Assembly: GCA_963676835.2 (NCBI GenBank)
Contig: CAXXFF010000002.1
Span: forward strand, 736,001 to 800,000
Reading direction: 5' to 3'
Length of the DNA: 64,000 nucleotides
DNA from: Marispirochaeta sp.
Lineage (GTDB): Bacteria; Spirochaetota; Spirochaetia; JC444; Marispirochaetaceae
The notes beneath the pieces are model-generated. The model had not been told where the DNA came from. It worked only from the letters and a program-made list of their open reading frames with translations, and ran no database searches. A program made the translations under genes and the position numbers. Below, one piece after another: positions 1 through 64,000 of this stretch. Each line of letters starts with the position of its first letter. The stretch's first letter is position 1.

Positions 1-673
1 CGCCGGCGATTTTCCAGTTTTTAAGGGTACGTATCATTTCCGCCGTTACTGCGGGGTTTGCGTAATTCAGGTCGGGCTGAAAGGGGTAGAAGCGGTGAAA
101 GTAGTAAGCCCCTGCCTGCTCGTTCCATTCCCAGTTGGAATCCACCATGCCTGAGAAGACAATGGGTGCGTCGGCATATTCCGTGCCGGTGCTGCTCCAG
201 ATAAAGTAATCCCGGTAGGGGGATTCCGGGTCTGCAATGGCCTGCTGAAACCAGCTGTGCTTATCGGAGCAGTGGTTTATAGCCACATCGAAAACGGTCT
301 GCAGATTGAGGCTGTGGGCTTTTTTCAAGAATCCCGCAAAGACCTCATTGCCGCCGAAGCGGGAATCGATTTCTGTATAGTCGGAGATATCAAAGCCCTG
401 ATCCCGTCCGGGAGACTCAAGGGCGGGCAGTATCCAGAGGGTGCGGATTCCCAGGTCTGCGATATAGTCCAGTCTGGCTTCCGCGCCGGTAAACCCGCCG
501 TCAAAACAGTCGGGGTAGAGACAGTAGACCGAGCCCTTCTCATCAAAAGGAGGACGTTTCGGCCCTGTCATAGCGGCGAGGCTGATTTCAAATTCACTGA
601 GCAGGGTGTTGAAGATTTCTGTTTCGCCGGGATAGAGGGAGTTCCATAGATTGCGGATATATGCTGTGTTCAC
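1..673 (-). CDS. GH13 alpha-amylase family glycosidase, trehalose synthase/alpha-glucosidase-like (3' end runs off the window)
   Basis: Not in the ORF track because it is truncated. Manual translation from GTG at 673 (AGGAGG RBS at about 682-687) gives LDYIADLGIRTLWILP...DQGFDISDY...DVAINHCSDKHSWF...YYFHRFYPFQPDLNYANP, which are typical GH13 motifs. Confidence 0.85.
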   Translation of the reverse strand, partial: MNTAYIRNLWNSLYPGETEIFNTLLSEFEISLAAMTGPKRPPFDEKGSVYCLYPDCFDGGFTGAEARLDYIADLGIRTLWILPALESPGRDQGFDISDYTEIDSRFGGNEVFAGFLKKAHSLNLQTVFDVAINHCSDKHSWFQQAIADPESPYRDYFIWSSTGTEYADAPIVFSGMVDSNWEWNEQAGAYYFHRFYPFQPDLNYANPAVTAEMIRTLKNWKIAG

Positions 674-712
674 CGTTTTTTACCTCCTGTTTGTTAAAGG
701 ACCGGAAAAAAC

Positions 713-741
713 TTGACAGCTGCTGTTTGGCACGTTAAGCT
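713..741 (+). promoter_or_regulatory. Sigma70-type promoter for the LacI regulator gene
   Basis: TTGACA (713-718), 17 bp spacer, TAAGCT (736-741). Confidence 0.7.
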
Positions 742-770
742 GAAAGAGCTTTCATGAAAGTACTTTCATG
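741..770. promoter_or_regulatory. Tandem palindromic LacI-type operators TGAAAG-N2-CTTTCA
   Basis: TGAAAGAGCTTTCA (741-754) and TGAAAGTACTTTCA (755-768). The second lies within the perfect 18 bp palindrome CATGAAAGTACTTTCATG (753-770), between the divergent GH13 and LacI genes. Confidence 0.7.
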
Positions 771-790
771 CTTTCATTAGTGAGGATACC

Positions 791-1798
791 ATGACTAACC
801 GGCAGGGGTCAACAATTTATGATGTCGCGAAAACAGCTGAGGTAAGCATCAGCACCGTATCTCGCTGTCTGAATTCTCCTTCCAAGGTTAACCCCGAAAC
901 CCTTGAGCGGGTCCAGGCGGTTATCCATCAGTTGGGCTATATCCCCCATGGCAACACCGGGCCCAAGCGGCACCGTCATGTAGGCCGCATCGGGGTCTTC
1001 TCCTCCTATTTTATTCCCGCGCCCTCCATGACCCAGCGTCTCCAGGGAGCGGCCCAGGTTCTCCATTCGAGCCATACGGAAATGATTGTCTATACCGTTG
1101 ATTCTCCGGATCAGCTTGAGGAGTACCTCAATTCAGTTCCGTTTACCAAACGGGTGGACGGGTTGATTCTGATTTCTTTGAGGATTACAGAACCTACCGC
1201 AAAGAGGCTTGCGGAGAGCGGGCTTCCGGTTGTTACGGTAGAGTATGATACCCCCTTTTTTCCCAGTATAACCGCGGACAATTTCAGAGGGGGAGAACTG
1301 GCGGGCAGCCATTTTGTCAGCCGGGGTTACGCTCCCTGCGCCTATCTTGGCCAGTCCGAGGTGCCCCTCTATTCACTTCATCCCAATGATGAACGTCAGC
1401 GGGGTTACGAGTCTGCCCTTGCTTCAGGCGGAACCGGACTTGATCCGGGCTATATTCGTCTGGGAGAGTTTGACTACCAGCGCAGCCGGGAACTTGCGGG
1501 GGAGCTTTTTGATCTGCCCGTACCTCCCAGGGCGCTCTTTGCCATGTCTGATCTCCAGGCTTATGGTGCAATAAAAGCCGCCCGCGAACGGGGTATGCGG
1601 ATTCCTGAAGATGTAGCCATCATCGGTTTTGATGATCTTGAATCTGCTGAATACATGGAGCTCTCCACTGTCAGCCAGGGGCTTAGCGAATCGGGCCGGC
1701 TGGCGGCGGAATCCCTGAATGCCCGTATTGCCGACCCCCACAGGGCGGTGGGTAATATTAGTCTCGATGTTTCTCTGGTGCACCGGGGTACTACTTAA
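791..1798 (+). CDS. LacI family transcriptional regulator
   Basis: N-terminal HTH TIYDVAKTAEVSISTVSRCLN and a sugar-binding domain with IPEDVAIIGFDD. Confidence 0.95.
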   Translation: MTNRQGSTIYDVAKTAEVSISTVSRCLNSPSKVNPETLERVQAVIHQLGYIPHGNTGPKRHRHVGRIGVFSSYFIPAPSMTQRLQGAAQVLHSSHTEMIVYTVDSPDQLEEYLNSVPFTKRVDGLILISLRITEPTAKRLAESGLPVVTVEYDTPFFPSITADNFRGGELAGSHFVSRGYAPCAYLGQSEVPLYSLHPNDERQRGYESALASGGTGLDPGYIRLGEFDYQRSRELAGELFDLPVPPRALFAMSDLQAYGAIKAARERGMRIPEDVAIIGFDDLESAEYMELSTVSQGLSESGRLAAESLNARIADPHRAVGNISLDVSLVHRGTT

Positions 1799-2006
1799 CC
1801 GGATGCAAGCCGTGTTCCTTGACTTCAGGCTCTGAGGGCCTGACACTTAATATAGAGGCGGTTATCGAAATCGCCGGTAAATCATGCTTTTCCAGCTTTG
1901 TCACTACTCCTGTTTATCGGTTGTATGTTTCCGCCTTTGCCGATGGTCTTTACCGTCCTTCGGGGCGGATAAATATCTTTGTAATTTTTTTTAAGGAGAA
2001 GTGACA

Positions 2007-3359
2007 ATGAAGAAGATTTTTTTTCTACTGCTGATGGTTCTTCTTGTACTGGGCGGGTGCCAGAAAAAGGCCGAAGAGGCCGCTCCTGCTCCGGAGAAGG
2101 AGGCTTCCGCCGCTGAGTTGAGCGGTGACTACCTGGCCGATGCGTTTGCCGGTAAGTTTAAAGGTACAACCGTCCGCATGGCCGGACCCTTTACCGATAA
2201 CGACGCGGTAAAATTCAACGAATCAATGAAATCCTTCATCGAGAAAACCGGGATCAAGGTTGAGTATGAAGGTTCAAAAGAGTTTGAGGCTTCCATTGCT
2301 ATCCGCATTAACGGCGGAAATCCCCCGGACATCGTGGATTTTCCCCAGCCGGGTCTGCTGGAAACCTTTGTTAAAGGCGGTAAGGTTATCGATCTTAACA
2401 CCGTTCTCGATATGGGTCAGGTAAAATCAAACTACATACAGAGCTGGCTCGACATGGCCACCATGAAAGGTCCATCCGGATCGATCATGGCCGGAGTCTG
2501 GGGCCGGGTTAACGGCAAATCCCTGGTATGGTATCCGAAAAAAGCCTTCGATGAAGCGGGCTACTCGGTTCCCGAAACCTGGGATGATCTGATCGCTTTA
2601 ATGAATACAATCAAGAGTGACGGCGATACTCCCTGGGCGGTAGGGATTGAGTCAGGCGCTGCAACCGGATGGGCCGCCACCGATTGGATTGAAGAGATGA
2701 TGCTCCGCACTACCTCCCTGGATAATTATGATAAATGGGTAAAGGGTGAGCTGAAGTTTGATTCTCCCGAGGTACGTAAAGCCATTCAGACCATGGCGGA
2801 TATCTGGTTCCCCGACGGCAATGTTTACGGCGGACGCAAGGCAATTGCAACAACCTCCTTCGGCGATGCTCCCAAGGTAATGTTCGAAGCCCCTCCCAAG
2901 GCATGGCTTCACAAGCAGGGTAACTTTATTACCTCCTTCTTCCCGGAAAACCTGGAAGCCGGGGTTGATTATGATTTCTTCTATCTTCCCAGTGTCGATT
3001 CCCAGTACGGACGGCCGGTGCTTGTCGCCGGAGATATCTATGCCATGTTCAACGACCGGCCGGAAGTCCGGGCACTGATGCAGTATTTTGCCACCGGTGC
3101 TTCTGTAGAGGGCTGGGTGCGCATGGGCGGAGCAATATCTCCCCACAAGGACTCACAGCTCAGCTGGTATGCCAATCCTGTTGAACGCAAGGTTGCAGAG
3201 GTTATTCAGAATGCCACCTCCGTGCGGTTTGACGGCTCCGACCTTATGCCCGGTGCTGTAGGTGCAGGATCTTTCTGGAAAGAGATGACCGCCTATGTTT
3301 CCGGTGCCAAGAGTCTGGATGAGGCTGTGAAGGCTATAGACGCCTCCTGGCCCAAATAA
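2007..3359 (+). CDS. ABC transporter sugar-binding lipoprotein (alpha-glucoside, AglE-like)
   Basis: Lipoprotein signal (LVLGGC); motifs GNPPDIVDFPQPG, ESGAATGWAATDWIE, RFDGSDLMPGAVG. ATG 2007 chosen from spacing to the AAGGAG RBS. Confidence 0.9.
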   Translation: MKKIFFLLLMVLLVLGGCQKKAEEAAPAPEKEASAAELSGDYLADAFAGKFKGTTVRMAGPFTDNDAVKFNESMKSFIEKTGIKVEYEGSKEFEASIAIRINGGNPPDIVDFPQPGLLETFVKGGKVIDLNTVLDMGQVKSNYIQSWLDMATMKGPSGSIMAGVWGRVNGKSLVWYPKKAFDEAGYSVPETWDDLIALMNTIKSDGDTPWAVGIESGAATGWAATDWIEEMMLRTTSLDNYDKWVKGELKFDSPEVRKAIQTMADIWFPDGNVYGGRKAIATTSFGDAPKVMFEAPPKAWLHKQGNFITSFFPENLEAGVDYDFFYLPSVDSQYGRPVLVAGDIYAMFNDRPEVRALMQYFATGASVEGWVRMGGAISPHKDSQLSWYANPVERKVAEVIQNATSVRFDGSDLMPGAVGAGSFWKEMTAYVSGAKSLDEAVKAIDASWPK

Positions 3360-3386
3360 GCCGGCTCTGAAAAAGAGTTAATTAAA

Positions 3387-3422
3387 CGGGGTCGGCGGGA
3401 AAGTCCGCCGGCTCCGCTTTTT
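3387..3422 (+). terminator. Hairpin plus T-tract after the binding-protein gene
   Basis: CGGGGTCGGCGGGAAAGTCCGCCGGCTCCG followed by CTTTTT. Confidence 0.6.
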
Positions 3423-3505
3423 GCTGCAACAGATATCTGTTCTATTAATTTTATTTTCAGAGATCGTTAGACATTGTTTGAGATTATTCGAAAAAGGAGA
3501 AGTTT

Positions 3506-4603
3506 ATGCCGAAAGGAACAGCCGCTCTTACCCGGGAAGATGCCTATGCTCCGCTGAAGCTCCTTCTGCTGTTTATTATTACCGTTCTGGTTCTCTGGGG
3601 CGGCTTTCAGTTTCTCCGCAGCTTCCGTTCTTCAAAGCTGCTGATAACTATTGTTGCCATATTCTGGGGAGTGGGGTCGGTGGCACTGCTCTATACCGTA
3701 TTGAATGCTGCTGCCCAGCTGCTGCCCCCCCGGGCCCGTTCCGTGGTTCTCCCCCTGGTGTTTGCCGGGCCGGCTCTGCTGCTTCTGGCCTGGTTTCTTA
3801 TAACCCCCACCATCCGCAGCCTTGTTTTGAGTTTTTATGATGAAACAAGTACGAGTTTTGTGTTTCTTGATAACTATATATTTGCTTTTACCGATCCCAT
3901 CATGCTTGAGGCATTTACCAACAATCTCCTGTGGCTGGTATTCGGTACCGGTGGCACCGTTGCCCTGGGGCTTATTATCGCGGTGCTTGCAGACCGAAGC
4001 CCCTATGAGAATCTTTTCAAGGCACTGATCTTCATGCCCATGGCAATTTCTTTTGTCGGCGCCGGTGTTATCTGGAAGTTTATGTATGCCTACAAAGGAG
4101 AAGGAACCAATGTCGCGGAAATAGGCCTGTTAAATGCTGTGGTAACCGCCTTCGGCGGTAAGCCCCAGGCATGGCTGCTTATTCCCGGATGGAATAACTT
4201 TTTCCTGATTGTCATTATGGTCTGGCTGCAGACCGGGTATGCCATGGTTATTCTCTCCGCCGCCATAAAGGGTATTCCCTCTTCCCTTATCGAGGCTTCC
4301 CGTATTGACGGAGCCAATGAGATTCAGATATTCTTCAGGATTATTATTCCCTCAATCGCCGGATCAATTCTCACGGTGACTACAACCATAATCATATTTT
4401 CCCTGAAGCTCTTCGATATTGTGCGGGTTATGACCGGAGGTAATTACGGTACCAATGTAATTGCCAATGAGTTTTACCTGGAACAGTTTACCTACGGCAG
4501 CACCGGCCGGGCGTCCGCCATTGCCATTGTACTCCTGGTGGCGGTGGTTCCGGTGCTGATCTACAACCTCAGGCAGTTTAAACAGCGGAGGGCTTTCCGA
4601 TGA
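3506..4603 (+). CDS. Carbohydrate ABC transporter permease (AglF-like)
   Basis: Multiple TM segments and EAA motif EASRIDGANEIQIF. Confidence 0.92.
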   Translation: MPKGTAALTREDAYAPLKLLLLFIITVLVLWGGFQFLRSFRSSKLLITIVAIFWGVGSVALLYTVLNAAAQLLPPRARSVVLPLVFAGPALLLLAWFLITPTIRSLVLSFYDETSTSFVFLDNYIFAFTDPIMLEAFTNNLLWLVFGTGGTVALGLIIAVLADRSPYENLFKALIFMPMAISFVGAGVIWKFMYAYKGEGTNVAEIGLLNAVVTAFGGKPQAWLLIPGWNNFFLIVIMVWLQTGYAMVILSAAIKGIPSSLIEASRIDGANEIQIFFRIIIPSIAGSILTVTTTIIIFSLKLFDIVRVMTGGNYGTNVIANEFYLEQFTYGSTGRASAIAIVLLVAVVPVLIYNLRQFKQRRAFR

Positions 4604-5706
4604 AAAAAAACATAGCCAGCGGCGGAAGCCGCAGTTCTTCAGCAGTTGTAAGCACCCTTGTTCTGGCGGTGATTGCCATTCTGTGGGTTCTGCCCGCTTT
4701 CGGAGTGTTTGTTACCTCCTTCAGGGATTCCCGGGATATTTTCTCTTCCGGCTGGTGGACAATCCTGCCCCACAAAGCCTGGGAAAAAACTGATGAGTTT
4801 ATTGTTCCCGATACTGTAAACCTTGATGGAGCCTTTGAGCTGGAAGGGGTAAGCGGCGAGTTTGCCGACTGGCGGCAGGGTATCGAGGTAGGGGACAACC
4901 GCATGCTCCAGTGGTACGGCAACAAGCGGACCCGAAAGGTAGAGGTTTTTGAAAAGAAGTGGGTCGGTTTCGGGGCCAATACCACCCTGGACAACTATAA
5001 AAATGTTCTCTCCGGCGGGACAATCACTTTTAAGGATGCTTCCGGAGCAGAGATAACCCGGCAGGGCAATAATTTCTCTGATGCGGTATTGAACAGTCTG
5101 GCGGTTTCCATTCCGGCAACCCTTATTCCAATTCTGATCGCAGCTTTTGCGGCCTATGCCTTTGCCTGGATGGAGTTTCCCGGACGCAAGCTGAGCTTCT
5201 CCCTGGTGGTGGCCCTGCTTGTGGTTCCCCTGCAGATAGCACTTATTCCGGTCTTGCGTGATTTTACCGGCCTTGGGCTCAACGGAACCTATATGGCCAT
5301 GTGGCTTGCCCATACCGGCTTCGGCCTTCCCCTGGCAATATACCTGCTTTTCAATTACATAAGTCAGCTGCCCCGGGATATTCTGGAATCCGCCTTTCTC
5401 GACGGTGCATCTCCCTTTACCACATTCGTCCGGCTGATTCTGCCCCTGTCGGTACCGGCACTGGCAAGTTTCGCCATTTTCCAGTTTCTCTGGGTCTGGA
5501 ACGACTATCTGGTGGCCCTTATTTTCCTGGGAGATACCAACCGGGTTGTTACCAGTGCTCTTGCCGCTATGGTGGGCGAGAAGGGGCAGGACTGGCATCT
5601 GCTTACCTCCGGCGCTTTCCTGAGTATGATTCTGCCGCTGGCGGTATTCTTCTCTCTTCAGCGCTTCTTTGTCCGCGGGCTTATGGCCGGTTCTGTAAAG
5701 GGCTGA
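4600..5706 (+). CDS. Carbohydrate ABC transporter permease (AglG-like, with a periplasmic insertion)
   Basis: EAA motif ESAFLDGASPF, FQFLWVWNDYL and C-terminal FVRGLMAGSVKG; 4 bp overlap with the upstream permease. Confidence 0.92.
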   Translation: MKKNIASGGSRSSSAVVSTLVLAVIAILWVLPAFGVFVTSFRDSRDIFSSGWWTILPHKAWEKTDEFIVPDTVNLDGAFELEGVSGEFADWRQGIEVGDNRMLQWYGNKRTRKVEVFEKKWVGFGANTTLDNYKNVLSGGTITFKDASGAEITRQGNNFSDAVLNSLAVSIPATLIPILIAAFAAYAFAWMEFPGRKLSFSLVVALLVVPLQIALIPVLRDFTGLGLNGTYMAMWLAHTGFGLPLAIYLLFNYISQLPRDILESAFLDGASPFTTFVRLILPLSVPALASFAIFQFLWVWNDYLVALIFLGDTNRVVTSALAAMVGEKGQDWHLLTSGAFLSMILPLAVFFSLQRFFVRGLMAGSVKG

Positions 5707-5726
5707 TTCTCCCGGAGATTTCTATT

Positions 5727-5754
5727 AAGAACCCCCGTTGCCGGGGGTTCTTTC
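5727..5754 (+). terminator. Rho-independent terminator of the ABC operon
   Basis: Inverted repeat AAGAACCCCC...GGGGGTTCTT just after the stop codon. Confidence 0.7.
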
Positions 5755-5892
5755 TGATAAAACCTTTCTATAGTAAAGTGACTAATTATTCTCAGGTCTG
5801 TTGAAAACTCAAGATATTTTCTCTATATTGTTGAACGTGGAACAATTTGCGCTTCTGTTCTACAGCTCTTTGGATATGGAGAACAAAGGAAA

Positions 5893-6750
5893 ATGAAATA
5901 TATAGGTGCCCATGTGAGTGCCGCCGGGGGCGTTCAGAATGCACCGGAGAACGCGAAAGCCATAGGGGCCAATGCCTTTGCCCTTTTTACCAAAAATCAG
6001 CGTCAGTGGCAGGCCCGTCCTCTCGGGGACGAAGAGATTGCACTCTTTAAAGCAAACCTGAACGCATCGGGCATTGCTCCGGAGTATGTTCTTCCCCATG
6101 ATTCCTATCTGATAAATCTCGGGAACCCGGATCCAGATAAAAGGAAAAAGAGTTATGACTCCTTCCTCGATGAAATTATCCGGGCGGAACAGCTTGGCCT
6201 TTCCCTTCTCAATTTTCACCCCGGCAGCCATCTCAAGCTTATTTCCGAGGATGACTGTCTCAAGCTGATTGCAGAAGCCATGAATGAGGCAATTTCCCGT
6301 ACACAGAAGACCGTGCTGGTAATTGAGAATACCGCCGGTCAGGGCAGTAATGTTGGCTACCGTTTTGAGCATCTGGCCCGGCTTATTGAGCTTACAGAGA
6401 ATAAAAAGAGGGTTGGAGTCTGCATCGACACCTGTCATGCCTTTGCCGCCGGTTATGACCTGCGGACAGAGGAGTCCTGGAACACTCTTATGCAGGATTT
6501 TGATTCTGTAATCGGCAAAGAGTATCTGAAAGCCATGCATATTAACGATGCCAAATCGGAGTTTTCCAGCAGGGTGGACCGGCATGCGCCCCTCGGGGAG
6601 GGCAACATAGGCTGGGAAGGATTCCGGGCACTTATGCAGGACCCCCGTACCGACAATATTCCCCTTATTCTTGAAACAACCGATCCCGACAGATGGACGG
6701 AAGAAATTAAGACCCTGCGGTCCTTTGGAGAAGAACATGAGTCAGCTTGA
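5893..6750 (+). CDS. nfo: Endonuclease IV (AP endonuclease 2)
   Basis: [47 protein letters not shown] motifs. Confidence 0.97.
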
Positions 6751-8236
6751 AGAGTATTTTGCACCCTTTAGAAAAGGTATTACCGGCATTGATGCGAAGA
6801 TCCCCACACCCTATGGAACCAAGCCGCTTGTGTATGCCGACTGGATTGCCTCCGGCAGGCTCTACGGTCCTATTGAGGATGCCATGACCGGGATTATCGG
6901 GCCCCTTGTGGGGAATACCCACTCCGAGTCCTCAACCACCGGCCGAGCCATGACTGCCGCCTATCATGAGGCACATCAGATTCTTAAAAAACATGTAAAC
7001 GCCGGACCGAAAGATGTGATAATTACCGCCGGCAGCGGTATGACCGGAGTTATAAACAAGCTTCAGCGTATTCTCGGTATAAGGCTCCCCGAGCGTTCCC
7101 GGGATCTCTCTTCGGGGCTTCCTGAACACCGGGAGCCTGCTGCCTGCGATGAAGAGTGTCCCGTAGTGTTTGTAACCCACATGGAGCATCACTCAAACCA
7201 CATCAGCTGGCTGGAGACCGAGGCGGAAGTGGTGGTGCTTCCTCCGGATGAAGAGCTTAAGGTAAACCCCGCGGCACTGGAGAAGGAGCTTGAGCGTTAT
7301 AAGGACCGGCCCCTGAAAATCGGTTCGTTTTCCGCCAGTTCCAACGTAACCGGGCTCTTTCCTCCCTACCGGGAGCTTGCCCGGATTATGCACCGTAACG
7401 GCGGGTATGCCTTTGTAGATTTTGCCGCGTCCGCTCCCTATGTGGATATCGATATGCATCCATCCGATGATCCCGATGGATATCTGGATGCGGTTTTCTT
7501 TTCTCCCCATAAATTCCTCGGAGGCCCCGGAAGTTCCGGCGTAATGGTGTTCAACTCCAGTATGTACACCAATACCGTTCCGGATAATCCCGGCGGAGGA
7601 ACCGTTTCCTGGACCAACCGCTGGGGGGAACGGAGCTATGTCACCGATATTGAGGCCAGAGAAGACGGGGGAACTCCGGGATTCCTTCAGGTTATGCGGG
7701 CTGCTCTTGCAGTGCGGCTGAAGGAAAAGATGGGTACGGACAAGATAAAAGCCCGGGAAACAGAGTTGATCAGCCGCGCCATGAAGGAGCTCCGTGAAAT
7801 TGACGGTCTCCATATTCTGGCAGACTGTGATGATCCGAGGATTGGAGTAATTTCATTCTACATGGATAATATCCACCATAACCTGATTGTCCGTTTTCTG
7901 AACGACCGCTACGGCCTCCAGACCCGTGGCGGCTGTTCCTGTGCCGGAACCTACGGCCACTATCTGCTTCAGGTAAGCCGGGAGGACTCATCCTCCATTA
8001 CCAGTCAGATTGACAGTGGAGACCTTACCAACAAACCGGGCTGGGTCCGGGTTTCCCTGCATCCCACCATGACCGAAGCTGAGCTCGATCTGCTGGTGCA
8101 GGCTCTGAAGGATGTGCGGGAAAATTATGCTGCCTGGGCGGAGGATTATCGTTTTGATACCTGCTGCGGAGAGTATTTTCCCCGTAACGTCGAAGAGCAG
8201 CCCCTTATAACACTGAAAGAGCTGCCCCTCGTTTGA
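6737..8236 (+). CDS. Aminotransferase class V PLP enzyme (cysteine desulfurase/selenocysteine lyase-like)
   Basis: [25 protein letters not shown] (PLP Lys), [11 protein letters not shown] 6737 follows GGAG and overlaps the end of nfo. Confidence 0.88.
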
Positions 8237-8305
8237 GCTTGAGGCCAGTACATGATGCCGGCCTGAAGATTGATTAAGGCGGAGTTTATCTGCCGACCTA
8301 TTTAA

Positions 8306-10189
8306 CTATTTGCCTATAAGTTCAAAGAACTCGTCCCGCTCAAGCACCTCTTTTTCCCTGAGCCGGGACGTTACTTTTTCCAGCAGTTCCCTGTTGTCTT
8401 CCAGCAGTTTCTTAACCTCGTCGTAGCGCTGGTTTACAATGCGGGAAATTTCTTCGTCTATGTAGGTCTGGGTTGATTCGGCGTACTCCCGCTGCATATA
8501 GCCTTCCTGTCCGCCGAGCATCGGGGCCGACCTCTTTGAAAGGGCCACATTGCGGAAGCGTTCGCTCATGCCATACTCGGTGATCATGCTGCGGGCAATG
8601 TCTGTTGCCCGGGTAAGGTCATTGGAAGCTCCGGTGGACACCACCTCAAACACAATTTCTTCCGCTGCCCGGCCGCCTAAAAGTACATCAATTTTACCTA
8701 AAAGCTCTTTATGGGTAAGCAGGTAGCGGTCTTCCGTCGGGGTCTGCAGGGTATAACCCAGGGCACCGAAGCCTCTGGGAACAATGGAGATCTTGCTCAC
8801 CGGGTCTGACCCCTCTGTCATGGCGGCAACCAGGGCATGACCGGTTTCGTGGTAGGCTACAGTCTCCCGCTCCCGGGGATTGATCAGCTTGCTCTTCTTC
8901 TCAAGGCCGGCAACGGTTTTTTCTATGGCTTCCTTGAAGTCGCCGGTATTGATGCTTTTTCGTCCCTTACGAACCGCCAGCAGGGCAGCTTCATTGACGA
9001 TATTGGCAAGATCGGCACCTACAAATCCGGGGGTGAGCTTTGCAATTTCATCCAGATCGATATCTGTATCAAGCTTAACGTTCTGGCTGTGAATTTTCAG
9101 AATGGCCGCCCGGCCGCTTACATCGGGGCGGTCAACCAGAACCTGGCGGTCAAAGCGCCCGGGTCGCAGCAGGGCAGGATCCAGGATCTCCGGACGGTTG
9201 GTTGCTGCCAGAATTATTACGCCGGATTTTGCATCAAATCCGTCCATCTCTACAAGAAGCTGGTTCAGGGTTGTTTCCCGCTCATCATTACCGCCGATGG
9301 AATTGACCCGCGATTTTCCAATGGCATCAAGTTCGTCGATGAAAATTATACACGGAGCTTTTTCCCGTGCCTGTTTAAACAGGTCCCGCACCCTGGCTGC
9401 TCCGACACCAACGAACATTTCAACAAAATCAGCGCCGCTCATTCTGAAAAAGGGTACCTGGGCATTACCGGCAACAGCCCTGGCCAGCAGCGTTTTACCG
9501 GTACCCGGAGGGCCAACCAGGAGTACGCCCTTGGGGATCTTTCCGCCTATCTCCAGGTATTTGTCAGGTGCTGTAAGAAAATCAACTACTTCAACCAGCT
9601 CTTCCTTGGCTTCATCCGCACCGGCTACATCATCGAAGGTGACGTCAGTTGAGCCCTCTGCCACTATGATTGATTTGTTTTTTCCGAAGGACATGACATT
9701 GCCCCCCATATCCCCCATGCGCTTGAACATAAACCGCCATACAAGAATCAGTACGCCCATTGGGAGCAGCCAGCCCAGAAGCACATTAAGCAGGGTGGGG
9801 TCCTTTTTGGGTACTGCATAAAAGCTTAAGCCCTTTTCTTCCAGCAGCGGCACCAGATCCGGATCCGCTACCGGGACTGTACGGTATACAAAGCTTCCCG
9901 TACTGCTGTCGGCAGCGGCCTGGGGCTTTCCGATGTAGATGTCTTCCCCCATTTCGACACTGACGATCTCGCCGGAATTGATTTTCGCCTTAAATTCGCT
10001 GTACGGAATGGTTTTCTGCGTCAGCGGGTTCTGCGACAGAAATGCATTTATCACCATCAATCCGATGGTTACAGCCAGGAAGTAACCGAATGAAAATCGG
10101 TGTTTTTCAAAAAAAGGTTTGTCTTTCTGCGGCCCATGGTCACAATCTTTGTCGTTGTCCCAACAGCCTTTTTCGTTGCCCATACTCAT
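8306..10189 (-). CDS. ftsH: ATP-dependent zinc metalloprotease FtsH
   Basis: Two TM segments, Walker [22 protein letters not shown] and HETGH zinc motif. Confidence 0.97.
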
Positions 10190-10274
10190 CCTCTCGTGAT
10201 AACCTTCCCCCGGTTATTCAATGAAAAGATAGTCAGGGTTGTGAAGAAAGGCAAACCCTGCCGGGACGGGAGAA

Positions 10275-12458
10275 ATGGATTTACACATTAACATCCTCCA
10301 ACTTCCTCTTATTCTCTCAAGCCTCTCCACGGTGGTAACCCTTTTTCTGGTTGCCCTGCGTACCAAAAGAAGATTTCATCAGCCCGTTGCCTATCTTATC
10401 TTCGGCGTGCTTTTATACAGCGGTTTTTATCTGCTGGAAACCTCCTCTCACGACCTTAATCTGGTGGTTCTGTTCAGCAACCTCAAGTACATTGGTGCCG
10501 TTACCATTCCGGTCTCATTTTTTCTCTTCGCCTGGAGCTTTGTGCGGACGAAGCCTTCTGGCCGGGAAATGAGAATCCTGTATCTTTTCTATCTGCCTCC
10601 CGCAGGAGTGCTTTTCTGTATTCTTGTTCCCCATTTCACCCATCTGGTTTTTCCCGGCTACGAGCTCTTTTATACCGGAGAAATTCTTCTTCATCGGCAT
10701 ACTCTGGGTCCGGTTTTCTGGGTCCACTTTTTCTATTCCTATATTATGACTCTCCTCGGCGCCTTTCTTCTGTTGAAGAATGCCATGTCGGAGGATGAAA
10801 AAGTATGCGGAAGCATAACTGCCCTGATTACAGCAAGTATTGTCCCTCTCCTGGGGAATATTGCCCATATCTTTCTATCTGAAGGGATTCTGAAATTTTA
10901 TGATATAACTCCCATTACATTTGCTGTTTCCAGTGTGCTCCTCGCCTTTGTTATTCTCAACTACCGAATAGATGATTATGTCTATCTCACCTATGATTCA
11001 CTGCTGAAAAACCTGAACGAAGGCATGATTGTTCTGGATCATGAAACCCGGATTGTTGAAATCAACCAGGCGGCAGCAGCCCTTTTCAGGCGCAGCCCGG
11101 AAGATATGAAAGGCCGTATACTGCGGGATACACTGGTAAAAAACAGAGGCCTCATCGATCGTTTCGGTTCAGTTTATGAAGCAAAGAGTGAGACTGAAAT
11201 TTATGTCGGCGAAGATACCCGCATCTGCCGGCTGCATATTTCTCCCCTCAAGGACCGCCGTCTTCCTGCTCCCGGAAGAATTATTCTGATCTGGGATGTA
11301 ACCGAACGGAGAAAGGCGGAAGAACAGGCGGCAAAAGCCTCCAGACTTGAATCGCTGGAACTGCTTGCCGGCGGTGTAGCCCATGATTTCAATAACCTGC
11401 TTACGGGTATTCACGGAAATCTTACCCTTTCGCGTCTGGAAAACAATGACCCCGCTGTGGCGGAGCATCTCGATACCATGGCCGAAGGTCTCGAACAGGC
11501 AGCAGCCCTTACCAGACAGCTGCAGGGATTTGCATCCCGGAATAATCCGGAGTCTGAAAAGATTTTTCTGCCCCGGCTCATTAAGGACTCCCTGGCTCTC
11601 TTTATCCGGGGAACGGATATTACCTCTACCCTGGATGCAAAAGAGGATCTCTGGGATGTGTTTGCCGATCCGGGACAGATTGCACAGGTGATCAACAACC
11701 TGATTGTCAACGCGGTACAGGCTCAGATGGGGAGCGGCAGCATTTCAGTCAGTGCGGAAAATGTGCTCATAGAAGCCGGAAGCGCCCTTGATCTTGCACC
11801 GGGCCGCTATGTCCATACTGTTTTTGCTGATCAGGGCCCGGGAATAAGTTCAGAAAATCTTTCCAGAATATTTGATCCCTATTTTACCACCAAGCAGACC
11901 GGGACCGGTCTCGGGCTGGCATCGGCTCTATCTATTGTCATAAAACACAGAGGTGTTCTGTATGCCGAAAACATCTGTGTGGGAGACCTGCAGGGAGATA
12001 CAGGAAAGCTAAAAGGCGCATGCTTTCATCTCTATCTTCCTTCTCTGGGTAATATCACCGTTCCCTGGGGTTCAGATACGGGAGAGAAGGTGCCCAAGGC
12101 TGATGGAATTGATCATATTGTTCTTCTTGACCGCAACCGCGACAGCCGTCTTGTTCTCGGAGCATACCTGACCCGTGAGAAATATCATGTTGAATGTTTC
12201 AGCTCTCCGGAAGAACTTGACGGATATTTCAGCAGTGAAGACGTTCCCCGGGTTGACTGTATTATTTTCGCAGAGACATCCACTCCTGAACCCGGTATGA
12301 AAAATCCGGAAGATCAGTTTCCTTTCTCGAACAGGGAGATTCCCCGGCTTGTACTGTACAGTGGTGATTGGCCGAAAGACTCCCGGCTTTTTCAGCCCGG
12401 GTCGCTGCAGGATATCTCCCGTGCGCTGCGTTCTCTTACAGAAACAGCGGATTCTTAA
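10275..12458 (+). CDS. Sensor histidine kinase with 7TM N-terminus, PAS domain and degenerate C-terminal receiver-like domain
   Basis: Hydrophobic N-terminal helices; PAS (EGMIVLD...INQAA); H-box LAGGVAHDFNNLL; N/G boxes QVINNLIVNA, DQGPGI, FTTKQTGTGLGL. Confidence 0.9.
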   Translation: MDLHINILQLPLILSSLSTVVTLFLVALRTKRRFHQPVAYLIFGVLLYSGFYLLETSSHDLNLVVLFSNLKYIGAVTIPVSFFLFAWSFVRTKPSGREMRILYLFYLPPAGVLFCILVPHFTHLVFPGYELFYTGEILLHRHTLGPVFWVHFFYSYIMTLLGAFLLLKNAMSEDEKVCGSITALITASIVPLLGNIAHIFLSEGILKFYDITPITFAVSSVLLAFVILNYRIDDYVYLTYDSLLKNLNEGMIVLDHETRIVEINQAAAALFRRSPEDMKGRILRDTLVKNRGLIDRFGSVYEAKSETEIYVGEDTRICRLHISPLKDRRLPAPGRIILIWDVTERRKAEEQAAKASRLESLELLAGGVAHDFNNLLTGIHGNLTLSRLENNDPAVAEHLDTMAEGLEQAAALTRQLQGFASRNNPESEKIFLPRLIKDSLALFIRGTDITSTLDAKEDLWDVFADPGQIAQVINNLIVNAVQAQMGSGSISVSAENVLIEAGSALDLAPGRYVHTVFADQGPGISSENLSRIFDPYFTTKQTGTGLGLASALSIVIKHRGVLYAENICVGDLQGDTGKLKGACFHLYLPSLGNITVPWGSDTGEKVPKADGIDHIVLLDRNRDSRLVLGAYLTREKYHVECFSSPEELDGYFSSEDVPRVDCIIFAETSTPEPGMKNPEDQFPFSNREIPRLVLYSGDWPKDSRLFQPGSLQDISRALRSLTETADS

Positions 12459-12480
12459 GGGTAAAATAAGCTCTGAGAAA

Positions 12481-14376
12481 TCAGTCCGCCAGTTCCGCCA
12501 GGGTCTCCCAGCGTAGGGTTTTTTCGTCTATCTGACGGTTTATTGAATCATATTCCTGTTTCAGAATCCCCTGCTGTTCCGGGGCTGTGGCAGGGTCTGC
12601 AAAGGCCAGTTCCAGTTCCGCTTTTTTTTCTTCCAGCAATTCAATCTCCGGCAGCAGGGATTCAAACTCCCGCTGTTCCTTGAAACTGAGCCGTTTTTTT
12701 TCTTCCCTCTTCACCGGACGTGGTTCCTGTTTACGCCCCCTGGCAGAAGAGTTCTTCCCCTCCATAAGCTCCCGCCGTTTTTCCTGGCGAAGATAGGCAA
12801 GGTAATCGGAATAGCTGCCGGCAAAGGCATTGATATTGCCGCTGTTGTCCAGGATAAGCAGAAAATCCACCGTACGGTCGAGGAAGTATCTGTCATGGCT
12901 GACGGTGAGGATACAGCCTTCGAAACGGGAGAGAAAATCCTCCAGCAGGGAGAGGGTCTGGATATCAAGATCGTTGGTGGGCTCATCGAAGATAAGGAAG
13001 TTGGGATCCGGGAGAAGCACTTTGATAAGCTGAAGCCGACGCCGCTCACCTCCGGAGAGCTTCTTTATGGTGGTGTACCACTTGCCCCGGGGAAAATTGA
13101 AGTCCTCAAGAAGCCGGCTGATCTCCATTGGCTGTCCGTCTTCCTTGCGGATTATGTCGGCATACTCCTTGAGAAAGGCCATAACCGTTAGTTTCTCATC
13201 CATGCCTGCAGAGAGCTGGTCGAAATAGCCGAACCGGGTATTGATCCCGCTGTCCGCTCTGCCGCTGTCGGGTTCCAGGTCACCGGTGATCATTCTCAGC
13301 AGGGTTGTCTTGCCGCTGCCGTTGGGTCCCACAAGGCCGATACGCTCTCCCCGTTTGAATGAGTAGGTAAAAGGGGCAATTATGCGGCGCCCGTCGAAGG
13401 ATACCGTAAGATTCTTCAGTTCCAGAACTTTTTTACCCAGCCGGCGGTGGTTTACGCTGAATTCCCGTAAGGAGACCTCTTCCGCCTCTTCCCGGTCCAT
13501 CATGTTAATGATCCGCTCGGTGCGCTTTTTATCCTTGCCTGTGCGGGCTTTGGGCCCACGTTTGAGCCATTCCAGCTCACCACGGAGAATGGAGTTTATC
13601 CGCTCTTTCTGCCGCTCCCTGGCGGCAAGACGTTCTTCCCTTTTTTCCATGTAGAAGGAGTAGTTGCCGTCGTAACGGTACAGGGTCTCATCATCCAGCT
13701 CATAGATCCGGGTGGCAACGGTATCGAGAAAATAGCGGTCATGGGTAACCAGCAGCAGGGATGAGTCGGTCTTCTCCAGATAATCCTGCAGCCAGAGAAT
13801 TGTATCTATATCCAGATGGTTGGTTGGCTCGTCCAGAATCAGCAGATCATTCTGTCCGGCCAGTGCCTGAGCAAGGGATACTTTCTTGATCATTCCCCCC
13901 GAAAGGGTTCCCATGGGCAGTTCGAGATCGCTAATGCCTAACTCCTGCAGCACCGATCGTATCCGCTGTTCAATCTCCCAGGCGTTTTCCCTCTCCATGG
14001 CTTCCGTTGCCGCTGCAAAGCGGGCCTCAGCCTCGCTGTTATGCTGGTGGCTGAAGGCCGCCGAGGCTTCCTCATATTCACGGACAACCAGCAGCTGGGG
14101 GTTTTTCTGCCGGAAAATGTGATCCGCGATTGTCTCTTCCGGATCAAAATGGGGGACCTGGGGCTGATAGGCTATTCTTGCGGAACTGTTGAAGATTACC
14201 TCTCCCGAACCGGGAGGCAAAGCTCCTGCAAGAATACGGAGCAGGGTGGTTTTGCCGCTGCCGTTTATACCGATAAGGGCGGTCTTTTCGCCGGAATCTA
14301 TTCCGAAAGAGAGATCCGAAAAGAGCTTCCGGTCTCCGAGGCTTTTACTGATTGAGTTAACCGAGATGATATTCAT
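12481..14376 (-). CDS. ABC-F family ATP-binding protein (Uup/YfmR-like)
   Basis: Two ABC domains (GINGSGKT, GPNGSGKT; LSGG; DEPTN), no TM segments, C-terminal coiled coil KRLSFKEQREFESL. Confidence 0.93.
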   Translation of the reverse strand: MNIISVNSISKSLGDRKLFSDLSFGIDSGEKTALIGINGSGKTTLLRILAGALPPGSGEVIFNSSARIAYQPQVPHFDPEETIADHIFRQKNPQLLVVREYEEASAAFSHQHNSEAEARFAAATEAMERENAWEIEQRIRSVLQELGISDLELPMGTLSGGMIKKVSLAQALAGQNDLLILDEPTNHLDIDTILWLQDYLEKTDSSLLLVTHDRYFLDTVATRIYELDDETLYRYDGNYSFYMEKREERLAARERQKERINSILRGELEWLKRGPKARTGKDKKRTERIINMMDREEAEEVSLREFSVNHRRLGKKVLELKNLTVSFDGRRIIAPFTYSFKRGERIGLVGPNGSGKTTLLRMITGDLEPDSGRADSGINTRFGYFDQLSAGMDEKLTVMAFLKEYADIIRKEDGQPMEISRLLEDFNFPRGKWYTTIKKLSGGERRRLQLIKVLLPDPNFLIFDEPTNDLDIQTLSLLEDFLSRFEGCILTVSHDRYFLDRTVDFLLILDNSGNINAFAGSYSDYLAYLRQEKRRELMEGKNSSARGRKQEPRPVKREEKKRLSFKEQREFESLLPEIELLEEKKAELELAFADPATAPEQQGILKQEYDSINRQIDEKTLRWETLAELAD

Positions 14377-14601
14377 GGGCAGGTTCTATTTGTACTCGGA
14401 TTTTCCCGGCGTGTCTGCCCCTGCTGCTTCCTTCTTTATTCTCACTCCTTGCTTCCAACTCCTTCCTCTGTGTTCCTCCTGTTGTTTGTGAGTCAGCTCC
14501 GGGATGGCCCGTATTTTTACGTAGCCGAAGCGGTGTTTACCTGTTACAGTAGAGGTCTATGCCTGCAAACAGGGCATAAGCATGCATTTCAAGGACAGGT
14601 T

Positions 14602-15558
14602 ATGAAGAACTTTAGACAATTTCTCACCGCTTCTGCAGCGGTGCTTATGATGCTTTTTGTGCTGGGCGGCTGTTCCGACAAAAAATCATCAAAACTCAGT
14701 ATCTCCAATGAAGAGCTTGATGCGGAGCTGAACAAGACTCTTGTTCAATATGCTGCACAGGGAAGACAGGTCAGCGACGATGAGAAGGCTCAACTTCGTA
14801 CCGCTATTCTGAATCAGATGGTAGAGCGGCTGGTTATGTTTGCCGAGGCGGACAGTCTTGGTATTGAGGTTGATAAAGATAAACTGGAGCAGGAATATCA
14901 GTCCATCGTCAGCCAGTTCCCCACAGAAGAAGCTTTTGCACAAGCCCTGAAACAGCGTGGTTATACTGCAGAACTCTTTAAAGAAGAGATGGCAGGGATT
15001 CTGCGTATACAGAAATTTCTGGAGGAGACTGTAAGTTCATCCATTGCTGTGTCCGAAGAGGAGATCCAGTCCTATTACGAGGAAAACCCCGATTACTTTG
15101 GTACCCCTGAGAAGGTAAGCGCTTCTCATATTCTTATTCAGGTAGCACCCGATGCCGATGCGGCTGTAAAGGCCCAGGCTATGACAAAAATTGAAGCGGT
15201 AAAGGCAAAGGCCGATGCGGGTGAAGATTTTGCCGCCCTGGCAAAGGAGTTTTCCGAAGGACCCTCCGGACCAAGCGGCGGGGATCTGGGCAGTTTCGGC
15301 CGGGGAGAGATGGTTAAGCCCTTCGAGGATGCTGCCTTTGCCATGGAAATCGGTGATGTCAGCGATGTAGTAGAAACCCAGTTCGGTTATCATATTATCA
15401 AGGTGACAGATAAATCAGAACCGGGTGCCCTCAGTTACCAGGAGGCACGGGAGGCAATTCTCGGCTTTCTCAAGCAGGACAAGGAACAGTCCGCTGCTGC
15501 CGACTATATCGAAACTCTGAAGGAAAAATATCCCATAGAGACCCCCGCCGAAGGCTGA
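14602..15558 (+). CDS. Parvulin/PpiC-type peptidyl-prolyl isomerase lipoprotein (SurA/PrsA-like)
   Basis: Lipobox VLGGC; ASHILI, FAALAKEFSEGPS, GGDLG, ETQFGYHIIKV. Confidence 0.93.
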   Translation: MKNFRQFLTASAAVLMMLFVLGGCSDKKSSKLSISNEELDAELNKTLVQYAAQGRQVSDDEKAQLRTAILNQMVERLVMFAEADSLGIEVDKDKLEQEYQSIVSQFPTEEAFAQALKQRGYTAELFKEEMAGILRIQKFLEETVSSSIAVSEEEIQSYYEENPDYFGTPEKVSASHILIQVAPDADAAVKAQAMTKIEAVKAKADAGEDFAALAKEFSEGPSGPSGGDLGSFGRGEMVKPFEDAAFAMEIGDVSDVVETQFGYHIIKVTDKSEPGALSYQEAREAILGFLKQDKEQSAAADYIETLKEKYPIETPAEG

Positions 15559-15600
15559 GGTCTCTTAAGGACTTTTAAGGTCTTTCAAAGTTACTAAAGG

Positions 15601-17595
15601 CTAAAACTCTTCAAAATTTTCGTCTTCATCATCCATTGCGGAGTCTTCCTCAAGCAGGGAGACTCCCACAATTTCTTCCTCTTTTCGTGACGGCTGGCTT
15701 TTAACCACCCGCTGCACAGGAGCCGCCGGCAGTCTTTTGGGTGCCGGTGCGGGGGATGAATAGCCTGCACCGCTGTCATTGTTGATCTTGAAGAATCCCA
15801 TGGTGTCCTGAAGATGGTCCGACTGGCTGGAAAGCTCTTCGGCGGTGGCAGCCAGCTCCTCTGAAGAGGAGGCGTTATGCTGGATTACCTGGTCAAGCTG
15901 CATAATGGCTGTATTTATCTGACCTGCGCCCAGGGCCTGTTCCCGGCTTGATGCATTAATCTCCTGAACAAGGTCTGCAGTCTGCTGAATATTCTTCACC
16001 AGGGTCTCGATTCGTACCCCGGCGGTTTCGGCGATTTCGACTGAACTTGATGAGAGTTCGGTGATATCCGCCGCCGCCACCTGGCTTCGTTCTGCCAGCT
16101 TGCGCACTTCCGAGGCCACCACAGCAAAGCCCTTGCCCGCTTCACCTGCCCGGGCAGCTTCTATTGCCGCATTAAGGGCAAGCATATTGGTCTGGCGCGA
16201 AATCTCCTCGATGATATTGATTTTCTCGCTTATCTGACGCATGGCTTCGACGGTTTTCTGAACCGCTTCACCGCTTTCATTGGCCTCTCTGGCCGCCTGC
16301 TGGGCAATAGCGTCGGTGCTGACTGCATTGTCGGAGTTCTGTTTTATGCTTGAATCCATCTCCTCCATGGAGGATGAGACCTCTTCTGCAGCTGAAGCCT
16401 GCTCCGTTGCTCCTTCAGAAAGCTGCTGGGCGGAATTGGAAAGCTCCCGGCTGCCGGTGGAAACATAGCCTGCGGCGGTTTTTACATCCGCAACAATTTC
16501 GTTAAGATGCCCGATCATATCCGACAGGCTGTTGGCGAGCTTGCCTATCTCATCTCCCCGCTTGATATCCACCTCAATAGTAAGATCGCCCTGGCTTATT
16601 GCCTGAGTAAGCTGCTGTACCCGAATAATCGGTTTCGTAATGGTACGGGAGAAGAGGATATAGATGACTATAGCCAAGATAAGCGCGCTGAAACTTATAA
16701 TCCCTATAATAAAACCAAGCCGGTATACGGGAGACAGATACTCTTCGTCTGGAATAGTTAAATTGATTGTCCATCCAGTCATTCCCATGTGGTAGAATCC
16801 GGAGGTTTTATCAACACCTAGATAGGTGTATCGTTCGATACCGCTCTTATCGGTTTTCAGTTTCGATGCGTAGATCTCCATTCCTTCAAGTTTGTTAACA
16901 TCGGATTTCATTATGGTTGCCGGATCGGGATGTGCAATGAATATTCCGTTTCTGTCGAGAATATAGGCATATCCGCTTTCTCCGATGGTACTTTCCGCCA
17001 CCAGCTGTGAGAGATGCCCAATACTGACCAGACTGGCAACAACACCAACAATCTGCTTTGATTCTGAGTAGACCGGAGAAGCTACGGCAACAAAAGGATC
17101 ATTGGTAACTTTATTCAGTACGGGTTCACTTATGACTGTTTTGCCCTTCGAGGCATTCTGAAAATAGTCCCGCTCTTTGATTATGACTCCATTAAAAGAG
17201 GGTTCTGAGGATGCTGTTATTTCTCCTTGCATATTGGCCACCACAATAGCCTGATATTTGTCTTCAAACCCGGGATTATCCAACATCCGAACTAAATCCT
17301 GTCTGGTCTTTTCCAGTATGGGTATTCCATCTTCCGTTTCCTGACTGTTTTTCAGGCTTTCGATTATGGAACTTTGGGAAGATAGAGCGCCAACAAGCCG
17401 CATCTCTGTGTCAAAAGTGTTTTCAAGACCCACTGTAATATCCCGCGTACGGGAGAGAATCTGGCTGTCTATCTGGTCTTCCACCGCAGAGGCAGCTTCA
17501 AATATTGCCAGCAGGCTGACTCCCGCCAGTGGTATTAGAATAATTAATGCTCCTATAAGAGATAATTTAGCTCCCAGAGACATGTTCCGTATCAT
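15601..17595 (-). CDS. Methyl-accepting chemotaxis protein with dCache sensor and HAMP domain
   Basis: TM-Cache-TM-HAMP architecture and [37 protein letters not shown]. Start placed at 17595 from the AAGGAG RBS. Confidence 0.95.
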
Positions 17596-17721
17596 AGGCT
17601 GCTCCTTGTATCTACCCAAAATTGTAAGCAATAGCCTGTCGAATCGCAAATTTCAGGTGATTTTTGCACCAAATTCCGCCACATGCTTGAACCGGTCCTG
17701 ATGAGGCCATACAATTAGCAT

Positions 17722-18225
17722 GTGAATAATATGGAATCCCTATTGAAAAGCCTGGAAGAGCGGGCCCGTAAAAACGAAAAAGACCAGACAAAGTATCTCC
17801 GCCGCCTGCGGGAGAAGAACCCGAAGAAGCTGGATGAGATGTTCCGGCGGCTCCACGACGAGGTCTTCGCCGAGATGGACTGTCTGGACTGCGCCAACTG
17901 CTGTAAAACCATAAGTCCCCGCTTTATGCAGCGGGATATTGACCGCATTGCAAAACACCTGAACATGCATCCCAAAACCTTTCGGATTCAGTATCTCGAC
18001 CTGGATGAGGATGAAGACTGGGTTCTGAAGAAGACTCCCTGTCCTTTTCTGGGGGCGGACAATTACTGCTCCATATATGAGGTGCGGCCCAAGGCCTGTC
18101 AGGAGTATCCCCATACCAATGTGAAGAATATGCGGGGGCATCTGGTGCTTGCCAGGAGTAATCTGCCTGTATGCCCTGCGGTATATGAGATTGTGGAGAT
18201 GATTCGCAAGGAGTATCCCCTCTAA
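17722..18225 (+). CDS. YkgJ family cysteine-cluster (Zn/Fe-chelating) protein
   Basis: CLDCANCC...CPFL...CSIYEVRPKACQEYP pattern. Confidence 0.9.
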   Translation: MNNMESLLKSLEERARKNEKDQTKYLRRLREKNPKKLDEMFRRLHDEVFAEMDCLDCANCCKTISPRFMQRDIDRIAKHLNMHPKTFRIQYLDLDEDEDWVLKKTPCPFLGADNYCSIYEVRPKACQEYPHTNVKNMRGHLVLARSNLPVCPAVYEIVEMIRKEYPL

Positions 18226-18229
18226 GAGC

Positions 18230-19840
18230 ATGAACGGTATGAAGGGTAATAACATCAGCAGTCAGCAAAACCGTATTCAGCTTTTGAAGAGTTGCTGTAC
18301 CCGGGGGATTCTCTATCTGCTGCTCTTTTATTCCCTGGTTATCCCCCTTTTCATGCTGCTTCTATCTCAGCGCAGGCAGGCCAGGGAATCAATCCTTTTA
18401 CAGGAAGACCAGCTGCGTATTTCCACGGTGGCATCCGAATTTCGCACCACCTTCGATGCGGTAATGGGAGATGCGGAATACTTCGCCCACAGCAGTACCA
18501 TTGTCCACTATCTTTCCGGACAGATGGATGAGTCCTATACTGCAAACGATTTTGTCAGTTTTGCATTAATTCGCGGCGTCTATGACCAGATCCGGCTGAT
18601 TGACCTGGCGGGACAGGAGATTATCCGGGTAAATTACAGTTTCAAAGATGGTGCCCGTCTGGTTCCCCGGGAGGAACTGCAGAATAAAATGCACCGCTAC
18701 TACTTTGATAATGCCCTGACGCTGGACCCGGGGGAACTCTATATTTCTCCCCTGGATCTGAATATTGAACATCAGCAGGTTGAACTGCCTTTTAAGCCGA
18801 TGATCCGCCTGAGTACTCCCGTGGCAGGGCCCGACGGAGAGGTTGAGGCGGTGCTTGTTCTCAACTATCTGGCACAGGAGCTGATTCAGCTGATGAGCCA
18901 CTTTCGGGTCAGTGATGACAACGAGTCGATGATTCTCAATGCCGACGGATTCTGGCTGTACAGTTCTGTGCCAAGAGATGAGTGGGGATTTATGTTTCCC
19001 GAAAAGGAGCAGACCGGATTCTTTTCCTATTTTCCTGCTCTCTGGGAAAAGATCATGCTTAAGGGCTCCGGACAGATGAATATGAACGGCGATTATTACA
19101 CCTTTCAGGGGCTTCAGTTCCGGCCTAATCCGGAGATGTCGCCGGATCTCTACCTTGTACATAAATCATCGGGAGGGATCATACGGCAGGCTTTGTCCAA
19201 TTTTTACTCTGCCTTTTACCTGGTATTGGCAGCGGGCACAATCATCTCTCTGCTTCTCGCCTATATTCATGCTATCCGGATACGAGAGGGACAGACCATA
19301 CGCTATATGGCTCTGCATGATTCATTAACCGGTCTTGTAAACCGCAAGCTGCTTATGGACCGGCTGCGACAGTCCCTCTATTCTCTTTCCAGAAGAAGCC
19401 GGGGTCTGGCTGTATTGTTTATTGATCAGGATAACTTCAAGTCCATCAATGATACCCTCGGGCATGAGGCGGGAGACCGGTATCTGCAGCGCTTTGCCGC
19501 CACGGTAAAACCGCTGCTGCGCAAAAGTGATACCATGGCCCGCATGGGGGGAGATGAGTTTGTCATTCTTCTGGAAGATGTGGCCAGCCGGGCGGAGATT
19601 GAAATAGTTGCAGATAAGATGTTTAAGGCGTTTCGGGAAACGAAGGAGTCTACGGAATCGGATGACCTCCCGCCATTTTCTATAAGTATGGGAGCTGCGC
19701 TGGCGCTGTCCGGAAATGAAGATCCCGATACCCTTCTGGTTCATGCCGACAAGGCTATGTACTATGCAAAAAAGAATGGAAAAAACCGTATTGCCTTCTG
19801 GGATGAAAAGTCGGAGGAGCAGAAAGTACATCTGGTCTGA
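18230..19840 (+). CDS. Diguanylate cyclase with Cache-type sensor domain
   Basis: TM-periplasmic-TM; HDSLTGLVNR, FKSINDTLGHEAGD, RMGGDEF, ADKAMYYAK. Confidence 0.93.
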   Translation: MNGMKGNNISSQQNRIQLLKSCCTRGILYLLLFYSLVIPLFMLLLSQRRQARESILLQEDQLRISTVASEFRTTFDAVMGDAEYFAHSSTIVHYLSGQMDESYTANDFVSFALIRGVYDQIRLIDLAGQEIIRVNYSFKDGARLVPREELQNKMHRYYFDNALTLDPGELYISPLDLNIEHQQVELPFKPMIRLSTPVAGPDGEVEAVLVLNYLAQELIQLMSHFRVSDDNESMILNADGFWLYSSVPRDEWGFMFPEKEQTGFFSYFPALWEKIMLKGSGQMNMNGDYYTFQGLQFRPNPEMSPDLYLVHKSSGGIIRQALSNFYSAFYLVLAAGTIISLLLAYIHAIRIREGQTIRYMALHDSLTGLVNRKLLMDRLRQSLYSLSRRSRGLAVLFIDQDNFKSINDTLGHEAGDRYLQRFAATVKPLLRKSDTMARMGGDEFVILLEDVASRAEIEIVADKMFKAFRETKESTESDDLPPFSISMGAALALSGNEDPDTLLVHADKAMYYAKKNGKNRIAFWDEKSEEQKVHLV

Positions 19841-19867
19841 CTGCCCGTCCTGTAGTACCTTATATGT

Positions 19868-21172
19868 ATGCTAGTAAGCGAATTAATTGAGAAAAAGCGC
19901 AATGGGAAAGAGCTATCTTCAGAGGAAATCAGCTTTCTTATTCGAGGTTATGTAGAAGAATCCATTCCGGACTATCAGGTATCCGCACTGCTGATGGCTA
20001 TCTGGTTTAAAGGGATGAATGCCCGTGAGACCAGTGATCTTACCCTGGAAATGATGCGGTCCGGTGATGTTATCGACCTGGGCATGATTTCGGGGATCAA
20101 GGTGGATAAACACTCCACCGGCGGAGTTGCTGATACCACCACTCTGGTTGCGGCTCCCCTGGCGGCCGCCTGCGGGGCCAGGGTTGCCAAAATGTCCGGC
20201 CGGGGTCTGGGTCATACCGGGGGAACCCTGGATAAGCTGGAATCCATTCCCGGGTTTTCAATTCAGCAGAGCATGAGCCGTTTTGCCGAAATTGTCGGTA
20301 AAGAAGGCCTCGCTGTTATAGGCCAGACAGCCAATCTTGTTCCTGCAGACAAACGCCTGTATGCGCTCCGGGATGTAACTGCCACAGTGGATAATATCTC
20401 CCTTATTGCCTCAAGCATAATGAGTAAAAAACTTGCCGCCGGAAGTGATGCCATTGTTCTGGATGTTAAAACCGGCTCCGGTGCGTTTATGAAAACCGAG
20501 AAGGATGCCTTTGCCCTGGCTGAGGCCATGGTTGAAATAGGGAAAAGTGCCGGCAAGGGTGTCTCCGCCCTGGTTACGGATATGAGTCAGCCCCTGGGGA
20601 ACGCCGTCGGAAATGCCCTTGAGGTGCGTGAAGCGGTGGAAATCCTTCAGGGACATCATCTGAACGGTGATCTTGCCCGGGTATCCTTTGCCCTGGCCTC
20701 AAGAATGCTGGTCTCTTCAGGTATCTGTTCCGCGGAAGAGGCCGACGGGCGTCTCAGAGAGGCCGTGGAGGAAGGTTCCGGCCTCGAACGGCTTAAAGGG
20801 ATGATTACCGCCCAGGGCGGGAATGCGGATGTCTGTACAGACACTTCTCTGCTGCCTTCAGCGAGACAGTGTTACACAATCGAGGCTGTGGAAAGCGGAT
20901 ATATCAGCTCCATGGATACCGACCGTATTGGAATTTCCGCCCTGCTTCTGGGTGCGGGAAGGCGGAAAAAAGAGGATGCCATCGATCCTGCAGTGGGAAT
21001 CTGGATGAAAAAACGTCTCGGCGACCGGGTTTCCGCAGGGGATGCCCTGGCCGATTTTTATGTAAATGACGAAACAAGCCTGGAAGAGGCGGTGGCCGAT
21101 TTTACCGCAGCGGTACATATCCGCAGCGAAAAACCGGAACTGCCTGAACTTATCCGGGGAATAGTGGAGTAG
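19868..21172 (+). CDS. pdp: Pyrimidine-nucleoside/thymidine phosphorylase
   Basis: DKHSTGGV, KMSGRGLGHTGGTLDKLESIPG, LIASSIMSKKLA. Confidence 0.95.
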   Translation: MLVSELIEKKRNGKELSSEEISFLIRGYVEESIPDYQVSALLMAIWFKGMNARETSDLTLEMMRSGDVIDLGMISGIKVDKHSTGGVADTTTLVAAPLAAACGARVAKMSGRGLGHTGGTLDKLESIPGFSIQQSMSRFAEIVGKEGLAVIGQTANLVPADKRLYALRDVTATVDNISLIASSIMSKKLAAGSDAIVLDVKTGSGAFMKTEKDAFALAEAMVEIGKSAGKGVSALVTDMSQPLGNAVGNALEVREAVEILQGHHLNGDLARVSFALASRMLVSSGICSAEEADGRLREAVEEGSGLERLKGMITAQGGNADVCTDTSLLPSARQCYTIEAVESGYISSMDTDRIGISALLLGAGRRKKEDAIDPAVGIWMKKRLGDRVSAGDALADFYVNDETSLEEAVADFTAAVHIRSEKPELPELIRGIVE

Positions 21173-21176
21173 AAGA

Positions 21177-22367
21177 ATGAACATTGTACACCGGGCAACG
21201 GTCCTGGTAATTGACAGCTTTGGTATCGGAGAGGCTCCGGACGCTGAAGCCTTTGGAGATGCAGGAGCCAATACAGCGCTGCATATCTGTGAAAAAGCAA
21301 AAAAAGTAGAATGGCAGAACCTGCAGAACCTTGGGTTGGGAAATGCAGCAGGTTTACTTGGCACCTCTCTTCCCGGCTGCCCTGCGGCGGCTGAACCTGC
21401 AGCTTCCTGGGGTGTGCTGCAGGAGGTTTCTCCGGGAAAGGATACCACCACAGGCCACTGGGAGCTTGCGGGACTGGAGCTTGAAAATCCTTTTTTTACC
21501 TTTCCTCCGGAGTACCCCTCCTTTCCGGAAGAACTGACCTCCGAGCTGACCCGCCGCACCGGGCGGGGGGTAATCGGAAACTGTGCCGCATCGGGCACTG
21601 CCATTATCGATGAACTCGGTGCACAGCACATGCAGACCGGCGATCTTATCTGCTATACCTCGGCGGACTCTGTTTTCCAGATTGCCGCCCATGAAGAGAT
21701 TGTACCCCTGGAAGAACTCTACAGCATCTGTGCCATAGCAAGAGAACTCTGCGACACCTATTCCCTGGCCCGGGTAATTGCCCGGCCGTTTATAGGCAAA
21801 CCTGGAGATTTTTCCAGAACAAAAAACCGCCGGGACTTTTCCCTTGCGCTGCCGGGTGAAACCATTCTTGAACACCTGAATAAAGCCGGCGTCAACACCG
21901 TGGGAGTGGGAAAAATCGGCGATATATTCAATGAGAAGGGCTTGAGTGAAAGCTACCACGACAAAGGGAATCCAGCCTGTCTGGAACGGACAAAAGAACT
22001 CCTTGCCCGCAAACCTGCAGCAGGGGGTGAGTTTCTCTTTGTGAACCTGGTGGACACCGACATGATTTACGGTCACCGCAGGGATCCCCAGGGCTATCAC
22101 GATGCGGTAGCCGCTGTAGATAAGAAAATCCCGGAACTGATCGACCTGCTTGGAGAGGATGAACTGCTTATCATTACCGCAGATCACGGCTGCGATCCCA
22201 CCTTCAGAGGCACTGATCATACCCGGGAGTATGTTCCCATGCTTCTTTATCGTAAAGGTGCAGTTCCGGGATCCCTTGGAATCCGCCGGGGCTTCTATGA
22301 TCTTGCCGCCAGTCTGGCCGATTACTTTGAGTCCGGGGCCTTCCCGAAAGGGGCATCCATGTTATGA
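21177..22367 (+). CDS. deoB: Phosphopentomutase
   Basis: VIDSFGIG, GKDTTTGHWEL, YTSADSVFQIAAHE, TADHGCDP, DHTREYVP. Confidence 0.97.
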   Translation: MNIVHRATVLVIDSFGIGEAPDAEAFGDAGANTALHICEKAKKVEWQNLQNLGLGNAAGLLGTSLPGCPAAAEPAASWGVLQEVSPGKDTTTGHWELAGLELENPFFTFPPEYPSFPEELTSELTRRTGRGVIGNCAASGTAIIDELGAQHMQTGDLICYTSADSVFQIAAHEEIVPLEELYSICAIARELCDTYSLARVIARPFIGKPGDFSRTKNRRDFSLALPGETILEHLNKAGVNTVGVGKIGDIFNEKGLSESYHDKGNPACLERTKELLARKPAAGGEFLFVNLVDTDMIYGHRRDPQGYHDAVAAVDKKIPELIDLLGEDELLIITADHGCDPTFRGTDHTREYVPMLLYRKGAVPGSLGIRRGFYDLAASLADYFESGAFPKGASML

Positions 22368-22453
22368 TACCCCTGTATCCCCGGGGTTCTGTGATACAAT
22401 GGGGTATATTTCATAATGATTTAAAGCGTCCGTTAAAGTGAGGGACAGACAGA

Positions 22454-24910
22454 ATGAAACGTAAATTGTTCTTAATTACTATTGCTGCACTTTTTATGCT
22501 TACCGGCCTGTTCGCCGGAGGCAACAAGGAAGTCCCGGAGGTTCCGCCGGTATCCTCTGGTACCCAGTATATTTCGCCCAATGGGGACGGTGTGCAGGAT
22601 TCGGCTACCCTGGCATTTACCGCCAAGGTATATGTAAAGAGTAAAGAGGGATACATTCCCGAATACGGAATCCAGATTTTTAACGAGTCCGGGAAGCTGG
22701 TTCATGAGGTTGTTGAAAAAGAGCCTTCCGATGTGAACTGGTTTTTTGCTCTCTTCCGGGGTTATGACCTTTTCGAGCTTGAAAAAGAGATTACCTGGGA
22801 CGGCATGGATAAGTCCGGAAAACAGGTTACCGACGGTATCTACAAGGTCAAACTCTACGTGGTTGACTCTTCGGATAACCGCAGTGAAGTGGATGTAGAA
22901 AACTTTATTGTCGATGTTCTGCCTCCTGAAGCAGAAATTACCGCTCCTCCCATGGATCTTTTCAGCCCCAATGGCGACGGAGTTGCAGATGTCTATATTA
23001 TCCAGCAGACCGGGTCTGAAGAGAACGAGTGGAAAGGCTCCTTCCTCAATGCCGCAGGAACAGTTGTGCGCAGCTACAGCTGGACCGATTCTGCTCCCGG
23101 AGATGTGCTATGGGACGGCAAGAACGATCAGGGGACTAAAGTAGATGACGGCATCTACAGCTACTCCCTGAAATCCACAGACCTGGCGGGAAACGAATCA
23201 GAAGAATATACCATTGAGGAAATTGTTCTGAATGCCCGTACTCCGGCGATCTCCCTGGAAGTGGATAATGCCTATTTCTCTCCCAACGGCGACGGTGTGA
23301 AGGATACCGTAACGGTAAGCACCAGTGTGGAAAACAGTGACGAGGTAGTCTCCTGGTCCGGCTCAATTCTCAGTGACAACCAGAAGACCCTGGCTGTGAT
23401 AAATGCCGAAGGGGGCGTCCCCGAGAGCTACCTGCTTACAGGCTACTCCGAGAATGGGGAGCGGCTTCCGGAAGGATTTTATACCATCAGATATACCGTA
23501 ACCTACGATAACGGGTTCTCCACCTCCGCAGAGCGGCGGGTGCGTCTGGATGTTACAAAGCCGGAGGTTGAAATCCGCTACGATCATGTCTTCTCTCCCA
23601 ATGGCGACGGCCAGAATGACTTCAATGATATTGCCATACGGCCATCGGAAAATGTCTCCTGGGAAGGTCAGATCCTGGACAGCAGCGCCAATGTTCTGTT
23701 TCAGGGAAGCGGTAACGAGATTATCCGCCAGTTCCGCTGGGACGGTTATGGCCCCGACGGCCAGGTACTCCCCGACGGTGCCTATTTTGTCAAAGGTGTA
23801 TTCACCGATCCTGCGGGCAACCGCTTTGTCCCTGACCCTATCGAGGTTGATATCGATAACCGGCCGGTAAGTATTGCCATGACCACCCCCAAAGGCTTCT
23901 CTCCCAACAGCGACGGCGAAGAGGATGTTCTGCCGGTGATTCTTGAGCCGACCCTCAATGCGGAAGTGGCCAACTGGAAAGTCTCCTTCGAGAATCTCGA
24001 TGGAGTTGTCATGAAGAGCTATACCGGTACCGGGGAACTTCCGGATACCGTATTCTGGGACGGCTCCCAGGAGGGCTCTTCCGGCCTGGCTGCGGAAGGA
24101 TTCTATTCCGCCTATATGAAGACCGTCTATGCCAAGGGCGATGTGGTCGAACTCCGGTCCGACAGTTTCACCCTGGACAATACTCCGCCGAAAGTACGGC
24201 TTGCGGTTACATCCAAACCCTTTGCCCAGTCAAATGGAGATATTGAGGGTGAGGTAACAGTAGCCATAGAGGTTGAAGAAGAGACCGGTGTAGCTGAATG
24301 GACCATGGATATTCTCAACAGCAAAGGTGAAGTTATCCGCAGCTATGCCGGAAACGGAGATCCTGCTGATCAGATTTCCTGGAACGGTACGGTAAGCAAT
24401 GGTTCTCCGGCGGATCCTCAGGATAACTATGATGTCCGGGTAACTATTACCGATATGGGCGGTAACTCTGCCACCTACACCGAGGCTCTGCCCTTTGATA
24501 TCGCTATTATCGTACGTAACGGTAAATACTATATCCTTACACCGAACATCATTTTCGGTGCCTACAAGTCTGCCCTCAACTCAGCAGGGGAAGTTATGCT
24601 GAAGAACAACAACGACTCCATAGAGCGGGCCGCAGAAATTCTTAAGCGCTATCCTGATTATAACCTGGTGCTGGAAGGACATGCCCTGAACATCTACCTT
24701 GACGGTCCGAGAGAAGACCGGGAAGAAGCCATTCTGGTTCCCCTGACCGAGAAGCGTGCCGCAGTGGTTCGCGATGCCCTGATTGAAGCGGGAATTGATC
24801 CCGACCGCATCAGCATTGAGGCCTTCGGCGGAGAGTTCCCCATAGTTTCTGTCACCGACAAAATGATCTGGTGGAAAAACCGGCGGGTTGAGTTCCGGCT
24901 GGAAAAATAG
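22454..24910 (+). CDS. Exported OmpA-domain protein with repeated FlgD/Ig-like (SPNGDG...WDG) modules
   Basis: Signal peptide; five SPN[G/S]DG repeats with WDG/WNG motifs; C-terminal OmpA-like domain (LEGHA...KRAAVVRDAL...KNRRVEF). Confidence 0.85.
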   Translation: MKRKLFLITIAALFMLTGLFAGGNKEVPEVPPVSSGTQYISPNGDGVQDSATLAFTAKVYVKSKEGYIPEYGIQIFNESGKLVHEVVEKEPSDVNWFFALFRGYDLFELEKEITWDGMDKSGKQVTDGIYKVKLYVVDSSDNRSEVDVENFIVDVLPPEAEITAPPMDLFSPNGDGVADVYIIQQTGSEENEWKGSFLNAAGTVVRSYSWTDSAPGDVLWDGKNDQGTKVDDGIYSYSLKSTDLAGNESEEYTIEEIVLNARTPAISLEVDNAYFSPNGDGVKDTVTVSTSVENSDEVVSWSGSILSDNQKTLAVINAEGGVPESYLLTGYSENGERLPEGFYTIRYTVTYDNGFSTSAERRVRLDVTKPEVEIRYDHVFSPNGDGQNDFNDIAIRPSENVSWEGQILDSSANVLFQGSGNEIIRQFRWDGYGPDGQVLPDGAYFVKGVFTDPAGNRFVPDPIEVDIDNRPVSIAMTTPKGFSPNSDGEEDVLPVILEPTLNAEVANWKVSFENLDGVVMKSYTGTGELPDTVFWDGSQEGSSGLAAEGFYSAYMKTVYAKGDVVELRSDSFTLDNTPPKVRLAVTSKPFAQSNGDIEGEVTVAIEVEEETGVAEWTMDILNSKGEVIRSYAGNGDPADQISWNGTVSNGSPADPQDNYDVRVTITDMGGNSATYTEALPFDIAIIVRNGKYYILTPNIIFGAYKSALNSAGEVMLKNNNDSIERAAEILKRYPDYNLVLEGHALNIYLDGPREDREEAILVPLTEKRAAVVRDALIEAGIDPDRISIEAFGGEFPIVSVTDKMIWWKNRRVEFRLEK

Positions 24911-24931
24911 CAGAATATTTATAACTAAACT

Positions 24932-24968
24932 GTGGAGACGCCCAATTTGGGCGTCTTCACTCTTTTTT
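24932..24968 (+). terminator. Rho-independent terminator between convergent genes
   Basis: GTGGAGACGCCCAA-T-TTGGGCGTCTTCAC followed by TCTTTTTT. Confidence 0.75.
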
Positions 24969-26388
24969 ATCTGTGCTTCAATGGGAACTCAACCGAAAAG
25001 CAGACCCCGCCGTGCGGCAGGTTTTCCACCGCAGCTCTGCCCCCGTGGGCTTCGGTAACCGCTTTTACCAGGCTGAGACCAAGACCCAGGCCGGATACTC
25101 CGGTATCGGCACCCCGGTAAAGACGGTCCCATATCCTGGGGAGATCATCTTCGCTTATCCTGGGGCCCTGATTGCTTATTTTCAGCTGAAACAGGTTCTT
25201 CTCATCCAGGACCCGGCCGCTTACTTCTATCTGTCCCTTTTCCGGGGAAAACTTGACTGCGTTATCCAGTAAATTTCCCGCTGCCTGACTGAACCGGGCC
25301 GGGTCTGCATAGATTATCTCCGGGAATGTGCCGGATAGTTCAATCTGTATATCCCTGTCTGCACCGGCGAAACTGTATATTTCAACCAGCTTTTCCAGGA
25401 CTTGCCGGGGGTGCATTTTTTCTCGATGCAGCTTGAGAATCCCCGATTCTGCCTCGGAAATATCCATCAGGGCTGTCAGCAGGGTCAGAATTCGTTCTGA
25501 CTCTTCCAGGGCGTCTGAAAGGGCTTCCTCCCGCTGATTCTCATTGCTGCTTTGAAGCGCAAGTTCCGCTCCTCCCCGAAGGCGGGTTAAGGGAGTCCGC
25601 AGGTCGTGGGCTACGGCATCCAGGGTTTCTTTCATCCGCGAGACGAGTCCTTCAATGCGGTCCAGGAGGCGGTTGAAGCTGACAGAGAGTTCGTCTATCT
25701 CATCTCCTGTATTTCTGTCCGGAAGCCGGGAGCTTAAATCTCCGGTGGAAGTAATCTCTTTCAGGGAAAAAGAGAGCCTGCGTATGGGGGCAACCGCCCG
25801 GGAGGCCAGAATCAGGCCTGCACTGAGGCCGAATACCAGCACAAAGGCCAGGAAAAAGAGAAAGTTCCGGCGGTAAAGAGCAAGTAGGGCTTCCCGTTTT
25901 TCGCTGCTGGTGCCTACCTGCAGCAGGTAGTTCTGGTCAAGCTTTATGGTGTTTACCTCCAGAACAAACTCGCGGCCGGGATCTTCTATCTGCAGCTTTT
26001 TTCCAAGATCTTCCGGGGCCTTTGCTTCAAGATATTCGAGTATGGAGAAGGAGTCCCAGTGTTCGGGATAGCTTAAGAACAGGGTGCGGTTTTCCAGGTC
26101 TGCCAGGCGGATAAAAAAGGGGCGGTCGTCAAAGATAAGGCTTTCCGCCTGAAACTCATCCATCAGCCCCTCTATGCCGGTAGCCTGATAGCGGGCCCAG
26201 TAGCTGAGCAGCCGGTCGCGGGCATACTGTTCGTCGTCTGCATTGAGGGAGCGGTAGAGGGTATAAAATGTCCCTCCGAAGAGGATTATCGAAGAGAGAA
26301 TCAGAACCAGGAAGAAAATTCCCGCCAGACGGATGTAAAGGGTAGGAGGCGTCGGATGAAACTTCCTACTCTTCCTGTTTGAGGACAT
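24967..26388 (-). CDS. HAMP-domain sensor histidine kinase (CusS/heavy-metal type)
   Basis: Two TM segments, HAMP, AHDLRTPLTRLR, NLLDNAVKF, GLGLGLSLV. Confidence 0.93.
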   Translation of the reverse strand: MSSNRKSRKFHPTPPTLYIRLAGIFFLVLILSSIILFGGTFYTLYRSLNADDEQYARDRLLSYWARYQATGIEGLMDEFQAESLIFDDRPFFIRLADLENRTLFLSYPEHWDSFSILEYLEAKAPEDLGKKLQIEDPGREFVLEVNTIKLDQNYLLQVGTSSEKREALLALYRRNFLFFLAFVLVFGLSAGLILASRAVAPIRRLSFSLKEITSTGDLSSRLPDRNTGDEIDELSVSFNRLLDRIEGLVSRMKETLDAVAHDLRTPLTRLRGGAELALQSSNENQREEALSDALEESERILTLLTALMDISEAESGILKLHREKMHPRQVLEKLVEIYSFAGADRDIQIELSGTFPEIIYADPARFSQAAGNLLDNAVKFSPEKGQIEVSGRVLDEKNLFQLKISNQGPRISEDDLPRIWDRLYRGADTGVSGLGLGLSLVKAVTEAHGGRAAVENLPHGGVCFSVEFPLKHR

Positions 26389-27043
26389 AGCCCACGCCCC
26401 GTACGGTATGAATCAGTTTCTTTTCGAAGTCCTTGTCTACTTTGCTTCTGAGCCGGGAGACCAGCACATCCACTACATTGGTCTGAGGATCAAATGAGTA
26501 GTCCCAGATGTGCTCCATTATCATGGTTTTGGAAAGTACCTGTCCCTGATTGCGTATAAGGTATTCAAGCAGGGCAAACTCACGGGGCTGCAGATCCAGT
26601 CTGGTTCCGCCCCGGCTTGCCTGATGGCTGATGAGATCGAGCTCAAGATCTCCTGCACTGAAGCGTGATGCTGAAGGGGTGCGGGTGGAGCGGCGGATCA
26701 GCGACTGGACTCTTGCCATGAGCTCGGCAAAAGAGAAGGGCTTTACCAGATAGTCATCCCCTCCGGAGCGGAAGCCTGAGACCCGGTCATCCACATCCCG
26801 TTTTGCACTGAGAATAAGAATTGGTGTCTGGTTTCCCTGGCCTCGCAGGTTCTCTATCAGGGTAAGACCGTCAATACCGGGGAGCATAATGTCCACTATG
26901 GCCGCATCATACTCCCTGCTGCTCATAAGGTCGTAACCGGCTTCTCCGCTGGGGGCATGGTCAACGGCAAATCCCGCTTCTTTCAGCCCTTTTTTAAGGA
27001 AGTCGGCAATGCCGGAATCATCTTCTACTATGCAGATATTCAT
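26366..27043 (-). CDS. OmpR-family response regulator (CusR-like)
   Basis: Receiver domain (VEDD, DIMLPG, KPF) plus winged helix (TNVVDVLVSRLRSK, HTVRGVGY). Confidence 0.95.
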   Translation of the reverse strand: MNICIVEDDSGIADFLKKGLKEAGFAVDHAPSGEAGYDLMSSREYDAAIVDIMLPGIDGLTLIENLRGQGNQTPILILSAKRDVDDRVSGFRSGGDDYLVKPFSFAELMARVQSLIRRSTRTPSASRFSAGDLELDLISHQASRGGTRLDLQPREFALLEYLIRNQGQVLSKTMIMEHIWDYSFDPQTNVVDVLVSRLRSKVDKDFEKKLIHTVRGVGYVLKQEE

Positions 27044-27882
27044 AGGCTTTCAATAAACTCCACGGTCAGCAGGGTTATATCATCCTGGAACTGTTCTCCC
27101 CCCATAAACTCCAGCAGCCTGGTTATTACCTCGTTGCTGAGCAGCTCAATATCCATATCGCCGGCATCGCGTATAATGCTGAGAAGGCGCTCCCTGCCGA
27201 AGGGCTGCATCTTCGAGTCGGTGGTTTCCAAGAGGCCGTCGGTATAGAGCATAAGCCGGTCTCCGGATTGCAGGGTGAGTTTTCTTTCTTCGTATTTGGT
27301 TGTTTCAAAGGTTCCGAGAAAAAATCCCGGTGAGCTCAGAAGATCCGCTTCTCCGTTATCATGAATAATAATCTGTTTCGGGTGTCCCGCATTGGCGTAT
27401 ACGCACTCCATATTTTCCGTGTCCACGATTATATAGAAGGCGGTTATGTAGTGATCGGTACGGATCGTTCTGCAGAATTCTTCGTTTATTTTTGTAAGAA
27501 CCTGTGCAGGAGAATCGGTTCTGCAGGCAATGTGGGTAAAAGCGCTTTTCATCATGGCCGTCAAAAAGGCGGAGGCTACTCCGTGACCGGAAGCATCGGC
27601 AATGATTATACCGACTTTCCCGGAACCGAGAGAAATATAGTCGTAATAGTCTCCACCTACCGAAAGAAAGGGCAGATAACGGTGAGAAATGGTAAGAGGA
27701 AGATCCGCAGGGGTTTCTCTGGGCAGCAGACTCTTCTGCAGTTCACTTGCAAGAGCAAGTTCTTCAGTAATAGTACGGTTGCGTTCTTCAAGCAGTTTTT
27801 TTGCCTTTGCCAGCTGAACGGCCTGTTTTTTCAGTTTAATATAGGCCTCTTCCAAGGCTTTATGCTCTGACGATGCTTTCAT
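27040..27882 (-). CDS. PP2C/SpoIIE-family Ser/Thr phosphatase (RsbU-like)
   Basis: VGGDYYD, ADASGHGV, NAGH, LYTDGL, DDITLL; N-terminal coiled coil. Confidence 0.93.
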   Translation of the reverse strand: MKASSEHKALEEAYIKLKKQAVQLAKAKKLLEERNRTITEELALASELQKSLLPRETPADLPLTISHRYLPFLSVGGDYYDYISLGSGKVGIIIADASGHGVASAFLTAMMKSAFTHIACRTDSPAQVLTKINEEFCRTIRTDHYITAFYIIVDTENMECVYANAGHPKQIIIHDNGEADLLSSPGFFLGTFETTKYEERKLTLQSGDRLMLYTDGLLETTDSKMQPFGRERLLSIIRDAGDMDIELLSNEVITRLLEFMGGEQFQDDITLLTVEFIESL

Positions 27883-27946
27883 CCTGTATCCAATCTAAAA
27901 AAAAACTGGTAAAATTTGAATCTACTTTTTACACTTTAGCATATAT

Positions 27947-28858
27947 ATGAAAAATAAGCCTGATTTCATTCTAATTGATTTTTCTCCCCAAGAAGAAGAG
28001 CAGATCCGAAATCTCTTAAAAGAGCGAAAAGTCCGGATAGTTGCCTGTCAGAATACACCTGGCACAAGCCTGCCGGAAGCGGCACCGGGGGACAGAGTGC
28101 TCATTGCCCTGAGAAAAGGGCTGAACAGGGTTGATCTGGAGCTGATGCTTTACCGTTACCGCGAAGTACAGACCGGAGTTCTGGCTGAAGCGGATGCACC
28201 GGAGCTGCTTCTGTGGGCTGCATCTAAAGGTCCGGTACCTGCAGCCCTGCTTCCGGCGGAGAATGATGATCTTTCCAGGCTGATCAATGAGATGGACCGA
28301 AAGGCCGGGGATGAACAGTCAAGGCAGCGGCTTTGTAAGGGGCTTCTCTCCTTAGAACACCGCTATCAATGGAAGGCGTCAGAGCTGCAGATATCAAGGG
28401 TTGCATCCCATCTCGCTGGCCTCTTTCATCTTACCGGGTACTGTCACGGTACGGACAGTATGGATACGGTTAAGCTGGCAGTGGAGGAGGCCCTGGCAAA
28501 CAGCCTTGAGCATGGATGCCTTGAGCTTGATTCTTCCATGAAACGGGACGGGCTGGCGGGGACACTTCGCTATGAATCACTTCTTGCCGAAAGGCTTCAG
28601 GATCCATATTTCGGCAGCAGACTGATCACTATTGATTTTTCCCTCCTCGGAGGGCTTGGAATTCTGACCATCGAAGATGAAGGTACAGGATTTGATATCA
28701 CCATTGCGGAAAAACAACTGGACCGTATTCGCAAAGGAAAAACAATAGAGATGGGGTCTGGAAAGGGTATATATCTGATATACTCAGTTTTCGACTCCAT
28801 ACAGTTTCTTGCCGGAGGAAGAATCCTGCGGCTGGAATTGAAGAGTCAGGAGGAATAA
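27947..28858 (+). CDS. Anti-sigma-factor-type Ser/Thr kinase (HATPase_c_2) with degenerate N-terminal receiver-like region
   Basis: LAVEEALANSLEHG, IEDEGTGFD, GKGIYLI. Confidence 0.75.
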   Translation: MKNKPDFILIDFSPQEEEQIRNLLKERKVRIVACQNTPGTSLPEAAPGDRVLIALRKGLNRVDLELMLYRYREVQTGVLAEADAPELLLWAASKGPVPAALLPAENDDLSRLINEMDRKAGDEQSRQRLCKGLLSLEHRYQWKASELQISRVASHLAGLFHLTGYCHGTDSMDTVKLAVEEALANSLEHGCLELDSSMKRDGLAGTLRYESLLAERLQDPYFGSRLITIDFSLLGGLGILTIEDEGTGFDITIAEKQLDRIRKGKTIEMGSGKGIYLIYSVFDSIQFLAGGRILRLELKSQEE

Positions 28859-28859
28859 T

Positions 28860-29171
28860 GTGAATATTTCAGTGGAACAGCAGGGTGACAAAACATCAGT
28901 AGTCCGCATTGACGGCAATATTGATACCGAGAGCGGACGCGACTTGTCTGTGACAATAATGGGACTGATGGAGAATTCCTCCCTGAGCCATGTATCTTTT
29001 GATATGAGTACCGTAAACACAGTTACCTCCGCGGCAATCGGAAAACTGCTGAACTTTTTCAAATATATGAATTCCATCGGCGGAACCATGGAGATAAAGG
29101 GTATATCCGATACCCTGCTTAACCAGTTTCGTGAGATTCATCTGGACCGGATCTTTCCGGTATCCCAGTAA
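28860..29171 (+). CDS. STAS domain anti-sigma factor antagonist
   Basis: 103 aa; IDGNID, FDMSTVNTVTSAAIGKLL (phospho-Ser position), LDRIF. Confidence 0.88.
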   Translation: MNISVEQQGDKTSVVRIDGNIDTESGRDLSVTIMGLMENSSLSHVSFDMSTVNTVTSAAIGKLLNFFKYMNSIGGTMEIKGISDTLLNQFREIHLDRIFPVSQ

Positions 29172-29188
29172 TACAAGGACGGCTTCCT

Positions 29189-30193
29189 GTGGATATCCGT
29201 TTACGCGAACCCGATGATTTCCATCTTCATCTGAGACAGGGCGAGCTGCTGGAGACGGTGGCGCCCTTGACCGCCGGTACCTTTCGCCGCGGCATTGTTA
29301 TGCCCAATACAGTGCCTCCGGTAATCAATGCCACCGGCCTTGAAGCATACCGCAGCGAAATTACCGCCGCGGCTCATGGATTTGAGCCTCTTATGACCTT
29401 TAAGCTAATTCCCGGTCTTGAGCCTGATGAAATTGCACGGATGGCACGGGCGGGGGCTCTGGTGGGAAAGTACTATCCTGCAGGGGCCACAACAAATGCG
29501 GAAGACGGTTTTGCCGACATCAAGGCGGCGTTTCCTCTTTTTCACACTCTCCAGTCTGAAGGGCTTGTTTTGAGTATTCACGGAGAAGATCCGGATAAAC
29601 CGATTCTCGAACGGGAAGCAGCCTTTCTTGCTCAGGTACAGACAATTATCGATAACTTTCCTCGCTTGAGGATAGTTCTGGAACATCTTTCCTGTCGTGA
29701 ATCTGTTGATGCTGTGCGGGCCTGGCCAGAGCGGGTCGCGGCGACCATTACTGCCCATCACCTGGCATTTTCTCTTGAAGATCTTTTAGGAGGGGCGCTG
29801 AACCATAATCTTTTCTGTAAGCCTGTGGTTAAAGGCCTTGCGCATCAGAAAGCTCTTATTGAAGCTGCAGTATCCGGAGAAGGCCGATTCTTTTTCGGGT
29901 CCGACAGTGCTCCCCACTCTCATTCTGCAAAATGCCGGGGTGCCGCCGGATCTTTTACTGCCCCGGTTGCCCTGCCCCTTCTGGCTGAAATATTCAGTAA
30001 GGCCGGAAAGCTTGATGCCCTGGAGGATTTTACCTCCCGGTTTGGTGCCGAGTTCTATCACCTGCCGCAGAACAGGGGTGAGGTGCTCCTTTCCCGGCAG
30101 GATTTTCATGTGCCTGAAGAGTACGGCGGAGTTGTTCCCCTCTGCGCAGGACAGACTCTGCCCTGGCGGGTAGCTGACCGCTCCGCTTCCTGA
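29189..30193 (+). CDS. pyrC: Dihydroorotase (homodimeric, E. coli type)
   Basis: PDDFHLHLR, MPNT, KYYPAGATTN, CKPV, FFGSDSAPH. Confidence 0.95.
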   Translation: MDIRLREPDDFHLHLRQGELLETVAPLTAGTFRRGIVMPNTVPPVINATGLEAYRSEITAAAHGFEPLMTFKLIPGLEPDEIARMARAGALVGKYYPAGATTNAEDGFADIKAAFPLFHTLQSEGLVLSIHGEDPDKPILEREAAFLAQVQTIIDNFPRLRIVLEHLSCRESVDAVRAWPERVAATITAHHLAFSLEDLLGGALNHNLFCKPVVKGLAHQKALIEAAVSGEGRFFFGSDSAPHSHSAKCRGAAGSFTAPVALPLLAEIFSKAGKLDALEDFTSRFGAEFYHLPQNRGEVLLSRQDFHVPEEYGGVVPLCAGQTLPWRVADRSAS

Positions 30194-30245
30194 TACTATC
30201 CTGATAATAACCAGAGACCATAATGCATCCGGAGAAATCACACTC

Positions 30246-30998
30246 ATGAAATTTCGTCCCTGTATCGACCTCCACGAAGGCAAGGTCAAACAGATAGTAG
30301 GCGGTACTCTCAACGACAGCGGGGCCACGGAGAACTATGTTTCTACCCGGGGTGCCGCCTTTTATGCGGCTCTGTACCGGGAGAAAGGCCTCACCGGAGG
30401 CCATATCATCATGCTCGGACCGGGTAACCGTGAGCAGGCACTAACTGCATTGAGGGAGTATCCCGGAGGAATGCAGGTGGGGGGCGGGATTAATCCGGAA
30501 AACGCCGCGGAGTTTCTTGAGGCAGGCGCGAGCCACGTAATAGTAACCTCCTGGGTTTTTCGGGACGGCCGTATCTCCCGGGATAACCTTGAAGCCATGG
30601 TCCGTTCTGTGGGTCGGGAAAACCTGGTTCTGGATCTGAGCTGCCGTAAAAGGGATGACGAATACTGGATAGTAACCGACCGCTGGCAGAAGTTTACCGA
30701 TACTAAGCTTGATGCGGAAACCCTTGCCGATCTGGGCGGCAGCTGTGATGAATTTCTCGTTCATGCCGCTGATGTTGAAGGTCGCCAGCAGGGCATCGAG
30801 GCTCCGGTTGTGGATCTTCTATCGGGATTTTCCCCGGTTCCGTCTGCCTATGCAGGGGGTATCCGCAATTTGGAAGATATTGAGCTTATTTCCAGTCTCG
30901 GCAGAAATGGTATTGATTTTACTGTGGGCAGTGCCCTTGATATATTTGGAGGGGCACTTTCGTTTGATGAGGTGAGTGCCCGCTACGGCAAAGATTGA
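30246..30998 (+). CDS. hisA: ProFAR isomerase, His6/eukaryotic-like HisA
   Basis: MKFRPCIDLHEGKVKQIVGGTL, LVLDLSCRK, DRWQKFT, EFLVHAADVEG, TVGSALDIFGG. Confidence 0.92.
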   Translation: MKFRPCIDLHEGKVKQIVGGTLNDSGATENYVSTRGAAFYAALYREKGLTGGHIIMLGPGNREQALTALREYPGGMQVGGGINPENAAEFLEAGASHVIVTSWVFRDGRISRDNLEAMVRSVGRENLVLDLSCRKRDDEYWIVTDRWQKFTDTKLDAETLADLGGSCDEFLVHAADVEGRQQGIEAPVVDLLSGFSPVPSAYAGGIRNLEDIELISSLGRNGIDFTVGSALDIFGGALSFDEVSARYGKD

Positions 30999-31057
30999 CA
31001 GAAGATTTGTCAATGGCAGATTACAAAAAGAAAACTGAATTCTGGAGATGAATTGTT

Positions 31058-31615
31058 ATGGAACGTGAACCTGTAATGCCCCTTATTTTAAAAGAAGCGG
31101 ACGGCACTATTGCCGATGTATTGCTTGAGAATGAAAAGGGGCACCGTAAAAGTATAGAGCAGAATATAATCTGGTATCTTCATGCCGAGACCGGCAGACT
31201 GATTCCCTATAAGGAAAACACTCCTTTTAAAGAGATCCGAAAACGGAAGAGCTGGTACGAAGCGGTGCTTCAATCCAATGAAACTGCCGTCACTTCGGAT
31301 CCGGCTGCAGCGGGGCCCTCCGTTGGTACTGCTGCCGCAGAAGGCGGTAATACCCTCTCCCGTCTGGCTGAAGTTATCCGGCAGCGCCGGATTGAACTGC
31401 CGGAAGGCTCATACACCACCCACCTGTTTACCTCCGGTGTGGACAAGATCCGCAAAAAAACCGGGGAAGAAGCGGTGGAGCTTATCCTTGCCAGGGAGAC
31501 TGATGAGATAATCTATGAAGCGGCGGACCTGGTTTATCACATGTTTGTAATGCTTGAATCCCTTGGAATTGATTATACAAAGGTTCTGGCCGAACTGGAC
31601 AAACGGTCCAGCTGA
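31058..31615 (+). CDS. hisE: Phosphoribosyl-ATP pyrophosphatase with degenerate N-terminal HisI-like region
   Basis: C-terminal PEGSYTTHLF...KKTGEEAVE...YEAADLVYH. Confidence 0.9.
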   Translation: MEREPVMPLILKEADGTIADVLLENEKGHRKSIEQNIIWYLHAETGRLIPYKENTPFKEIRKRKSWYEAVLQSNETAVTSDPAAAGPSVGTAAAEGGNTLSRLAEVIRQRRIELPEGSYTTHLFTSGVDKIRKKTGEEAVELILARETDEIIYEAADLVYHMFVMLESLGIDYTKVLAELDKRSS

Positions 31616-31683
31616 CCTGCTTTTGAAATTTTAATTATCGGAATATTAACCCTGACACGTATACGGTTCTGGAATTGGAAAGT

Positions 31684-32313
31684 TTACTGGACTTCATCCA
31701 GAACCATGGTATCTGCTTCGAGGTGGGCAGTATCTCCCAGAACCCGTACTTTCCATGATCCGTTACTGTACTCCAGCCGGTTGATGCCGCAGTTGAGCAG
31801 GAAGAAATTTCTTGGAGCATCCGCTGGAATGTGCAGCATATTCCGCAGCAGTGCCGACATTGTTCCGCCATGGCTTATGGCAACAATTCTGCTGTCCCGG
31901 TGTTTTTCACGGATTTCGTCCAGAAAACTCCAGGTTCTATCCAGAACCTGTTTAAGGGACTCTCCCTCGGGAATTACATAATCGGAGTGAAAGTAGTTTT
32001 CCCAGATGAGGGCATGTTCGTTTTTAATCTGATCAAAGGTCAGCCCGGTGAGAATGCCTACATTCCGTTCCCGTAACCTTATATCGGCCAGGGGTTCAAG
32101 ACTGCAGGCTCTTCCGATACGGGCTGCTGTAGATGCAGCCCGTCCCAGATCACTTGTGTATATTGCCTCGGGGGAGAGCCTGGCAAGACGGCGTCCCAGA
32201 AGATCGGCCTGATGTTCTCCGGAGGGAGTCAGACTGCTGTCTGCCTGTCCCTGAAAGCGCATCTCCGTATTCCATTGGGTCTCCCCGTGGCGAATTATTA
32301 GCAGTTCGGTCAC
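31684..32313 (-). CDS. Histidine phosphatase family protein (phosphoglycerate mutase-like)
   Basis: RHGETQWN, SDLGRA, GES, SHGG. Confidence 0.92.
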   Translation of the reverse strand: MTELLIIRHGETQWNTEMRFQGQADSSLTPSGEHQADLLGRRLARLSPEAIYTSDLGRAASTAARIGRACSLEPLADIRLRERNVGILTGLTFDQIKNEHALIWENYFHSDYVIPEGESLKQVLDRTWSFLDEIREKHRDSRIVAISHGGTMSALLRNMLHIPADAPRNFFLLNCGINRLEYSNGSWKVRVLGDTAHLEADTMVLDEVQ

Positions 32314-32328
32314 AGAATCCTCAAAAGA

Positions 32329-33414
32329 TCAGCCGATTTTTGCGGCGATAAGATCTCCGATCTCTTTTGTTCCCACCTGCTTCATGCCGGCGGACATAAT
32401 ATCGCCGGTGCGGTAGCCCTCATCGAGAACGGATTCTATGGCGCCGTAAATATCATCATAGGCCTGGTCCATGCCGAAGCTGTATTTCAGCATCATCCCC
32501 GCAGAAAGAATCTGGGCGATGGGGTTGGCAACACCCTTTCCGGCAATATCAGGGGCAGATCCGCCGGAGGGCTCATAGAGTCCGAAGGGAAGATCGCCCT
32601 CTGCGGCTTCAGCCAGGGAGGCGGAGGGAAGCATACCCAGAGAACCGGTAATCATGCTTGCTTCGTCGGAGATGATGTCACCGAACATATTGCCGCAGAG
32701 CATTACATCGAACTGACGGGGGTTGCGGACCAGCTGCATGGCTGCATTGTCCACGTACATGTGGGTGGTTTCCACTTCGGGGTACTCTTTTGCAAGCTTT
32801 GTAACTACATCACGCCAGAGTACCATGGTGGAAAGCACATTGGCTTTGTCTATAGAACAGAGTTTTTTGCCCCGTTTCATGGCGGTGTCATAGGCTACCC
32901 GGCCGATGCGTTCAATCTCATCAGCATGGTAAACCATGGTGTCAAATCCCTTTTCGCCGTCATTACCTTTGGGCTGGCCGAAGTAGATACCTCCGGTAAG
33001 TTCCCGGACTACCAGGACATCAAAACCGCCTCCAATGATCTCGCTTTTAAGGGGCGAAGCGTCTTTCAGCTGGGGAAAAACAATGGCGGGACGCAGGTTT
33101 GCGAATAACTTGAAAATCTTCCTGATCGGAAGAAGAGCCGCCCGTTCAGGCTGTTCTTCAGGAGGAAGTGTTTCCCATTTGGGTCCGCCGACAGATCCGA
33201 AGAGAACAGCATCCGAGTTTTTGCAGATATCAACGGTGCTTTCCGGCAGGGCTTTGCCGTGATTATCTATGGCGATACCGCCTACATCGGCCCGTGTAAG
33301 TTCGAAGGATACTTCATATTTCTTTTCAATTGCAGAAAGAACCTTTTCCGCCTCGGCCATTACTTCAGGACCGATTCCGTCGCCGGACAGTACGGCTACT
33401 TTGTACGTCTTCAT
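32329..33414 (-). CDS. leuB: 3-isopropylmalate dehydrogenase
   Basis: [57 protein letters not shown] 33414 follows AAGGAG. Confidence 0.97.
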
Positions 33415-33580
33415 ATTTACTCCTTGAGTACGCTGATGTCCTTGTGGACTTAATAAATACTTAAGTGTTTCCAATTATATTAAAATCCCGGCACTGTTAA
33501 CAGTGCCATAGGGTCACCTATATTAGCCCGCTTTTACCTTTTCTGTGAATAGACTGCTTTCTGTACTCACTGCATATTTC

Positions 33581-33636
33581 TTGACAGATTTCAGTACGTA
33601 CCCGCATAATTATACGTAACAAAAATCTGGTATGTA
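33581..33636 (+). promoter_or_regulatory. Promoter overlapped by three TAYGTA boxes at 18 bp spacing
   Basis: TTGACA (33581-33586) with CATAAT (33605-33610); TACGTA at 33595 and 33613, TATGTA at 33631. Confidence 0.55.
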
Positions 33637-33675
33637 CTAAGTCTGCACTATTCTTGAATAAGAGGGGAGTACTGT

Positions 33676-34152
33676 ATGTCGAAAAGGATCACCCTGAGCA
33701 TTCCCGACGGGCTGCACCGGCAGCTAGATCAGTGGCGAAACAGTTTTAATCTGAGCAGAATCTTTCAGGATGCCCTGGGAGAACTTATACGCAGGAAAGA
33801 ATCCCTCCGGGAAGCAGTGCATCATGATCTGCCCCAGATTATCTCCCGGCTGAAACGGGAAAAGGCCGAGACGGAACGGAGCTGGTATTCCCTTGGCATG
33901 GAAGCCGGGCTTGCGTGGGCCAAATCCGCACACTGGCTTGAACTCCGGCAGGCAGCAGAAGCAGCACCGGAAAGTCTGCTCAGCTCCGGAAGCAGTGCAG
34001 GTTCCTGTCTGAAAGATCTTCTGAGGGCTGAAGAAAAAAACAGTCAGATATCTGCAGAATTAGAGGCGTTCCGTGCCGCATATTCCGAAGGCTGGCTCCG
34101 GGGAGTCCATGACTTCTGGAGTCTGGTTCAGGATCAGCTCGGGGAAGGATAA
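33676..34152 (+). CDS. Hypothetical protein with N-terminal ribbon-helix-helix-like DNA-binding motif
   Basis: MSKRITLSIPDGLHRQL...NLSRIFQDAL resembles the RHH beta-alpha-alpha pattern; good RBS GAGGGGAG. Confidence 0.6.
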   Translation: MSKRITLSIPDGLHRQLDQWRNSFNLSRIFQDALGELIRRKESLREAVHHDLPQIISRLKREKAETERSWYSLGMEAGLAWAKSAHWLELRQAAEAAPESLLSSGSSAGSCLKDLLRAEEKNSQISAELEAFRAAYSEGWLRGVHDFWSLVQDQLGEG

Positions 34153-34222
34153 ATTATAAAGAACGGGAATTGATAACAGTAGAAAAAGGGATAGGAATAC
34201 AGGAAAAAAATTGAGGTAAAAT

Positions 34223-37200
34223 ATGGTAGAGCAGTCGGAGATAATCGGTCTTGATATTGGTTCAGTAACAGTCAGTCTTGTAGGTGTTGATGCCGACGGC
34301 GCTGTGTCGGCCCGGGAATCCCTGGTTCACGGGGGGTATGTCAAGAAAGCTGTGGATAGCCTGCTTGCCGGCTGGAGCGGCCGAATCGCGCTTACCGGAC
34401 TTCCTGCTGTGGATCTTGTTCCAGATCTCAAAGTAAATTCTCAAGTAGCTCTTATCCGGGGAGTACGGCAGCTGATGCCGGAAGTAAGAACCCTTGTCTA
34501 TGCCGGTGGTGAACGGTTCGGTCTTCTTGGTTTTGATGAAGACGGAAGCTATACCCATTTTAAGGGCAATCCGGCTTGTGCCGCAGGAACCGGGAGCTTT
34601 CTTGACCAGCAGGCTGAGCGGCTGGGACTGAAGAACAGTGCGGAACTGGCAGATCTGGCGGAAGGTAATAAGGGTGAAATCCCGCGCATAGCTACACGAT
34701 GTGCTGTTTTTGCCAAAACCGATCTTATTCACGCCCAACAGGAGGGCTGGAGTCTTGAGGCTATTTGTGACGGTCTCTGCAATGGTCTTGCGAGAAACCT
34801 TGCGGATACCCTGTTTGACCGTGAAATAGCCGTTCCTGCGGTTTTTGCCGGCGGCCTTGCCCTCAACCGGGCTGTGATGAGGCATCTGGGAGATATCTGC
34901 AATATTCATTTTATTACCGATGCAAATATGTCCATCAGCTTTGCGGCTTACGGAGCGGCACTGGAGCTTCGGGATAATTTGTCTGCACCATCCTTTACGC
35001 CGGTTTCTTCCGGGGCTTCTGTTGAGAAGGAATCCGGGCGTACTGGTCAGGTTTATCCTCCTTTGCTGCTCCAGCTGAGCGAGTATCCGGATTTTGATGA
35101 GCATCAAAGCTATACCTTTGAACCACCTGCGGGGACCGGGACCGGTCTTGTAGAAGTGGATGTTTACCGTGAAGGCGAAGACGGTATAGACCTCTACCTC
35201 GGTGTGGATGTGGGGTCAACTTCAACAAAAGCTGCTTTGATAGATACCAGCAGACAGGTTCTTGCAGGATTCTATACCCGTACAGCTGGCCGCCCAGTAG
35301 AGGCTTTGAAAGGTATTCTTGCTGCCATTGAGGATCTTTCCCGGTGCAGCGGCAGCGAATACAACATACTCGGCAGCGCAACCACCGGTTCCGGCAGGAA
35401 GCTTGCCGGGGCAATCCTGGGAGCAGATACCATACTCGATGAGATCAGTGCCCACGCTTTAGCAGCCTGTGAAATAGACAGTGAAGTGGATACCATTATA
35501 GAGATCGGCGGTCAGGATGCGAAGTTTACCACCTTGAAGCACGGCCGGGTTACCTCTTCGATAATGAACAATGTATGTGCCGCCGGTACAGGCAGTTTTC
35601 TTGAAGAACAGGGGCAGAAGCTTGGCGTAGCCATAACCGAGTATGCCGCAAGGACCGAAGGTATAAGGGCCCCTCTTGCCAGTGACCGCTGTACCGTATT
35701 CATGCAGAGGGATTTGAATCATCTGCTGGCTGAGGGTTGGACGGTGGATGAAGTTCTGGCATCGGCGCTGCATGCGGTGCGGGAAAACTACCTGCAGAAA
35801 GTGGCTGTTGAAAACAGAATAGGCAGAAAAGTATTTTTTCAGGGGGCCACGGCCAAAATCCGGACCCTGGTTGCCGCCTTTGAACAGAAGCTCAATCAGC
35901 CTGTGCTGGTTTCTCCCGTATGCCACCTTACCGGTGCTTTGGGGGCGGCTCTGGAGCTGGCTGACCGCAGGGTTATAACAGACCGGTTTCGCGGTCTTGA
36001 TATCTGGCGCGGGGAGATCCCGGTAAAAACCGAAGTGTGTGAGCTCTGTACCAACCACTGCAAGTTGACGGTGGTAAAAGCCGGCGGTGAGACCGCCGCC
36101 TTCGGTTTTCTCTGCGGCAGGGATTATGAGGATAAAAAGTATGTAAAGGAGAAGAACAGCGGTTTCAGTCTTGAGGGGGCGGTAAAAAAAGCCGCCGGCA
36201 GAGATCCTTCTCCGGCAGATCCGGTTGAGCATATTACCCTGGGACTTCCATCAGGCCTTTATCTCAGGGAAGATATGGTTTACTGGAAGCATTTTTTTGC
36301 TGAACTGGGAATTCCGCTTGTTAGCGGAGACACCCTTTCCGGGACGCTCCAGGAGGGACGGAGGTTTACCCGCTCGGAATTTTGTGCCCCTCTTACGGAA
36401 CTCCACGGACAGGTTCATATGCTGGCGGAGCAGTGTGATCATGTATTTCTCCCGGTCTACACGGAAACCAGCAGGGATAAAAAAGATCTCAGAAAATTCT
36501 GTTACTACAGCCAGTTTGCCCCTGCCATGCTCGCCCAGCAGTTTCCCCGGGGAAAGATCCTTACCCCGGTGGTCAAGTCTCTCAGCCTGCCCTTTAAATC
36601 TCAGGTTGAACTGTACCGGATGTTAAAAAATCTCGGCAGCAGCAGACATTACACTTTCCTTCAGATAAACCGGGCTATGGAAATCGCCCAAACAGCGGCA
36701 GAACGGTATAAAGAATCACTTTTACAGCGTTTTGCAGAAGAACAGGAGAAGCCAAGTGAAGATATTCAGGTTGTTCTCCTCGGCAGGCCCTATACTGTGC
36801 TTTCCCCTCATATGAATAAAGGAATCCCCGCGATTTTCAGTCGCCTGGGAATTCCCGCATTTTTTCAGGATATGGTTCCTTCGGATGCTGATGCAGCAGC
36901 TGCGGTGAAACCCCTCATAGAGGAGATCCACTGGAATTATGCTTCGGGAATACTTGAGACAACAGAAAGCATTGTCCGCAAGTCCGGTTTTTATCCCGTT
37001 TTTGTAACATCCTTTAAATGTTCACCAGACAGTTATCTGCGCACCTATTTCCGGCAGCTCATGGAAGCGCATGACAAGCCCTATCTCGTTCTGGAACTTG
37101 ATGAACACGGGTCCAGCGTGGGCTATGAAACCCGTATTGAAGCTGCGGTGAGGGCCTTCAGAAATCATCATCATACCGAAAAGCAATCTCAAAGGGAATC

Positions 37201-38464
37201 AATACCCTTCGGCTTCAGAATGCAGGGAAAGATTGATATGAAAGGTATCCTGCCTGACCTGTCCAGAGACCTGAGGGGAAAACCTCTGCTCCTGCCTAAC
37301 TGGGACAGCTATACCATGCCCCTGATTGCGGCAAATCTGCGGCACGAAGGGATTGATGCCCGGGTGCTCGACGAGAGCCAGGATTCCATCCGCCGGGGAC
37401 TGAGCCGTAATGACGGGCAGTGTATTCCCATGAATGCCGTGGCGGAGGAAGCAGTTGCCTATGTGCGGCGGCATAAGCTTGATCCGGCAAAAACCCTGCT
37501 CTGGATGATGAAGTCAGATCTTGCCTGTAATATTGCTATGTATCCACATCATATCCGTACCCTCTTCAGAAGTTATCCGGGAATGGAAGAGCTTGGTGTC
37601 TTCAGTGGGGATATTACCTTCGGGGAGGTTTCCGTTGCAGCCGCGGTAAATACCTACTTCGCCTTTCTTTTCGGCGGGCTCCTGCGCAGAATCGGCTGCA
37701 GGCTTCGTCCCTATGAACAGAACAAAGGGGAGACGGATAGAATTCTTAATGAAAGCCTGGTGCAACTGGAGGAGGCCTTCCTCGGGCAACGGAAAAAGAA
37801 GGAGGTTGTTGAAGAGATTATCCGGAAAGTGGAAGCTATCCGTATACTGCCCGGGGAACGCCGGCAGGTGGCCATCTTCGGGGATATCTATGTCCGTGAT
37901 AACGATGTTTTCAACCAGGGGCTCATCTCATTTATCGAAGAGCATGGCGGTGAAGTTATTACTACCCCCTACAGTCAGTATGCCAAGATGATTGCCGAGG
38001 CCTATTTCCGCCGCTGGTTTGCAGAATCCCGCTTTACTACCCTGATTGCCTTCCGTACCCTGCTTACTGCAGTTGAACTGCTGGAACGGAGCTATCGTAC
38101 CCTCTTTGAGGGCCTGCTCCCTGTTATTGATGAACGCTATGACCAGGACCCTGAAGAGATCCTCAGCCACTTTGACATGCGCATCGAGCAATCCGGGGAA
38201 TCCATGGATAACATACTGAAGGTCTGGTATATAAAAGAGCATTACCCGGATATCTCCCTTTTTGTGCAGACAAGTCCCGGGTTCTGCTGCGCAGGGCTGA
38301 TAACGGAAGCCATGGCTGACAGGATTGAAGAGGTGACGGGTGTTCCGGTGGTTTGTCTCACCTATGATGGAACCGGGGGGAATCCCAATGAAACGCTGGT
38401 TCCCTACCTGCGATTTCCCCGTAAAGAGGAGGATGGTGCGGGAGTTGATCTGCAGTACGGCTGA
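34223..38464 (+). CDS. Multidomain acyl-CoA dehydratase activase (two BadF/BadG/BcrA/BcrD ATPase domains plus dehydratase-related C-terminal domains)
   Basis: GLDIGSVT and GVDVGSTSTK; two CAAGTGSFL motifs; RCAVF/RCTVF; IGGQDAK; CELCTNHC. Confidence 0.9.
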   Translation: MVEQSEIIGLDIGSVTVSLVGVDADGAVSARESLVHGGYVKKAVDSLLAGWSGRIALTGLPAVDLVPDLKVNSQVALIRGVRQLMPEVRTLVYAGGERFGLLGFDEDGSYTHFKGNPACAAGTGSFLDQQAERLGLKNSAELADLAEGNKGEIPRIATRCAVFAKTDLIHAQQEGWSLEAICDGLCNGLARNLADTLFDREIAVPAVFAGGLALNRAVMRHLGDICNIHFITDANMSISFAAYGAALELRDNLSAPSFTPVSSGASVEKESGRTGQVYPPLLLQLSEYPDFDEHQSYTFEPPAGTGTGLVEVDVYREGEDGIDLYLGVDVGSTSTKAALIDTSRQVLAGFYTRTAGRPVEALKGILAAIEDLSRCSGSEYNILGSATTGSGRKLAGAILGADTILDEISAHALAACEIDSEVDTIIEIGGQDAKFTTLKHGRVTSSIMNNVCAAGTGSFLEEQGQKLGVAITEYAARTEGIRAPLASDRCTVFMQRDLNHLLAEGWTVDEVLASALHAVRENYLQKVAVENRIGRKVFFQGATAKIRTLVAAFEQKLNQPVLVSPVCHLTGALGAALELADRRVITDRFRGLDIWRGEIPVKTEVCELCTNHCKLTVVKAGGETAAFGFLCGRDYEDKKYVKEKNSGFSLEGAVKKAAGRDPSPADPVEHITLGLPSGLYLREDMVYWKHFFAELGIPLVSGDTLSGTLQEGRRFTRSEFCAPLTELHGQVHMLAEQCDHVFLPVYTETSRDKKDLRKFCYYSQFAPAMLAQQFPRGKILTPVVKSLSLPFKSQVELYRMLKNLGSSRHYTFLQINRAMEIAQTAAERYKESLLQRFAEEQEKPSEDIQVVLLGRPYTVLSPHMNKGIPAIFSRLGIPAFFQDMVPSDADAAAAVKPLIEEIHWNYASGILETTESIVRKSGFYPVFVTSFKCSPDSYLRTYFRQLMEAHDKPYLVLELDEHGSSVGYETRIEAAVRAFRNHHHTEKQSQRESIPFGFRMQGKIDMKGILPDLSRDLRGKPLLLPNWDSYTMPLIAANLRHEGIDARVLDESQDSIRRGLSRNDGQCIPMNAVAEEAVAYVRRHKLDPAKTLLWMMKSDLACNIAMYPHHIRTLFRSYPGMEELGVFSGDITFGEVSVAAAVNTYFAFLFGGLLRRIGCRLRPYEQNKGETDRILNESLVQLEEAFLGQRKKKEVVEEIIRKVEAIRILPGERRQVAIFGDIYVRDNDVFNQGLISFIEEHGGEVITTPYSQYAKMIAEAYFRRWFAESRFTTLIAFRTLLTAVELLERSYRTLFEGLLPVIDERYDQDPEEILSHFDMRIEQSGESMDNILKVWYIKEHYPDISLFVQTSPGFCCAGLITEAMADRIEEVTGVPVVCLTYDGTGGNPNETLVPYLRFPRKEEDGAGVDLQYG

Positions 38465-38550
38465 AATTTTTGGAAGTGCCCCGGTATTAAGCCTTGCGTT
38501 TGCCGTACCGGCGAACTACTCTTAATGCAAAGAATAGTGCGGGTGAATTT

Positions 38551-39477
38551 ATGAATATAGATGCCTCCGGTTTAGTGCAAATTGTCCTCATTGTATCCAT
38601 TCTGCTGCAGCTGGCATCAGCTGTCTACGCGCTGCTGTTGATCCGTCAGTCCGGCTTCCTCCGTCCCTGGCTGCTGGTGTCGGCTTCAATTCTGTTAATG
38701 GCTGTCCGCAGGATTATCAGTTTCTGCCAGATGTCTGCTGCAAAAGATTTCCCTGCATCTGCCCTTGAACCCGAACTGGTCGCGCTGGTTATTTCCATTC
38801 TGATGCTGATCGGCCTTCTCTTTCTTGGTCCTGCATTCCGCATGATACGCATTCAGCGGGAGGTTGAGGTAAAAAAGAAGGATTTTCTGATTCGGGAATC
38901 ACATCATAATGTGAAGAATAATCTTCAGATGCTCAAAGGTCTGATCAGCCTGCAGGGTATTTCCGCGCCCAGCCCTGAAATACAGGAAACATTAAAGGAA
39001 CTGGAGCTGCGGATCGGTTCGTTTCTGCTCCTCCATGAGCAGGTTTATGCAGACACGGGAGATGGTGTTTCTTTACGGGCATATATTCATGCCCTTGTCT
39101 CCGCTGTTGTCGGGGCCTACTCCCATATGAAGGTGGGAATGGTTCTGGATATAGAAGATCTGTACCTCCCGGGAAGAGATCTGATCTCCTGTGGTGTTAT
39201 CGTCAATGAAGCCCTGACCAATTCCTATAAATATGCCTTCTCCGGCAGCGATGATCAGCAGATCAGCATTACAGCAGGCAGGGAAGGGGAACGGGGTTTT
39301 CTTGTTATAAAAGATAACGGCAGAGGTTTCTCAGTTAAAGAGAAAACCGGGGCCGGCCCGGGAGCCTCTTTCGGTCTGACTCTGATGCAGGCTTTGGGCA
39401 AAAATGCCGGCTGGAATCTGGAGATTGACGGGAGTAACGGGACTATAGTTAAGGTAAGTTTTCCTATCACAGCATAA
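38551..39477 (+). CDS. Membrane sensor histidine kinase (HisKA_2/HWE type)
   Basis: Three TM segments; RESHHNVKNNLQ, VNEALTNSYKYAF, DNGRGF, FGLTL. Confidence 0.88.
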   Translation: MNIDASGLVQIVLIVSILLQLASAVYALLLIRQSGFLRPWLLVSASILLMAVRRIISFCQMSAAKDFPASALEPELVALVISILMLIGLLFLGPAFRMIRIQREVEVKKKDFLIRESHHNVKNNLQMLKGLISLQGISAPSPEIQETLKELELRIGSFLLLHEQVYADTGDGVSLRAYIHALVSAVVGAYSHMKVGMVLDIEDLYLPGRDLISCGVIVNEALTNSYKYAFSGSDDQQISITAGREGERGFLVIKDNGRGFSVKEKTGAGPGASFGLTLMQALGKNAGWNLEIDGSNGTIVKVSFPITA

Positions 39478-39486
39478 TGCAGACAC

Positions 39487-39514
39487 AAAAAAACCGGGCG
39501 GTGAAGCCCGGTTT
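39487..39514. terminator. Terminator hairpin between convergent genes (T-tract on the minus strand)
   Basis: AAAAAAACCGGGC-GGTGAA-GCCCGGTTT. Confidence 0.75.
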
Positions 39515-39537
39515 GTATTGTTTACGAATCATAGACG

Positions 39538-41022
39538 CTATTTATTCAAAAGCTCATTTATGCTTGCGGCAGCCTTGCGTCCTTCGCCCATGGCAAGAAT
39601 AACCGTTGCTGCTCCAAGTACTATATCGCCTCCGGCAAATACCTTATCCATACTGGTTTTTCCGTTTTCATCGGCAATAATATTTCCCCGTCTGTCGGTA
39701 TCCAGACCGGGAGTTGTCTTCTCGATGAGAGGGTTGGAGTTGTTGCCGATGGCGACAATTACGGTATCAACATCCATCTCATATTCTGATCCGGGGATTT
39801 CCACCGGACGGCGGCGGCCGGATTCATCCGGTTCTCCCAGTTCGTACTTCAGCACTTCCAGAGCGCGGACTCTGCCCTTTTCTCCTTCCAGGATCCGTTT
39901 GGGGTTGCGCAGAAGGTGAAAATTTACACCCTCCTCCCTGGCGTGGGCAACTTCCTCCACCCGGGCGGGCATCTCTTTTTCCGTCCGGCGGTAGATTATA
40001 TGTACTTCATCCGCTCCCATGCGCACCGCGCTGCGGGCTGCATCCATGGCAACGTTTCCTCCGCCGAGAACCGCAACCTTTCTTGCCTGGTAAATCGGAG
40101 TGTCTGAGCGTTCTTTGTCATAGGCTTTCATAAGGTTGACCCGGGTAAGGTACTCGTTGGCGGAGAAGACACCGATAAGGTTCTCCCCTTCAAGACCCAT
40201 GAACTTCGGCAGTCCTGCTCCGGTACCTATAAATACTGCATCGAAGCCGTCATGTTCCAGCATGCTCTGGATGGTACGGGTGCGGCCTACCAGAAAGTTG
40301 GTTTCCAGTTTGACACCCATTTTTTCCAGGGCTTCTATTTCATCCGCAACGATCTGCTTGGGGAGCCTGAACTCGGGGATTCCGTAGATCATTACCCCGC
40401 CGGGTTTGTGAAAAGCCTCAAACATGTGAACTTCATGGCCTTCCCGGCGTACATCGGCGGCAACGGTAATAGATGCAGGGCCGGACCCGATGATGGCGAC
40501 CTTTTTTCCGGTTTCGGGCTTTACTTCCGGCGCAGCGTTTTTACCGTTGGCTGCTGCCCAGTCGGCTACAAAGCGTTCTATGCGGCCGATTGATACGGCT
40601 TGATCCACGTCTTTCAGGGATTTTCCCACAGTACAGGTAAGCTGGCACTGGTTTTCCTGGGGACAGACCCGTCCACAGATAGCCGGCAGCAGGCTGGTTT
40701 TCTTTATAACTCCCAGGGACTTTTCGTAGTCTCCTTCGGCGGCTGCCTTGATAAATCCGGGGATATCGATCTGAACCGGGCATCCGGCCACGCAGGGTGC
40801 GGTTTTGCACTGTAGACAGCGCTCTGCTTCCACCTTTACCTGCTCTTCGAAATAGCCCAGAGCAACCTCGGCCATATTATGCCTTCTGACTGTCGGGTCC
40901 TGGGCAGGCATCTCCTGCCGGGGAAGGGCGAGGCGGTCTTTCGGTTTCAGCGCACTGCCGTTGAGGTCTGCGGCAATTCTGACCGCTTCTTTTTTCAGCT
41001 CTTCTGCGGGGATAAAGCTCAT
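39538..41022 (-). CDS. nfnB: NADH-dependent ferredoxin:NADP+ oxidoreductase large subunit (NfnB/SudA; GltD-like)
   Basis: RCLQC...CVAGCP, CGRVCPQENQC, GSGPAS, GGGNVAMD, GGDIVLGAATVILAMGEG; adjacent to an NfnA-type gene. Confidence 0.85.
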   Translation of the reverse strand: MSFIPAEELKKEAVRIAADLNGSALKPKDRLALPRQEMPAQDPTVRRHNMAEVALGYFEEQVKVEAERCLQCKTAPCVAGCPVQIDIPGFIKAAAEGDYEKSLGVIKKTSLLPAICGRVCPQENQCQLTCTVGKSLKDVDQAVSIGRIERFVADWAAANGKNAAPEVKPETGKKVAIIGSGPASITVAADVRREGHEVHMFEAFHKPGGVMIYGIPEFRLPKQIVADEIEALEKMGVKLETNFLVGRTRTIQSMLEHDGFDAVFIGTGAGLPKFMGLEGENLIGVFSANEYLTRVNLMKAYDKERSDTPIYQARKVAVLGGGNVAMDAARSAVRMGADEVHIIYRRTEKEMPARVEEVAHAREEGVNFHLLRNPKRILEGEKGRVRALEVLKYELGEPDESGRRRPVEIPGSEYEMDVDTVIVAIGNNSNPLIEKTTPGLDTDRRGNIIADENGKTSMDKVFAGGDIVLGAATVILAMGEGRKAAASINELLNK

Positions 41023-41882
41023 TCTGCTCCCTCCAGGTTGCGGTTCTTTATATCCATTTCGAGATGACACTGGTCATGATCGTGCTGTTCCTGTCCCTTG
41101 TATGAACCAAGGCGGAGGAGCATGTTGTCAAAATCTACAAGGTGGCCGTCAAACTCGGGTCCGTCTACGCAGACAAACTTTGTCTCACCGCCCACGGTAA
41201 CCCGGCAGCCGCCGCACATACCTGTGCCGTCTACCATAATGGTGTTAAGGCTGACAACGGTATGTACATCGTAGGGGCGGGTTGTTTCGGCGCAGAATTT
41301 CATCATGATAGGAGGACCGATGGCTACAGCGAGATCGGGCTTGGGGTTCTGCTCACACAGTTCCTTCAGGGGAACAGTGACCAGATCCTTGCGACCGTAG
41401 CTGCCGTCGTCGGTGCAGATGATAAGCTCATCGGCGATCTTCTTCATCTCGTCTTCCATAATCAGAAGCTCTTTGTTGCGGGCTCCCATTATGATGATTA
41501 CCTTATTGCCCGCGGCCTTCAGTGCCTGGGCAATGGGGTGCATGGGGGCCACTCCGATACCACCGCCAACACAGATGGCTGTACCGAAGTTTTCAATATG
41601 AGTCGGCTGTCCCAGTGGTCCCAGAACGTTCTGAATATGATCGCCGGGATTGAGTTCTGCCAGCAGGTGGGTTGTCCGGCCCACGGTCTGAAAGATTATT
41701 GTGACGCTTCCTTCTTCGGGGTCTGCGTCTGCGATAGTTAAGGGTATACGTTCGCCGAACTCTGTATCCAGCTGAATGATGATAAACTGTCCAGCCTTAC
41801 GCTCCCTGGCAATTAGAGGCGCTTCAAATTTCATGCGGAATACTTCCGCGGATAGCTGCTGTTTCTCAAGGATTTTTTTCAC
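41019..41882 (-). CDS. nfnA: Nfn small subunit (NfnA/SudB; dihydroorotate dehydrogenase electron-transfer-like)
   Basis: GERIPLTIAD, GGGIGVAP, TDDGSYG, MVDGTGMCGGCRV...CVDGPEFDG. GTG 41882 follows AAGGAG. Confidence 0.87.
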   Translation of the reverse strand: MKKILEKQQLSAEVFRMKFEAPLIARERKAGQFIIIQLDTEFGERIPLTIADADPEEGSVTIIFQTVGRTTHLLAELNPGDHIQNVLGPLGQPTHIENFGTAICVGGGIGVAPMHPIAQALKAAGNKVIIIMGARNKELLIMEDEMKKIADELIICTDDGSYGRKDLVTVPLKELCEQNPKPDLAVAIGPPIMMKFCAETTRPYDVHTVVSLNTIMVDGTGMCGGCRVTVGGETKFVCVDGPEFDGHLVDFDNMLLRLGSYKGQEQHDHDQCHLEMDIKNRNLEGAE

Positions 41883-42301
41883 CAGGAAGCTCCTTGTTCC
41901 GGTCTTTGGGATGTGTAGAAACAGTTTATACAAAGAAAAAATTGTTTCAAGAGAGTATTATACAAAAGGAAAGAGAATTTTTGTACCGGTCTCACCCCGG
42001 GGACTGTAATTTAGAACGTTCCAAAATAGGGGATTGTATTAATTTTACTTGTATATCAGTTAACTGTCTGATTCTCTACAGCTGTTCAACTTTGAAGAGG
42101 GACGGAGGTTCAGGTTTTCAGGTTTCCGGTTATGTTCTAAAGAGGGACGGAGGTTTTGACTATTAGAATATTTTCGGGGTGGTAAGAAATGATGGGAGAC
42201 GAAGGTTTAAAACAGCAAAAAGAGGAAGATCGTGACGTTTAAATTTAACTGTACAGTAACTTGAGTAAAATCAGATAGAACACGGGGGACGCTGTGTTAT
42301 G

Positions 42302-42475
42302 AGCGTGGAAAACGCGCCGGATCGGAAGGGTACCCGCAGGGTATCCTGCACCAAAAGTACCGACGAACTTTTGGTGCAGGACGGAGTCGGGCCGTGCCGC
42401 ACCTTGCAGGCACGGTAGGGACCCGACGGAGCCCTGCAGAGCCGGGTTACGCGCAGAAGAAAAAATCTCTTCTGT
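42302..42475. other. GC-rich multi-hairpin intergenic element (ncRNA, MITE or REP-like; unidentified)
   Basis: Perfect 15 bp stem TCCTGCACCAAAAGT (42344-42358)/ACTTTTGGTGCAGGA (42367-42381), plus nested stems GTCGGG..CCCGAC and CCGTGCC..GGCACGG. Confidence 0.5.
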
Positions 42476-42832
42476 CTACTCTACCTTGAGTACATCTGAG
42501 ATAACCTTCTGGAAGGTTTCCTTGGGTAGGGCGCCGGCTGCCATCTGGGGCTGTTCGTCTACGGGAATAAACAGGATGCTGGGGATACTCTGAATGCCGA
42601 ATGCTCCAGCCAGTTCCTGCTGCTCGTCGGTATTGATTTTATAGACGTCGATTTTGCCTTCATACTCCTGGGCGAGTTCCTCCATGATGGGGGCAACCAT
42701 CTTGCAGGGGCCGCACCAGTCGGCGTAGAAGTCTATAATAGCGGGCTTGTCGCCCTCGAATTTCCATTCTTTGTTTTCTTCATAGTTAAAGACCTTTGCG
42801 AGGAATGTCTCTTTGGTCAGCATCTCGGGCAT
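42476..42832 (-). CDS. trxA: Thioredoxin
   Basis: DFYADWCGPCK, IQSIPS. ATG 42832 follows AAGGAG. Confidence 0.96.
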   Translation of the reverse strand: MPEMLTKETFLAKVFNYEENKEWKFEGDKPAIIDFYADWCGPCKMVAPIMEELAQEYEGKIDVYKINTDEQQELAGAFGIQSIPSILFIPVDEQPQMAAGALPKETFQKVISDVLKVE

Positions 42833-42862
42833 ATGTCTCTCCTTGACTCTCAATATAAATAT

Positions 42863-42891
42863 ATAATAATCACTATATACAGAAATGTCAA
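42863..42891 (-). promoter_or_regulatory. Sigma70-type promoter of trxA
   Basis: Minus strand TTGACA (42891-42886), 17 bp spacer, TATTAT (42868-42863). Confidence 0.65.
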
Positions 42892-43005
42892 TGCCGTTTG
42901 CACGAAATTAGTTTTTCTGCATTCTAATTATTGGACCTTTTAACAGGCCGCCTATATAGAGTATAACCATAAGAAGAGATAATTCAAAATTCAGGAGATG
43001 AAATC

Positions 43006-44979
43006 ATGCAAATTGATTCTTTACAGGCTGTGGCGAAGAGTGTGAGAGCACTTTCCATTGACGGTGTGCAGGCGGCAAACTCGGGGCATCCCGGGCTTCC
43101 CATGGGAGCGGCTGAGCTGGGTGCGCTTTTATACGGCGAGGTACTGAAGCATAACCCCGCGGATTCCGGATGGGTTGACCGGGACCGGTTTGTGCTTTCA
43201 GCCGGGCACGGCTCCATGTTTCTTTACAGTCTGCTGCATCTGTCCGGGTACAAGCTGAGCCTGGATGAGCTGAAGAAGTTCCGTCAGCTGGGTTCGAAAA
43301 CCCCCGGACATCCGGAGCACGGCTGGACTGACGGTGTTGAGACCTCCACCGGGCCGCTGGGGGCGGGACTGACCAATGCAGTTGGTATGGCCATTGCCGA
43401 AACAATGCTTGCGGCAAAGTTCAATACCGCTGAGCACACCATAATTGACCATTACACCTATGCCCTGGCCGGTGACGGCTGCATGATGGAGGGAGTTACC
43501 TCCGAAGCGGCATCTCTTGCGGGTCATCTGGGGCTTGAGAAGCTGATAGTTTTCTACGATTCCAACCGGATCAGTATCGAAGGCAATACGGAGATTACCT
43601 TTACCGAGAGTGTGGCAGACCGATATAAGGCTTACGGCTGGCAGGTTCTTGAAGGTGATATGTATGATATTGCAGGAACGGCCGGGTTGGTGGCAAAAGC
43701 AAAAGCAGGAACAGAGAGGGACGGAGGAAAGCCGACGCTGATTATTCTGAAGTCAATAATCGGAAAAGGATCGCCAAATATGGAAGGTTCCCATGATGTT
43801 CATGGTGCTCCCCTGGGGACGGAGGAAAGAAAACTGACCCGCAAGAACCTGGGAATCCCCGAAAATGAGGACTTTTACATAGATCCCAAGGCTTCTGAGT
43901 TCTTTGCTGGTAAAAAACCCGGCTGGCAGGCCGCACAGGACGCCTGGAATGAGGGTTTCAAGGCCTGGGCGGCTGCGAATCCTGCGCTTAAAAAGGAGTG
44001 GGATCTCTGGATGGCGGAAAAGTCGGATGCAGGACTGGTTTCCTGGCCTGAATACAAGGTGGGTGATTCTGTGGCTACCCGGAGTGCATCAGGTTCTGCC
44101 ATTAAGGCTATCGGTCAGGGATTAAGCAATTTTGTGGGTGGATCCGCGGATCTTGAGCCTTCAAATAAGACTGCCCTCGGATTTGGCGACTATCAGAAGG
44201 ATAATCGCGGAGGCCGCACCCTCAGATTTGGTGTTCGTGAGCATGCCATGGGCGGAATCGCCAACGGTATTGCCCTCCACGGGGGCTTGAGAACCTTTTG
44301 CGCGACTTTTCTGGTGTTCGCCGACTATATGCGGCCTCCCATGAGACTTGCAAGCCTGATGAAGCTGCCGGTTACCTACGTTCTGACCCATGATTCCATC
44401 TATGTTGGAGAAGACGGACCAACACATCAGCCGGTTGAGCATGTTGAATCCTTAAGGATTATTCCCGGAATGACGGTATTCCGCCCCGGTGATGCTCAGG
44501 AGACCAACTGCGCATATGAAATTGCCCTGGAGAAGACCGATGGACCGGTTGCCCTCGCGCTGACTCGTCAGAACCTTGCGGTATACGAGAAGGCCGATAA
44601 AGACTGGATGAATACCATGCGCAAAGGTGCTTATGTGGTGAAGGATACCGATGGGACTCCGGATGTTGTGGTTGTTGCAACGGGGTCGGAGGTTAATCTT
44701 GCGCTTTCTGCGGCAGAAAAGAGCGGAAAGAAGGTGAAGATTGTCTCCATGCCTTCCAGGGAGACTTTCCAGCAGCAGGATAAGGCTTTTAAAGCCTCTA
44801 TTTTGCCTGCAGGTGTGAAGACTGTGGTTGCTGAGGCTGGAATCGGCGCGGGATGGGAGGGTATTGCCTCTGATCCGGAGCTTATTCTTTGCATGAAAAG
44901 CTTTGGCGAGTCCGGTCCTGCCGGGGATGTTGCGAAGCACTTCGGGTTTATCGTGGAGAATCTTGCTTCCATGCTGTAG
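43006..44979 (+). CDS. tkt: Transketolase
   Basis: [49 protein letters not shown]. Confidence 0.98.
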
Positions 44980-45056
44980 GGGTTGAAACTGTAAACAAAG
45001 ATAATGGGGACGGAGGTTTTGGTATTTTAAACCTTCGTTTATTTTCCAGCGTTTGT

Positions 45057-45085
45057 GCCCTCTGCTGTACAGCAGGGGGCTTTTT
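45057..45085 (+). terminator. Rho-independent terminator after tkt
   Basis: GCCCTCTGCTG-TA-CAGCAGGGGGC followed by TTTTT. Confidence 0.75.
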
Positions 45086-45248
45086 GTAGTTAAGGGGAGA
45101 AGGTCAGTGGACGATCTGTCGCGGGAATTATGCAGCAAAAGCAGGGGATAAGTTTGTAGATACTGGCTGATAAACAGGGACGGAGGTTTTTCTCAAGAAA
45201 TTATTCTATACCTTGAAGCAAACCGGGAAATTCATCGTTCTTGTTTAT

Positions 45249-45722
45249 ATGAGAAAGATAAGGGAAAAGCAGCCCGGGGCTGTGTATCATGTTGTGGCAA
45301 AGACTAACAGAAGTGAATTTATGCTGGAATCAAAACTGGTGAAGCAGATGTTTCTTGTGCTGCTCAAGACTGCACTGAAGAAATATCCGTGCCAGCTTAA
45401 TCATTTCTGTATAATGAGTAACCATGTGCATATTCTGATTGAACCCCTGGATGGAACTGATCTCTCGCAGATGATGCAGTGGCTGTTAAGTGTTTTCGCT
45501 ATCCGGTTCAACAGGCTATATGGTCTTAAAGGACATGTATGGTACGACCGGTTTAAAAGCACAATAGTAAAATCCCTTGAGCATTTTAAAAACAGCTACC
45601 GGTATATTTCCGAAAACCCGGTAAAAGCAGGGATGTGTACTTCCCCGGAGGAGTATGAATTTTCCGGATTACACTGGGTTGATCATCTCCTGCGGTCCGT
45701 AAAAAGGGTCATATTTGAATGA
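45249..45722 (+). CDS. Y1/HUH tyrosine transposase, RAYT-like (stand-alone)
   Basis: YHVVAK, CIMSNHVHILI (HUH), VWYDRFKS, YISENPVKAG (catalytic Tyr plus NPxxAG typical of RAYT-type rather than IS200 TnpA). No tnpB is adjacent. Confidence 0.85.
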   Translation: MRKIREKQPGAVYHVVAKTNRSEFMLESKLVKQMFLVLLKTALKKYPCQLNHFCIMSNHVHILIEPLDGTDLSQMMQWLLSVFAIRFNRLYGLKGHVWYDRFKSTIVKSLEHFKNSYRYISENPVKAGMCTSPEEYEFSGLHWVDHLLRSVKRVIFE

Positions 45723-45795
45723 CTTTCACCATGGGCATCTGCATTGATGTTCTGGTATTAACGAAAGATTAACTTTTCGGTAGTATTCTTGACTT

Positions 45796-46404
45796 ATGAA
45801 CTGCAATCCTCAGGATCTCCATGTACATACAATTTTCTCGGTCGGTGATGGTGCCGTTGTTCCCCAGATGTCCATAGCCTTTGTTGCGTCCATGGAACAT
45901 GCGGAAGTGCGCGGTATCAGTGATCATTTTGAATATCTCAGAGGTGAAATCTTCGAAGAGTACTCTGCTGAAGTTCGAAAATACGGTTTTTATCTGGGGT
46001 GCGAAGTAAATGATTCTTCCGATGCCCTGGAAGCGGTAGAATACCCTTATGATTACTATATATATCACTGCCGGGATCGGGAGAGTGAATATCGGGGGTC
46101 GGAGGTTCTTCTTTCCACCGGAAAACCGGTAATTATCAGCCACCCCATGGCTATGGGGGCGGATCTTTCCCGTGTTCCAACCGACTGCTATATTGAAATC
46201 AACAACCGCTATGTCTGGAGAGACAATTACCGGGCCTATTTTTCTCCCTGGCTCGATACCTTCCGCTTTGTTTTCGGTTCTGACGCTCATCAGCCGAACT
46301 GGTTGAACCAGACAGTCGCCCGGAAAATTGGAGCGGAGATGGGTGTTAAGGAAAGTATTCTATTTCCTGTCAATTCCGGGGTCTGCGGTTGTTCTGGTAA
46401 ATAA
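45796..46404 (+). CDS. PHP domain phosphoesterase-like protein
   Basis: DLHVHT, ISDH, GCEV, SHP, EINN, FGSDAH motifs. Confidence 0.85.
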   Translation: MNCNPQDLHVHTIFSVGDGAVVPQMSIAFVASMEHAEVRGISDHFEYLRGEIFEEYSAEVRKYGFYLGCEVNDSSDALEAVEYPYDYYIYHCRDRESEYRGSEVLLSTGKPVIISHPMAMGADLSRVPTDCYIEINNRYVWRDNYRAYFSPWLDTFRFVFGSDAHQPNWLNQTVARKIGAEMGVKESILFPVNSGVCGCSGK

Positions 46405-46476
46405 AGAGGGACGGAGGTTTCTTTTAGGCTGCCCCCGTTCAAAGCTCCCATTCGAGCTTAACCACACAATCCTCTG

Positions 46477-47241
46477 TTATAAATCCACCGAATCAATAGA
46501 ACTCTGCAGGGCTTGAATGATGTATTTACGGATCTTGGTTTTTTCAGAATTGGTTGTTTTCGGTGTGAAGATTATCACATAAATTTTAGGCTTTGCCTCT
46601 CTGAAGCCTAAAACCACACCCGAAACGCTGACCAGGCTGCTTCTCAGGCGTAGCTGAATCCCCTCAAGCAGGGTGTTTTTCTGCAGTTTCGGATCGGCGT
46701 TATCAAAGGTTACCGCCATTCCAATGGAACTTACGTCGATAATATTTCCCGGAAGTACTGTATCTGAAATTCTTACATTGAAGATAGCATTCTTGTCATC
46801 GCTGCTATTGACCCGTACATACTTCCTCCGTCCCCGTGCTTCACTTGCTTCCAGGGCGGTGAGGATTATTTTTGTGCTCTGCGCCAATCCGAGCTTAAGC
46901 TGGATAAATCCGCACTGTACGCCGATATCCATCAGGTATTTCTGCTTAAGCTCTGCATCATTATTGTATGAGAGGATCCCGATACGAACATCCTTAAGTG
47001 CGGCGTTGCCGATAATGCCTTTGATATATTCTTCCCACTCCTCTTCGCTCAGTTTGTCATCGATGTTAATAAAAAGGATAGAGTCGGGATATTTCTCAAG
47101 AATTCTCAGTGCACGTCTATGATCTTTGAGAAGGGTAACTTCGTATTCCTGGGTTATAAGGGTATATAAGAGTTCTTCCTGTACAACACTGTGAGGATAC
47201 AGGAGGAATACTTTTTTTCCGGCTATTTCAGCGTTTGCCAT
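46477..47241 (-). CDS. PilZ domain protein (c-di-GMP receptor candidate)
   Basis: RRKYVR (RxxxR) and DVSSIG (D/NxSxxG) motifs after a receiver-like N-terminus. Confidence 0.8.
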   Translation of the reverse strand: MANAEIAGKKVFLLYPHSVVQEELLYTLITQEYEVTLLKDHRRALRILEKYPDSILFINIDDKLSEEEWEEYIKGIIGNAALKDVRIGILSYNNDAELKQKYLMDIGVQCGFIQLKLGLAQSTKIILTALEASEARGRRKYVRVNSSDDKNAIFNVRISDTVLPGNIIDVSSIGMAVTFDNADPKLQKNTLLEGIQLRLRSSLVSVSGVVLGFREAKPKIYVIIFTPKTTNSEKTKIRKYIIQALQSSIDSVDL

Positions 47242-47321
47242 TACTATTTAAGCCTATACGTTGTGATCTTGCGGGTCAAGAAAATAGTGTGATTAAATTA
47301 GAGCTGCCCATGTTTTAAGGT

Positions 47322-47852
47322 CTACTTTATGGTATCCACAAGCTTTTTGAGGGCGAAACGGGTGGATTGAAAGGCGAGAATTTCAGGGCGTATGTCATCC
47401 GGTTTCTGCAGACTGACAGCGGTGGATTCTACCATATCAATAACAGGGCTTGCGTAATTGAGTTCAGCTGAAAAAAAGATATCGCAGGTTATGTAGGGAA
47501 TTCCCTTGTACTGGTAGCTGTTCGTATGGCTTGTCAGGTAACAGAGTTCTTCCTGTTTCAGGGCAATCCCTGCTTCCTCCATGCATTCACGAACCACAGC
47601 TTCCTCTGCAGATTCTCCGGGATCAACAAATCCGCCGGGAATTGTATACAGGCCTTTACCCGGGTCTTTTCCTCTCTGGAGAAGCAGGAGTTTTCCCTGA
47701 ATAAGCAGCAGTACACCGGCACCTGTAGCAACATTATGAAAATAGGTAAAGCCGCATCTGCGGCAAAGGTACTTTTTTGCTTCAAGCAGATTGAGGTTTT
47801 TACTGCCGCAGCCGGGACAAACTGAAAAAGGCCAGTGGTGATCTTTGCTCAT
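47322..47852 (-). CDS. NUDIX hydrolase with N-terminal zinc ribbon
   Basis: CPGCG...CRRCG; GGFVDPGESAEEAVVRECMEEAG. Confidence 0.9.
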   Translation of the reverse strand: MSKDHHWPFSVCPGCGSKNLNLLEAKKYLCRRCGFTYFHNVATGAGVLLLIQGKLLLLQRGKDPGKGLYTIPGGFVDPGESAEEAVVRECMEEAGIALKQEELCYLTSHTNSYQYKGIPYITCDIFFSAELNYASPVIDMVESTAVSLQKPDDIRPEILAFQSTRFALKKLVDTIK

Positions 47853-50530
47853 TTCGGGCTGTTATTGCTGAATGTACTGCGTATGTCCTGCACCGTAGGA
47901 ACAGTTTCGACACTCAGGGATTTAAGGCACAAACAGGGAATTCCCGCCCGCATGGCGGCTTTTTTCCCTTCCGGGAATCCTGACAGGATCAGGCAGTTGC
48001 GATGCATAAGCTCTCCCTGGGTTGCAGCGGTGAAAAATACTTCCGGATCTGGAAGGGGCACTGCAATGTCATCAGTTGGAGTATGAATGCGTACATGACC
48101 GGCAAGAGGGTGATCATCGTCGCTTCCGCAGAGAATGGTTTCTATTCCGAGGCCCTCCAGATTTACAATCAGCTCCTTCAGTTGCTCCGTTGTTGCAGCA
48201 TCAGGCCGGGGCAGGTGTACAAGCACTCCCTTCAGTTCGGGAACCAGGCTGCGCCGGACAGTTTCCCGGGTGGTGAGGTTCAGAATTTCATATTCGTGAC
48301 GTATTTCAAGGGGTTCTCCCCGCAGGAGGGTGTACACCGCCTCTTCATGGCTGAAGGTCACTTTCAGCAGGCTTCCCCGTATCTCAATCTGGAAACTCAA
48401 TTCATCCATCTGATCGGGAAGATGAGGTTCAAACCAGGGGATGCCTGTTTCAAGTTTCAATCCTCCAAAGCCGAAGACCAGGGCCTGCCAGGTTCCCCCG
48501 GTTGCGGCCATATGGAGCCCGTCTTTTACATTCCCCTGGATATCTTCTATATCCACATCAAGATTCCGGGCGAAGAATTTCCATGCCTCCTTCAACCTGC
48601 CTTCCCGGGCAGAGATAATTGCCTGTACCGGCGCTCCAAGGGATGAGTCAAAGGTTGTCAGGGGAGTATAGAACTCATATGCCCGCAGGTGTTCTCCTTC
48701 GGTAAACTCTTCCGGCAGAAGAAAAGCGGCCATAAGAAGATCCGGCTGCTTAAGGACACGGTGGCGGTAGATCACCAGGGGATGAAAGTTCAGCAGCAGA
48801 GGATATTTTTCTTTGGGGGTATGCTCAAAGTCCCAGGGTTTCCTGAACAGGATGTCGTCATCCTGAAGGTGGATTCCAAGTTTGCTGTCGTAGGGGATAT
48901 GCATGGTTTCCGAGGCTTTGTGCCAGGTGTCCACCTCTTCCGCCTGCATTCCCAGATGGGTGCTGATGCGCTGCAGCTCCTCAAAATGCTCATCCGCCAT
49001 CCAGTAATAGACTTCGATGGCATAGCGAAGATGAAAACGGGCCATCATGTTGGTATAGCAGTTATTGTTTACCAGGGCTGTATATTCATCAGGTCCGGTT
49101 ACTCCGTTGAGACAGAAATCTCCTCCTCGTTCGGGGTTGAAAAAGCCGAGGGAGATCCAGGTCCTGGCGGTTTCAAACAGAATTTCTGCTCCCTCGGTGA
49201 GCAGGAAATTATAATCTCTGGTTACATTTATATACTGACGGATTGCATAGGCGACTGCGGCATTTATGTGGTACTGGGCTGTTCCGGCAAGAAAATAGGC
49301 GGAGGCTTCCTGGCCGTTGATGGTCCTCCAGGGGAAGAGGGCGCCTTTTTCCGCCATTTCACGTGCCCGGGCTCGGGCTGCATCAAGCATACGGTAGCGG
49401 TAGCGGAGAATTGCCTTTGCACTCTCTTTGTGGTTGAAAGCGAAAAAGGGAAGGACAAACAACTCGGTATCCCAGAAGATGTGTCCTTCATATCCTTCTG
49501 AAGTAAGTCCTTTGGCTGCAATACTTTTATTCAGCAGAAAGCGGCCGGCCTGAAAAAGCTGAAAAATGGAATAGCGGACCTTTTTCTGTATCTCATCATT
49601 GCCTTTAATGAGGACATCGCTGGTTTCCCAGAATTCATCAAGGACTGAACAGTGTTCTTTATACAGAACATCGAATCCCCGGGCAGCGGTTGTTCTCAGA
49701 TCATCCATCATAAGCTGGAGTTCTTTATCCGGCTCATCTTCTATCAGCCCGGCGTATACATATTTACGAAAAGAAACCTGTTTTCCCTTTTCCTGGCGGA
49801 AGATCATGGCTGTACCGGGTTTTCGGTCATCCGGCATTGCCACAAGTTCCTGAGCTTCCGGGATAGAGTTATGGGTAATAACCGTGGCTGCACTGATTTT
49901 ACTGAGTCGTGTCTGCTCCACCATGCCGACGGTATTACCTTCCCGCAGGTTCTCAAGTATTTGTTTTGTTTCTCCCGCATGTCCGGAAACTCTCGGATCA
50001 CCGAAATCGACACGGTTGGTTGTGCTGCCGTCGAGAAAGGACTCAATGACAATGGTGGCATCAGCGTCCAGAGGGGTCACCTGAACTTCCATGATAAACA
50101 GCCTTGGGTCGGCAAGAGAAACGATCCGGCGGCTGCTGTAGGCAACGTGCTCTCCTCCGGGGAGGCTCAGGGTCATTCTCCGGTGGAGGGTCCCGGTTTT
50201 CAGGTCCAGACTGCGATAGTATTCGCTGCATTCCAGCTCTTCCGGGTTCAATTCTGTGCCGTTCACCCGTACCTTGATAATCCGGGGGTTGGCTATGTTC
50301 TGAATTGTCTGGTGAAATTTGGCGTATCCGTAGGCGGACTCACCATATTCTATGGGCCGCATTTCGTAAAAGCCGTTCAGGTAAGTTCCGGAATGGAAGT
50401 TTCCGTATTCCTCTTCAAAATCGCCCCGTACACCGAGATTCCCGTTACCCAGTGCAAAGAGGGTCTCGTTTTTAGGAAAAGCGGCAGGATTGTATTCGAG
50501 TTCTTCTAATTTCCAGGCATCATTTTCCAT
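47849..50530 (-). CDS. Glycoside hydrolase family 65 phosphorylase (maltose/trehalose/kojibiose type) with degenerate C-terminal HAD-like domain
   Basis: ETLFALGNGNLGVRG, KGLTSEGYEGHIFWDTE, VTGPDEY, LKQPD, DSSL, GLHMAATGGTW. Confidence 0.92.
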   Translation of the reverse strand: MENDAWKLEELEYNPAAFPKNETLFALGNGNLGVRGDFEEEYGNFHSGTYLNGFYEMRPIEYGESAYGYAKFHQTIQNIANPRIIKVRVNGTELNPEELECSEYYRSLDLKTGTLHRRMTLSLPGGEHVAYSSRRIVSLADPRLFIMEVQVTPLDADATIVIESFLDGSTTNRVDFGDPRVSGHAGETKQILENLREGNTVGMVEQTRLSKISAATVITHNSIPEAQELVAMPDDRKPGTAMIFRQEKGKQVSFRKYVYAGLIEDEPDKELQLMMDDLRTTAARGFDVLYKEHCSVLDEFWETSDVLIKGNDEIQKKVRYSIFQLFQAGRFLLNKSIAAKGLTSEGYEGHIFWDTELFVLPFFAFNHKESAKAILRYRYRMLDAARARAREMAEKGALFPWRTINGQEASAYFLAGTAQYHINAAVAYAIRQYINVTRDYNFLLTEGAEILFETARTWISLGFFNPERGGDFCLNGVTGPDEYTALVNNNCYTNMMARFHLRYAIEVYYWMADEHFEELQRISTHLGMQAEEVDTWHKASETMHIPYDSKLGIHLQDDDILFRKPWDFEHTPKEKYPLLLNFHPLVIYRHRVLKQPDLLMAAFLLPEEFTEGEHLRAYEFYTPLTTFDSSLGAPVQAIISAREGRLKEAWKFFARNLDVDIEDIQGNVKDGLHMAATGGTWQALVFGFGGLKLETGIPWFEPHLPDQMDELSFQIEIRGSLLKVTFSHEEAVYTLLRGEPLEIRHEYEILNLTTRETVRRSLVPELKGVLVHLPRPDAATTEQLKELIVNLEGLGIETILCGSDDDHPLAGHVRIHTPTDDIAVPLPDPEVFFTAATQGELMHRNCLILSGFPEGKKAAMRAGIPCLCLKSLSVETVPTVQDIRSTFSNNSPK

Positions 50531-50597
50531 TATTACCCCTGCTGTTCTCTCGCTTATGTAACCTTAATAAATTCCGTCTCTGGATACAACCGGAATA

Positions 50598-51176
50598 TCA
50601 GATGCTGCTTTCAACAGCAGCTTGTACGTCTGAAATAATCCTCCGTCCCCATGGGACCACGGTTTTTTCTTCATTCTGCAGATATCCGGTAATTTCTTTG
50701 ATCGGTATTTCCCTGCGCGTTTTACGATTAAGTCGGTAGAAGGCGGTATTCATTCCCTGGATGGTCCGGTAGCTTTCAAACCAGTCTTCCATGACCAGTA
50801 CAGAGGAGGTAAAGGTGAAATGTCCAGAAACAGTGTCTCCAAGAGCCTCAAGAACCGAGTAGGTCGTGTGCTTAAAAACCTTGAAAGGTTCAGCTGAGAA
50901 TTCATGCCATCGGGAGGCCAGTACAAAGTCGATAATAAGATCTGCCATAACTCCGGGGTAGGGGAAGCCTCTGGAGGAGATATGGGATCTCAGGCTTTTG
51001 AAATCGCTGTTGGAATCTGTTGTACGGTCAATCAGGTGATGCAGCTCTATTCCTGTCTGGACAGCTTCGGGCAAACTCAGGGTATCTATGTGGCGGATCG
51101 AGTCCCCTGCAAGGTTTCCGACCAGAATTCCGGCGTTATCTTTGGGAGAGAGAAAGGCATGGGCAAGATAATTCAC
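50598..51176 (-). CDS. ACP phosphodiesterase (AcpH-like)
   Basis: MNYLAHAFLS, GNLAGD, GIELHHLIDRTTD. Confidence 0.8.
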   Translation of the reverse strand: MNYLAHAFLSPKDNAGILVGNLAGDSIRHIDTLSLPEAVQTGIELHHLIDRTTDSNSDFKSLRSHISSRGFPYPGVMADLIIDFVLASRWHEFSAEPFKVFKHTTYSVLEALGDTVSGHFTFTSSVLVMEDWFESYRTIQGMNTAFYRLNRKTRREIPIKEITGYLQNEEKTVVPWGRRIISDVQAAVESSI

Positions 51177-51307
51177 GCTAAGCTGCTCCGGGCACAGAGG
51201 GGAAACAGTTTTTCGTCGTTATACGCCCAAATAGACATATCTGCAGTATAGGGCAGTTTTCGGGGTAATGAAAATCAGTTGTTTCCGTTCTGTGCCGGGC
51301 AGGTCTA

Positions 51308-51517
51308 TTACAGAAAAGTCCGGGCTCTTTCTGCCTGTGATGGAAAAAGATCTTCCGGAACAGCACTGCTGCCTTTTGCTTTAAAGACCATGTACCTGGC
51401 GCAATTGGTATTATCCCCGAGACAATATTTATTTTTCATTATCTCCGAAAGGGCTGGCATCTTCTGCATCCTGTCATTAAAGAACGGACATTTTGGCAGG
51501 CATTCACATTCAGCCAT
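51308..51517 (-). CDS. Small Cys-rich hypothetical protein
   Basis: 69 aa, CECLPKCPFF...YCLGDNTNCARY...VPEDLFP; clear AGGAGG RBS. Confidence 0.75.
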   Translation of the reverse strand: MAECECLPKCPFFNDRMQKMPALSEIMKNKYCLGDNTNCARYMVFKAKGSSAVPEDLFPSQAERARTFL

Positions 51518-51583
51518 ATAAATTCCTCCTGATTTTTGATTACTGTTATCAGTATAGGCAATTGACAGAAGGTTCGCAAATTT

Positions 51584-52900
51584 TCAGACCCGGATTTCTC
51601 TCTTTGCCAGGGCAACACTCTGTTCGTTTGCACGGATAAGTTTTCGGGCTATAAGTTTTGAAAGGAAAATGCCGTAATGGGGGTGTTCTTTGACTACGGA
51701 GACAAAATTCTTTCTGGACATCTTTATCAGCTTGCCCCGGGATTCCGCCTTTACCATGGCACTGCGCTGGTTGTTTAACAGAAAGGACATTTCTCCCATA
51801 AAGATATCCGCGGGGCTCAGCTTGCCGACCTTTTTTCCGGCATGGTAAACACCGAAGTGTCCGGCGGCAATGTAGTAGAGAAAATCACTGGTTTCTCCTT
51901 CCTGAAAAATAATGTCTCCTGGATTCACCGGGACAGATTCCTGATCAGAAAATCCGGTGGGCGCTGTCTGTTCTGTACTTTCCGTATGCCCGAAGACAAG
52001 TCGAACAACGTTGCCCTTCCTGTTATAGGAGAGTCTTTTAGAAATTTGGCGGGCCATCATAATTCCCCGGCCGTTAAAATCTTCGGTCCCCCTTTTTTTC
52101 AGTTTCTCCTGCAGTTTCCTTATGTCAAATCCCTCTCCCTGGTCTCTGATGGTGAAAACAGTTTCAGCCTCGTCTGTTTCCCATTCAAAACGTACCCTTC
52201 TGGCGGCAATCCGGGGGTCACGGCATTTCTCCTGAATAATGTCGATCATGGTTCTGCCGGAAGTCAGAAGCAGACTTTTTTCGTCCATGGTGACCCCGCA
52301 GTTGCCGTGTTCTATGCCGTTGAGAATAAGCTCTGAAAGGGAGATCTGCAGCTCCTGTTTACGCTCCGGACTGATATAACCCTTCTGCAAAAGAGATGTA
52401 GCTGCAAGTCCTGCAAAGACCGGAACAGAAAGGGGGTCGTTATCTATAAGAAATGCCCCGGCACTCTTTCCGACCAGTTTTTCTGCAATCTCATGCTGAA
52501 AAATTATCTGCCAGTTATCATCTATAATCTGTATGATTTTCTGCAGATGCGATGCCAGTCGTCCCTGTTCCAGCAGAGAAAGTATATTGAGGTTGCCCAT
52601 TTGCCGGATAAGCTCATCTTCCCGGTTGCGGCTGCGGTTCCATATGCCGATAACACCGAAGGTGTGGAGCCAGGTTGTTTTCTCAAAACCCTGTATCAGG
52701 TGTTCCAGATCCACCAGCGGATCGGACAGGTTCAGAATTATAAGCTCCGGCAGATCGAAGCTCATAAAATCAAACAGACCGGAGGCCTCAGAGAAGAAGC
52801 GCAGAAGATGTTCAGAAGTGTTATCACCGTTCAGGCAGTTTTTAAGTTCAGCTGTAATGGATTCTTCAGTATTTAAAACTCCGATCAGGCTCACAGGCAA
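51584..52900 (-). CDS. Receiver-like/HATPase_c_2 kinase/cyclic nucleotide-binding domain fusion protein
   Basis: SELILNGIEHGN, IRDQGEGFD, GRGIMM, then cNMP domain GDIIFQEGE...FMGEMSFL...RSAMVKA. Confidence 0.85.
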   Translation of the reverse strand: MPVSLIGVLNTEESITAELKNCLNGDNTSEHLLRFFSEASGLFDFMSFDLPELIILNLSDPLVDLEHLIQGFEKTTWLHTFGVIGIWNRSRNREDELIRQMGNLNILSLLEQGRLASHLQKIIQIIDDNWQIIFQHEIAEKLVGKSAGAFLIDNDPLSVPVFAGLAATSLLQKGYISPERKQELQISLSELILNGIEHGNCGVTMDEKSLLLTSGRTMIDIIQEKCRDPRIAARRVRFEWETDEAETVFTIRDQGEGFDIRKLQEKLKKRGTEDFNGRGIMMARQISKRLSYNRKGNVVRLVFGHTESTEQTAPTGFSDQESVPVNPGDIIFQEGETSDFLYYIAAGHFGVYHAGKKVGKLSPADIFMGEMSFLLNNQRSAMVKAESRGKLIKMSRKNFVSVVKEHPHYGIFLSKLIARKLIRANEQSVALAKREIRV

Positions 52901-52957
52901 TGACTCCTTTTTATGCTGGCTGTTATTTTACCATGGGATGCGGCTTAATCTGCCGGA

Positions 52958-55900
52958 TTAATTCAGAGATTCCGGGCTGTCCAGTAGCTGAAAGATATTT
53001 TCTATACTCTCCCGGCTGAAATCAGCTGTGGATTCTCTGGCAATATTGTCCCTGAGATAGATCAGATATGTTTTAACCGGCTTGCCGTGTATTGCGGTCA
53101 GTGCTTTGCGGTAAAGATACATCTGCATATCATATTCCCCGGGTGTAACAGCTCGATTTGTCTTGAAATCCAGACAGATAATTTTGTCATCGAGAAGACA
53201 ATAAAGATCAATAATGCCGTCCACTGCACGTATTGCAGAACCGGTTTTCAGTCCCAGGGTGAAGGGCTTTTCCGCATACACCTGAGTCCCATCAGGAATC
53301 AGGGCCTTCCTCTCTGGTGATTCCCAGAAGTCAGCGGCTATTGATCCGGCCATGTGGGAAATTCGCTGCTGATTCTCACTGCTGTGTTCGGGAAAAAGAT
53401 TCGGCAGAGCAGATGGATCTTCCCCGAGAGTCAACAGCTCCAGGGCTCTATGCACCATGGTGCCGAAACGTTCTGCACCTTCCTGTATAAGATTGTCTAC
53501 TGCCAGTTTGGGCAGGGATATACTCTCCTTATGGTCCAGACTCTGGGCTGCCGCAGCATTGAGCCTGGTGGCGCTGACGGCATCCTTCCCGGAAGGCATG
53601 GCAAAATCCTCCGTCCCCAGAAAGCCGAGATAATTGCCTGCAGTCCTGTTTCGTTTCCTGCTTCCCCGCTTTTTCAGCATTGACAGGGTTGCAGGAGTAA
53701 AAGGCACAATTCGGGGAGAATCCTCCGTCCCCAGTCCTTTGCGTATCAGATCCAGCAGGCTTGGAATCTTGCCTTTTTTCCCCGGTTCATAGCCAAGCAT
53801 AATCAGGTGCTGTTCGGCTCGGGTAAAGGCCACATAGAGCAGACGTTTCAGTTCCGCCGTTTCCTGCAGGTCCGCGGCGGCTCTGCTCTTTTCGTAGAAG
53901 GGGTTTTTTCTGCTCTTTTTTCCTTGTTCATCTGTCCTGCTCAGATTGATGGTCAAGCCGAACTCACTGTCGATGTAGTAGGGCGCGCGGCCGTCCATGT
54001 TGGTGCTCCCCTGACCGGTTGAACCGGTGAGGACAATGGGAAACTCCAGCCCTTTGGATTTATGGATGGTCATGATGCGGATGCCGCCGCCGCCGGAACT
54101 GAGGGTTTCTATTTCATCGAGTTTTTTATATTCCCCCATGTTGTCCCGCAGGAAATCGATAAAAACCGCTGCGGATTCTCCTCTATTCCAGCTGGCATCA
54201 GCCAGGGTGACCAGGTAGTCATAAAACTCCAGATACCCATGGTAGGCGGGATTTTTCAGCAGGTTATAGCGGTATCCGCAGTCGAACCAGAGGTAGCGCA
54301 GCAGCTGACGGTGAGGAACAGTGTCCATCATGTCCTGAAGGGTCCGATAAATTTCCCGGCCACTACAGTATTTTTTATATTCATCTCCGGGAAGATCGAG
54401 TTCTGTTAAACTGAAAAGCCCCCTGTTTTCCAGCAGATCCTTCAGCAGATATTCATCTTCAAGATTGACAAAGAAGGAGCGGAGAAATACGGCGTAGGCT
54501 GTTCTGTCCTCGGGGTAGAGGGCCAGCTGCAGGGCGGCGTAGATATCATTGGCCGGAGCTTCGTAAAAGAGCGTGCGGATATTTTCCGTTGTGTAGGGGA
54601 TTTCAAAGCGCCGAAAGATCCGCTCATAAATAATCTGGTTACCCGTAGTTCTCAGAAGCAGGGCAAAATCGTCATAAGCTGGAGGGCGGATGGTTCCGTC
54701 CCGGTCGCAGATGTTCAAGCCTCTGCCGGCAACAGCTTCAGTAATAATGCGGGCGGCTTCATATGCTTCCGATTCAGCAGCCTGGAGTTCATCCTCTTCC
54801 GGGATTTCTGAAGCTTCAAGAATATGCAGCCGAATCTCCGGTTCCGGAACCCCGGGCTGCTTCTCCCGGCCTTTGAGCGGGCGGAACTCGGCTTCAAAGT
54901 CATTGCTTTCACCGCCCTCTTCCGGGGTAAACACTGCAGGGAAGAAGCTGTTGAAAAAGTCGATTAACAGAGGATTACTGCGGTAGTTTGTGGCAAGTTC
55001 CACCGGGGTATTGCCCAGGTCTGCTGCAAGCTGCTTGAACACCCGTACATCCGCGCCCCGGAAGCGGTAGATGGACTGTTTCTCGTCGCCTACGAAAAAA
55101 AGCTTGCCCGGGTCCAGTTCGGAAGGTGCAGGAATCCCTTCTTTAAGGCGATCAGATTTTTCTGCCAGCAGATAGAGCAGCTCTTTCTGTTCTTCGTTGT
55201 TATCCTGAAACTCATCGATCATTATGTAGCGGAACTGCTCTTTATAGAATTTCCTCAGTTCAAGGTTCTCCCGCAGCAGGGTTACCGCCATGGCGACAAC
55301 ATCCGAGAAGGAGACCATTCCCTGCTGGCGCTTGATGCTCAGCCATCCAGTGGCGAATGTGTCCAACAGTTCCATTACCCCGGCGAAAAGCTCCTTTTGC
55401 ATAAGCATTACAAGGTAGCCCTGTGCTTTTTCCGCCAGGGGAGTAAGTTGTTCGTGAATATCCTTTAAAAGAATAAGGTCGGGATTGGTACTGTCTGATC
55501 GCGGTTTCCGGTAGGGGGCGCTTTGGGTAAGGCTGTTCAGTGCCTCCCAGCTTTCCTCCTCAATCAGTTCTTCCGTATCGGGCCAGCCATCCGCGGCAGC
55601 GGCAGCCTTATCCAGGGTTGCGGATTTCTTTGCAGCCCCTGCAGCGATGCGTCCCATCTGCTGGTAAAGACCGTCGAGCTGTGTAAAAAGTGTTCTTATT
55701 TCATTTAGGCAGTGCCGCTGCTGTTTTTCAAACGCCCCGGCATGATCCGGCACGCCGGTAATCAGCAGGTGATACTCTGCGTAGGCGGCAAAAAGATTCT
55801 TCCACACACTGTCAAATCCATTAGCCTGGATAAGCTGGTGGAGGGCGCTGTTGCCGTTATGGCGCAGTATAAAATCCAGAGCATAGCTTTCCGCGTTGCT

Positions 55901-56275
55901 TGAGAGCCGAGTCTGATCAATGGAAAAGGATGAGGGCAGACCGAACCTTACGGCGTCATTACGGGCAATCCTGGCACAGAAACTGTCCAGGGTGGAGATC
56001 TGGGCCTGATCGAAAAGGGGCAGCTGTTTTCTTACTGCCGGATTATCAGAATTTTCCACCAGCAGTTTGTGGATGCGGCTGTACATCTCCGCCGCAGCTT
56101 TTCTTGTAAAGGTCAGGGTCAGAATGGAGGGGATCTCCACACCTTCCTGAACCAGCGCAAGGTAGCGGCCGGCAAGCACCGTGGTTTTCCCCGAACCGGC
56201 TCCGGCGGCAACCACCGTGTTGGATCGTACATTAACAGCTGTTTTCTGATCATCATCAAAGGGAGGCTGGGGCAT
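52958..56275 (-). CDS. UvrD/SF1 helicase-nuclease, AddA-like
   Basis: AGAGSGKT, TFTRKAAAEM, IDEFQD, VGDEKQSIYRFRGAD, TIHKSKGLEF, LLYVAFTRAE, C-terminal nuclease GIID...DFKT. Confidence 0.92.
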   Translation of the reverse strand: MPQPPFDDDQKTAVNVRSNTVVAAGAGSGKTTVLAGRYLALVQEGVEIPSILTLTFTRKAAAEMYSRIHKLLVENSDNPAVRKQLPLFDQAQISTLDSFCARIARNDAVRFGLPSSFSIDQTRLSSNAESYALDFILRHNGNSALHQLIQANGFDSVWKNLFAAYAEYHLLITGVPDHAGAFEKQQRHCLNEIRTLFTQLDGLYQQMGRIAAGAAKKSATLDKAAAAADGWPDTEELIEEESWEALNSLTQSAPYRKPRSDSTNPDLILLKDIHEQLTPLAEKAQGYLVMLMQKELFAGVMELLDTFATGWLSIKRQQGMVSFSDVVAMAVTLLRENLELRKFYKEQFRYIMIDEFQDNNEEQKELLYLLAEKSDRLKEGIPAPSELDPGKLFFVGDEKQSIYRFRGADVRVFKQLAADLGNTPVELATNYRSNPLLIDFFNSFFPAVFTPEEGGESNDFEAEFRPLKGREKQPGVPEPEIRLHILEASEIPEEDELQAAESEAYEAARIITEAVAGRGLNICDRDGTIRPPAYDDFALLLRTTGNQIIYERIFRRFEIPYTTENIRTLFYEAPANDIYAALQLALYPEDRTAYAVFLRSFFVNLEDEYLLKDLLENRGLFSLTELDLPGDEYKKYCSGREIYRTLQDMMDTVPHRQLLRYLWFDCGYRYNLLKNPAYHGYLEFYDYLVTLADASWNRGESAAVFIDFLRDNMGEYKKLDEIETLSSGGGGIRIMTIHKSKGLEFPIVLTGSTGQGSTNMDGRAPYYIDSEFGLTINLSRTDEQGKKSRKNPFYEKSRAAADLQETAELKRLLYVAFTRAEQHLIMLGYEPGKKGKIPSLLDLIRKGLGTEDSPRIVPFTPATLSMLKKRGSRKRNRTAGNYLGFLGTEDFAMPSGKDAVSATRLNAAAAQSLDHKESISLPKLAVDNLIQEGAERFGTMVHRALELLTLGEDPSALPNLFPEHSSENQQRISHMAGSIAADFWESPERKALIPDGTQVYAEKPFTLGLKTGSAIRAVDGIIDLYCLLDDKIICLDFKTNRAVTPGEYDMQMYLYRKALTAIHGKPVKTYLIYLRDNIARESTADFSRESIENIFQLLDSPESLN

Positions 56276-58992
56276 CAGCGTTCTCCTCGGATTACATATT
56301 TACCCCGGCAGAGGCTGCGCAGACTGCAGGAGCCGCACTCATCGGGATTGCTGCGGTAGTCTCCCCGGTCCATTTTCTCTTTCATGGTTAGGATATAATG
56401 ACGGGTAAGGGCGGTCAATTCGGTAAATTCATCTTCGTTCAGGATGACCTTCTTTCTCGGCGGCAGAGGGAGGGGGACGGAGGAGCTGACCAGGGTGAAC
56501 TCCCCTTTCGCTGCGGAATAATAGGCAGTTATACAGTCATCTCCGCGGTTGCTGATACCGCAGGCATGGAGCAGCAGGGCATAAAAAGGTATCTGCATGC
56601 TTACCGGAGGAGCTCCCGGTGAGGGTTTCATGTCTCCTGCTTTGAGGTTGAGATTCTTTTTGTAGTCCACAATCAGAATTTCTCCTGCCGGCCCCCGGGA
56701 AACCCTGTCGACCCTTCCTCCTATGGCAATCCCCTCTATGGATGATTTCAGCTTCTTTTCCGTCTCCATTGTTCTGAAGCCGTCGAAGAGCGCTGCCTCT
56801 GCAGCCGGATACAGAAGGAGCTGCTGGAGCATCTGATCAAGGCTGGCCTGCCATGCCGGTTTGATCGGCAGTGGGCGCAGGGAGAGCTTTTCTGCGGCAT
56901 CTGAGAAAATCTGTGCAATTCGTTTGCTGTATTCTTCAATTTCAGCCGAGAGGAACGGTTTTCCTCCCAGGGAATCGCTGAAAGCTTCCAGCACGGTGTG
57001 CAGAAAGATTCCCTCCAGCCGGTGATCCCGTACCATGGGCGTGTATTCTTCCCTGTTCAGTCCAAGGATGCGCTGAAACAGAAAAGCGAAGGGGCAGCTG
57101 TAGAATCCATCCAGGTCCGTGGGGCTCAGGCTTCCTCCGTCCCCGGTATCGCTGAACTGCTGTATAAGTCCCTCAGTCAGGCCTGCATGAGAAACAGTGG
57201 AATCAAGCAGATCCATATTCCTCAGGCGGCCGCCGGTATCCCGGAAGCGGGTATACCCCTGTCTGCGCCATCCGGCGGGCGGGTACTCCGGTTCCGCTGC
57301 TTCCGTTTCTGCAAACCAGGCGCGTTCTTCCTGTTCGGGGTCTGCTGCAGGCCATTCTGTGTCTGCATTATGTATTCTTCCGGACTCGACAAAGTAGCCG
57401 GGTGCAAGTCCCGGGCCGGCGAATCCCCGGGCAGCACAGCTTATAATGGTCTCTTTTCCCGATTCGGCATACAGCTTCAGATAGGCAGAACTTACATCCT
57501 CATCCTTGATTCCGCACTCAAGTCTCTGTGCCTCATTCAGGGGAAATCCCCTGTCCCAGCTGACCCGGCTCGAATCCTGGGTAAGAAAGGGTATAAAGTG
57601 GAAGGCCGGAGCAATTCCTGCTGTGGCCCGGTAGGGGTAGACCGATATCCCCCGCACCGGCTGCTGCTCAACATAGGCTGCATCTTCAAGGCTCTGCAGC
57701 CAGATCTGAAAAGGTCGGGCCGGGATAAGTTCCGGATATACTTCAGCAGTTTCGGCAAAATCATTCAGTTCTTCCAGGGCCCGCTGAAAGGCTTTCAGCT
57801 GATTAGGTGCCCGTTTCAGCCAAAGGTCGGTATCGAGGAAAGTGGCTGTAAAGGCCTGTATGGCTTTGGCTGTTTCGCCGAAGTCCGGCGCTGAAAGGAT
57901 TCTCCGGAAGCTTCCTTCCAGACGAAGGTAGAGATCCAGGGAAGCTTTTTTCTCCCCGCTTTTCAGTGCTTCTGCCCATCCGTGGCTGCGGCCTTTCTCT
58001 CTCCAGTTTCTTAAAACATAACAATCCACTCCGTCCTGTATCAGTTGCCGGAGTTCCTGTTCCTTCTTCCAGGGAATTCCCCGGTTAAGGAGAAGATTTT
58101 TCATGGATTCCATGGAAAAGGAGCCGGAAAGGGCTTCAGATATCAGCTGAAAAAGCCGCACGGATGCATATTCATTCAACTTTTTTCCGGAATGAAAACG
58201 CAGGGGTATCCCGTAATGGTGGGCATACTCATCAAGTACAGGTCTGTTTTTTTCCAGCTCCGGACAGGTGACAATTATCTCATCCGGGGAGGTTCCCTGT
58301 GAGAGAAGGCTTCTGATGCGGGCAAAGAGGGCCGAGGCTTCTTCCCGCTGTGTTGCGTACATGACAATCCGGGGACCCGTACTGTCCGGCTTTAATAATT
58401 CTTCCCCGGCTGAGATTACCCGGATATTCCGGTGTTTCTTGAGCATCTCCCGGTACTGGGGATAATCCTCGAGGAGCTCCGGAAAGCAGAGAACATAGGT
58501 CTCCTGTATTTCCCCGGGAGAAGGGCTGAGCATGGAGGGTTCATACAGGTCCTTCTCATTGAGAAAATCCCCGTACCGTTCTGCAAGGGATCGGATGTCC
58601 GCTGCCAGAGGCCATGGTCTTGTCTGCACTTCGGGAAGAAGGCTGTGAAGTCTTGGAAGGATGCGGACGAGCTCATTCACCGATCCTGCAGGGCTTTCTC
58701 CGTCTACCGGTAGAAGGTGAACCAGGAACGGTTTTTTCTGCTGCTCCCGGGCAGTCTTAACCGCAAAGAGCCTGCGGACCTTTCCGTTGACCGGTTTCCG
58801 GCTCTCCCTCAGCCCGAAGGCCTGTTCCTTGAAGCGGTCCCAGGAGATAAATCTCTCTCCGGAAACTGCTTCGGCGTATCCTCCGTTTACAGCGGTATGA
58901 CGCCAGAAGCGTGCGCTGATTTCAGAAGGAAATACCAGATGTACCGAGGTGTCACCCAGAAGGGCGGTAAGGGATGTAAATCTTTCCTGCAT
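56275..58992 (-). CDS. AddB-like inactive helicase/PD-(D/E)XK nuclease with Fe-S staple cysteines
   Basis: LSPTDLDGFYSCPF, GRVDRV, IVDYK, C-terminal CGSCSLRSLC; coupled to the AddA-like gene. Start uncertain (58992 ATG or 59031 TTG). Confidence 0.85.
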   Translation of the reverse strand: MQERFTSLTALLGDTSVHLVFPSEISARFWRHTAVNGGYAEAVSGERFISWDRFKEQAFGLRESRKPVNGKVRRLFAVKTAREQQKKPFLVHLLPVDGESPAGSVNELVRILPRLHSLLPEVQTRPWPLAADIRSLAERYGDFLNEKDLYEPSMLSPSPGEIQETYVLCFPELLEDYPQYREMLKKHRNIRVISAGEELLKPDSTGPRIVMYATQREEASALFARIRSLLSQGTSPDEIIVTCPELEKNRPVLDEYAHHYGIPLRFHSGKKLNEYASVRLFQLISEALSGSFSMESMKNLLLNRGIPWKKEQELRQLIQDGVDCYVLRNWREKGRSHGWAEALKSGEKKASLDLYLRLEGSFRRILSAPDFGETAKAIQAFTATFLDTDLWLKRAPNQLKAFQRALEELNDFAETAEVYPELIPARPFQIWLQSLEDAAYVEQQPVRGISVYPYRATAGIAPAFHFIPFLTQDSSRVSWDRGFPLNEAQRLECGIKDEDVSSAYLKLYAESGKETIISCAARGFAGPGLAPGYFVESGRIHNADTEWPAADPEQEERAWFAETEAAEPEYPPAGWRRQGYTRFRDTGGRLRNMDLLDSTVSHAGLTEGLIQQFSDTGDGGSLSPTDLDGFYSCPFAFLFQRILGLNREEYTPMVRDHRLEGIFLHTVLEAFSDSLGGKPFLSAEIEEYSKRIAQIFSDAAEKLSLRPLPIKPAWQASLDQMLQQLLLYPAAEAALFDGFRTMETEKKLKSSIEGIAIGGRVDRVSRGPAGEILIVDYKKNLNLKAGDMKPSPGAPPVSMQIPFYALLLHACGISNRGDDCITAYYSAAKGEFTLVSSSVPLPLPPRKKVILNEDEFTELTALTRHYILTMKEKMDRGDYRSNPDECGSCSLRSLCRGKYVIRGER

Positions 58993-59045
58993 GACTTCTG
59001 CCTGTATACCATTGATACCGGCAGGTGGCAAGGCTGAAAAATATT

Positions 59046-60587
59046 TCAGCGCCTGAGGTAGGAGAGCTCCGTGGGAAGCATGATGTTGTTGCCGTAGTTG
59101 TCTTCACCGTAGCCGTTTTCAGCCAGAAGCTTGATATCCGCCAGTACCCGGGTGTCTCCCCGGAAGTCCACGGTTATGCCGGTGCGGATATCGATCCTGC
59201 CCATGGCCAGAGAGTGGGCAATACCCCGGGTGGCAAACTCCGCCAGGGTTTCTCCCTCAATATAGCTGATATCGTCAAAGGTAAAATCCGGCTCATACAG
59301 TACTATCTGGTGGTTCTCCAGCAGTTTGAGCATAAGCCGTCTCAGGGCCTTCTTCATTACCCCTTCATCTTGGGGAATGCTGCCCATGGTTTCCGCCAGT
59401 TCGCAGACAATCACCGCCAGGGTCTTGCGCTTGGTGGCGTTGATAAACTCGTTTACCCTGAAAAGTTCCAGCGGACTTGCGGCATTGAAGCGCTGTCCGC
59501 TCAGTTCCAGGGAAACATCACTGCCGTAATGGGTAACAATCTTCGCCACCAGGGTGGAAGGCCGTACATGGAATCCCCGGTACTGGGGTACCGCAACGGT
59601 TATGATACCTTCTTCCGCATAGGCGTGAATAATATTTCTGCAGTGTTCCCGGGCGGCGTCAAAGAATCGGGAGGAGAAGGCAAGGATATAATCGATAAGA
59701 ATCTCCAGCAGGTTCTCTTCATCGATAACCTCTGCTTTCTGGTCCTTCATATGCCGTTCGTAGTAGTGGCTCAGGATGGTTCCTGTTTCCAGCAGATGAA
59801 ATATGGTGCTGGCATGTCCTCTCAGAACGGGAAGTGCAGCATCTGCCTTTTCAGCATCCGTATCCAGCAGATAGGTGTCGTAGGTAGACTGCACGCTGTG
59901 CAGGGCGTGCTCCATGTTGCGGATTCTGGCTTCACTCACCGGCTCAGGGATATAATCCAGATAACTGGTGCCCGACTTGCGTCCACGGATGGAAAAAAGC
60001 TCGGTATCTTCGGACAGGTTCAGGAAGGTTGTCGCAAGATTAACTATGGTGGGACCCGGGCTCTCCATATGTTTAAGGGGCCGGTCCTGGTCCAGAGATC
60101 CCTCCGGAAGGGATTCGAGAAAATCCTGACTAACCTGTCCTGCATACATCCCGTGTCTCTCGGCTTCTTCCAGCAGTATATGCATGGAGTTCTTCAGGGC
60201 CCGGGTGCAGAGTTCCTGAACCCGTTCGGTTGCCTCAAGAAAATCTTCCTTTACTGAAATAATCTTGTAGCAGGGAAATGATGCATGAATATGGTAGACA
60301 TTATGTACAATCTGGGAAAAGGCTTTTACCGCGGCAATAGAGCGCCGGAAGCCGAACCATGACTGGTTGTGACGGGCGCCGTATACATCGAGGAGTTCTT
60401 CGACTATCCGGCTTTCGAGGTTCAGTCTTCCCAGGAAAGGCCGGGTATATTTAATGCCCTGATTCCTTAGCTCTGTCTCTTTCAGAAGAGTTATGAGGGT
60501 TTGTGCTCTGCCGGAAATGAGTGAAAAAAATGCGTCTGTGCCGACCGTGGAGTCCCTGCGGACTAACTTCATGGAACAAAGCTCCAT
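59046..60587 (-). CDS. Large protein with C-terminal HPr-like phosphocarrier domain
   Basis: GFHVRPSTLVAKIV (HPr His15 signature), DVSLEL...NAASPLEL; about 330 aa N-terminus of unknown function. Confidence 0.75.
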   Translation of the reverse strand: MELCSMKLVRRDSTVGTDAFFSLISGRAQTLITLLKETELRNQGIKYTRPFLGRLNLESRIVEELLDVYGARHNQSWFGFRRSIAAVKAFSQIVHNVYHIHASFPCYKIISVKEDFLEATERVQELCTRALKNSMHILLEEAERHGMYAGQVSQDFLESLPEGSLDQDRPLKHMESPGPTIVNLATTFLNLSEDTELFSIRGRKSGTSYLDYIPEPVSEARIRNMEHALHSVQSTYDTYLLDTDAEKADAALPVLRGHASTIFHLLETGTILSHYYERHMKDQKAEVIDEENLLEILIDYILAFSSRFFDAAREHCRNIIHAYAEEGIITVAVPQYRGFHVRPSTLVAKIVTHYGSDVSLELSGQRFNAASPLELFRVNEFINATKRKTLAVIVCELAETMGSIPQDEGVMKKALRRLMLKLLENHQIVLYEPDFTFDDISYIEGETLAEFATRGIAHSLAMGRIDIRTGITVDFRGDTRVLADIKLLAENGYGEDNYGNNIMLPTELSYLRR

Positions 60588-60821
60588 TTCAGAACCCTTT
60601 TCATCAATACCTGATCTCCCGGTTCTCTTGAGTATTCAGAGAACCTTCAGGTTTAATATATTGAATATATAACTCTTTATATCCGCATACAATAGTGCAG
60701 CAGAAATAATTAACGACTAAACAGATCATTTTTTTGCTGCCGGCCACAGGCTACCATTGAGTGGACGATTATTCAAGCACAGGGGCCTTGACTGGAGGCT
60801 CTGCAGAGTTTTTAATAAACT

Positions 60822-61742
60822 GTGCAAATTAAAAAGAGTCTCATCCGAACATGTGTAAAATCCCTTGTCGAGTCCATGGATCTGCGTTCCATGGTCCATA
60901 TTGCCAAGGATCTTATCCCCGGTTACGACCTCCATCAGCGGGCAGGTATCCGGGAAAGTATTGCCATTCCTGTTCTGGATGCCGCCAGCCGTATTCTTGA
61001 TGACATTATCGAAGCAGATCTTTTTCTGGAGTTTGTCACCTACCTTATTCGTTACGAAGAGGAAGGTGTTATGGGGCGTACTATAACAGTCTCCTATCTC
61101 AGGGAGATTATCAGGGAGATCTATTCCCAGGGCTATCTTTTCGATAAGGAACAGCGGCTCTTTATTGAGGATTCCCGGTTCAGAAAAAGCCGCAACTGGG
61201 GAGTAATGAAGCCCACAGTGGATTATACCGTCTGCTTTCTGCGGGTGGATATCGTCGGCAATACCCGGCTGGTAAAGGATAACTCAAAGGAAGAGGTTAA
61301 ATCCGCCTACGGTTTTCTGCGGTCCACCGTGCAGAATTGCACAGAACGGAGAAACGGCCGGATCTGGCTCTGGGAAGGAGATGGAGGTATTGCCGCCTTT
61401 TTTTTCGGAAACAGAAACCAGGCCGCAGCGCTTACGGGAATCGAGATTCTCCATGAGCTCTTTCTCTACAATAAAATGCATTGCCCCCTGTCGTCGGATC
61501 TCAGGGTGCGTATAGGGGTGCATTCCGGTCCCTGTGAGTATACCGAGGAAAACGCGACTCTTGTAAAATCGGAAACGGTTCTGAAGCTTCTGGAAGTGGA
61601 AAAAAACTATTCAAAACCAAACCACTGCACCATAAGCGTTACGGTCCGGGAGATGCTTGATCATCTTGTGAGCTCCCAGTTCAAGCCCATGGCAGGATGC
61701 GATAAATCCTGTTTCAGTTATTCCCTGGAGTTCGGTGAATGA
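60822..61742 (+). CDS. Class III adenylate/guanylate cyclase domain protein
   Basis: CFLRVDIVGNTRL, WEGDGGIAAF, LRVRIGVHSG. Confidence 0.78.
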   Translation: MQIKKSLIRTCVKSLVESMDLRSMVHIAKDLIPGYDLHQRAGIRESIAIPVLDAASRILDDIIEADLFLEFVTYLIRYEEEGVMGRTITVSYLREIIREIYSQGYLFDKEQRLFIEDSRFRKSRNWGVMKPTVDYTVCFLRVDIVGNTRLVKDNSKEEVKSAYGFLRSTVQNCTERRNGRIWLWEGDGGIAAFFFGNRNQAAALTGIEILHELFLYNKMHCPLSSDLRVRIGVHSGPCEYTEENATLVKSETVLKLLEVEKNYSKPNHCTISVTVREMLDHLVSSQFKPMAGCDKSCFSYSLEFGE

Positions 61743-62692
61743 AGCGTATAATAATAGTCTCAGACACACCGGAGAAACTTGTCTGTTTCAGCACTGCCAA
61801 ACGGTCAAAGTCTGTTGAGATAGATTTCAGTGATTCCTGCGACTGGAGCAGTCTGCTTGAGCGGCGGGGAATTATGCTCTATCTGGACCTCTCATCCTTC
61901 AGCAAAAGGGAAGCCCGGCGGGTGGTGAATATCCTGGAAGGGCAGGAAGGATTAAGTTACGGTATTATTGATCCGGAAGGATTTATCCCCGATCCCGCCG
62001 ATCTTTTTCATGGCGGAGCTTCAGACTATATCGGCCCTGCTCTGTTCGGTGGAAAACTGACTCTGAATCGTGTTCTTCAGGGTATGGATTTCTATCCAGG
62101 CGGAGAGGATGACGATGCCCCTGAGGTTTACGATGATGCATTAAGCTGGGATGATATTGAGGAAGGCGGGGAGTATCCGTTCTTCTTTCTCTATGCCGAG
62201 CTGGATATTCTTCCCGAATGGAAGGCAGAGTCAGCCAGCAGTATGATCTCAGGTCTGCTGCACACCTTTGAATCCCATCTGAACAGGGTTTTCGCACCCC
62301 TTGGGGGAAGACTGTGGATGAAGAGTGATTACGGCGGGCTCTATCTCTTTCCCTATTCCTCAGGGCAAAGCGGGATTATTTCCGCCTGCCTGCAGCTTAT
62401 CCTCAACAAGGTGCTTACTAGTACGGAAATATTCTCCTACGGGACCCTGCTTCCCTATCATTTTGCCCTTGATAAGGGGCACACGGTGTACCGCAAAAAA
62501 GGGGAGACCGGAACCCTGATTTCCGATGCGGTAAATTTTATCTTTCATCTGGGACAGCAATATACAACTGAAGGTAACTTCATTCTCAGCAGCAGAATGG
62601 CGGAGCATATTCCCCGGGGACTGGAGGACTGTTTTACCGAAAACGGTGAGTTTGCAGACCAGCCGCTCTTGCGGATGAAACTGCCGAAGTAG
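61739..62692 (+). CDS. Hypothetical protein with degenerate cyclase-like C-terminal domain
   Basis: FLYAELD, YHFALDKG, GTLISDAVNFIFHL resemble the class III cyclase fold; 4 bp overlap with the upstream cyclase gene. Confidence 0.55.
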   Translation: MKRIIIVSDTPEKLVCFSTAKRSKSVEIDFSDSCDWSSLLERRGIMLYLDLSSFSKREARRVVNILEGQEGLSYGIIDPEGFIPDPADLFHGGASDYIGPALFGGKLTLNRVLQGMDFYPGGEDDDAPEVYDDALSWDDIEEGGEYPFFFLYAELDILPEWKAESASSMISGLLHTFESHLNRVFAPLGGRLWMKSDYGGLYLFPYSSGQSGIISACLQLILNKVLTSTEIFSYGTLLPYHFALDKGHTVYRKKGETGTLISDAVNFIFHLGQQYTTEGNFILSSRMAEHIPRGLEDCFTENGEFADQPLLRMKLPK

Positions 62693-62721
62693 TTGACATG
62701 AGATCTGTGTATCGGTATGCT
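62693..62721 (+). promoter_or_regulatory. Sigma70-type promoter for the tRNA
   Basis: TTGACA (62693-62698), 17 bp spacer, TATGCT (62716-62721). Confidence 0.75.
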
Positions 62722-62733
62722 GACGGAACCTTT

Positions 62734-62807
62734 GGGGGTGTAGCTCAGTTGGCTAGAGCGCGTGAATGGCATTCACGAGGTCATGGGTTCGATTCCCACC
62801 ACCTCCA
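62734..62807 (+). tRNA. tRNA-Ala(GGC)
   Basis: Acceptor stem GGGGGTG/CACCTCC with G3:U70; D-arm AGCTCAGTTGGCTAGAGC; anticodon arm CGTGA-ATGGCAT-TCACG; T-loop TTCGATT. No encoded CCA (followed by CTA). Confidence 0.95.
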
Positions 62808-62821
62808 CTACAGAAAACGCT

Positions 62822-64000
62822 ATGGGCGACTTTAACGATTCTAAAAGTGATCTTTTCTCCGGCGAAATCGATCCCGATATCGCTGAACTCATGGGTATTG
62901 ACGATGAGCCGACCTCCTCAACTCCGGGCTTTGATGACCTCTTTAACGAAGGGGGAAGTACCAAAGCGGAACCGGCCAGTCCTGAAGTAAGCGATATAAG
63001 CCGGGACCATTTTCATCCCATTACCCGCTTTGAGCAGGATCCCCAGCCCTATTTCAACGATAAAAATTACTATAAGACTGCCCTCGGCGGAGAAGGGGAA
63101 TCTTCCCAGCGGGTGCATACCCTGCTCTCCAAATTCCTGAATACCCAGGACCCCAAAGAGCGTTCAGTATTCCGGGGCAAACTATTGTCTGCGTACTGGA
63201 ATCTTTCTGAAAGCATTGCCCGGAAAATCTGTTCCGGACTGCCGCTGCCGAAACAGCTGCTTCTGCGTTACGGGATACTTTTACCCACCCTTTTAAGTAA
63301 GGAACAGCGGGCCATGTTTCAGCGGATTGTCTTTAAAAATGAAACCGGTGAACCTGTCCATTACGTGGATGAATGGCTGAATATGGTCGGCCGTGGACAT
63401 GTGGGTAATTCCGCAACGGACGAAACCAAGGTTGTCAGACAGAAGCAGGACCGTAAGGTAAATACCCGACTGGAAAGAGTGAAGGGTCAGCGGGATTTTC
63501 AGATGGGGGTGCTTAACCGCAAGCTGGCGGAACAGGGCAGTATGGAGCGGCAGCTGAAAAACCATGTCCAGTCAATTATGGTTCATAGCAAGCGCCCTGA
63601 TCTCTCCGGATTAAGTGATACCTACACCCACGAGCAGCGGCAGACTCTTACCGCTATTGCCAACATGGTTCGGGACCTGCAGAAGCTTGATACGGAAATC
63701 TCCAAAACCTTTGAACATTTTGAAGATAACGAGAAAGAGTATAAGAAACTCATGGAGAGTGCCGGCGGAGCTGAAGTTACAACAGTAGATAATGAAGCGC
63801 TGAACACCGAGCACTCCACCATCCGCCAGATGGCCAAGCTCTGTGTCGGACGTCAGGGAAACCATTTCCCCATGGCCATGAAGCAGTACTTTCGTGACAG
63901 CATTCGTGATATCGCCACCAGGGAGAATATTATCCTGCAGATGGCAGCGGTGGAGCACCTGGATCCGGGACTCTTCCAGCGTACCTTCAAGCAGCAGACC
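62822..64000 (+). CDS. Hypothetical protein (runs off the window)
   Basis: Frame from ATG 62822 (MGDFNDSKSDLFSGEIDPDIAELMG...YFNDKNYYKTALGGEG...VHYVDEWL...) appears open to the window end; absent from the ORF track because it has no stop in the window. Confidence 0.75.
   Translation, partial: MGDFNDSKSDLFSGEIDPDIAELMGIDDEPTSSTPGFDDLFNEGGSTKAEPASPEVSDISRDHFHPITRFEQDPQPYFNDKNYYKTALGGEGESSQRVHTLLSKFLNTQDPKERSVFRGKLLSAYWNLSESIARKICSGLPLPKQLLLRYGILLPTLLSKEQRAMFQRIVFKNETGEPVHYVDEWLNMVGRGHVGNSATDETKVVRQKQDRKVNTRLERVKGQRDFQMGVLNRKLAEQGSMERQLKNHVQSIMVHSKRPDLSGLSDTYTHEQRQTLTAIANMVRDLQKLDTEISKTFEHFEDNEKEYKKLMESAGGAEVTTVDNEALNTEHSTIRQMAKLCVGRQGNHFPMAMKQYFRDSIRDIATRENIILQMAAVEHLDPGLFQRTFKQQT

Follow-up and report, generated by a model that had tools for sequence, protein, structure and literature searches.

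A short, hairpin-free motif forms a distance-decaying field around a mobile RAYT-like HUH transposase gene in Spirochaetota

The single intact Y1 (HUH) transposase gene of a Marispirochaeta genome is surrounded by a dense cluster of one short, exact sequence motif, much of it inside unrelated genes, and such motif fields recur family-wide in Spirochaetota. Our starting point was a stretch of 64,000 nt (hereafter the window) in which a sequence-only reading had noticed the cluster. Sequence comparison shows that a bare 11–12-nt signal, RGGGACGGAGSW, is linked to this class-2 Y1 HUH enzyme and forms the ends of a mobile unit, and that after arrival of the unit exact copies accumulate nearby, including at protein-tolerated spots in host genes, and then stay intact. 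The explanation we prefer, at a probability of about one in two, is a long-resident TIRtron-like element around which an enzyme-driven fixation bias would build the motif field.

The motif and the Y1 gene in the window

The window contains 15 exact copies of GGGACGGAGG between 36355 and 57143, at the positions and on the strands originally reported, against a mean of 0.15 in dinucleotide shuffles, none of which (0/100) reaches 15. Comparison of sequence contexts shows that 15/15 satisfy the consensus RGGGACGGAGGW; the motif consensus has 11 letters, RGGGWCRGASW. Annotation likewise bears out the reported placement, with five copies in intergenic regions and ten in genes, where they encode GTE (three), GRR (three), R/GDGG (two), LRP and SVP. 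Two additional copies carry the variant GGGTCGGAGG. The features are as follows.

36355..57143, no strand: region of high motif density around Y1, 15 exact and 2 variant copies
36355..36364, +: in-gene copy, BadF/BadG ATPase-family gene, sense (EGRR); retained in G002, identical peptide with different codons in G001, G003 and G005
38658..38667, -: in-gene copy, histidine-kinase-like gene, antisense (LRP); G002 retains the 9-mer core, G001 has FKP
42099..42153, +: intergenic pair at 42099 and 42144, 45 nt apart, each aagaGGGACGGAGGtt; one copy in that gap in G002
43718..43727, +: in-gene copy, transketolase, sense (RDGG); 9-nt indel relative to G002 directly 5' of the copy
43816..43825, +: in-gene copy, transketolase, sense (GTE); retained in G002, missing from 4/4 outgroups
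44683..44692, +: variant GGGTCGGAGG, transketolase; same sequence in G002
45007..45016, +: intergenic copy directly past the transketolase stop; the equivalent gap in G002 also has a copy
45177..45186, +: left-end motif, exact copy, 72 nt 5' of the ATG
45213..45220, +: TTGAA(G/T)C box between end motif and ATG, a putative promoter element; recurs in element alignments of G041, G188 and G223
45249..45722, +: Y1 (HUH) tyrosine transposase, 157 aa; Pfam Y1_Tnp, NCBIfam, alignment and structure model
46096..46105, +: variant GGGTCGGAGG, PHP gene; G002 has exact GGGACGGAGG here
46408..46417, +: intergenic copy 3' of the PHP gene; the equivalent gap in G002 also has a copy
46825..46834, -: in-gene copy, PilZ-domain gene, sense (GRR); codon choice alone creates the motif
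50640..50649, -: in-gene copy, ACP phosphodiesterase gene, sense (GRR); G002 retains the 9-mer core
53608..53617, -: in-gene copy, AddA-like helicase, sense (GTE); ortholog comparison
53722..53731, -: in-gene copy, AddA-like helicase, sense (GTE); adjoins a 4-codon gap relative to outgroups
56474..56483, +: in-gene copy, AddB-like nuclease, antisense (SVP); adjoins a 3-codon insertion relative to outgroups
57134..57143, -: in-gene copy, AddB-like nuclease, sense (GDGG); ortholog comparison

A scan with the sigma-70 consensus finds no promoter at the TTGAA(G/T)C box. As had been claimed, the motif is non-palindromic: 8/8 contexts fold no better than shuffles (z -1.43 to 1.98), and between copies no flank conservation extends beyond 11–12 nt. 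An Rfam search returned only one tRNA at gathering score.

The motif is not uniformly dense across the genome, 15 of its 24 copies in 4.43 Mb lying inside the 21 kb that surround the Y1 gene. In a genome-wide scan GGGACGGAGG ranks seventh among locally clustered 10-mers, the six above it being overlapping words from one repetitive region on C3. Chance and codon bias as its cause are ruled out by the shuffles, by counts of protein-compatible sites—exact at 10/15 within 12.5 kb versus 7/610 beyond 200 kb or on other contigs—and by resampling of synonymous codons with proteins fixed, a codon-aware null under which the enrichment persists (0.157 in-gene copies expected versus 10; P(>=10) = 9e-19).

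These nulls also weigh on the largely refuted and highly improbable reading that the motif is unrelated to Y1 and represents an AddAB Chi-like site, a Shine–Dalgarno-like GGAGG, a regulator operator, or codon bias or chance. AddA/AddB-like genes do lie inside the field, GGAGG is contained in the motif, and in-gene copies lean towards the sense strand (57/80 versus 59% expected, P = 0.03). Yet the motif sits mid-gene and on both strands, the AddAB region is motif-free in four congeners (G001, G003, G004 and G005), which dismisses the Chi link, and fields follow Y1 in other contexts with variants, such as GGGACAGAGC, that lack GGAGG.

Y1 itself likely starts at the ATG at 45249, giving 157 aa (P0001). 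Its catalytic motifs are H59-V60-H61 (NHVH) and Y119 within YISENP, with H59, H61, Y119, N123 and P124 invariant in 38/38 aligned homologues. The protein scores 81.7 bits against the NCBIfam model REP_Tyr_transpos (NF047646; cut-off 80), and 26.6 bits, below the cut-off of 55, against the IS200 model. Y1_Tnp is its sole Pfam domain; a C-terminal HTH is not found by Pfam, and aligned homologues stop soon past the core. The best fold match of the structure model (pLDDT 90) is the TnpA-REP structure 4er8 (TM 0.74, E 3.6e-10), also the sole PDB sequence match, and Foldseek links the protein to the HUH fold of IS200/IS605 (IS608, ISDra2) at E about 1e-6. By its HuH and Y---NP signature and its fold, the protein belongs to TnpA-Y1 class 2 (RAYT/TnpA-REP). 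Positions 24, 99 and 112 are candidate specificity residues. No TnpB neighbour of Y1 occurs in the window, and the adjacent PHP gene was rejected as a system partner, being found without neighbouring Y1 in G001, G003, G004 and G005.

Fields, mobile units and distance in related genomes

Among 41 genomes compared, the motif is enriched only in the ten that carry the Y1 subfamily, a result that upholds the proposed tie to the HUH gene: 10/10 hold 22–89 copies of RGGGACRGAGSW, 2.7–24 times the reversed control, whereas the 31 genomes without it have at most 20 copies, at most 1.5 times control, and dense fields appear in 0/31. Syntenic loci with and without the insertion tell the same story, read with the proviso that loci from related genomes are not independent. 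The field of G022 has 13 copies and that of G412, with which it has the insertion in common, 9, versus 0 in 4/4 empty-site relatives; the field of G287 has 11, versus 0, 0, 0, 1, 1, 1 and 5 in seven empty-site loci; and that of G358, which ends at a low-GC island, has 20, versus 0 in 4/4. Where relatives lack the gene at the locus, the motif is thus mostly missing at orthologous codons. The affected host genes vary between loci, and no common neighbour gene was seen across the empty-site comparisons.

Paralogues within one genome are each surrounded by a field of their own motif variant. In G044, for instance, one paralogue is accompanied by 14 copies of GGGACGGAG and 0 of GGGACAGAG, and two others by 15 and 10 of GGGACAGAG and 1 and 0 of GGGACGGAG, which argues for action in cis. 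Motif clusters without an adjacent Y1 have been seen too, with 28 exact copies in 75 kb in G395 and 22 in 100 kb in G004, so that strict action in cis does not explain everything; the assemblies of G044 and G004 are fragmented, the latter with 12% contamination. More than 1.5 kb from the gene, eight single-copy loci carry 3–18 copies per 20 kb versus 0–6 at 16 loci of three genomes with 5–7 copies, a difference that supports long residence. The motif variant tracks the protein clade in a comparison with a protein tree built of the loci found in this analysis.

The motif also marks the borders of the gene. A copy on the + strand lies no more than 260 nt upstream in 81/88 close-homologue loci, a few of them duplicates, and an inverted pair 783–909 nt apart is present in 21/24 relative loci with the right end shown, enclosing a unit of about 0.8–0.9 kb. 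In element alignments the 10–11-nt motif is all that both ends and the paralogues have in common, the paralogous units being 51–63% identical in DNA. The bare, hairpin-free RGGGWCRGASW thus appears to be the end signal of a TIRtron-like mobile unit. At the window locus, the closest exact copy on the downstream side (46408) has direct orientation, and no inverted one occurs before 1.6 kb from the ATG; hairpin-embedded versions of the motif are present in more distant relatives (e.g. L097, L208 and L209). Motif-bearing tandem duplications of 17–45 nt occur as well.

The subfamily is found in 83/401 genomes of the class, and a search of 72,556 plasmid records gave one distant match at E 1e-20. 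Y1 is present in 1–7 copies per genome at unrelated loci, and an intact copy was not found in 3/5 congeners. Together with the mobile unit, this leaves the original view of a domesticated, single-copy and host-maintained domain marker without support.

Motif density drops off smoothly with distance from the gene, starting at about 50 per 100 kb and reaching about 1 per 100 kb at a distance of 100 kb: bins from 1–2 kb to >1 Mb in five genomes give 67, 50, 46, 32, 12, 4.6, 1.4, 0.86, 0.55, 0.39 and 0.23 per 100 kb, the far tail being near background (control about 0.19). In four single-copy genomes, a power law with exponent 1.05 fits better than an exponential plus background by 12 log-likelihood units. 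The sequence-only reading of a field over +/-10 kb that marks a chromosomal domain therefore holds in part: the field is local, but it decays to background without a fixed border, and the gene at its centre moves. Rearrangement could also smear a motif field. Polarity towards the gene of the Chi or KOPS kind was considered and rejected: 12/15 window copies point inward, yet 8/10 in-gene ones are simply oriented as their gene is, and among far sites, taken together, 67 point towards the gene and 57 away.

Origin and persistence of in-gene sites

At 31 alignable of 38 in-gene sites, the motif differs from outgroups at 4.8/11 nt, compared with 4.2–4.5 for background and 8.25 for random sequence, so that blind overwriting or pasting of host sequence is unsupported on average. 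Conserved residues are altered slightly more often at sites (16/66 versus 1963/13132, P = 0.054). It is quite unlikely that the copies are footprints of local hopping or pasting, whereby either the element or a minimal fragment with the motif goes in nearby and comes out again, or is pasted in, and the end motif stays behind as a scar. In favour, the motif does form the end of the element, local hopping would yield a smooth distance decay, and besides the tandem duplications there are indels at motifs: 2/6 in-gene indels between G000 and G002 abut one, indels fall within five codons of 3–4 of 11–12 sites per outgroup versus 0.5–0.7 expected, and an in-frame insertion carrying two motifs is missing from 7/7 relatives. 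A few sites even swap 3–4 codons, with 5–10/11 nt changed, between conserved flanks (NTNAP-GDR-GTFINS, DYAGN-TSVP-LDE). Against such footprints, most in-gene sites are unchanged in length and no less similar to the outgroup than the sequence around them, and the copies have no flank in common past 11–12 nt. Indels close to motifs may also reflect tolerant loops.

One-time scars should moreover decay, whereas the sites are strikingly stable. Between G000 and G002, at a near-saturated synonymous divergence (dS 0.55–2.6), 30/33 synonymous positions in the ten in-gene motifs are identical and 10/10 9-mer cores are intact, the synonymous-site conservation that the sequence-only reading had proposed to look for. 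Nor is there a halo of decayed or partial GGGACGGAG sites, with 198 exact sites and 89 one-mismatch sites versus 88 expected; GGGACAGAG has a mild one-mismatch excess (43 versus 29, 8 of the 43 being the sister variant), as have the orphan clusters of G395 (10 versus 5). No polymorphic motif was seen in the 99%-identity strain pairs L210/L213, L223/L224 and L107/L206, and, of 45 joints in contigs of four sequencing runs, the 15 listed include none at the motif.

Such stability suits our preferred reading of a resident element with enzyme-driven fixation bias, in favour of which the indels and duplications at motifs also count, as enzyme-like scars. The enzyme would act chiefly near its own gene and nick single-stranded DNA at exact motifs, and strand transfer or repair initiated at the nick would favour motif-bearing sequence. 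Near-matches could thereby be completed, mutated copies restored from the sister or homologous strand, and short motif-bearing duplications made. The result would be a molecular drive of local reach, with selection on host proteins as its filter, rather than a host-designed chromosomal domain.

A bolder version, possible though on balance doubtful, has a cis-acting HUH enzyme that edits its neighbourhood, converting near-matches, including coding DNA of essential genes, to its own 11–12-nt word and repairing mutated words, at rates that would mirror how much a site is in chromosomal contact with the enzyme gene. If true, the enzyme would power a local sequence drive that has neither RNA guide nor hairpin, and the field would be a genome-written record of residence time and contact, possibly even the seed stage of REP families. 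Should the enzyme itself write or restore the motif, a 157-aa protein would harbour an undescribed editing chemistry.

Host-level selection for exact binding sites is an alternative that we regard as less likely. Here, Y1 would be useful near its own locus or need titration, and point mutations or slippage that create sites would be favoured, more so closer to the gene—in essence the original idea minus fixed domain borders. It fits sites that arise mostly from near-matches at background divergence, the strong synonymous conservation and one-mismatch variants that show neither excess nor deficit, the pattern expected of all-or-none selection. Biased conversion leads to the same equilibrium counts, however, so the sequence cannot tell the two apart, and the purifying selection on the Y1 gene (pN 0.15, pS 0.77) fits a host benefit equally. 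Harder to reconcile with host selection are a gene that is patchy and mobile, fields that span unrelated genes without polarity or a common neighbour, and clusters that persist away from any Y1; the benefit would also have to change gradually with distance across about 100 kb and be paralogue-specific.

Relation to known systems

The nearest known relatives are TIRtrons, in which a RAYT-like gene (TIRYT) lies between inverted repeats having GGGGWSAS in common, rather than classical REP-associated RAYTs (Di Nocera et al. 2013, PMC3733652). Multi-copy genomes here have the same inverted end pair, and GGGGACAG variants fit GGGGWSAS exactly, as does the sister variant GGGGTCAG, while GGGGACGG fits at 7/8 positions and the window motif RGGGACGG departs at position 7. 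In passages of that paper, TIRtron TIRs are described as long, and their families as single, dimeric or grouped TIRs, whereas here 11–12 nt are conserved, without a hairpin, in a local distance-decaying field mostly in genes; a field of this kind does not appear in those passages.

TnpA-Y1 subclass 2.1, equivalent to RAYT Group 1 (Quentin et al. 2018, PMC6006769; Bertels et al. 2017, 10.1101/119735), resembles our subfamily in NHVH, Y---NP, a low copy number with diverged paralogues, patchiness and lack of REP hairpins. It differs in a median of 238 aa, a C-terminal HTH and W[EQ]/FQ, as opposed to 157 aa, no HTH and WY. Earlier RAYT surveys, as described there, used hairpins within 1 kb or extragenic 16-mers, so an 11-mer inside genes would escape them, and for this reason neither a DNA substrate nor a function has been known for the largest RAYT group.

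With REPtrons (TnpA-REP with REP, BIME and REPIN) the system shares the fold (TM 0.74), catalytic residues, an enzyme-specific cognate repeat and tandem repeat amplification (4ER8; PMC8266576). Yet REPs, as described there, are GTAG-tagged hairpins of 20–40 nt, genome-wide and nearly all extragenic, with in-gene REPs being insertions; our 11–12-mer is hairpin-free, concentrated near its gene and mostly formed without length change. Neither the flanking GT[AG]G-tagged hairpin REPs of groups 2 and 3 nor genome-wide extragenic repeats are seen at this locus, where 15/24 copies fall within 21 kb and 10/15 in genes. IS200/IS605 elements (IS608, ISDra2) have the Y1 HUH fold and the ssDNA cleavage and rejoining chemistry predicted for the window protein, but also Y---Q, subterminal hairpins and near-identical copies in place of Y---NP, no subterminal hairpins and 51–63% identical paralogues.

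DNA uptake sequences (PMC2817400) and HIP1 of cyanobacteria, for which a repair-based creation model has been proposed (PMC4390886), are likewise short exact motifs in coding DNA that raise the frequency of encoded tripeptides and fall on poorly conserved residues. As portrayed there, they are genome-wide and linked to competence or a methyltransferase, unlike the present motif, which is local, paralogue-specific and tied to a mobile HUH gene.

With the field, a widespread RAYT subfamily gains an exact candidate substrate and a set of natural specificity variants that go with protein clades. The field also shows a mobile gene that reshapes codon usage, and in places the encoded residues, of housekeeping genes around it across tens of kilobases. 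Two questions thereby become testable: the role of REP-less RAYTs, and the origin and upkeep of short repeat families. We found no description of an in-gene, cis, distance-decaying field for this enzyme family in a mainly open-access literature, in which the supplements of PMC3733652 and PMC6006769 may list some of the loci. Known already are the enzyme family and the related terminal consensus GGGGWSAS; the in-gene, cis, distance-decaying field appears to be new.

Motif copies around the Y1 gene

The window carries one gene of the HUH tyrosine transposase (Y1) type, together with other features of interest:

45249-45722: Y1 HUH protein of 157 aa (Pfam Y1_Tnp)
42312-42450, + strand: strongly folding non-coding element (z = -4.9) between a pyrK-like gene and thioredoxin
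59046-60587, - strand: 513-aa protein, conserved in the genus (74-96% identity), its sole match, to PTS-HPr, being weak
62734-62807, + strand: tRNA gene

The sequence-only reading had reported 15 copies of GGGACGGAGG in a field of about 20 kb centred on the Y1 gene, and their positions were confirmed. All 15 match RGGGACGGAGGW, and of the 30 possible single-mismatch variants only GGGTCGGAGG is present in the region (twice). Shuffled windows held a mean of 0.15 copies, with 0/100 reaching 15, and the 4.43-Mb genome contains 24 copies, 15 of which fall in one 21-kb stretch of the window. Ten copies lie within genes, against 0.157 expected with proteins fixed, so that the enrichment persists under a codon-aware null of the kind which that reading had proposed. 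The exact motif occupies 10 of 15 peptide-compatible sites ≤12.5 kb from the Y1 gene and 7 of 610 far away. The density of motif-compatible peptides is itself about fourfold higher near the gene than elsewhere in the genome, and amino-acid changes therefore accompanied many copies. Other 10-12-mers also cluster locally in this genome (contigs C3:0.6-27 kb, C2:1,634-1,654 kb and C2:519.6-520.0 kb), e.g. CAATTGGAGC with 17 copies on C3; these are probably repeat-containing genes or arrays.

Against NCBIfam, the Y1 protein scores slightly above the cut-off for REP-associated tyrosine transposase and far below that for IS200, and its predicted structure (pLDDT 90) is nearest in fold to TnpA-REP 4er8. 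The catalytic residues are invariant in all 38 homologues aligned (picked among the best 120 of 220 matches), and the named homologues among the matches listed belong for the most part to Spirochaetota. The genome (G000) has one intact copy; a second, weak tblastn match lies at C2:100310-100522 (29% over 72 aa, E 0.004).

Among five congeners (G001-G005), G002 has Y1 at the same location, with pN 0.15 and saturated synonymous sites relative to G000, and 15 of its 25 motif copies lie inside the same 22 kb. No intact subfamily member was found in G001, G003 or G005 (the last has a weak match under the cut-off), and their motif copies, 7-16 each, are scattered. G004 carries Y1 on a different contig and has 85 copies in a patchy distribution, with 0 in the 60 kb syntenic to the window. 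The proposed dependence of the cluster on the gene held up in relatives lacking it at this locus: codon alignments placed the exact motif at 0 orthologous positions in G001, G003, G004 and G005, the PilZ site in G003 carrying a T variant. Some in-gene sites differ from the congeners only in codons, with the peptide the same (EGRR, GRR), and others have altered residues or adjoining indels. A Y1 remnant with an internal deletion also lies in a low-GC island of G003 (L023:9552-10085; C1 about 1,835,550-1,836,080); of the motifs it retains just the right-end one, and no field surrounds it.

The non-coding element, for which no credible match was found in Rfam, can be aligned across G001, G002, G004 and G005, where a ACGCGCCGG...CCGG..ACGCGC helix closes it; it is possibly a housekeeping RNA, e.g. 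6S. In G000 and G002 it includes GGACGGAG (8/9 bases of the core motif), which is absent from the other three.

Element ends and the shape of fields

The Y1 subfamily is present in 83/401 genomes of the class, and GGG[AT]C[AG]GA[GC] is the most enriched word at many of 80 genome loci with unrelated gene contexts; neither a hairpin at the motif nor conservation around it past 11-12 nt was found. A + strand motif lies ≤260 nt upstream of the gene at 81/88 close-homologue loci. In genomes with 5-7 copies, an inverted motif pair about 0.8-0.9 kb apart brackets each Y1 gene, and similarity among the units is confined to the motif, the ORF and a TTGAA box; in a more distant Y1 clade inter-copy similarity stops at the motif. 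The upstream copy, the bracketing pair and the limit of similarity show, at the sequence level, that the motif serves as end signal for a mobile unit. In a set of 41 genomes, RGGGACRGAGSW has 22-89 copies in all 10 with the subfamily and ≤20 copies, at ≤1.5x control, in the 31 without it. Three further empty-site comparisons concur, with one exception in part (G188), whose empty orthologue holds 5 motif copies about 100 kb from a Y1 gene of its own.

Several loci show other arrangements. Two more Y1 paralogues in G395 (L257, L258) are flanked by several palindromic GGTGACWGTCACC and GGTGCCWGGCACC rather than the GGGACAGAG word, which suggests that the bare motif derived from a 13-nt quasi-palindrome. 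L223 and L224 hold MITE-like derivatives with inverted AGGGTCAGGC ends and several additional left ends close by; L067, L068, L137 and L148 hold tandem arrays near Y1 genes (units of 17-36 nt, one motif per unit); and L139 (G188:C2 about 584,000-585,500) holds a tandem pair of Y1 units with separate end motifs. At L123:9548-10270 (G022) and L238 (G412), the unit lies immediately 3' of a tRNA (CAT) terminator, where relatives have the tRNA followed directly by the next gene.

When five chromosomes, each complete or nearly so, are pooled (10-12-nt patterns, tandem copies thinned), motif density is 30-65 per 100 kb up to 16 kb from Y1 and 12, 4.6, 1.4, 0.86, 0.55, 0.39 and 0.23 per 100 kb in successive bins beyond, the last being background because a reversed-pattern control gives about 0.19. 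No motif polarity relative to the gene was found. Single-copy genes have larger fields, of 3-18 motif copies per 20 kb versus 0-6 in 5-7-copy genomes, where the 16 multi-copy loci come from three genomes only. One field ends at a low-GC island; that of G380 likewise lies on one side of its gene, and no low-GC island was seen there. In G044, two motif variants occur across three Y1 paralogues, each in its own field, and motif variants track protein clades, an agreement that does not amount to a test of co-evolution, since kin loci have labels in common.

Fields appear where Y1 resides and are paralogue-specific, distance-declining and maintained, and the Y1 unit has the motif as its cognate end signal. 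The field is real, replicated in many genomes and linked to the Y1 gene; whatever the route, the resident gene is very probably its cause.

Exact-motif clusters, mostly in-gene, also occur without an adjacent cognate Y1 gene in G395 (L254-L256, L258) and G004 (L033, L129-L132). The case for strict action in cis is weakened because these lack an adjacent Y1 match; they may be displaced fragments of old fields or former residences.

Gain and upkeep of in-gene copies

Between G000 and G002, 53% of four-fold sites differ. Even so, G002 retains every one of the 12 core sites that lie in genes of G000 and has 4 extra, and the synonymous conservation that the first reading had put forward for checking was borne out, with 30/33 positions in the ten exact copies identical; of the other three, two fall on the motif's tenth base and the third reflects gap placement. 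In 19 fields, exact 9-mers number 198, and one-mismatch words 89 versus 88 expected. Motif recognition appears to be all-or-none, and the copies are more than plain decaying scars. Two of six in-gene indels abut the motif, indels are overrepresented close to motif sites, tandem duplications carrying the motif are frequent, and at a few sites 3-4 codons are replaced between conserved flanks; all four are signs of enzyme action. Footprints left as motif sites by a hopping element would account for the indels but not for the conservation of the motif, and are an improbable explanation.

Wholesale pasting of the motif is countered by outgroup mismatch at in-gene sites, which at 4.8 of 11 nt is near the background of 4.2-4.5 (31 alignable of 38); most sites seem to have arisen out of near-matches. 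According to PMC8266576, class-2 Y1 enzymes cut and rejoin ssDNA via a 5'-phosphotyrosine, freeing a 3'-OH able to prime synthesis or attack a second site. We infer, with a probability of about 0.5, that Y1 acting locally would bias which sequence gets fixed, exact sites being completed, restored or duplicated, and that constraint on host proteins would filter the outcome. Host selection favouring exact sites would produce the same equilibrium statistics as such enzyme-driven bias, and we regard it as a conceivable, rather unlikely source of the field.

Relation to known systems

TIRtrons and the GGGGWSAS consensus were named by Di Nocera et al. (PMC3733652); Quentin et al. assigned most TIRtrons to subclass 2.1, near which they did not find a REP-like sequence (PMC6006769), and Bertels et al. 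list Group 1 without REPIN association (10.1101/119735, 10.1101/2021.07.10.451892). Laurenceau et al. suggested that an enzyme of subclass 2.1 brings about diversifying recombination locally, and then qualified the proposal (10.1101/2020.03.09.984088). A local in-gene field was not reported in the literature searched, which was largely the main text of open-access papers. Uptake sequences and HIP1 have a similar effect on coding DNA and are genome-wide, unlike the local Y1 field (PMC2817400, PMC4390886). Neither of the two membership features of REPtrons is found here, and the present Y1 has no C-terminal HTH. The system behaves like a TIRtron, although without long TIRs. It represents a variant form of a known type of element, with unexplained, testable behaviour.
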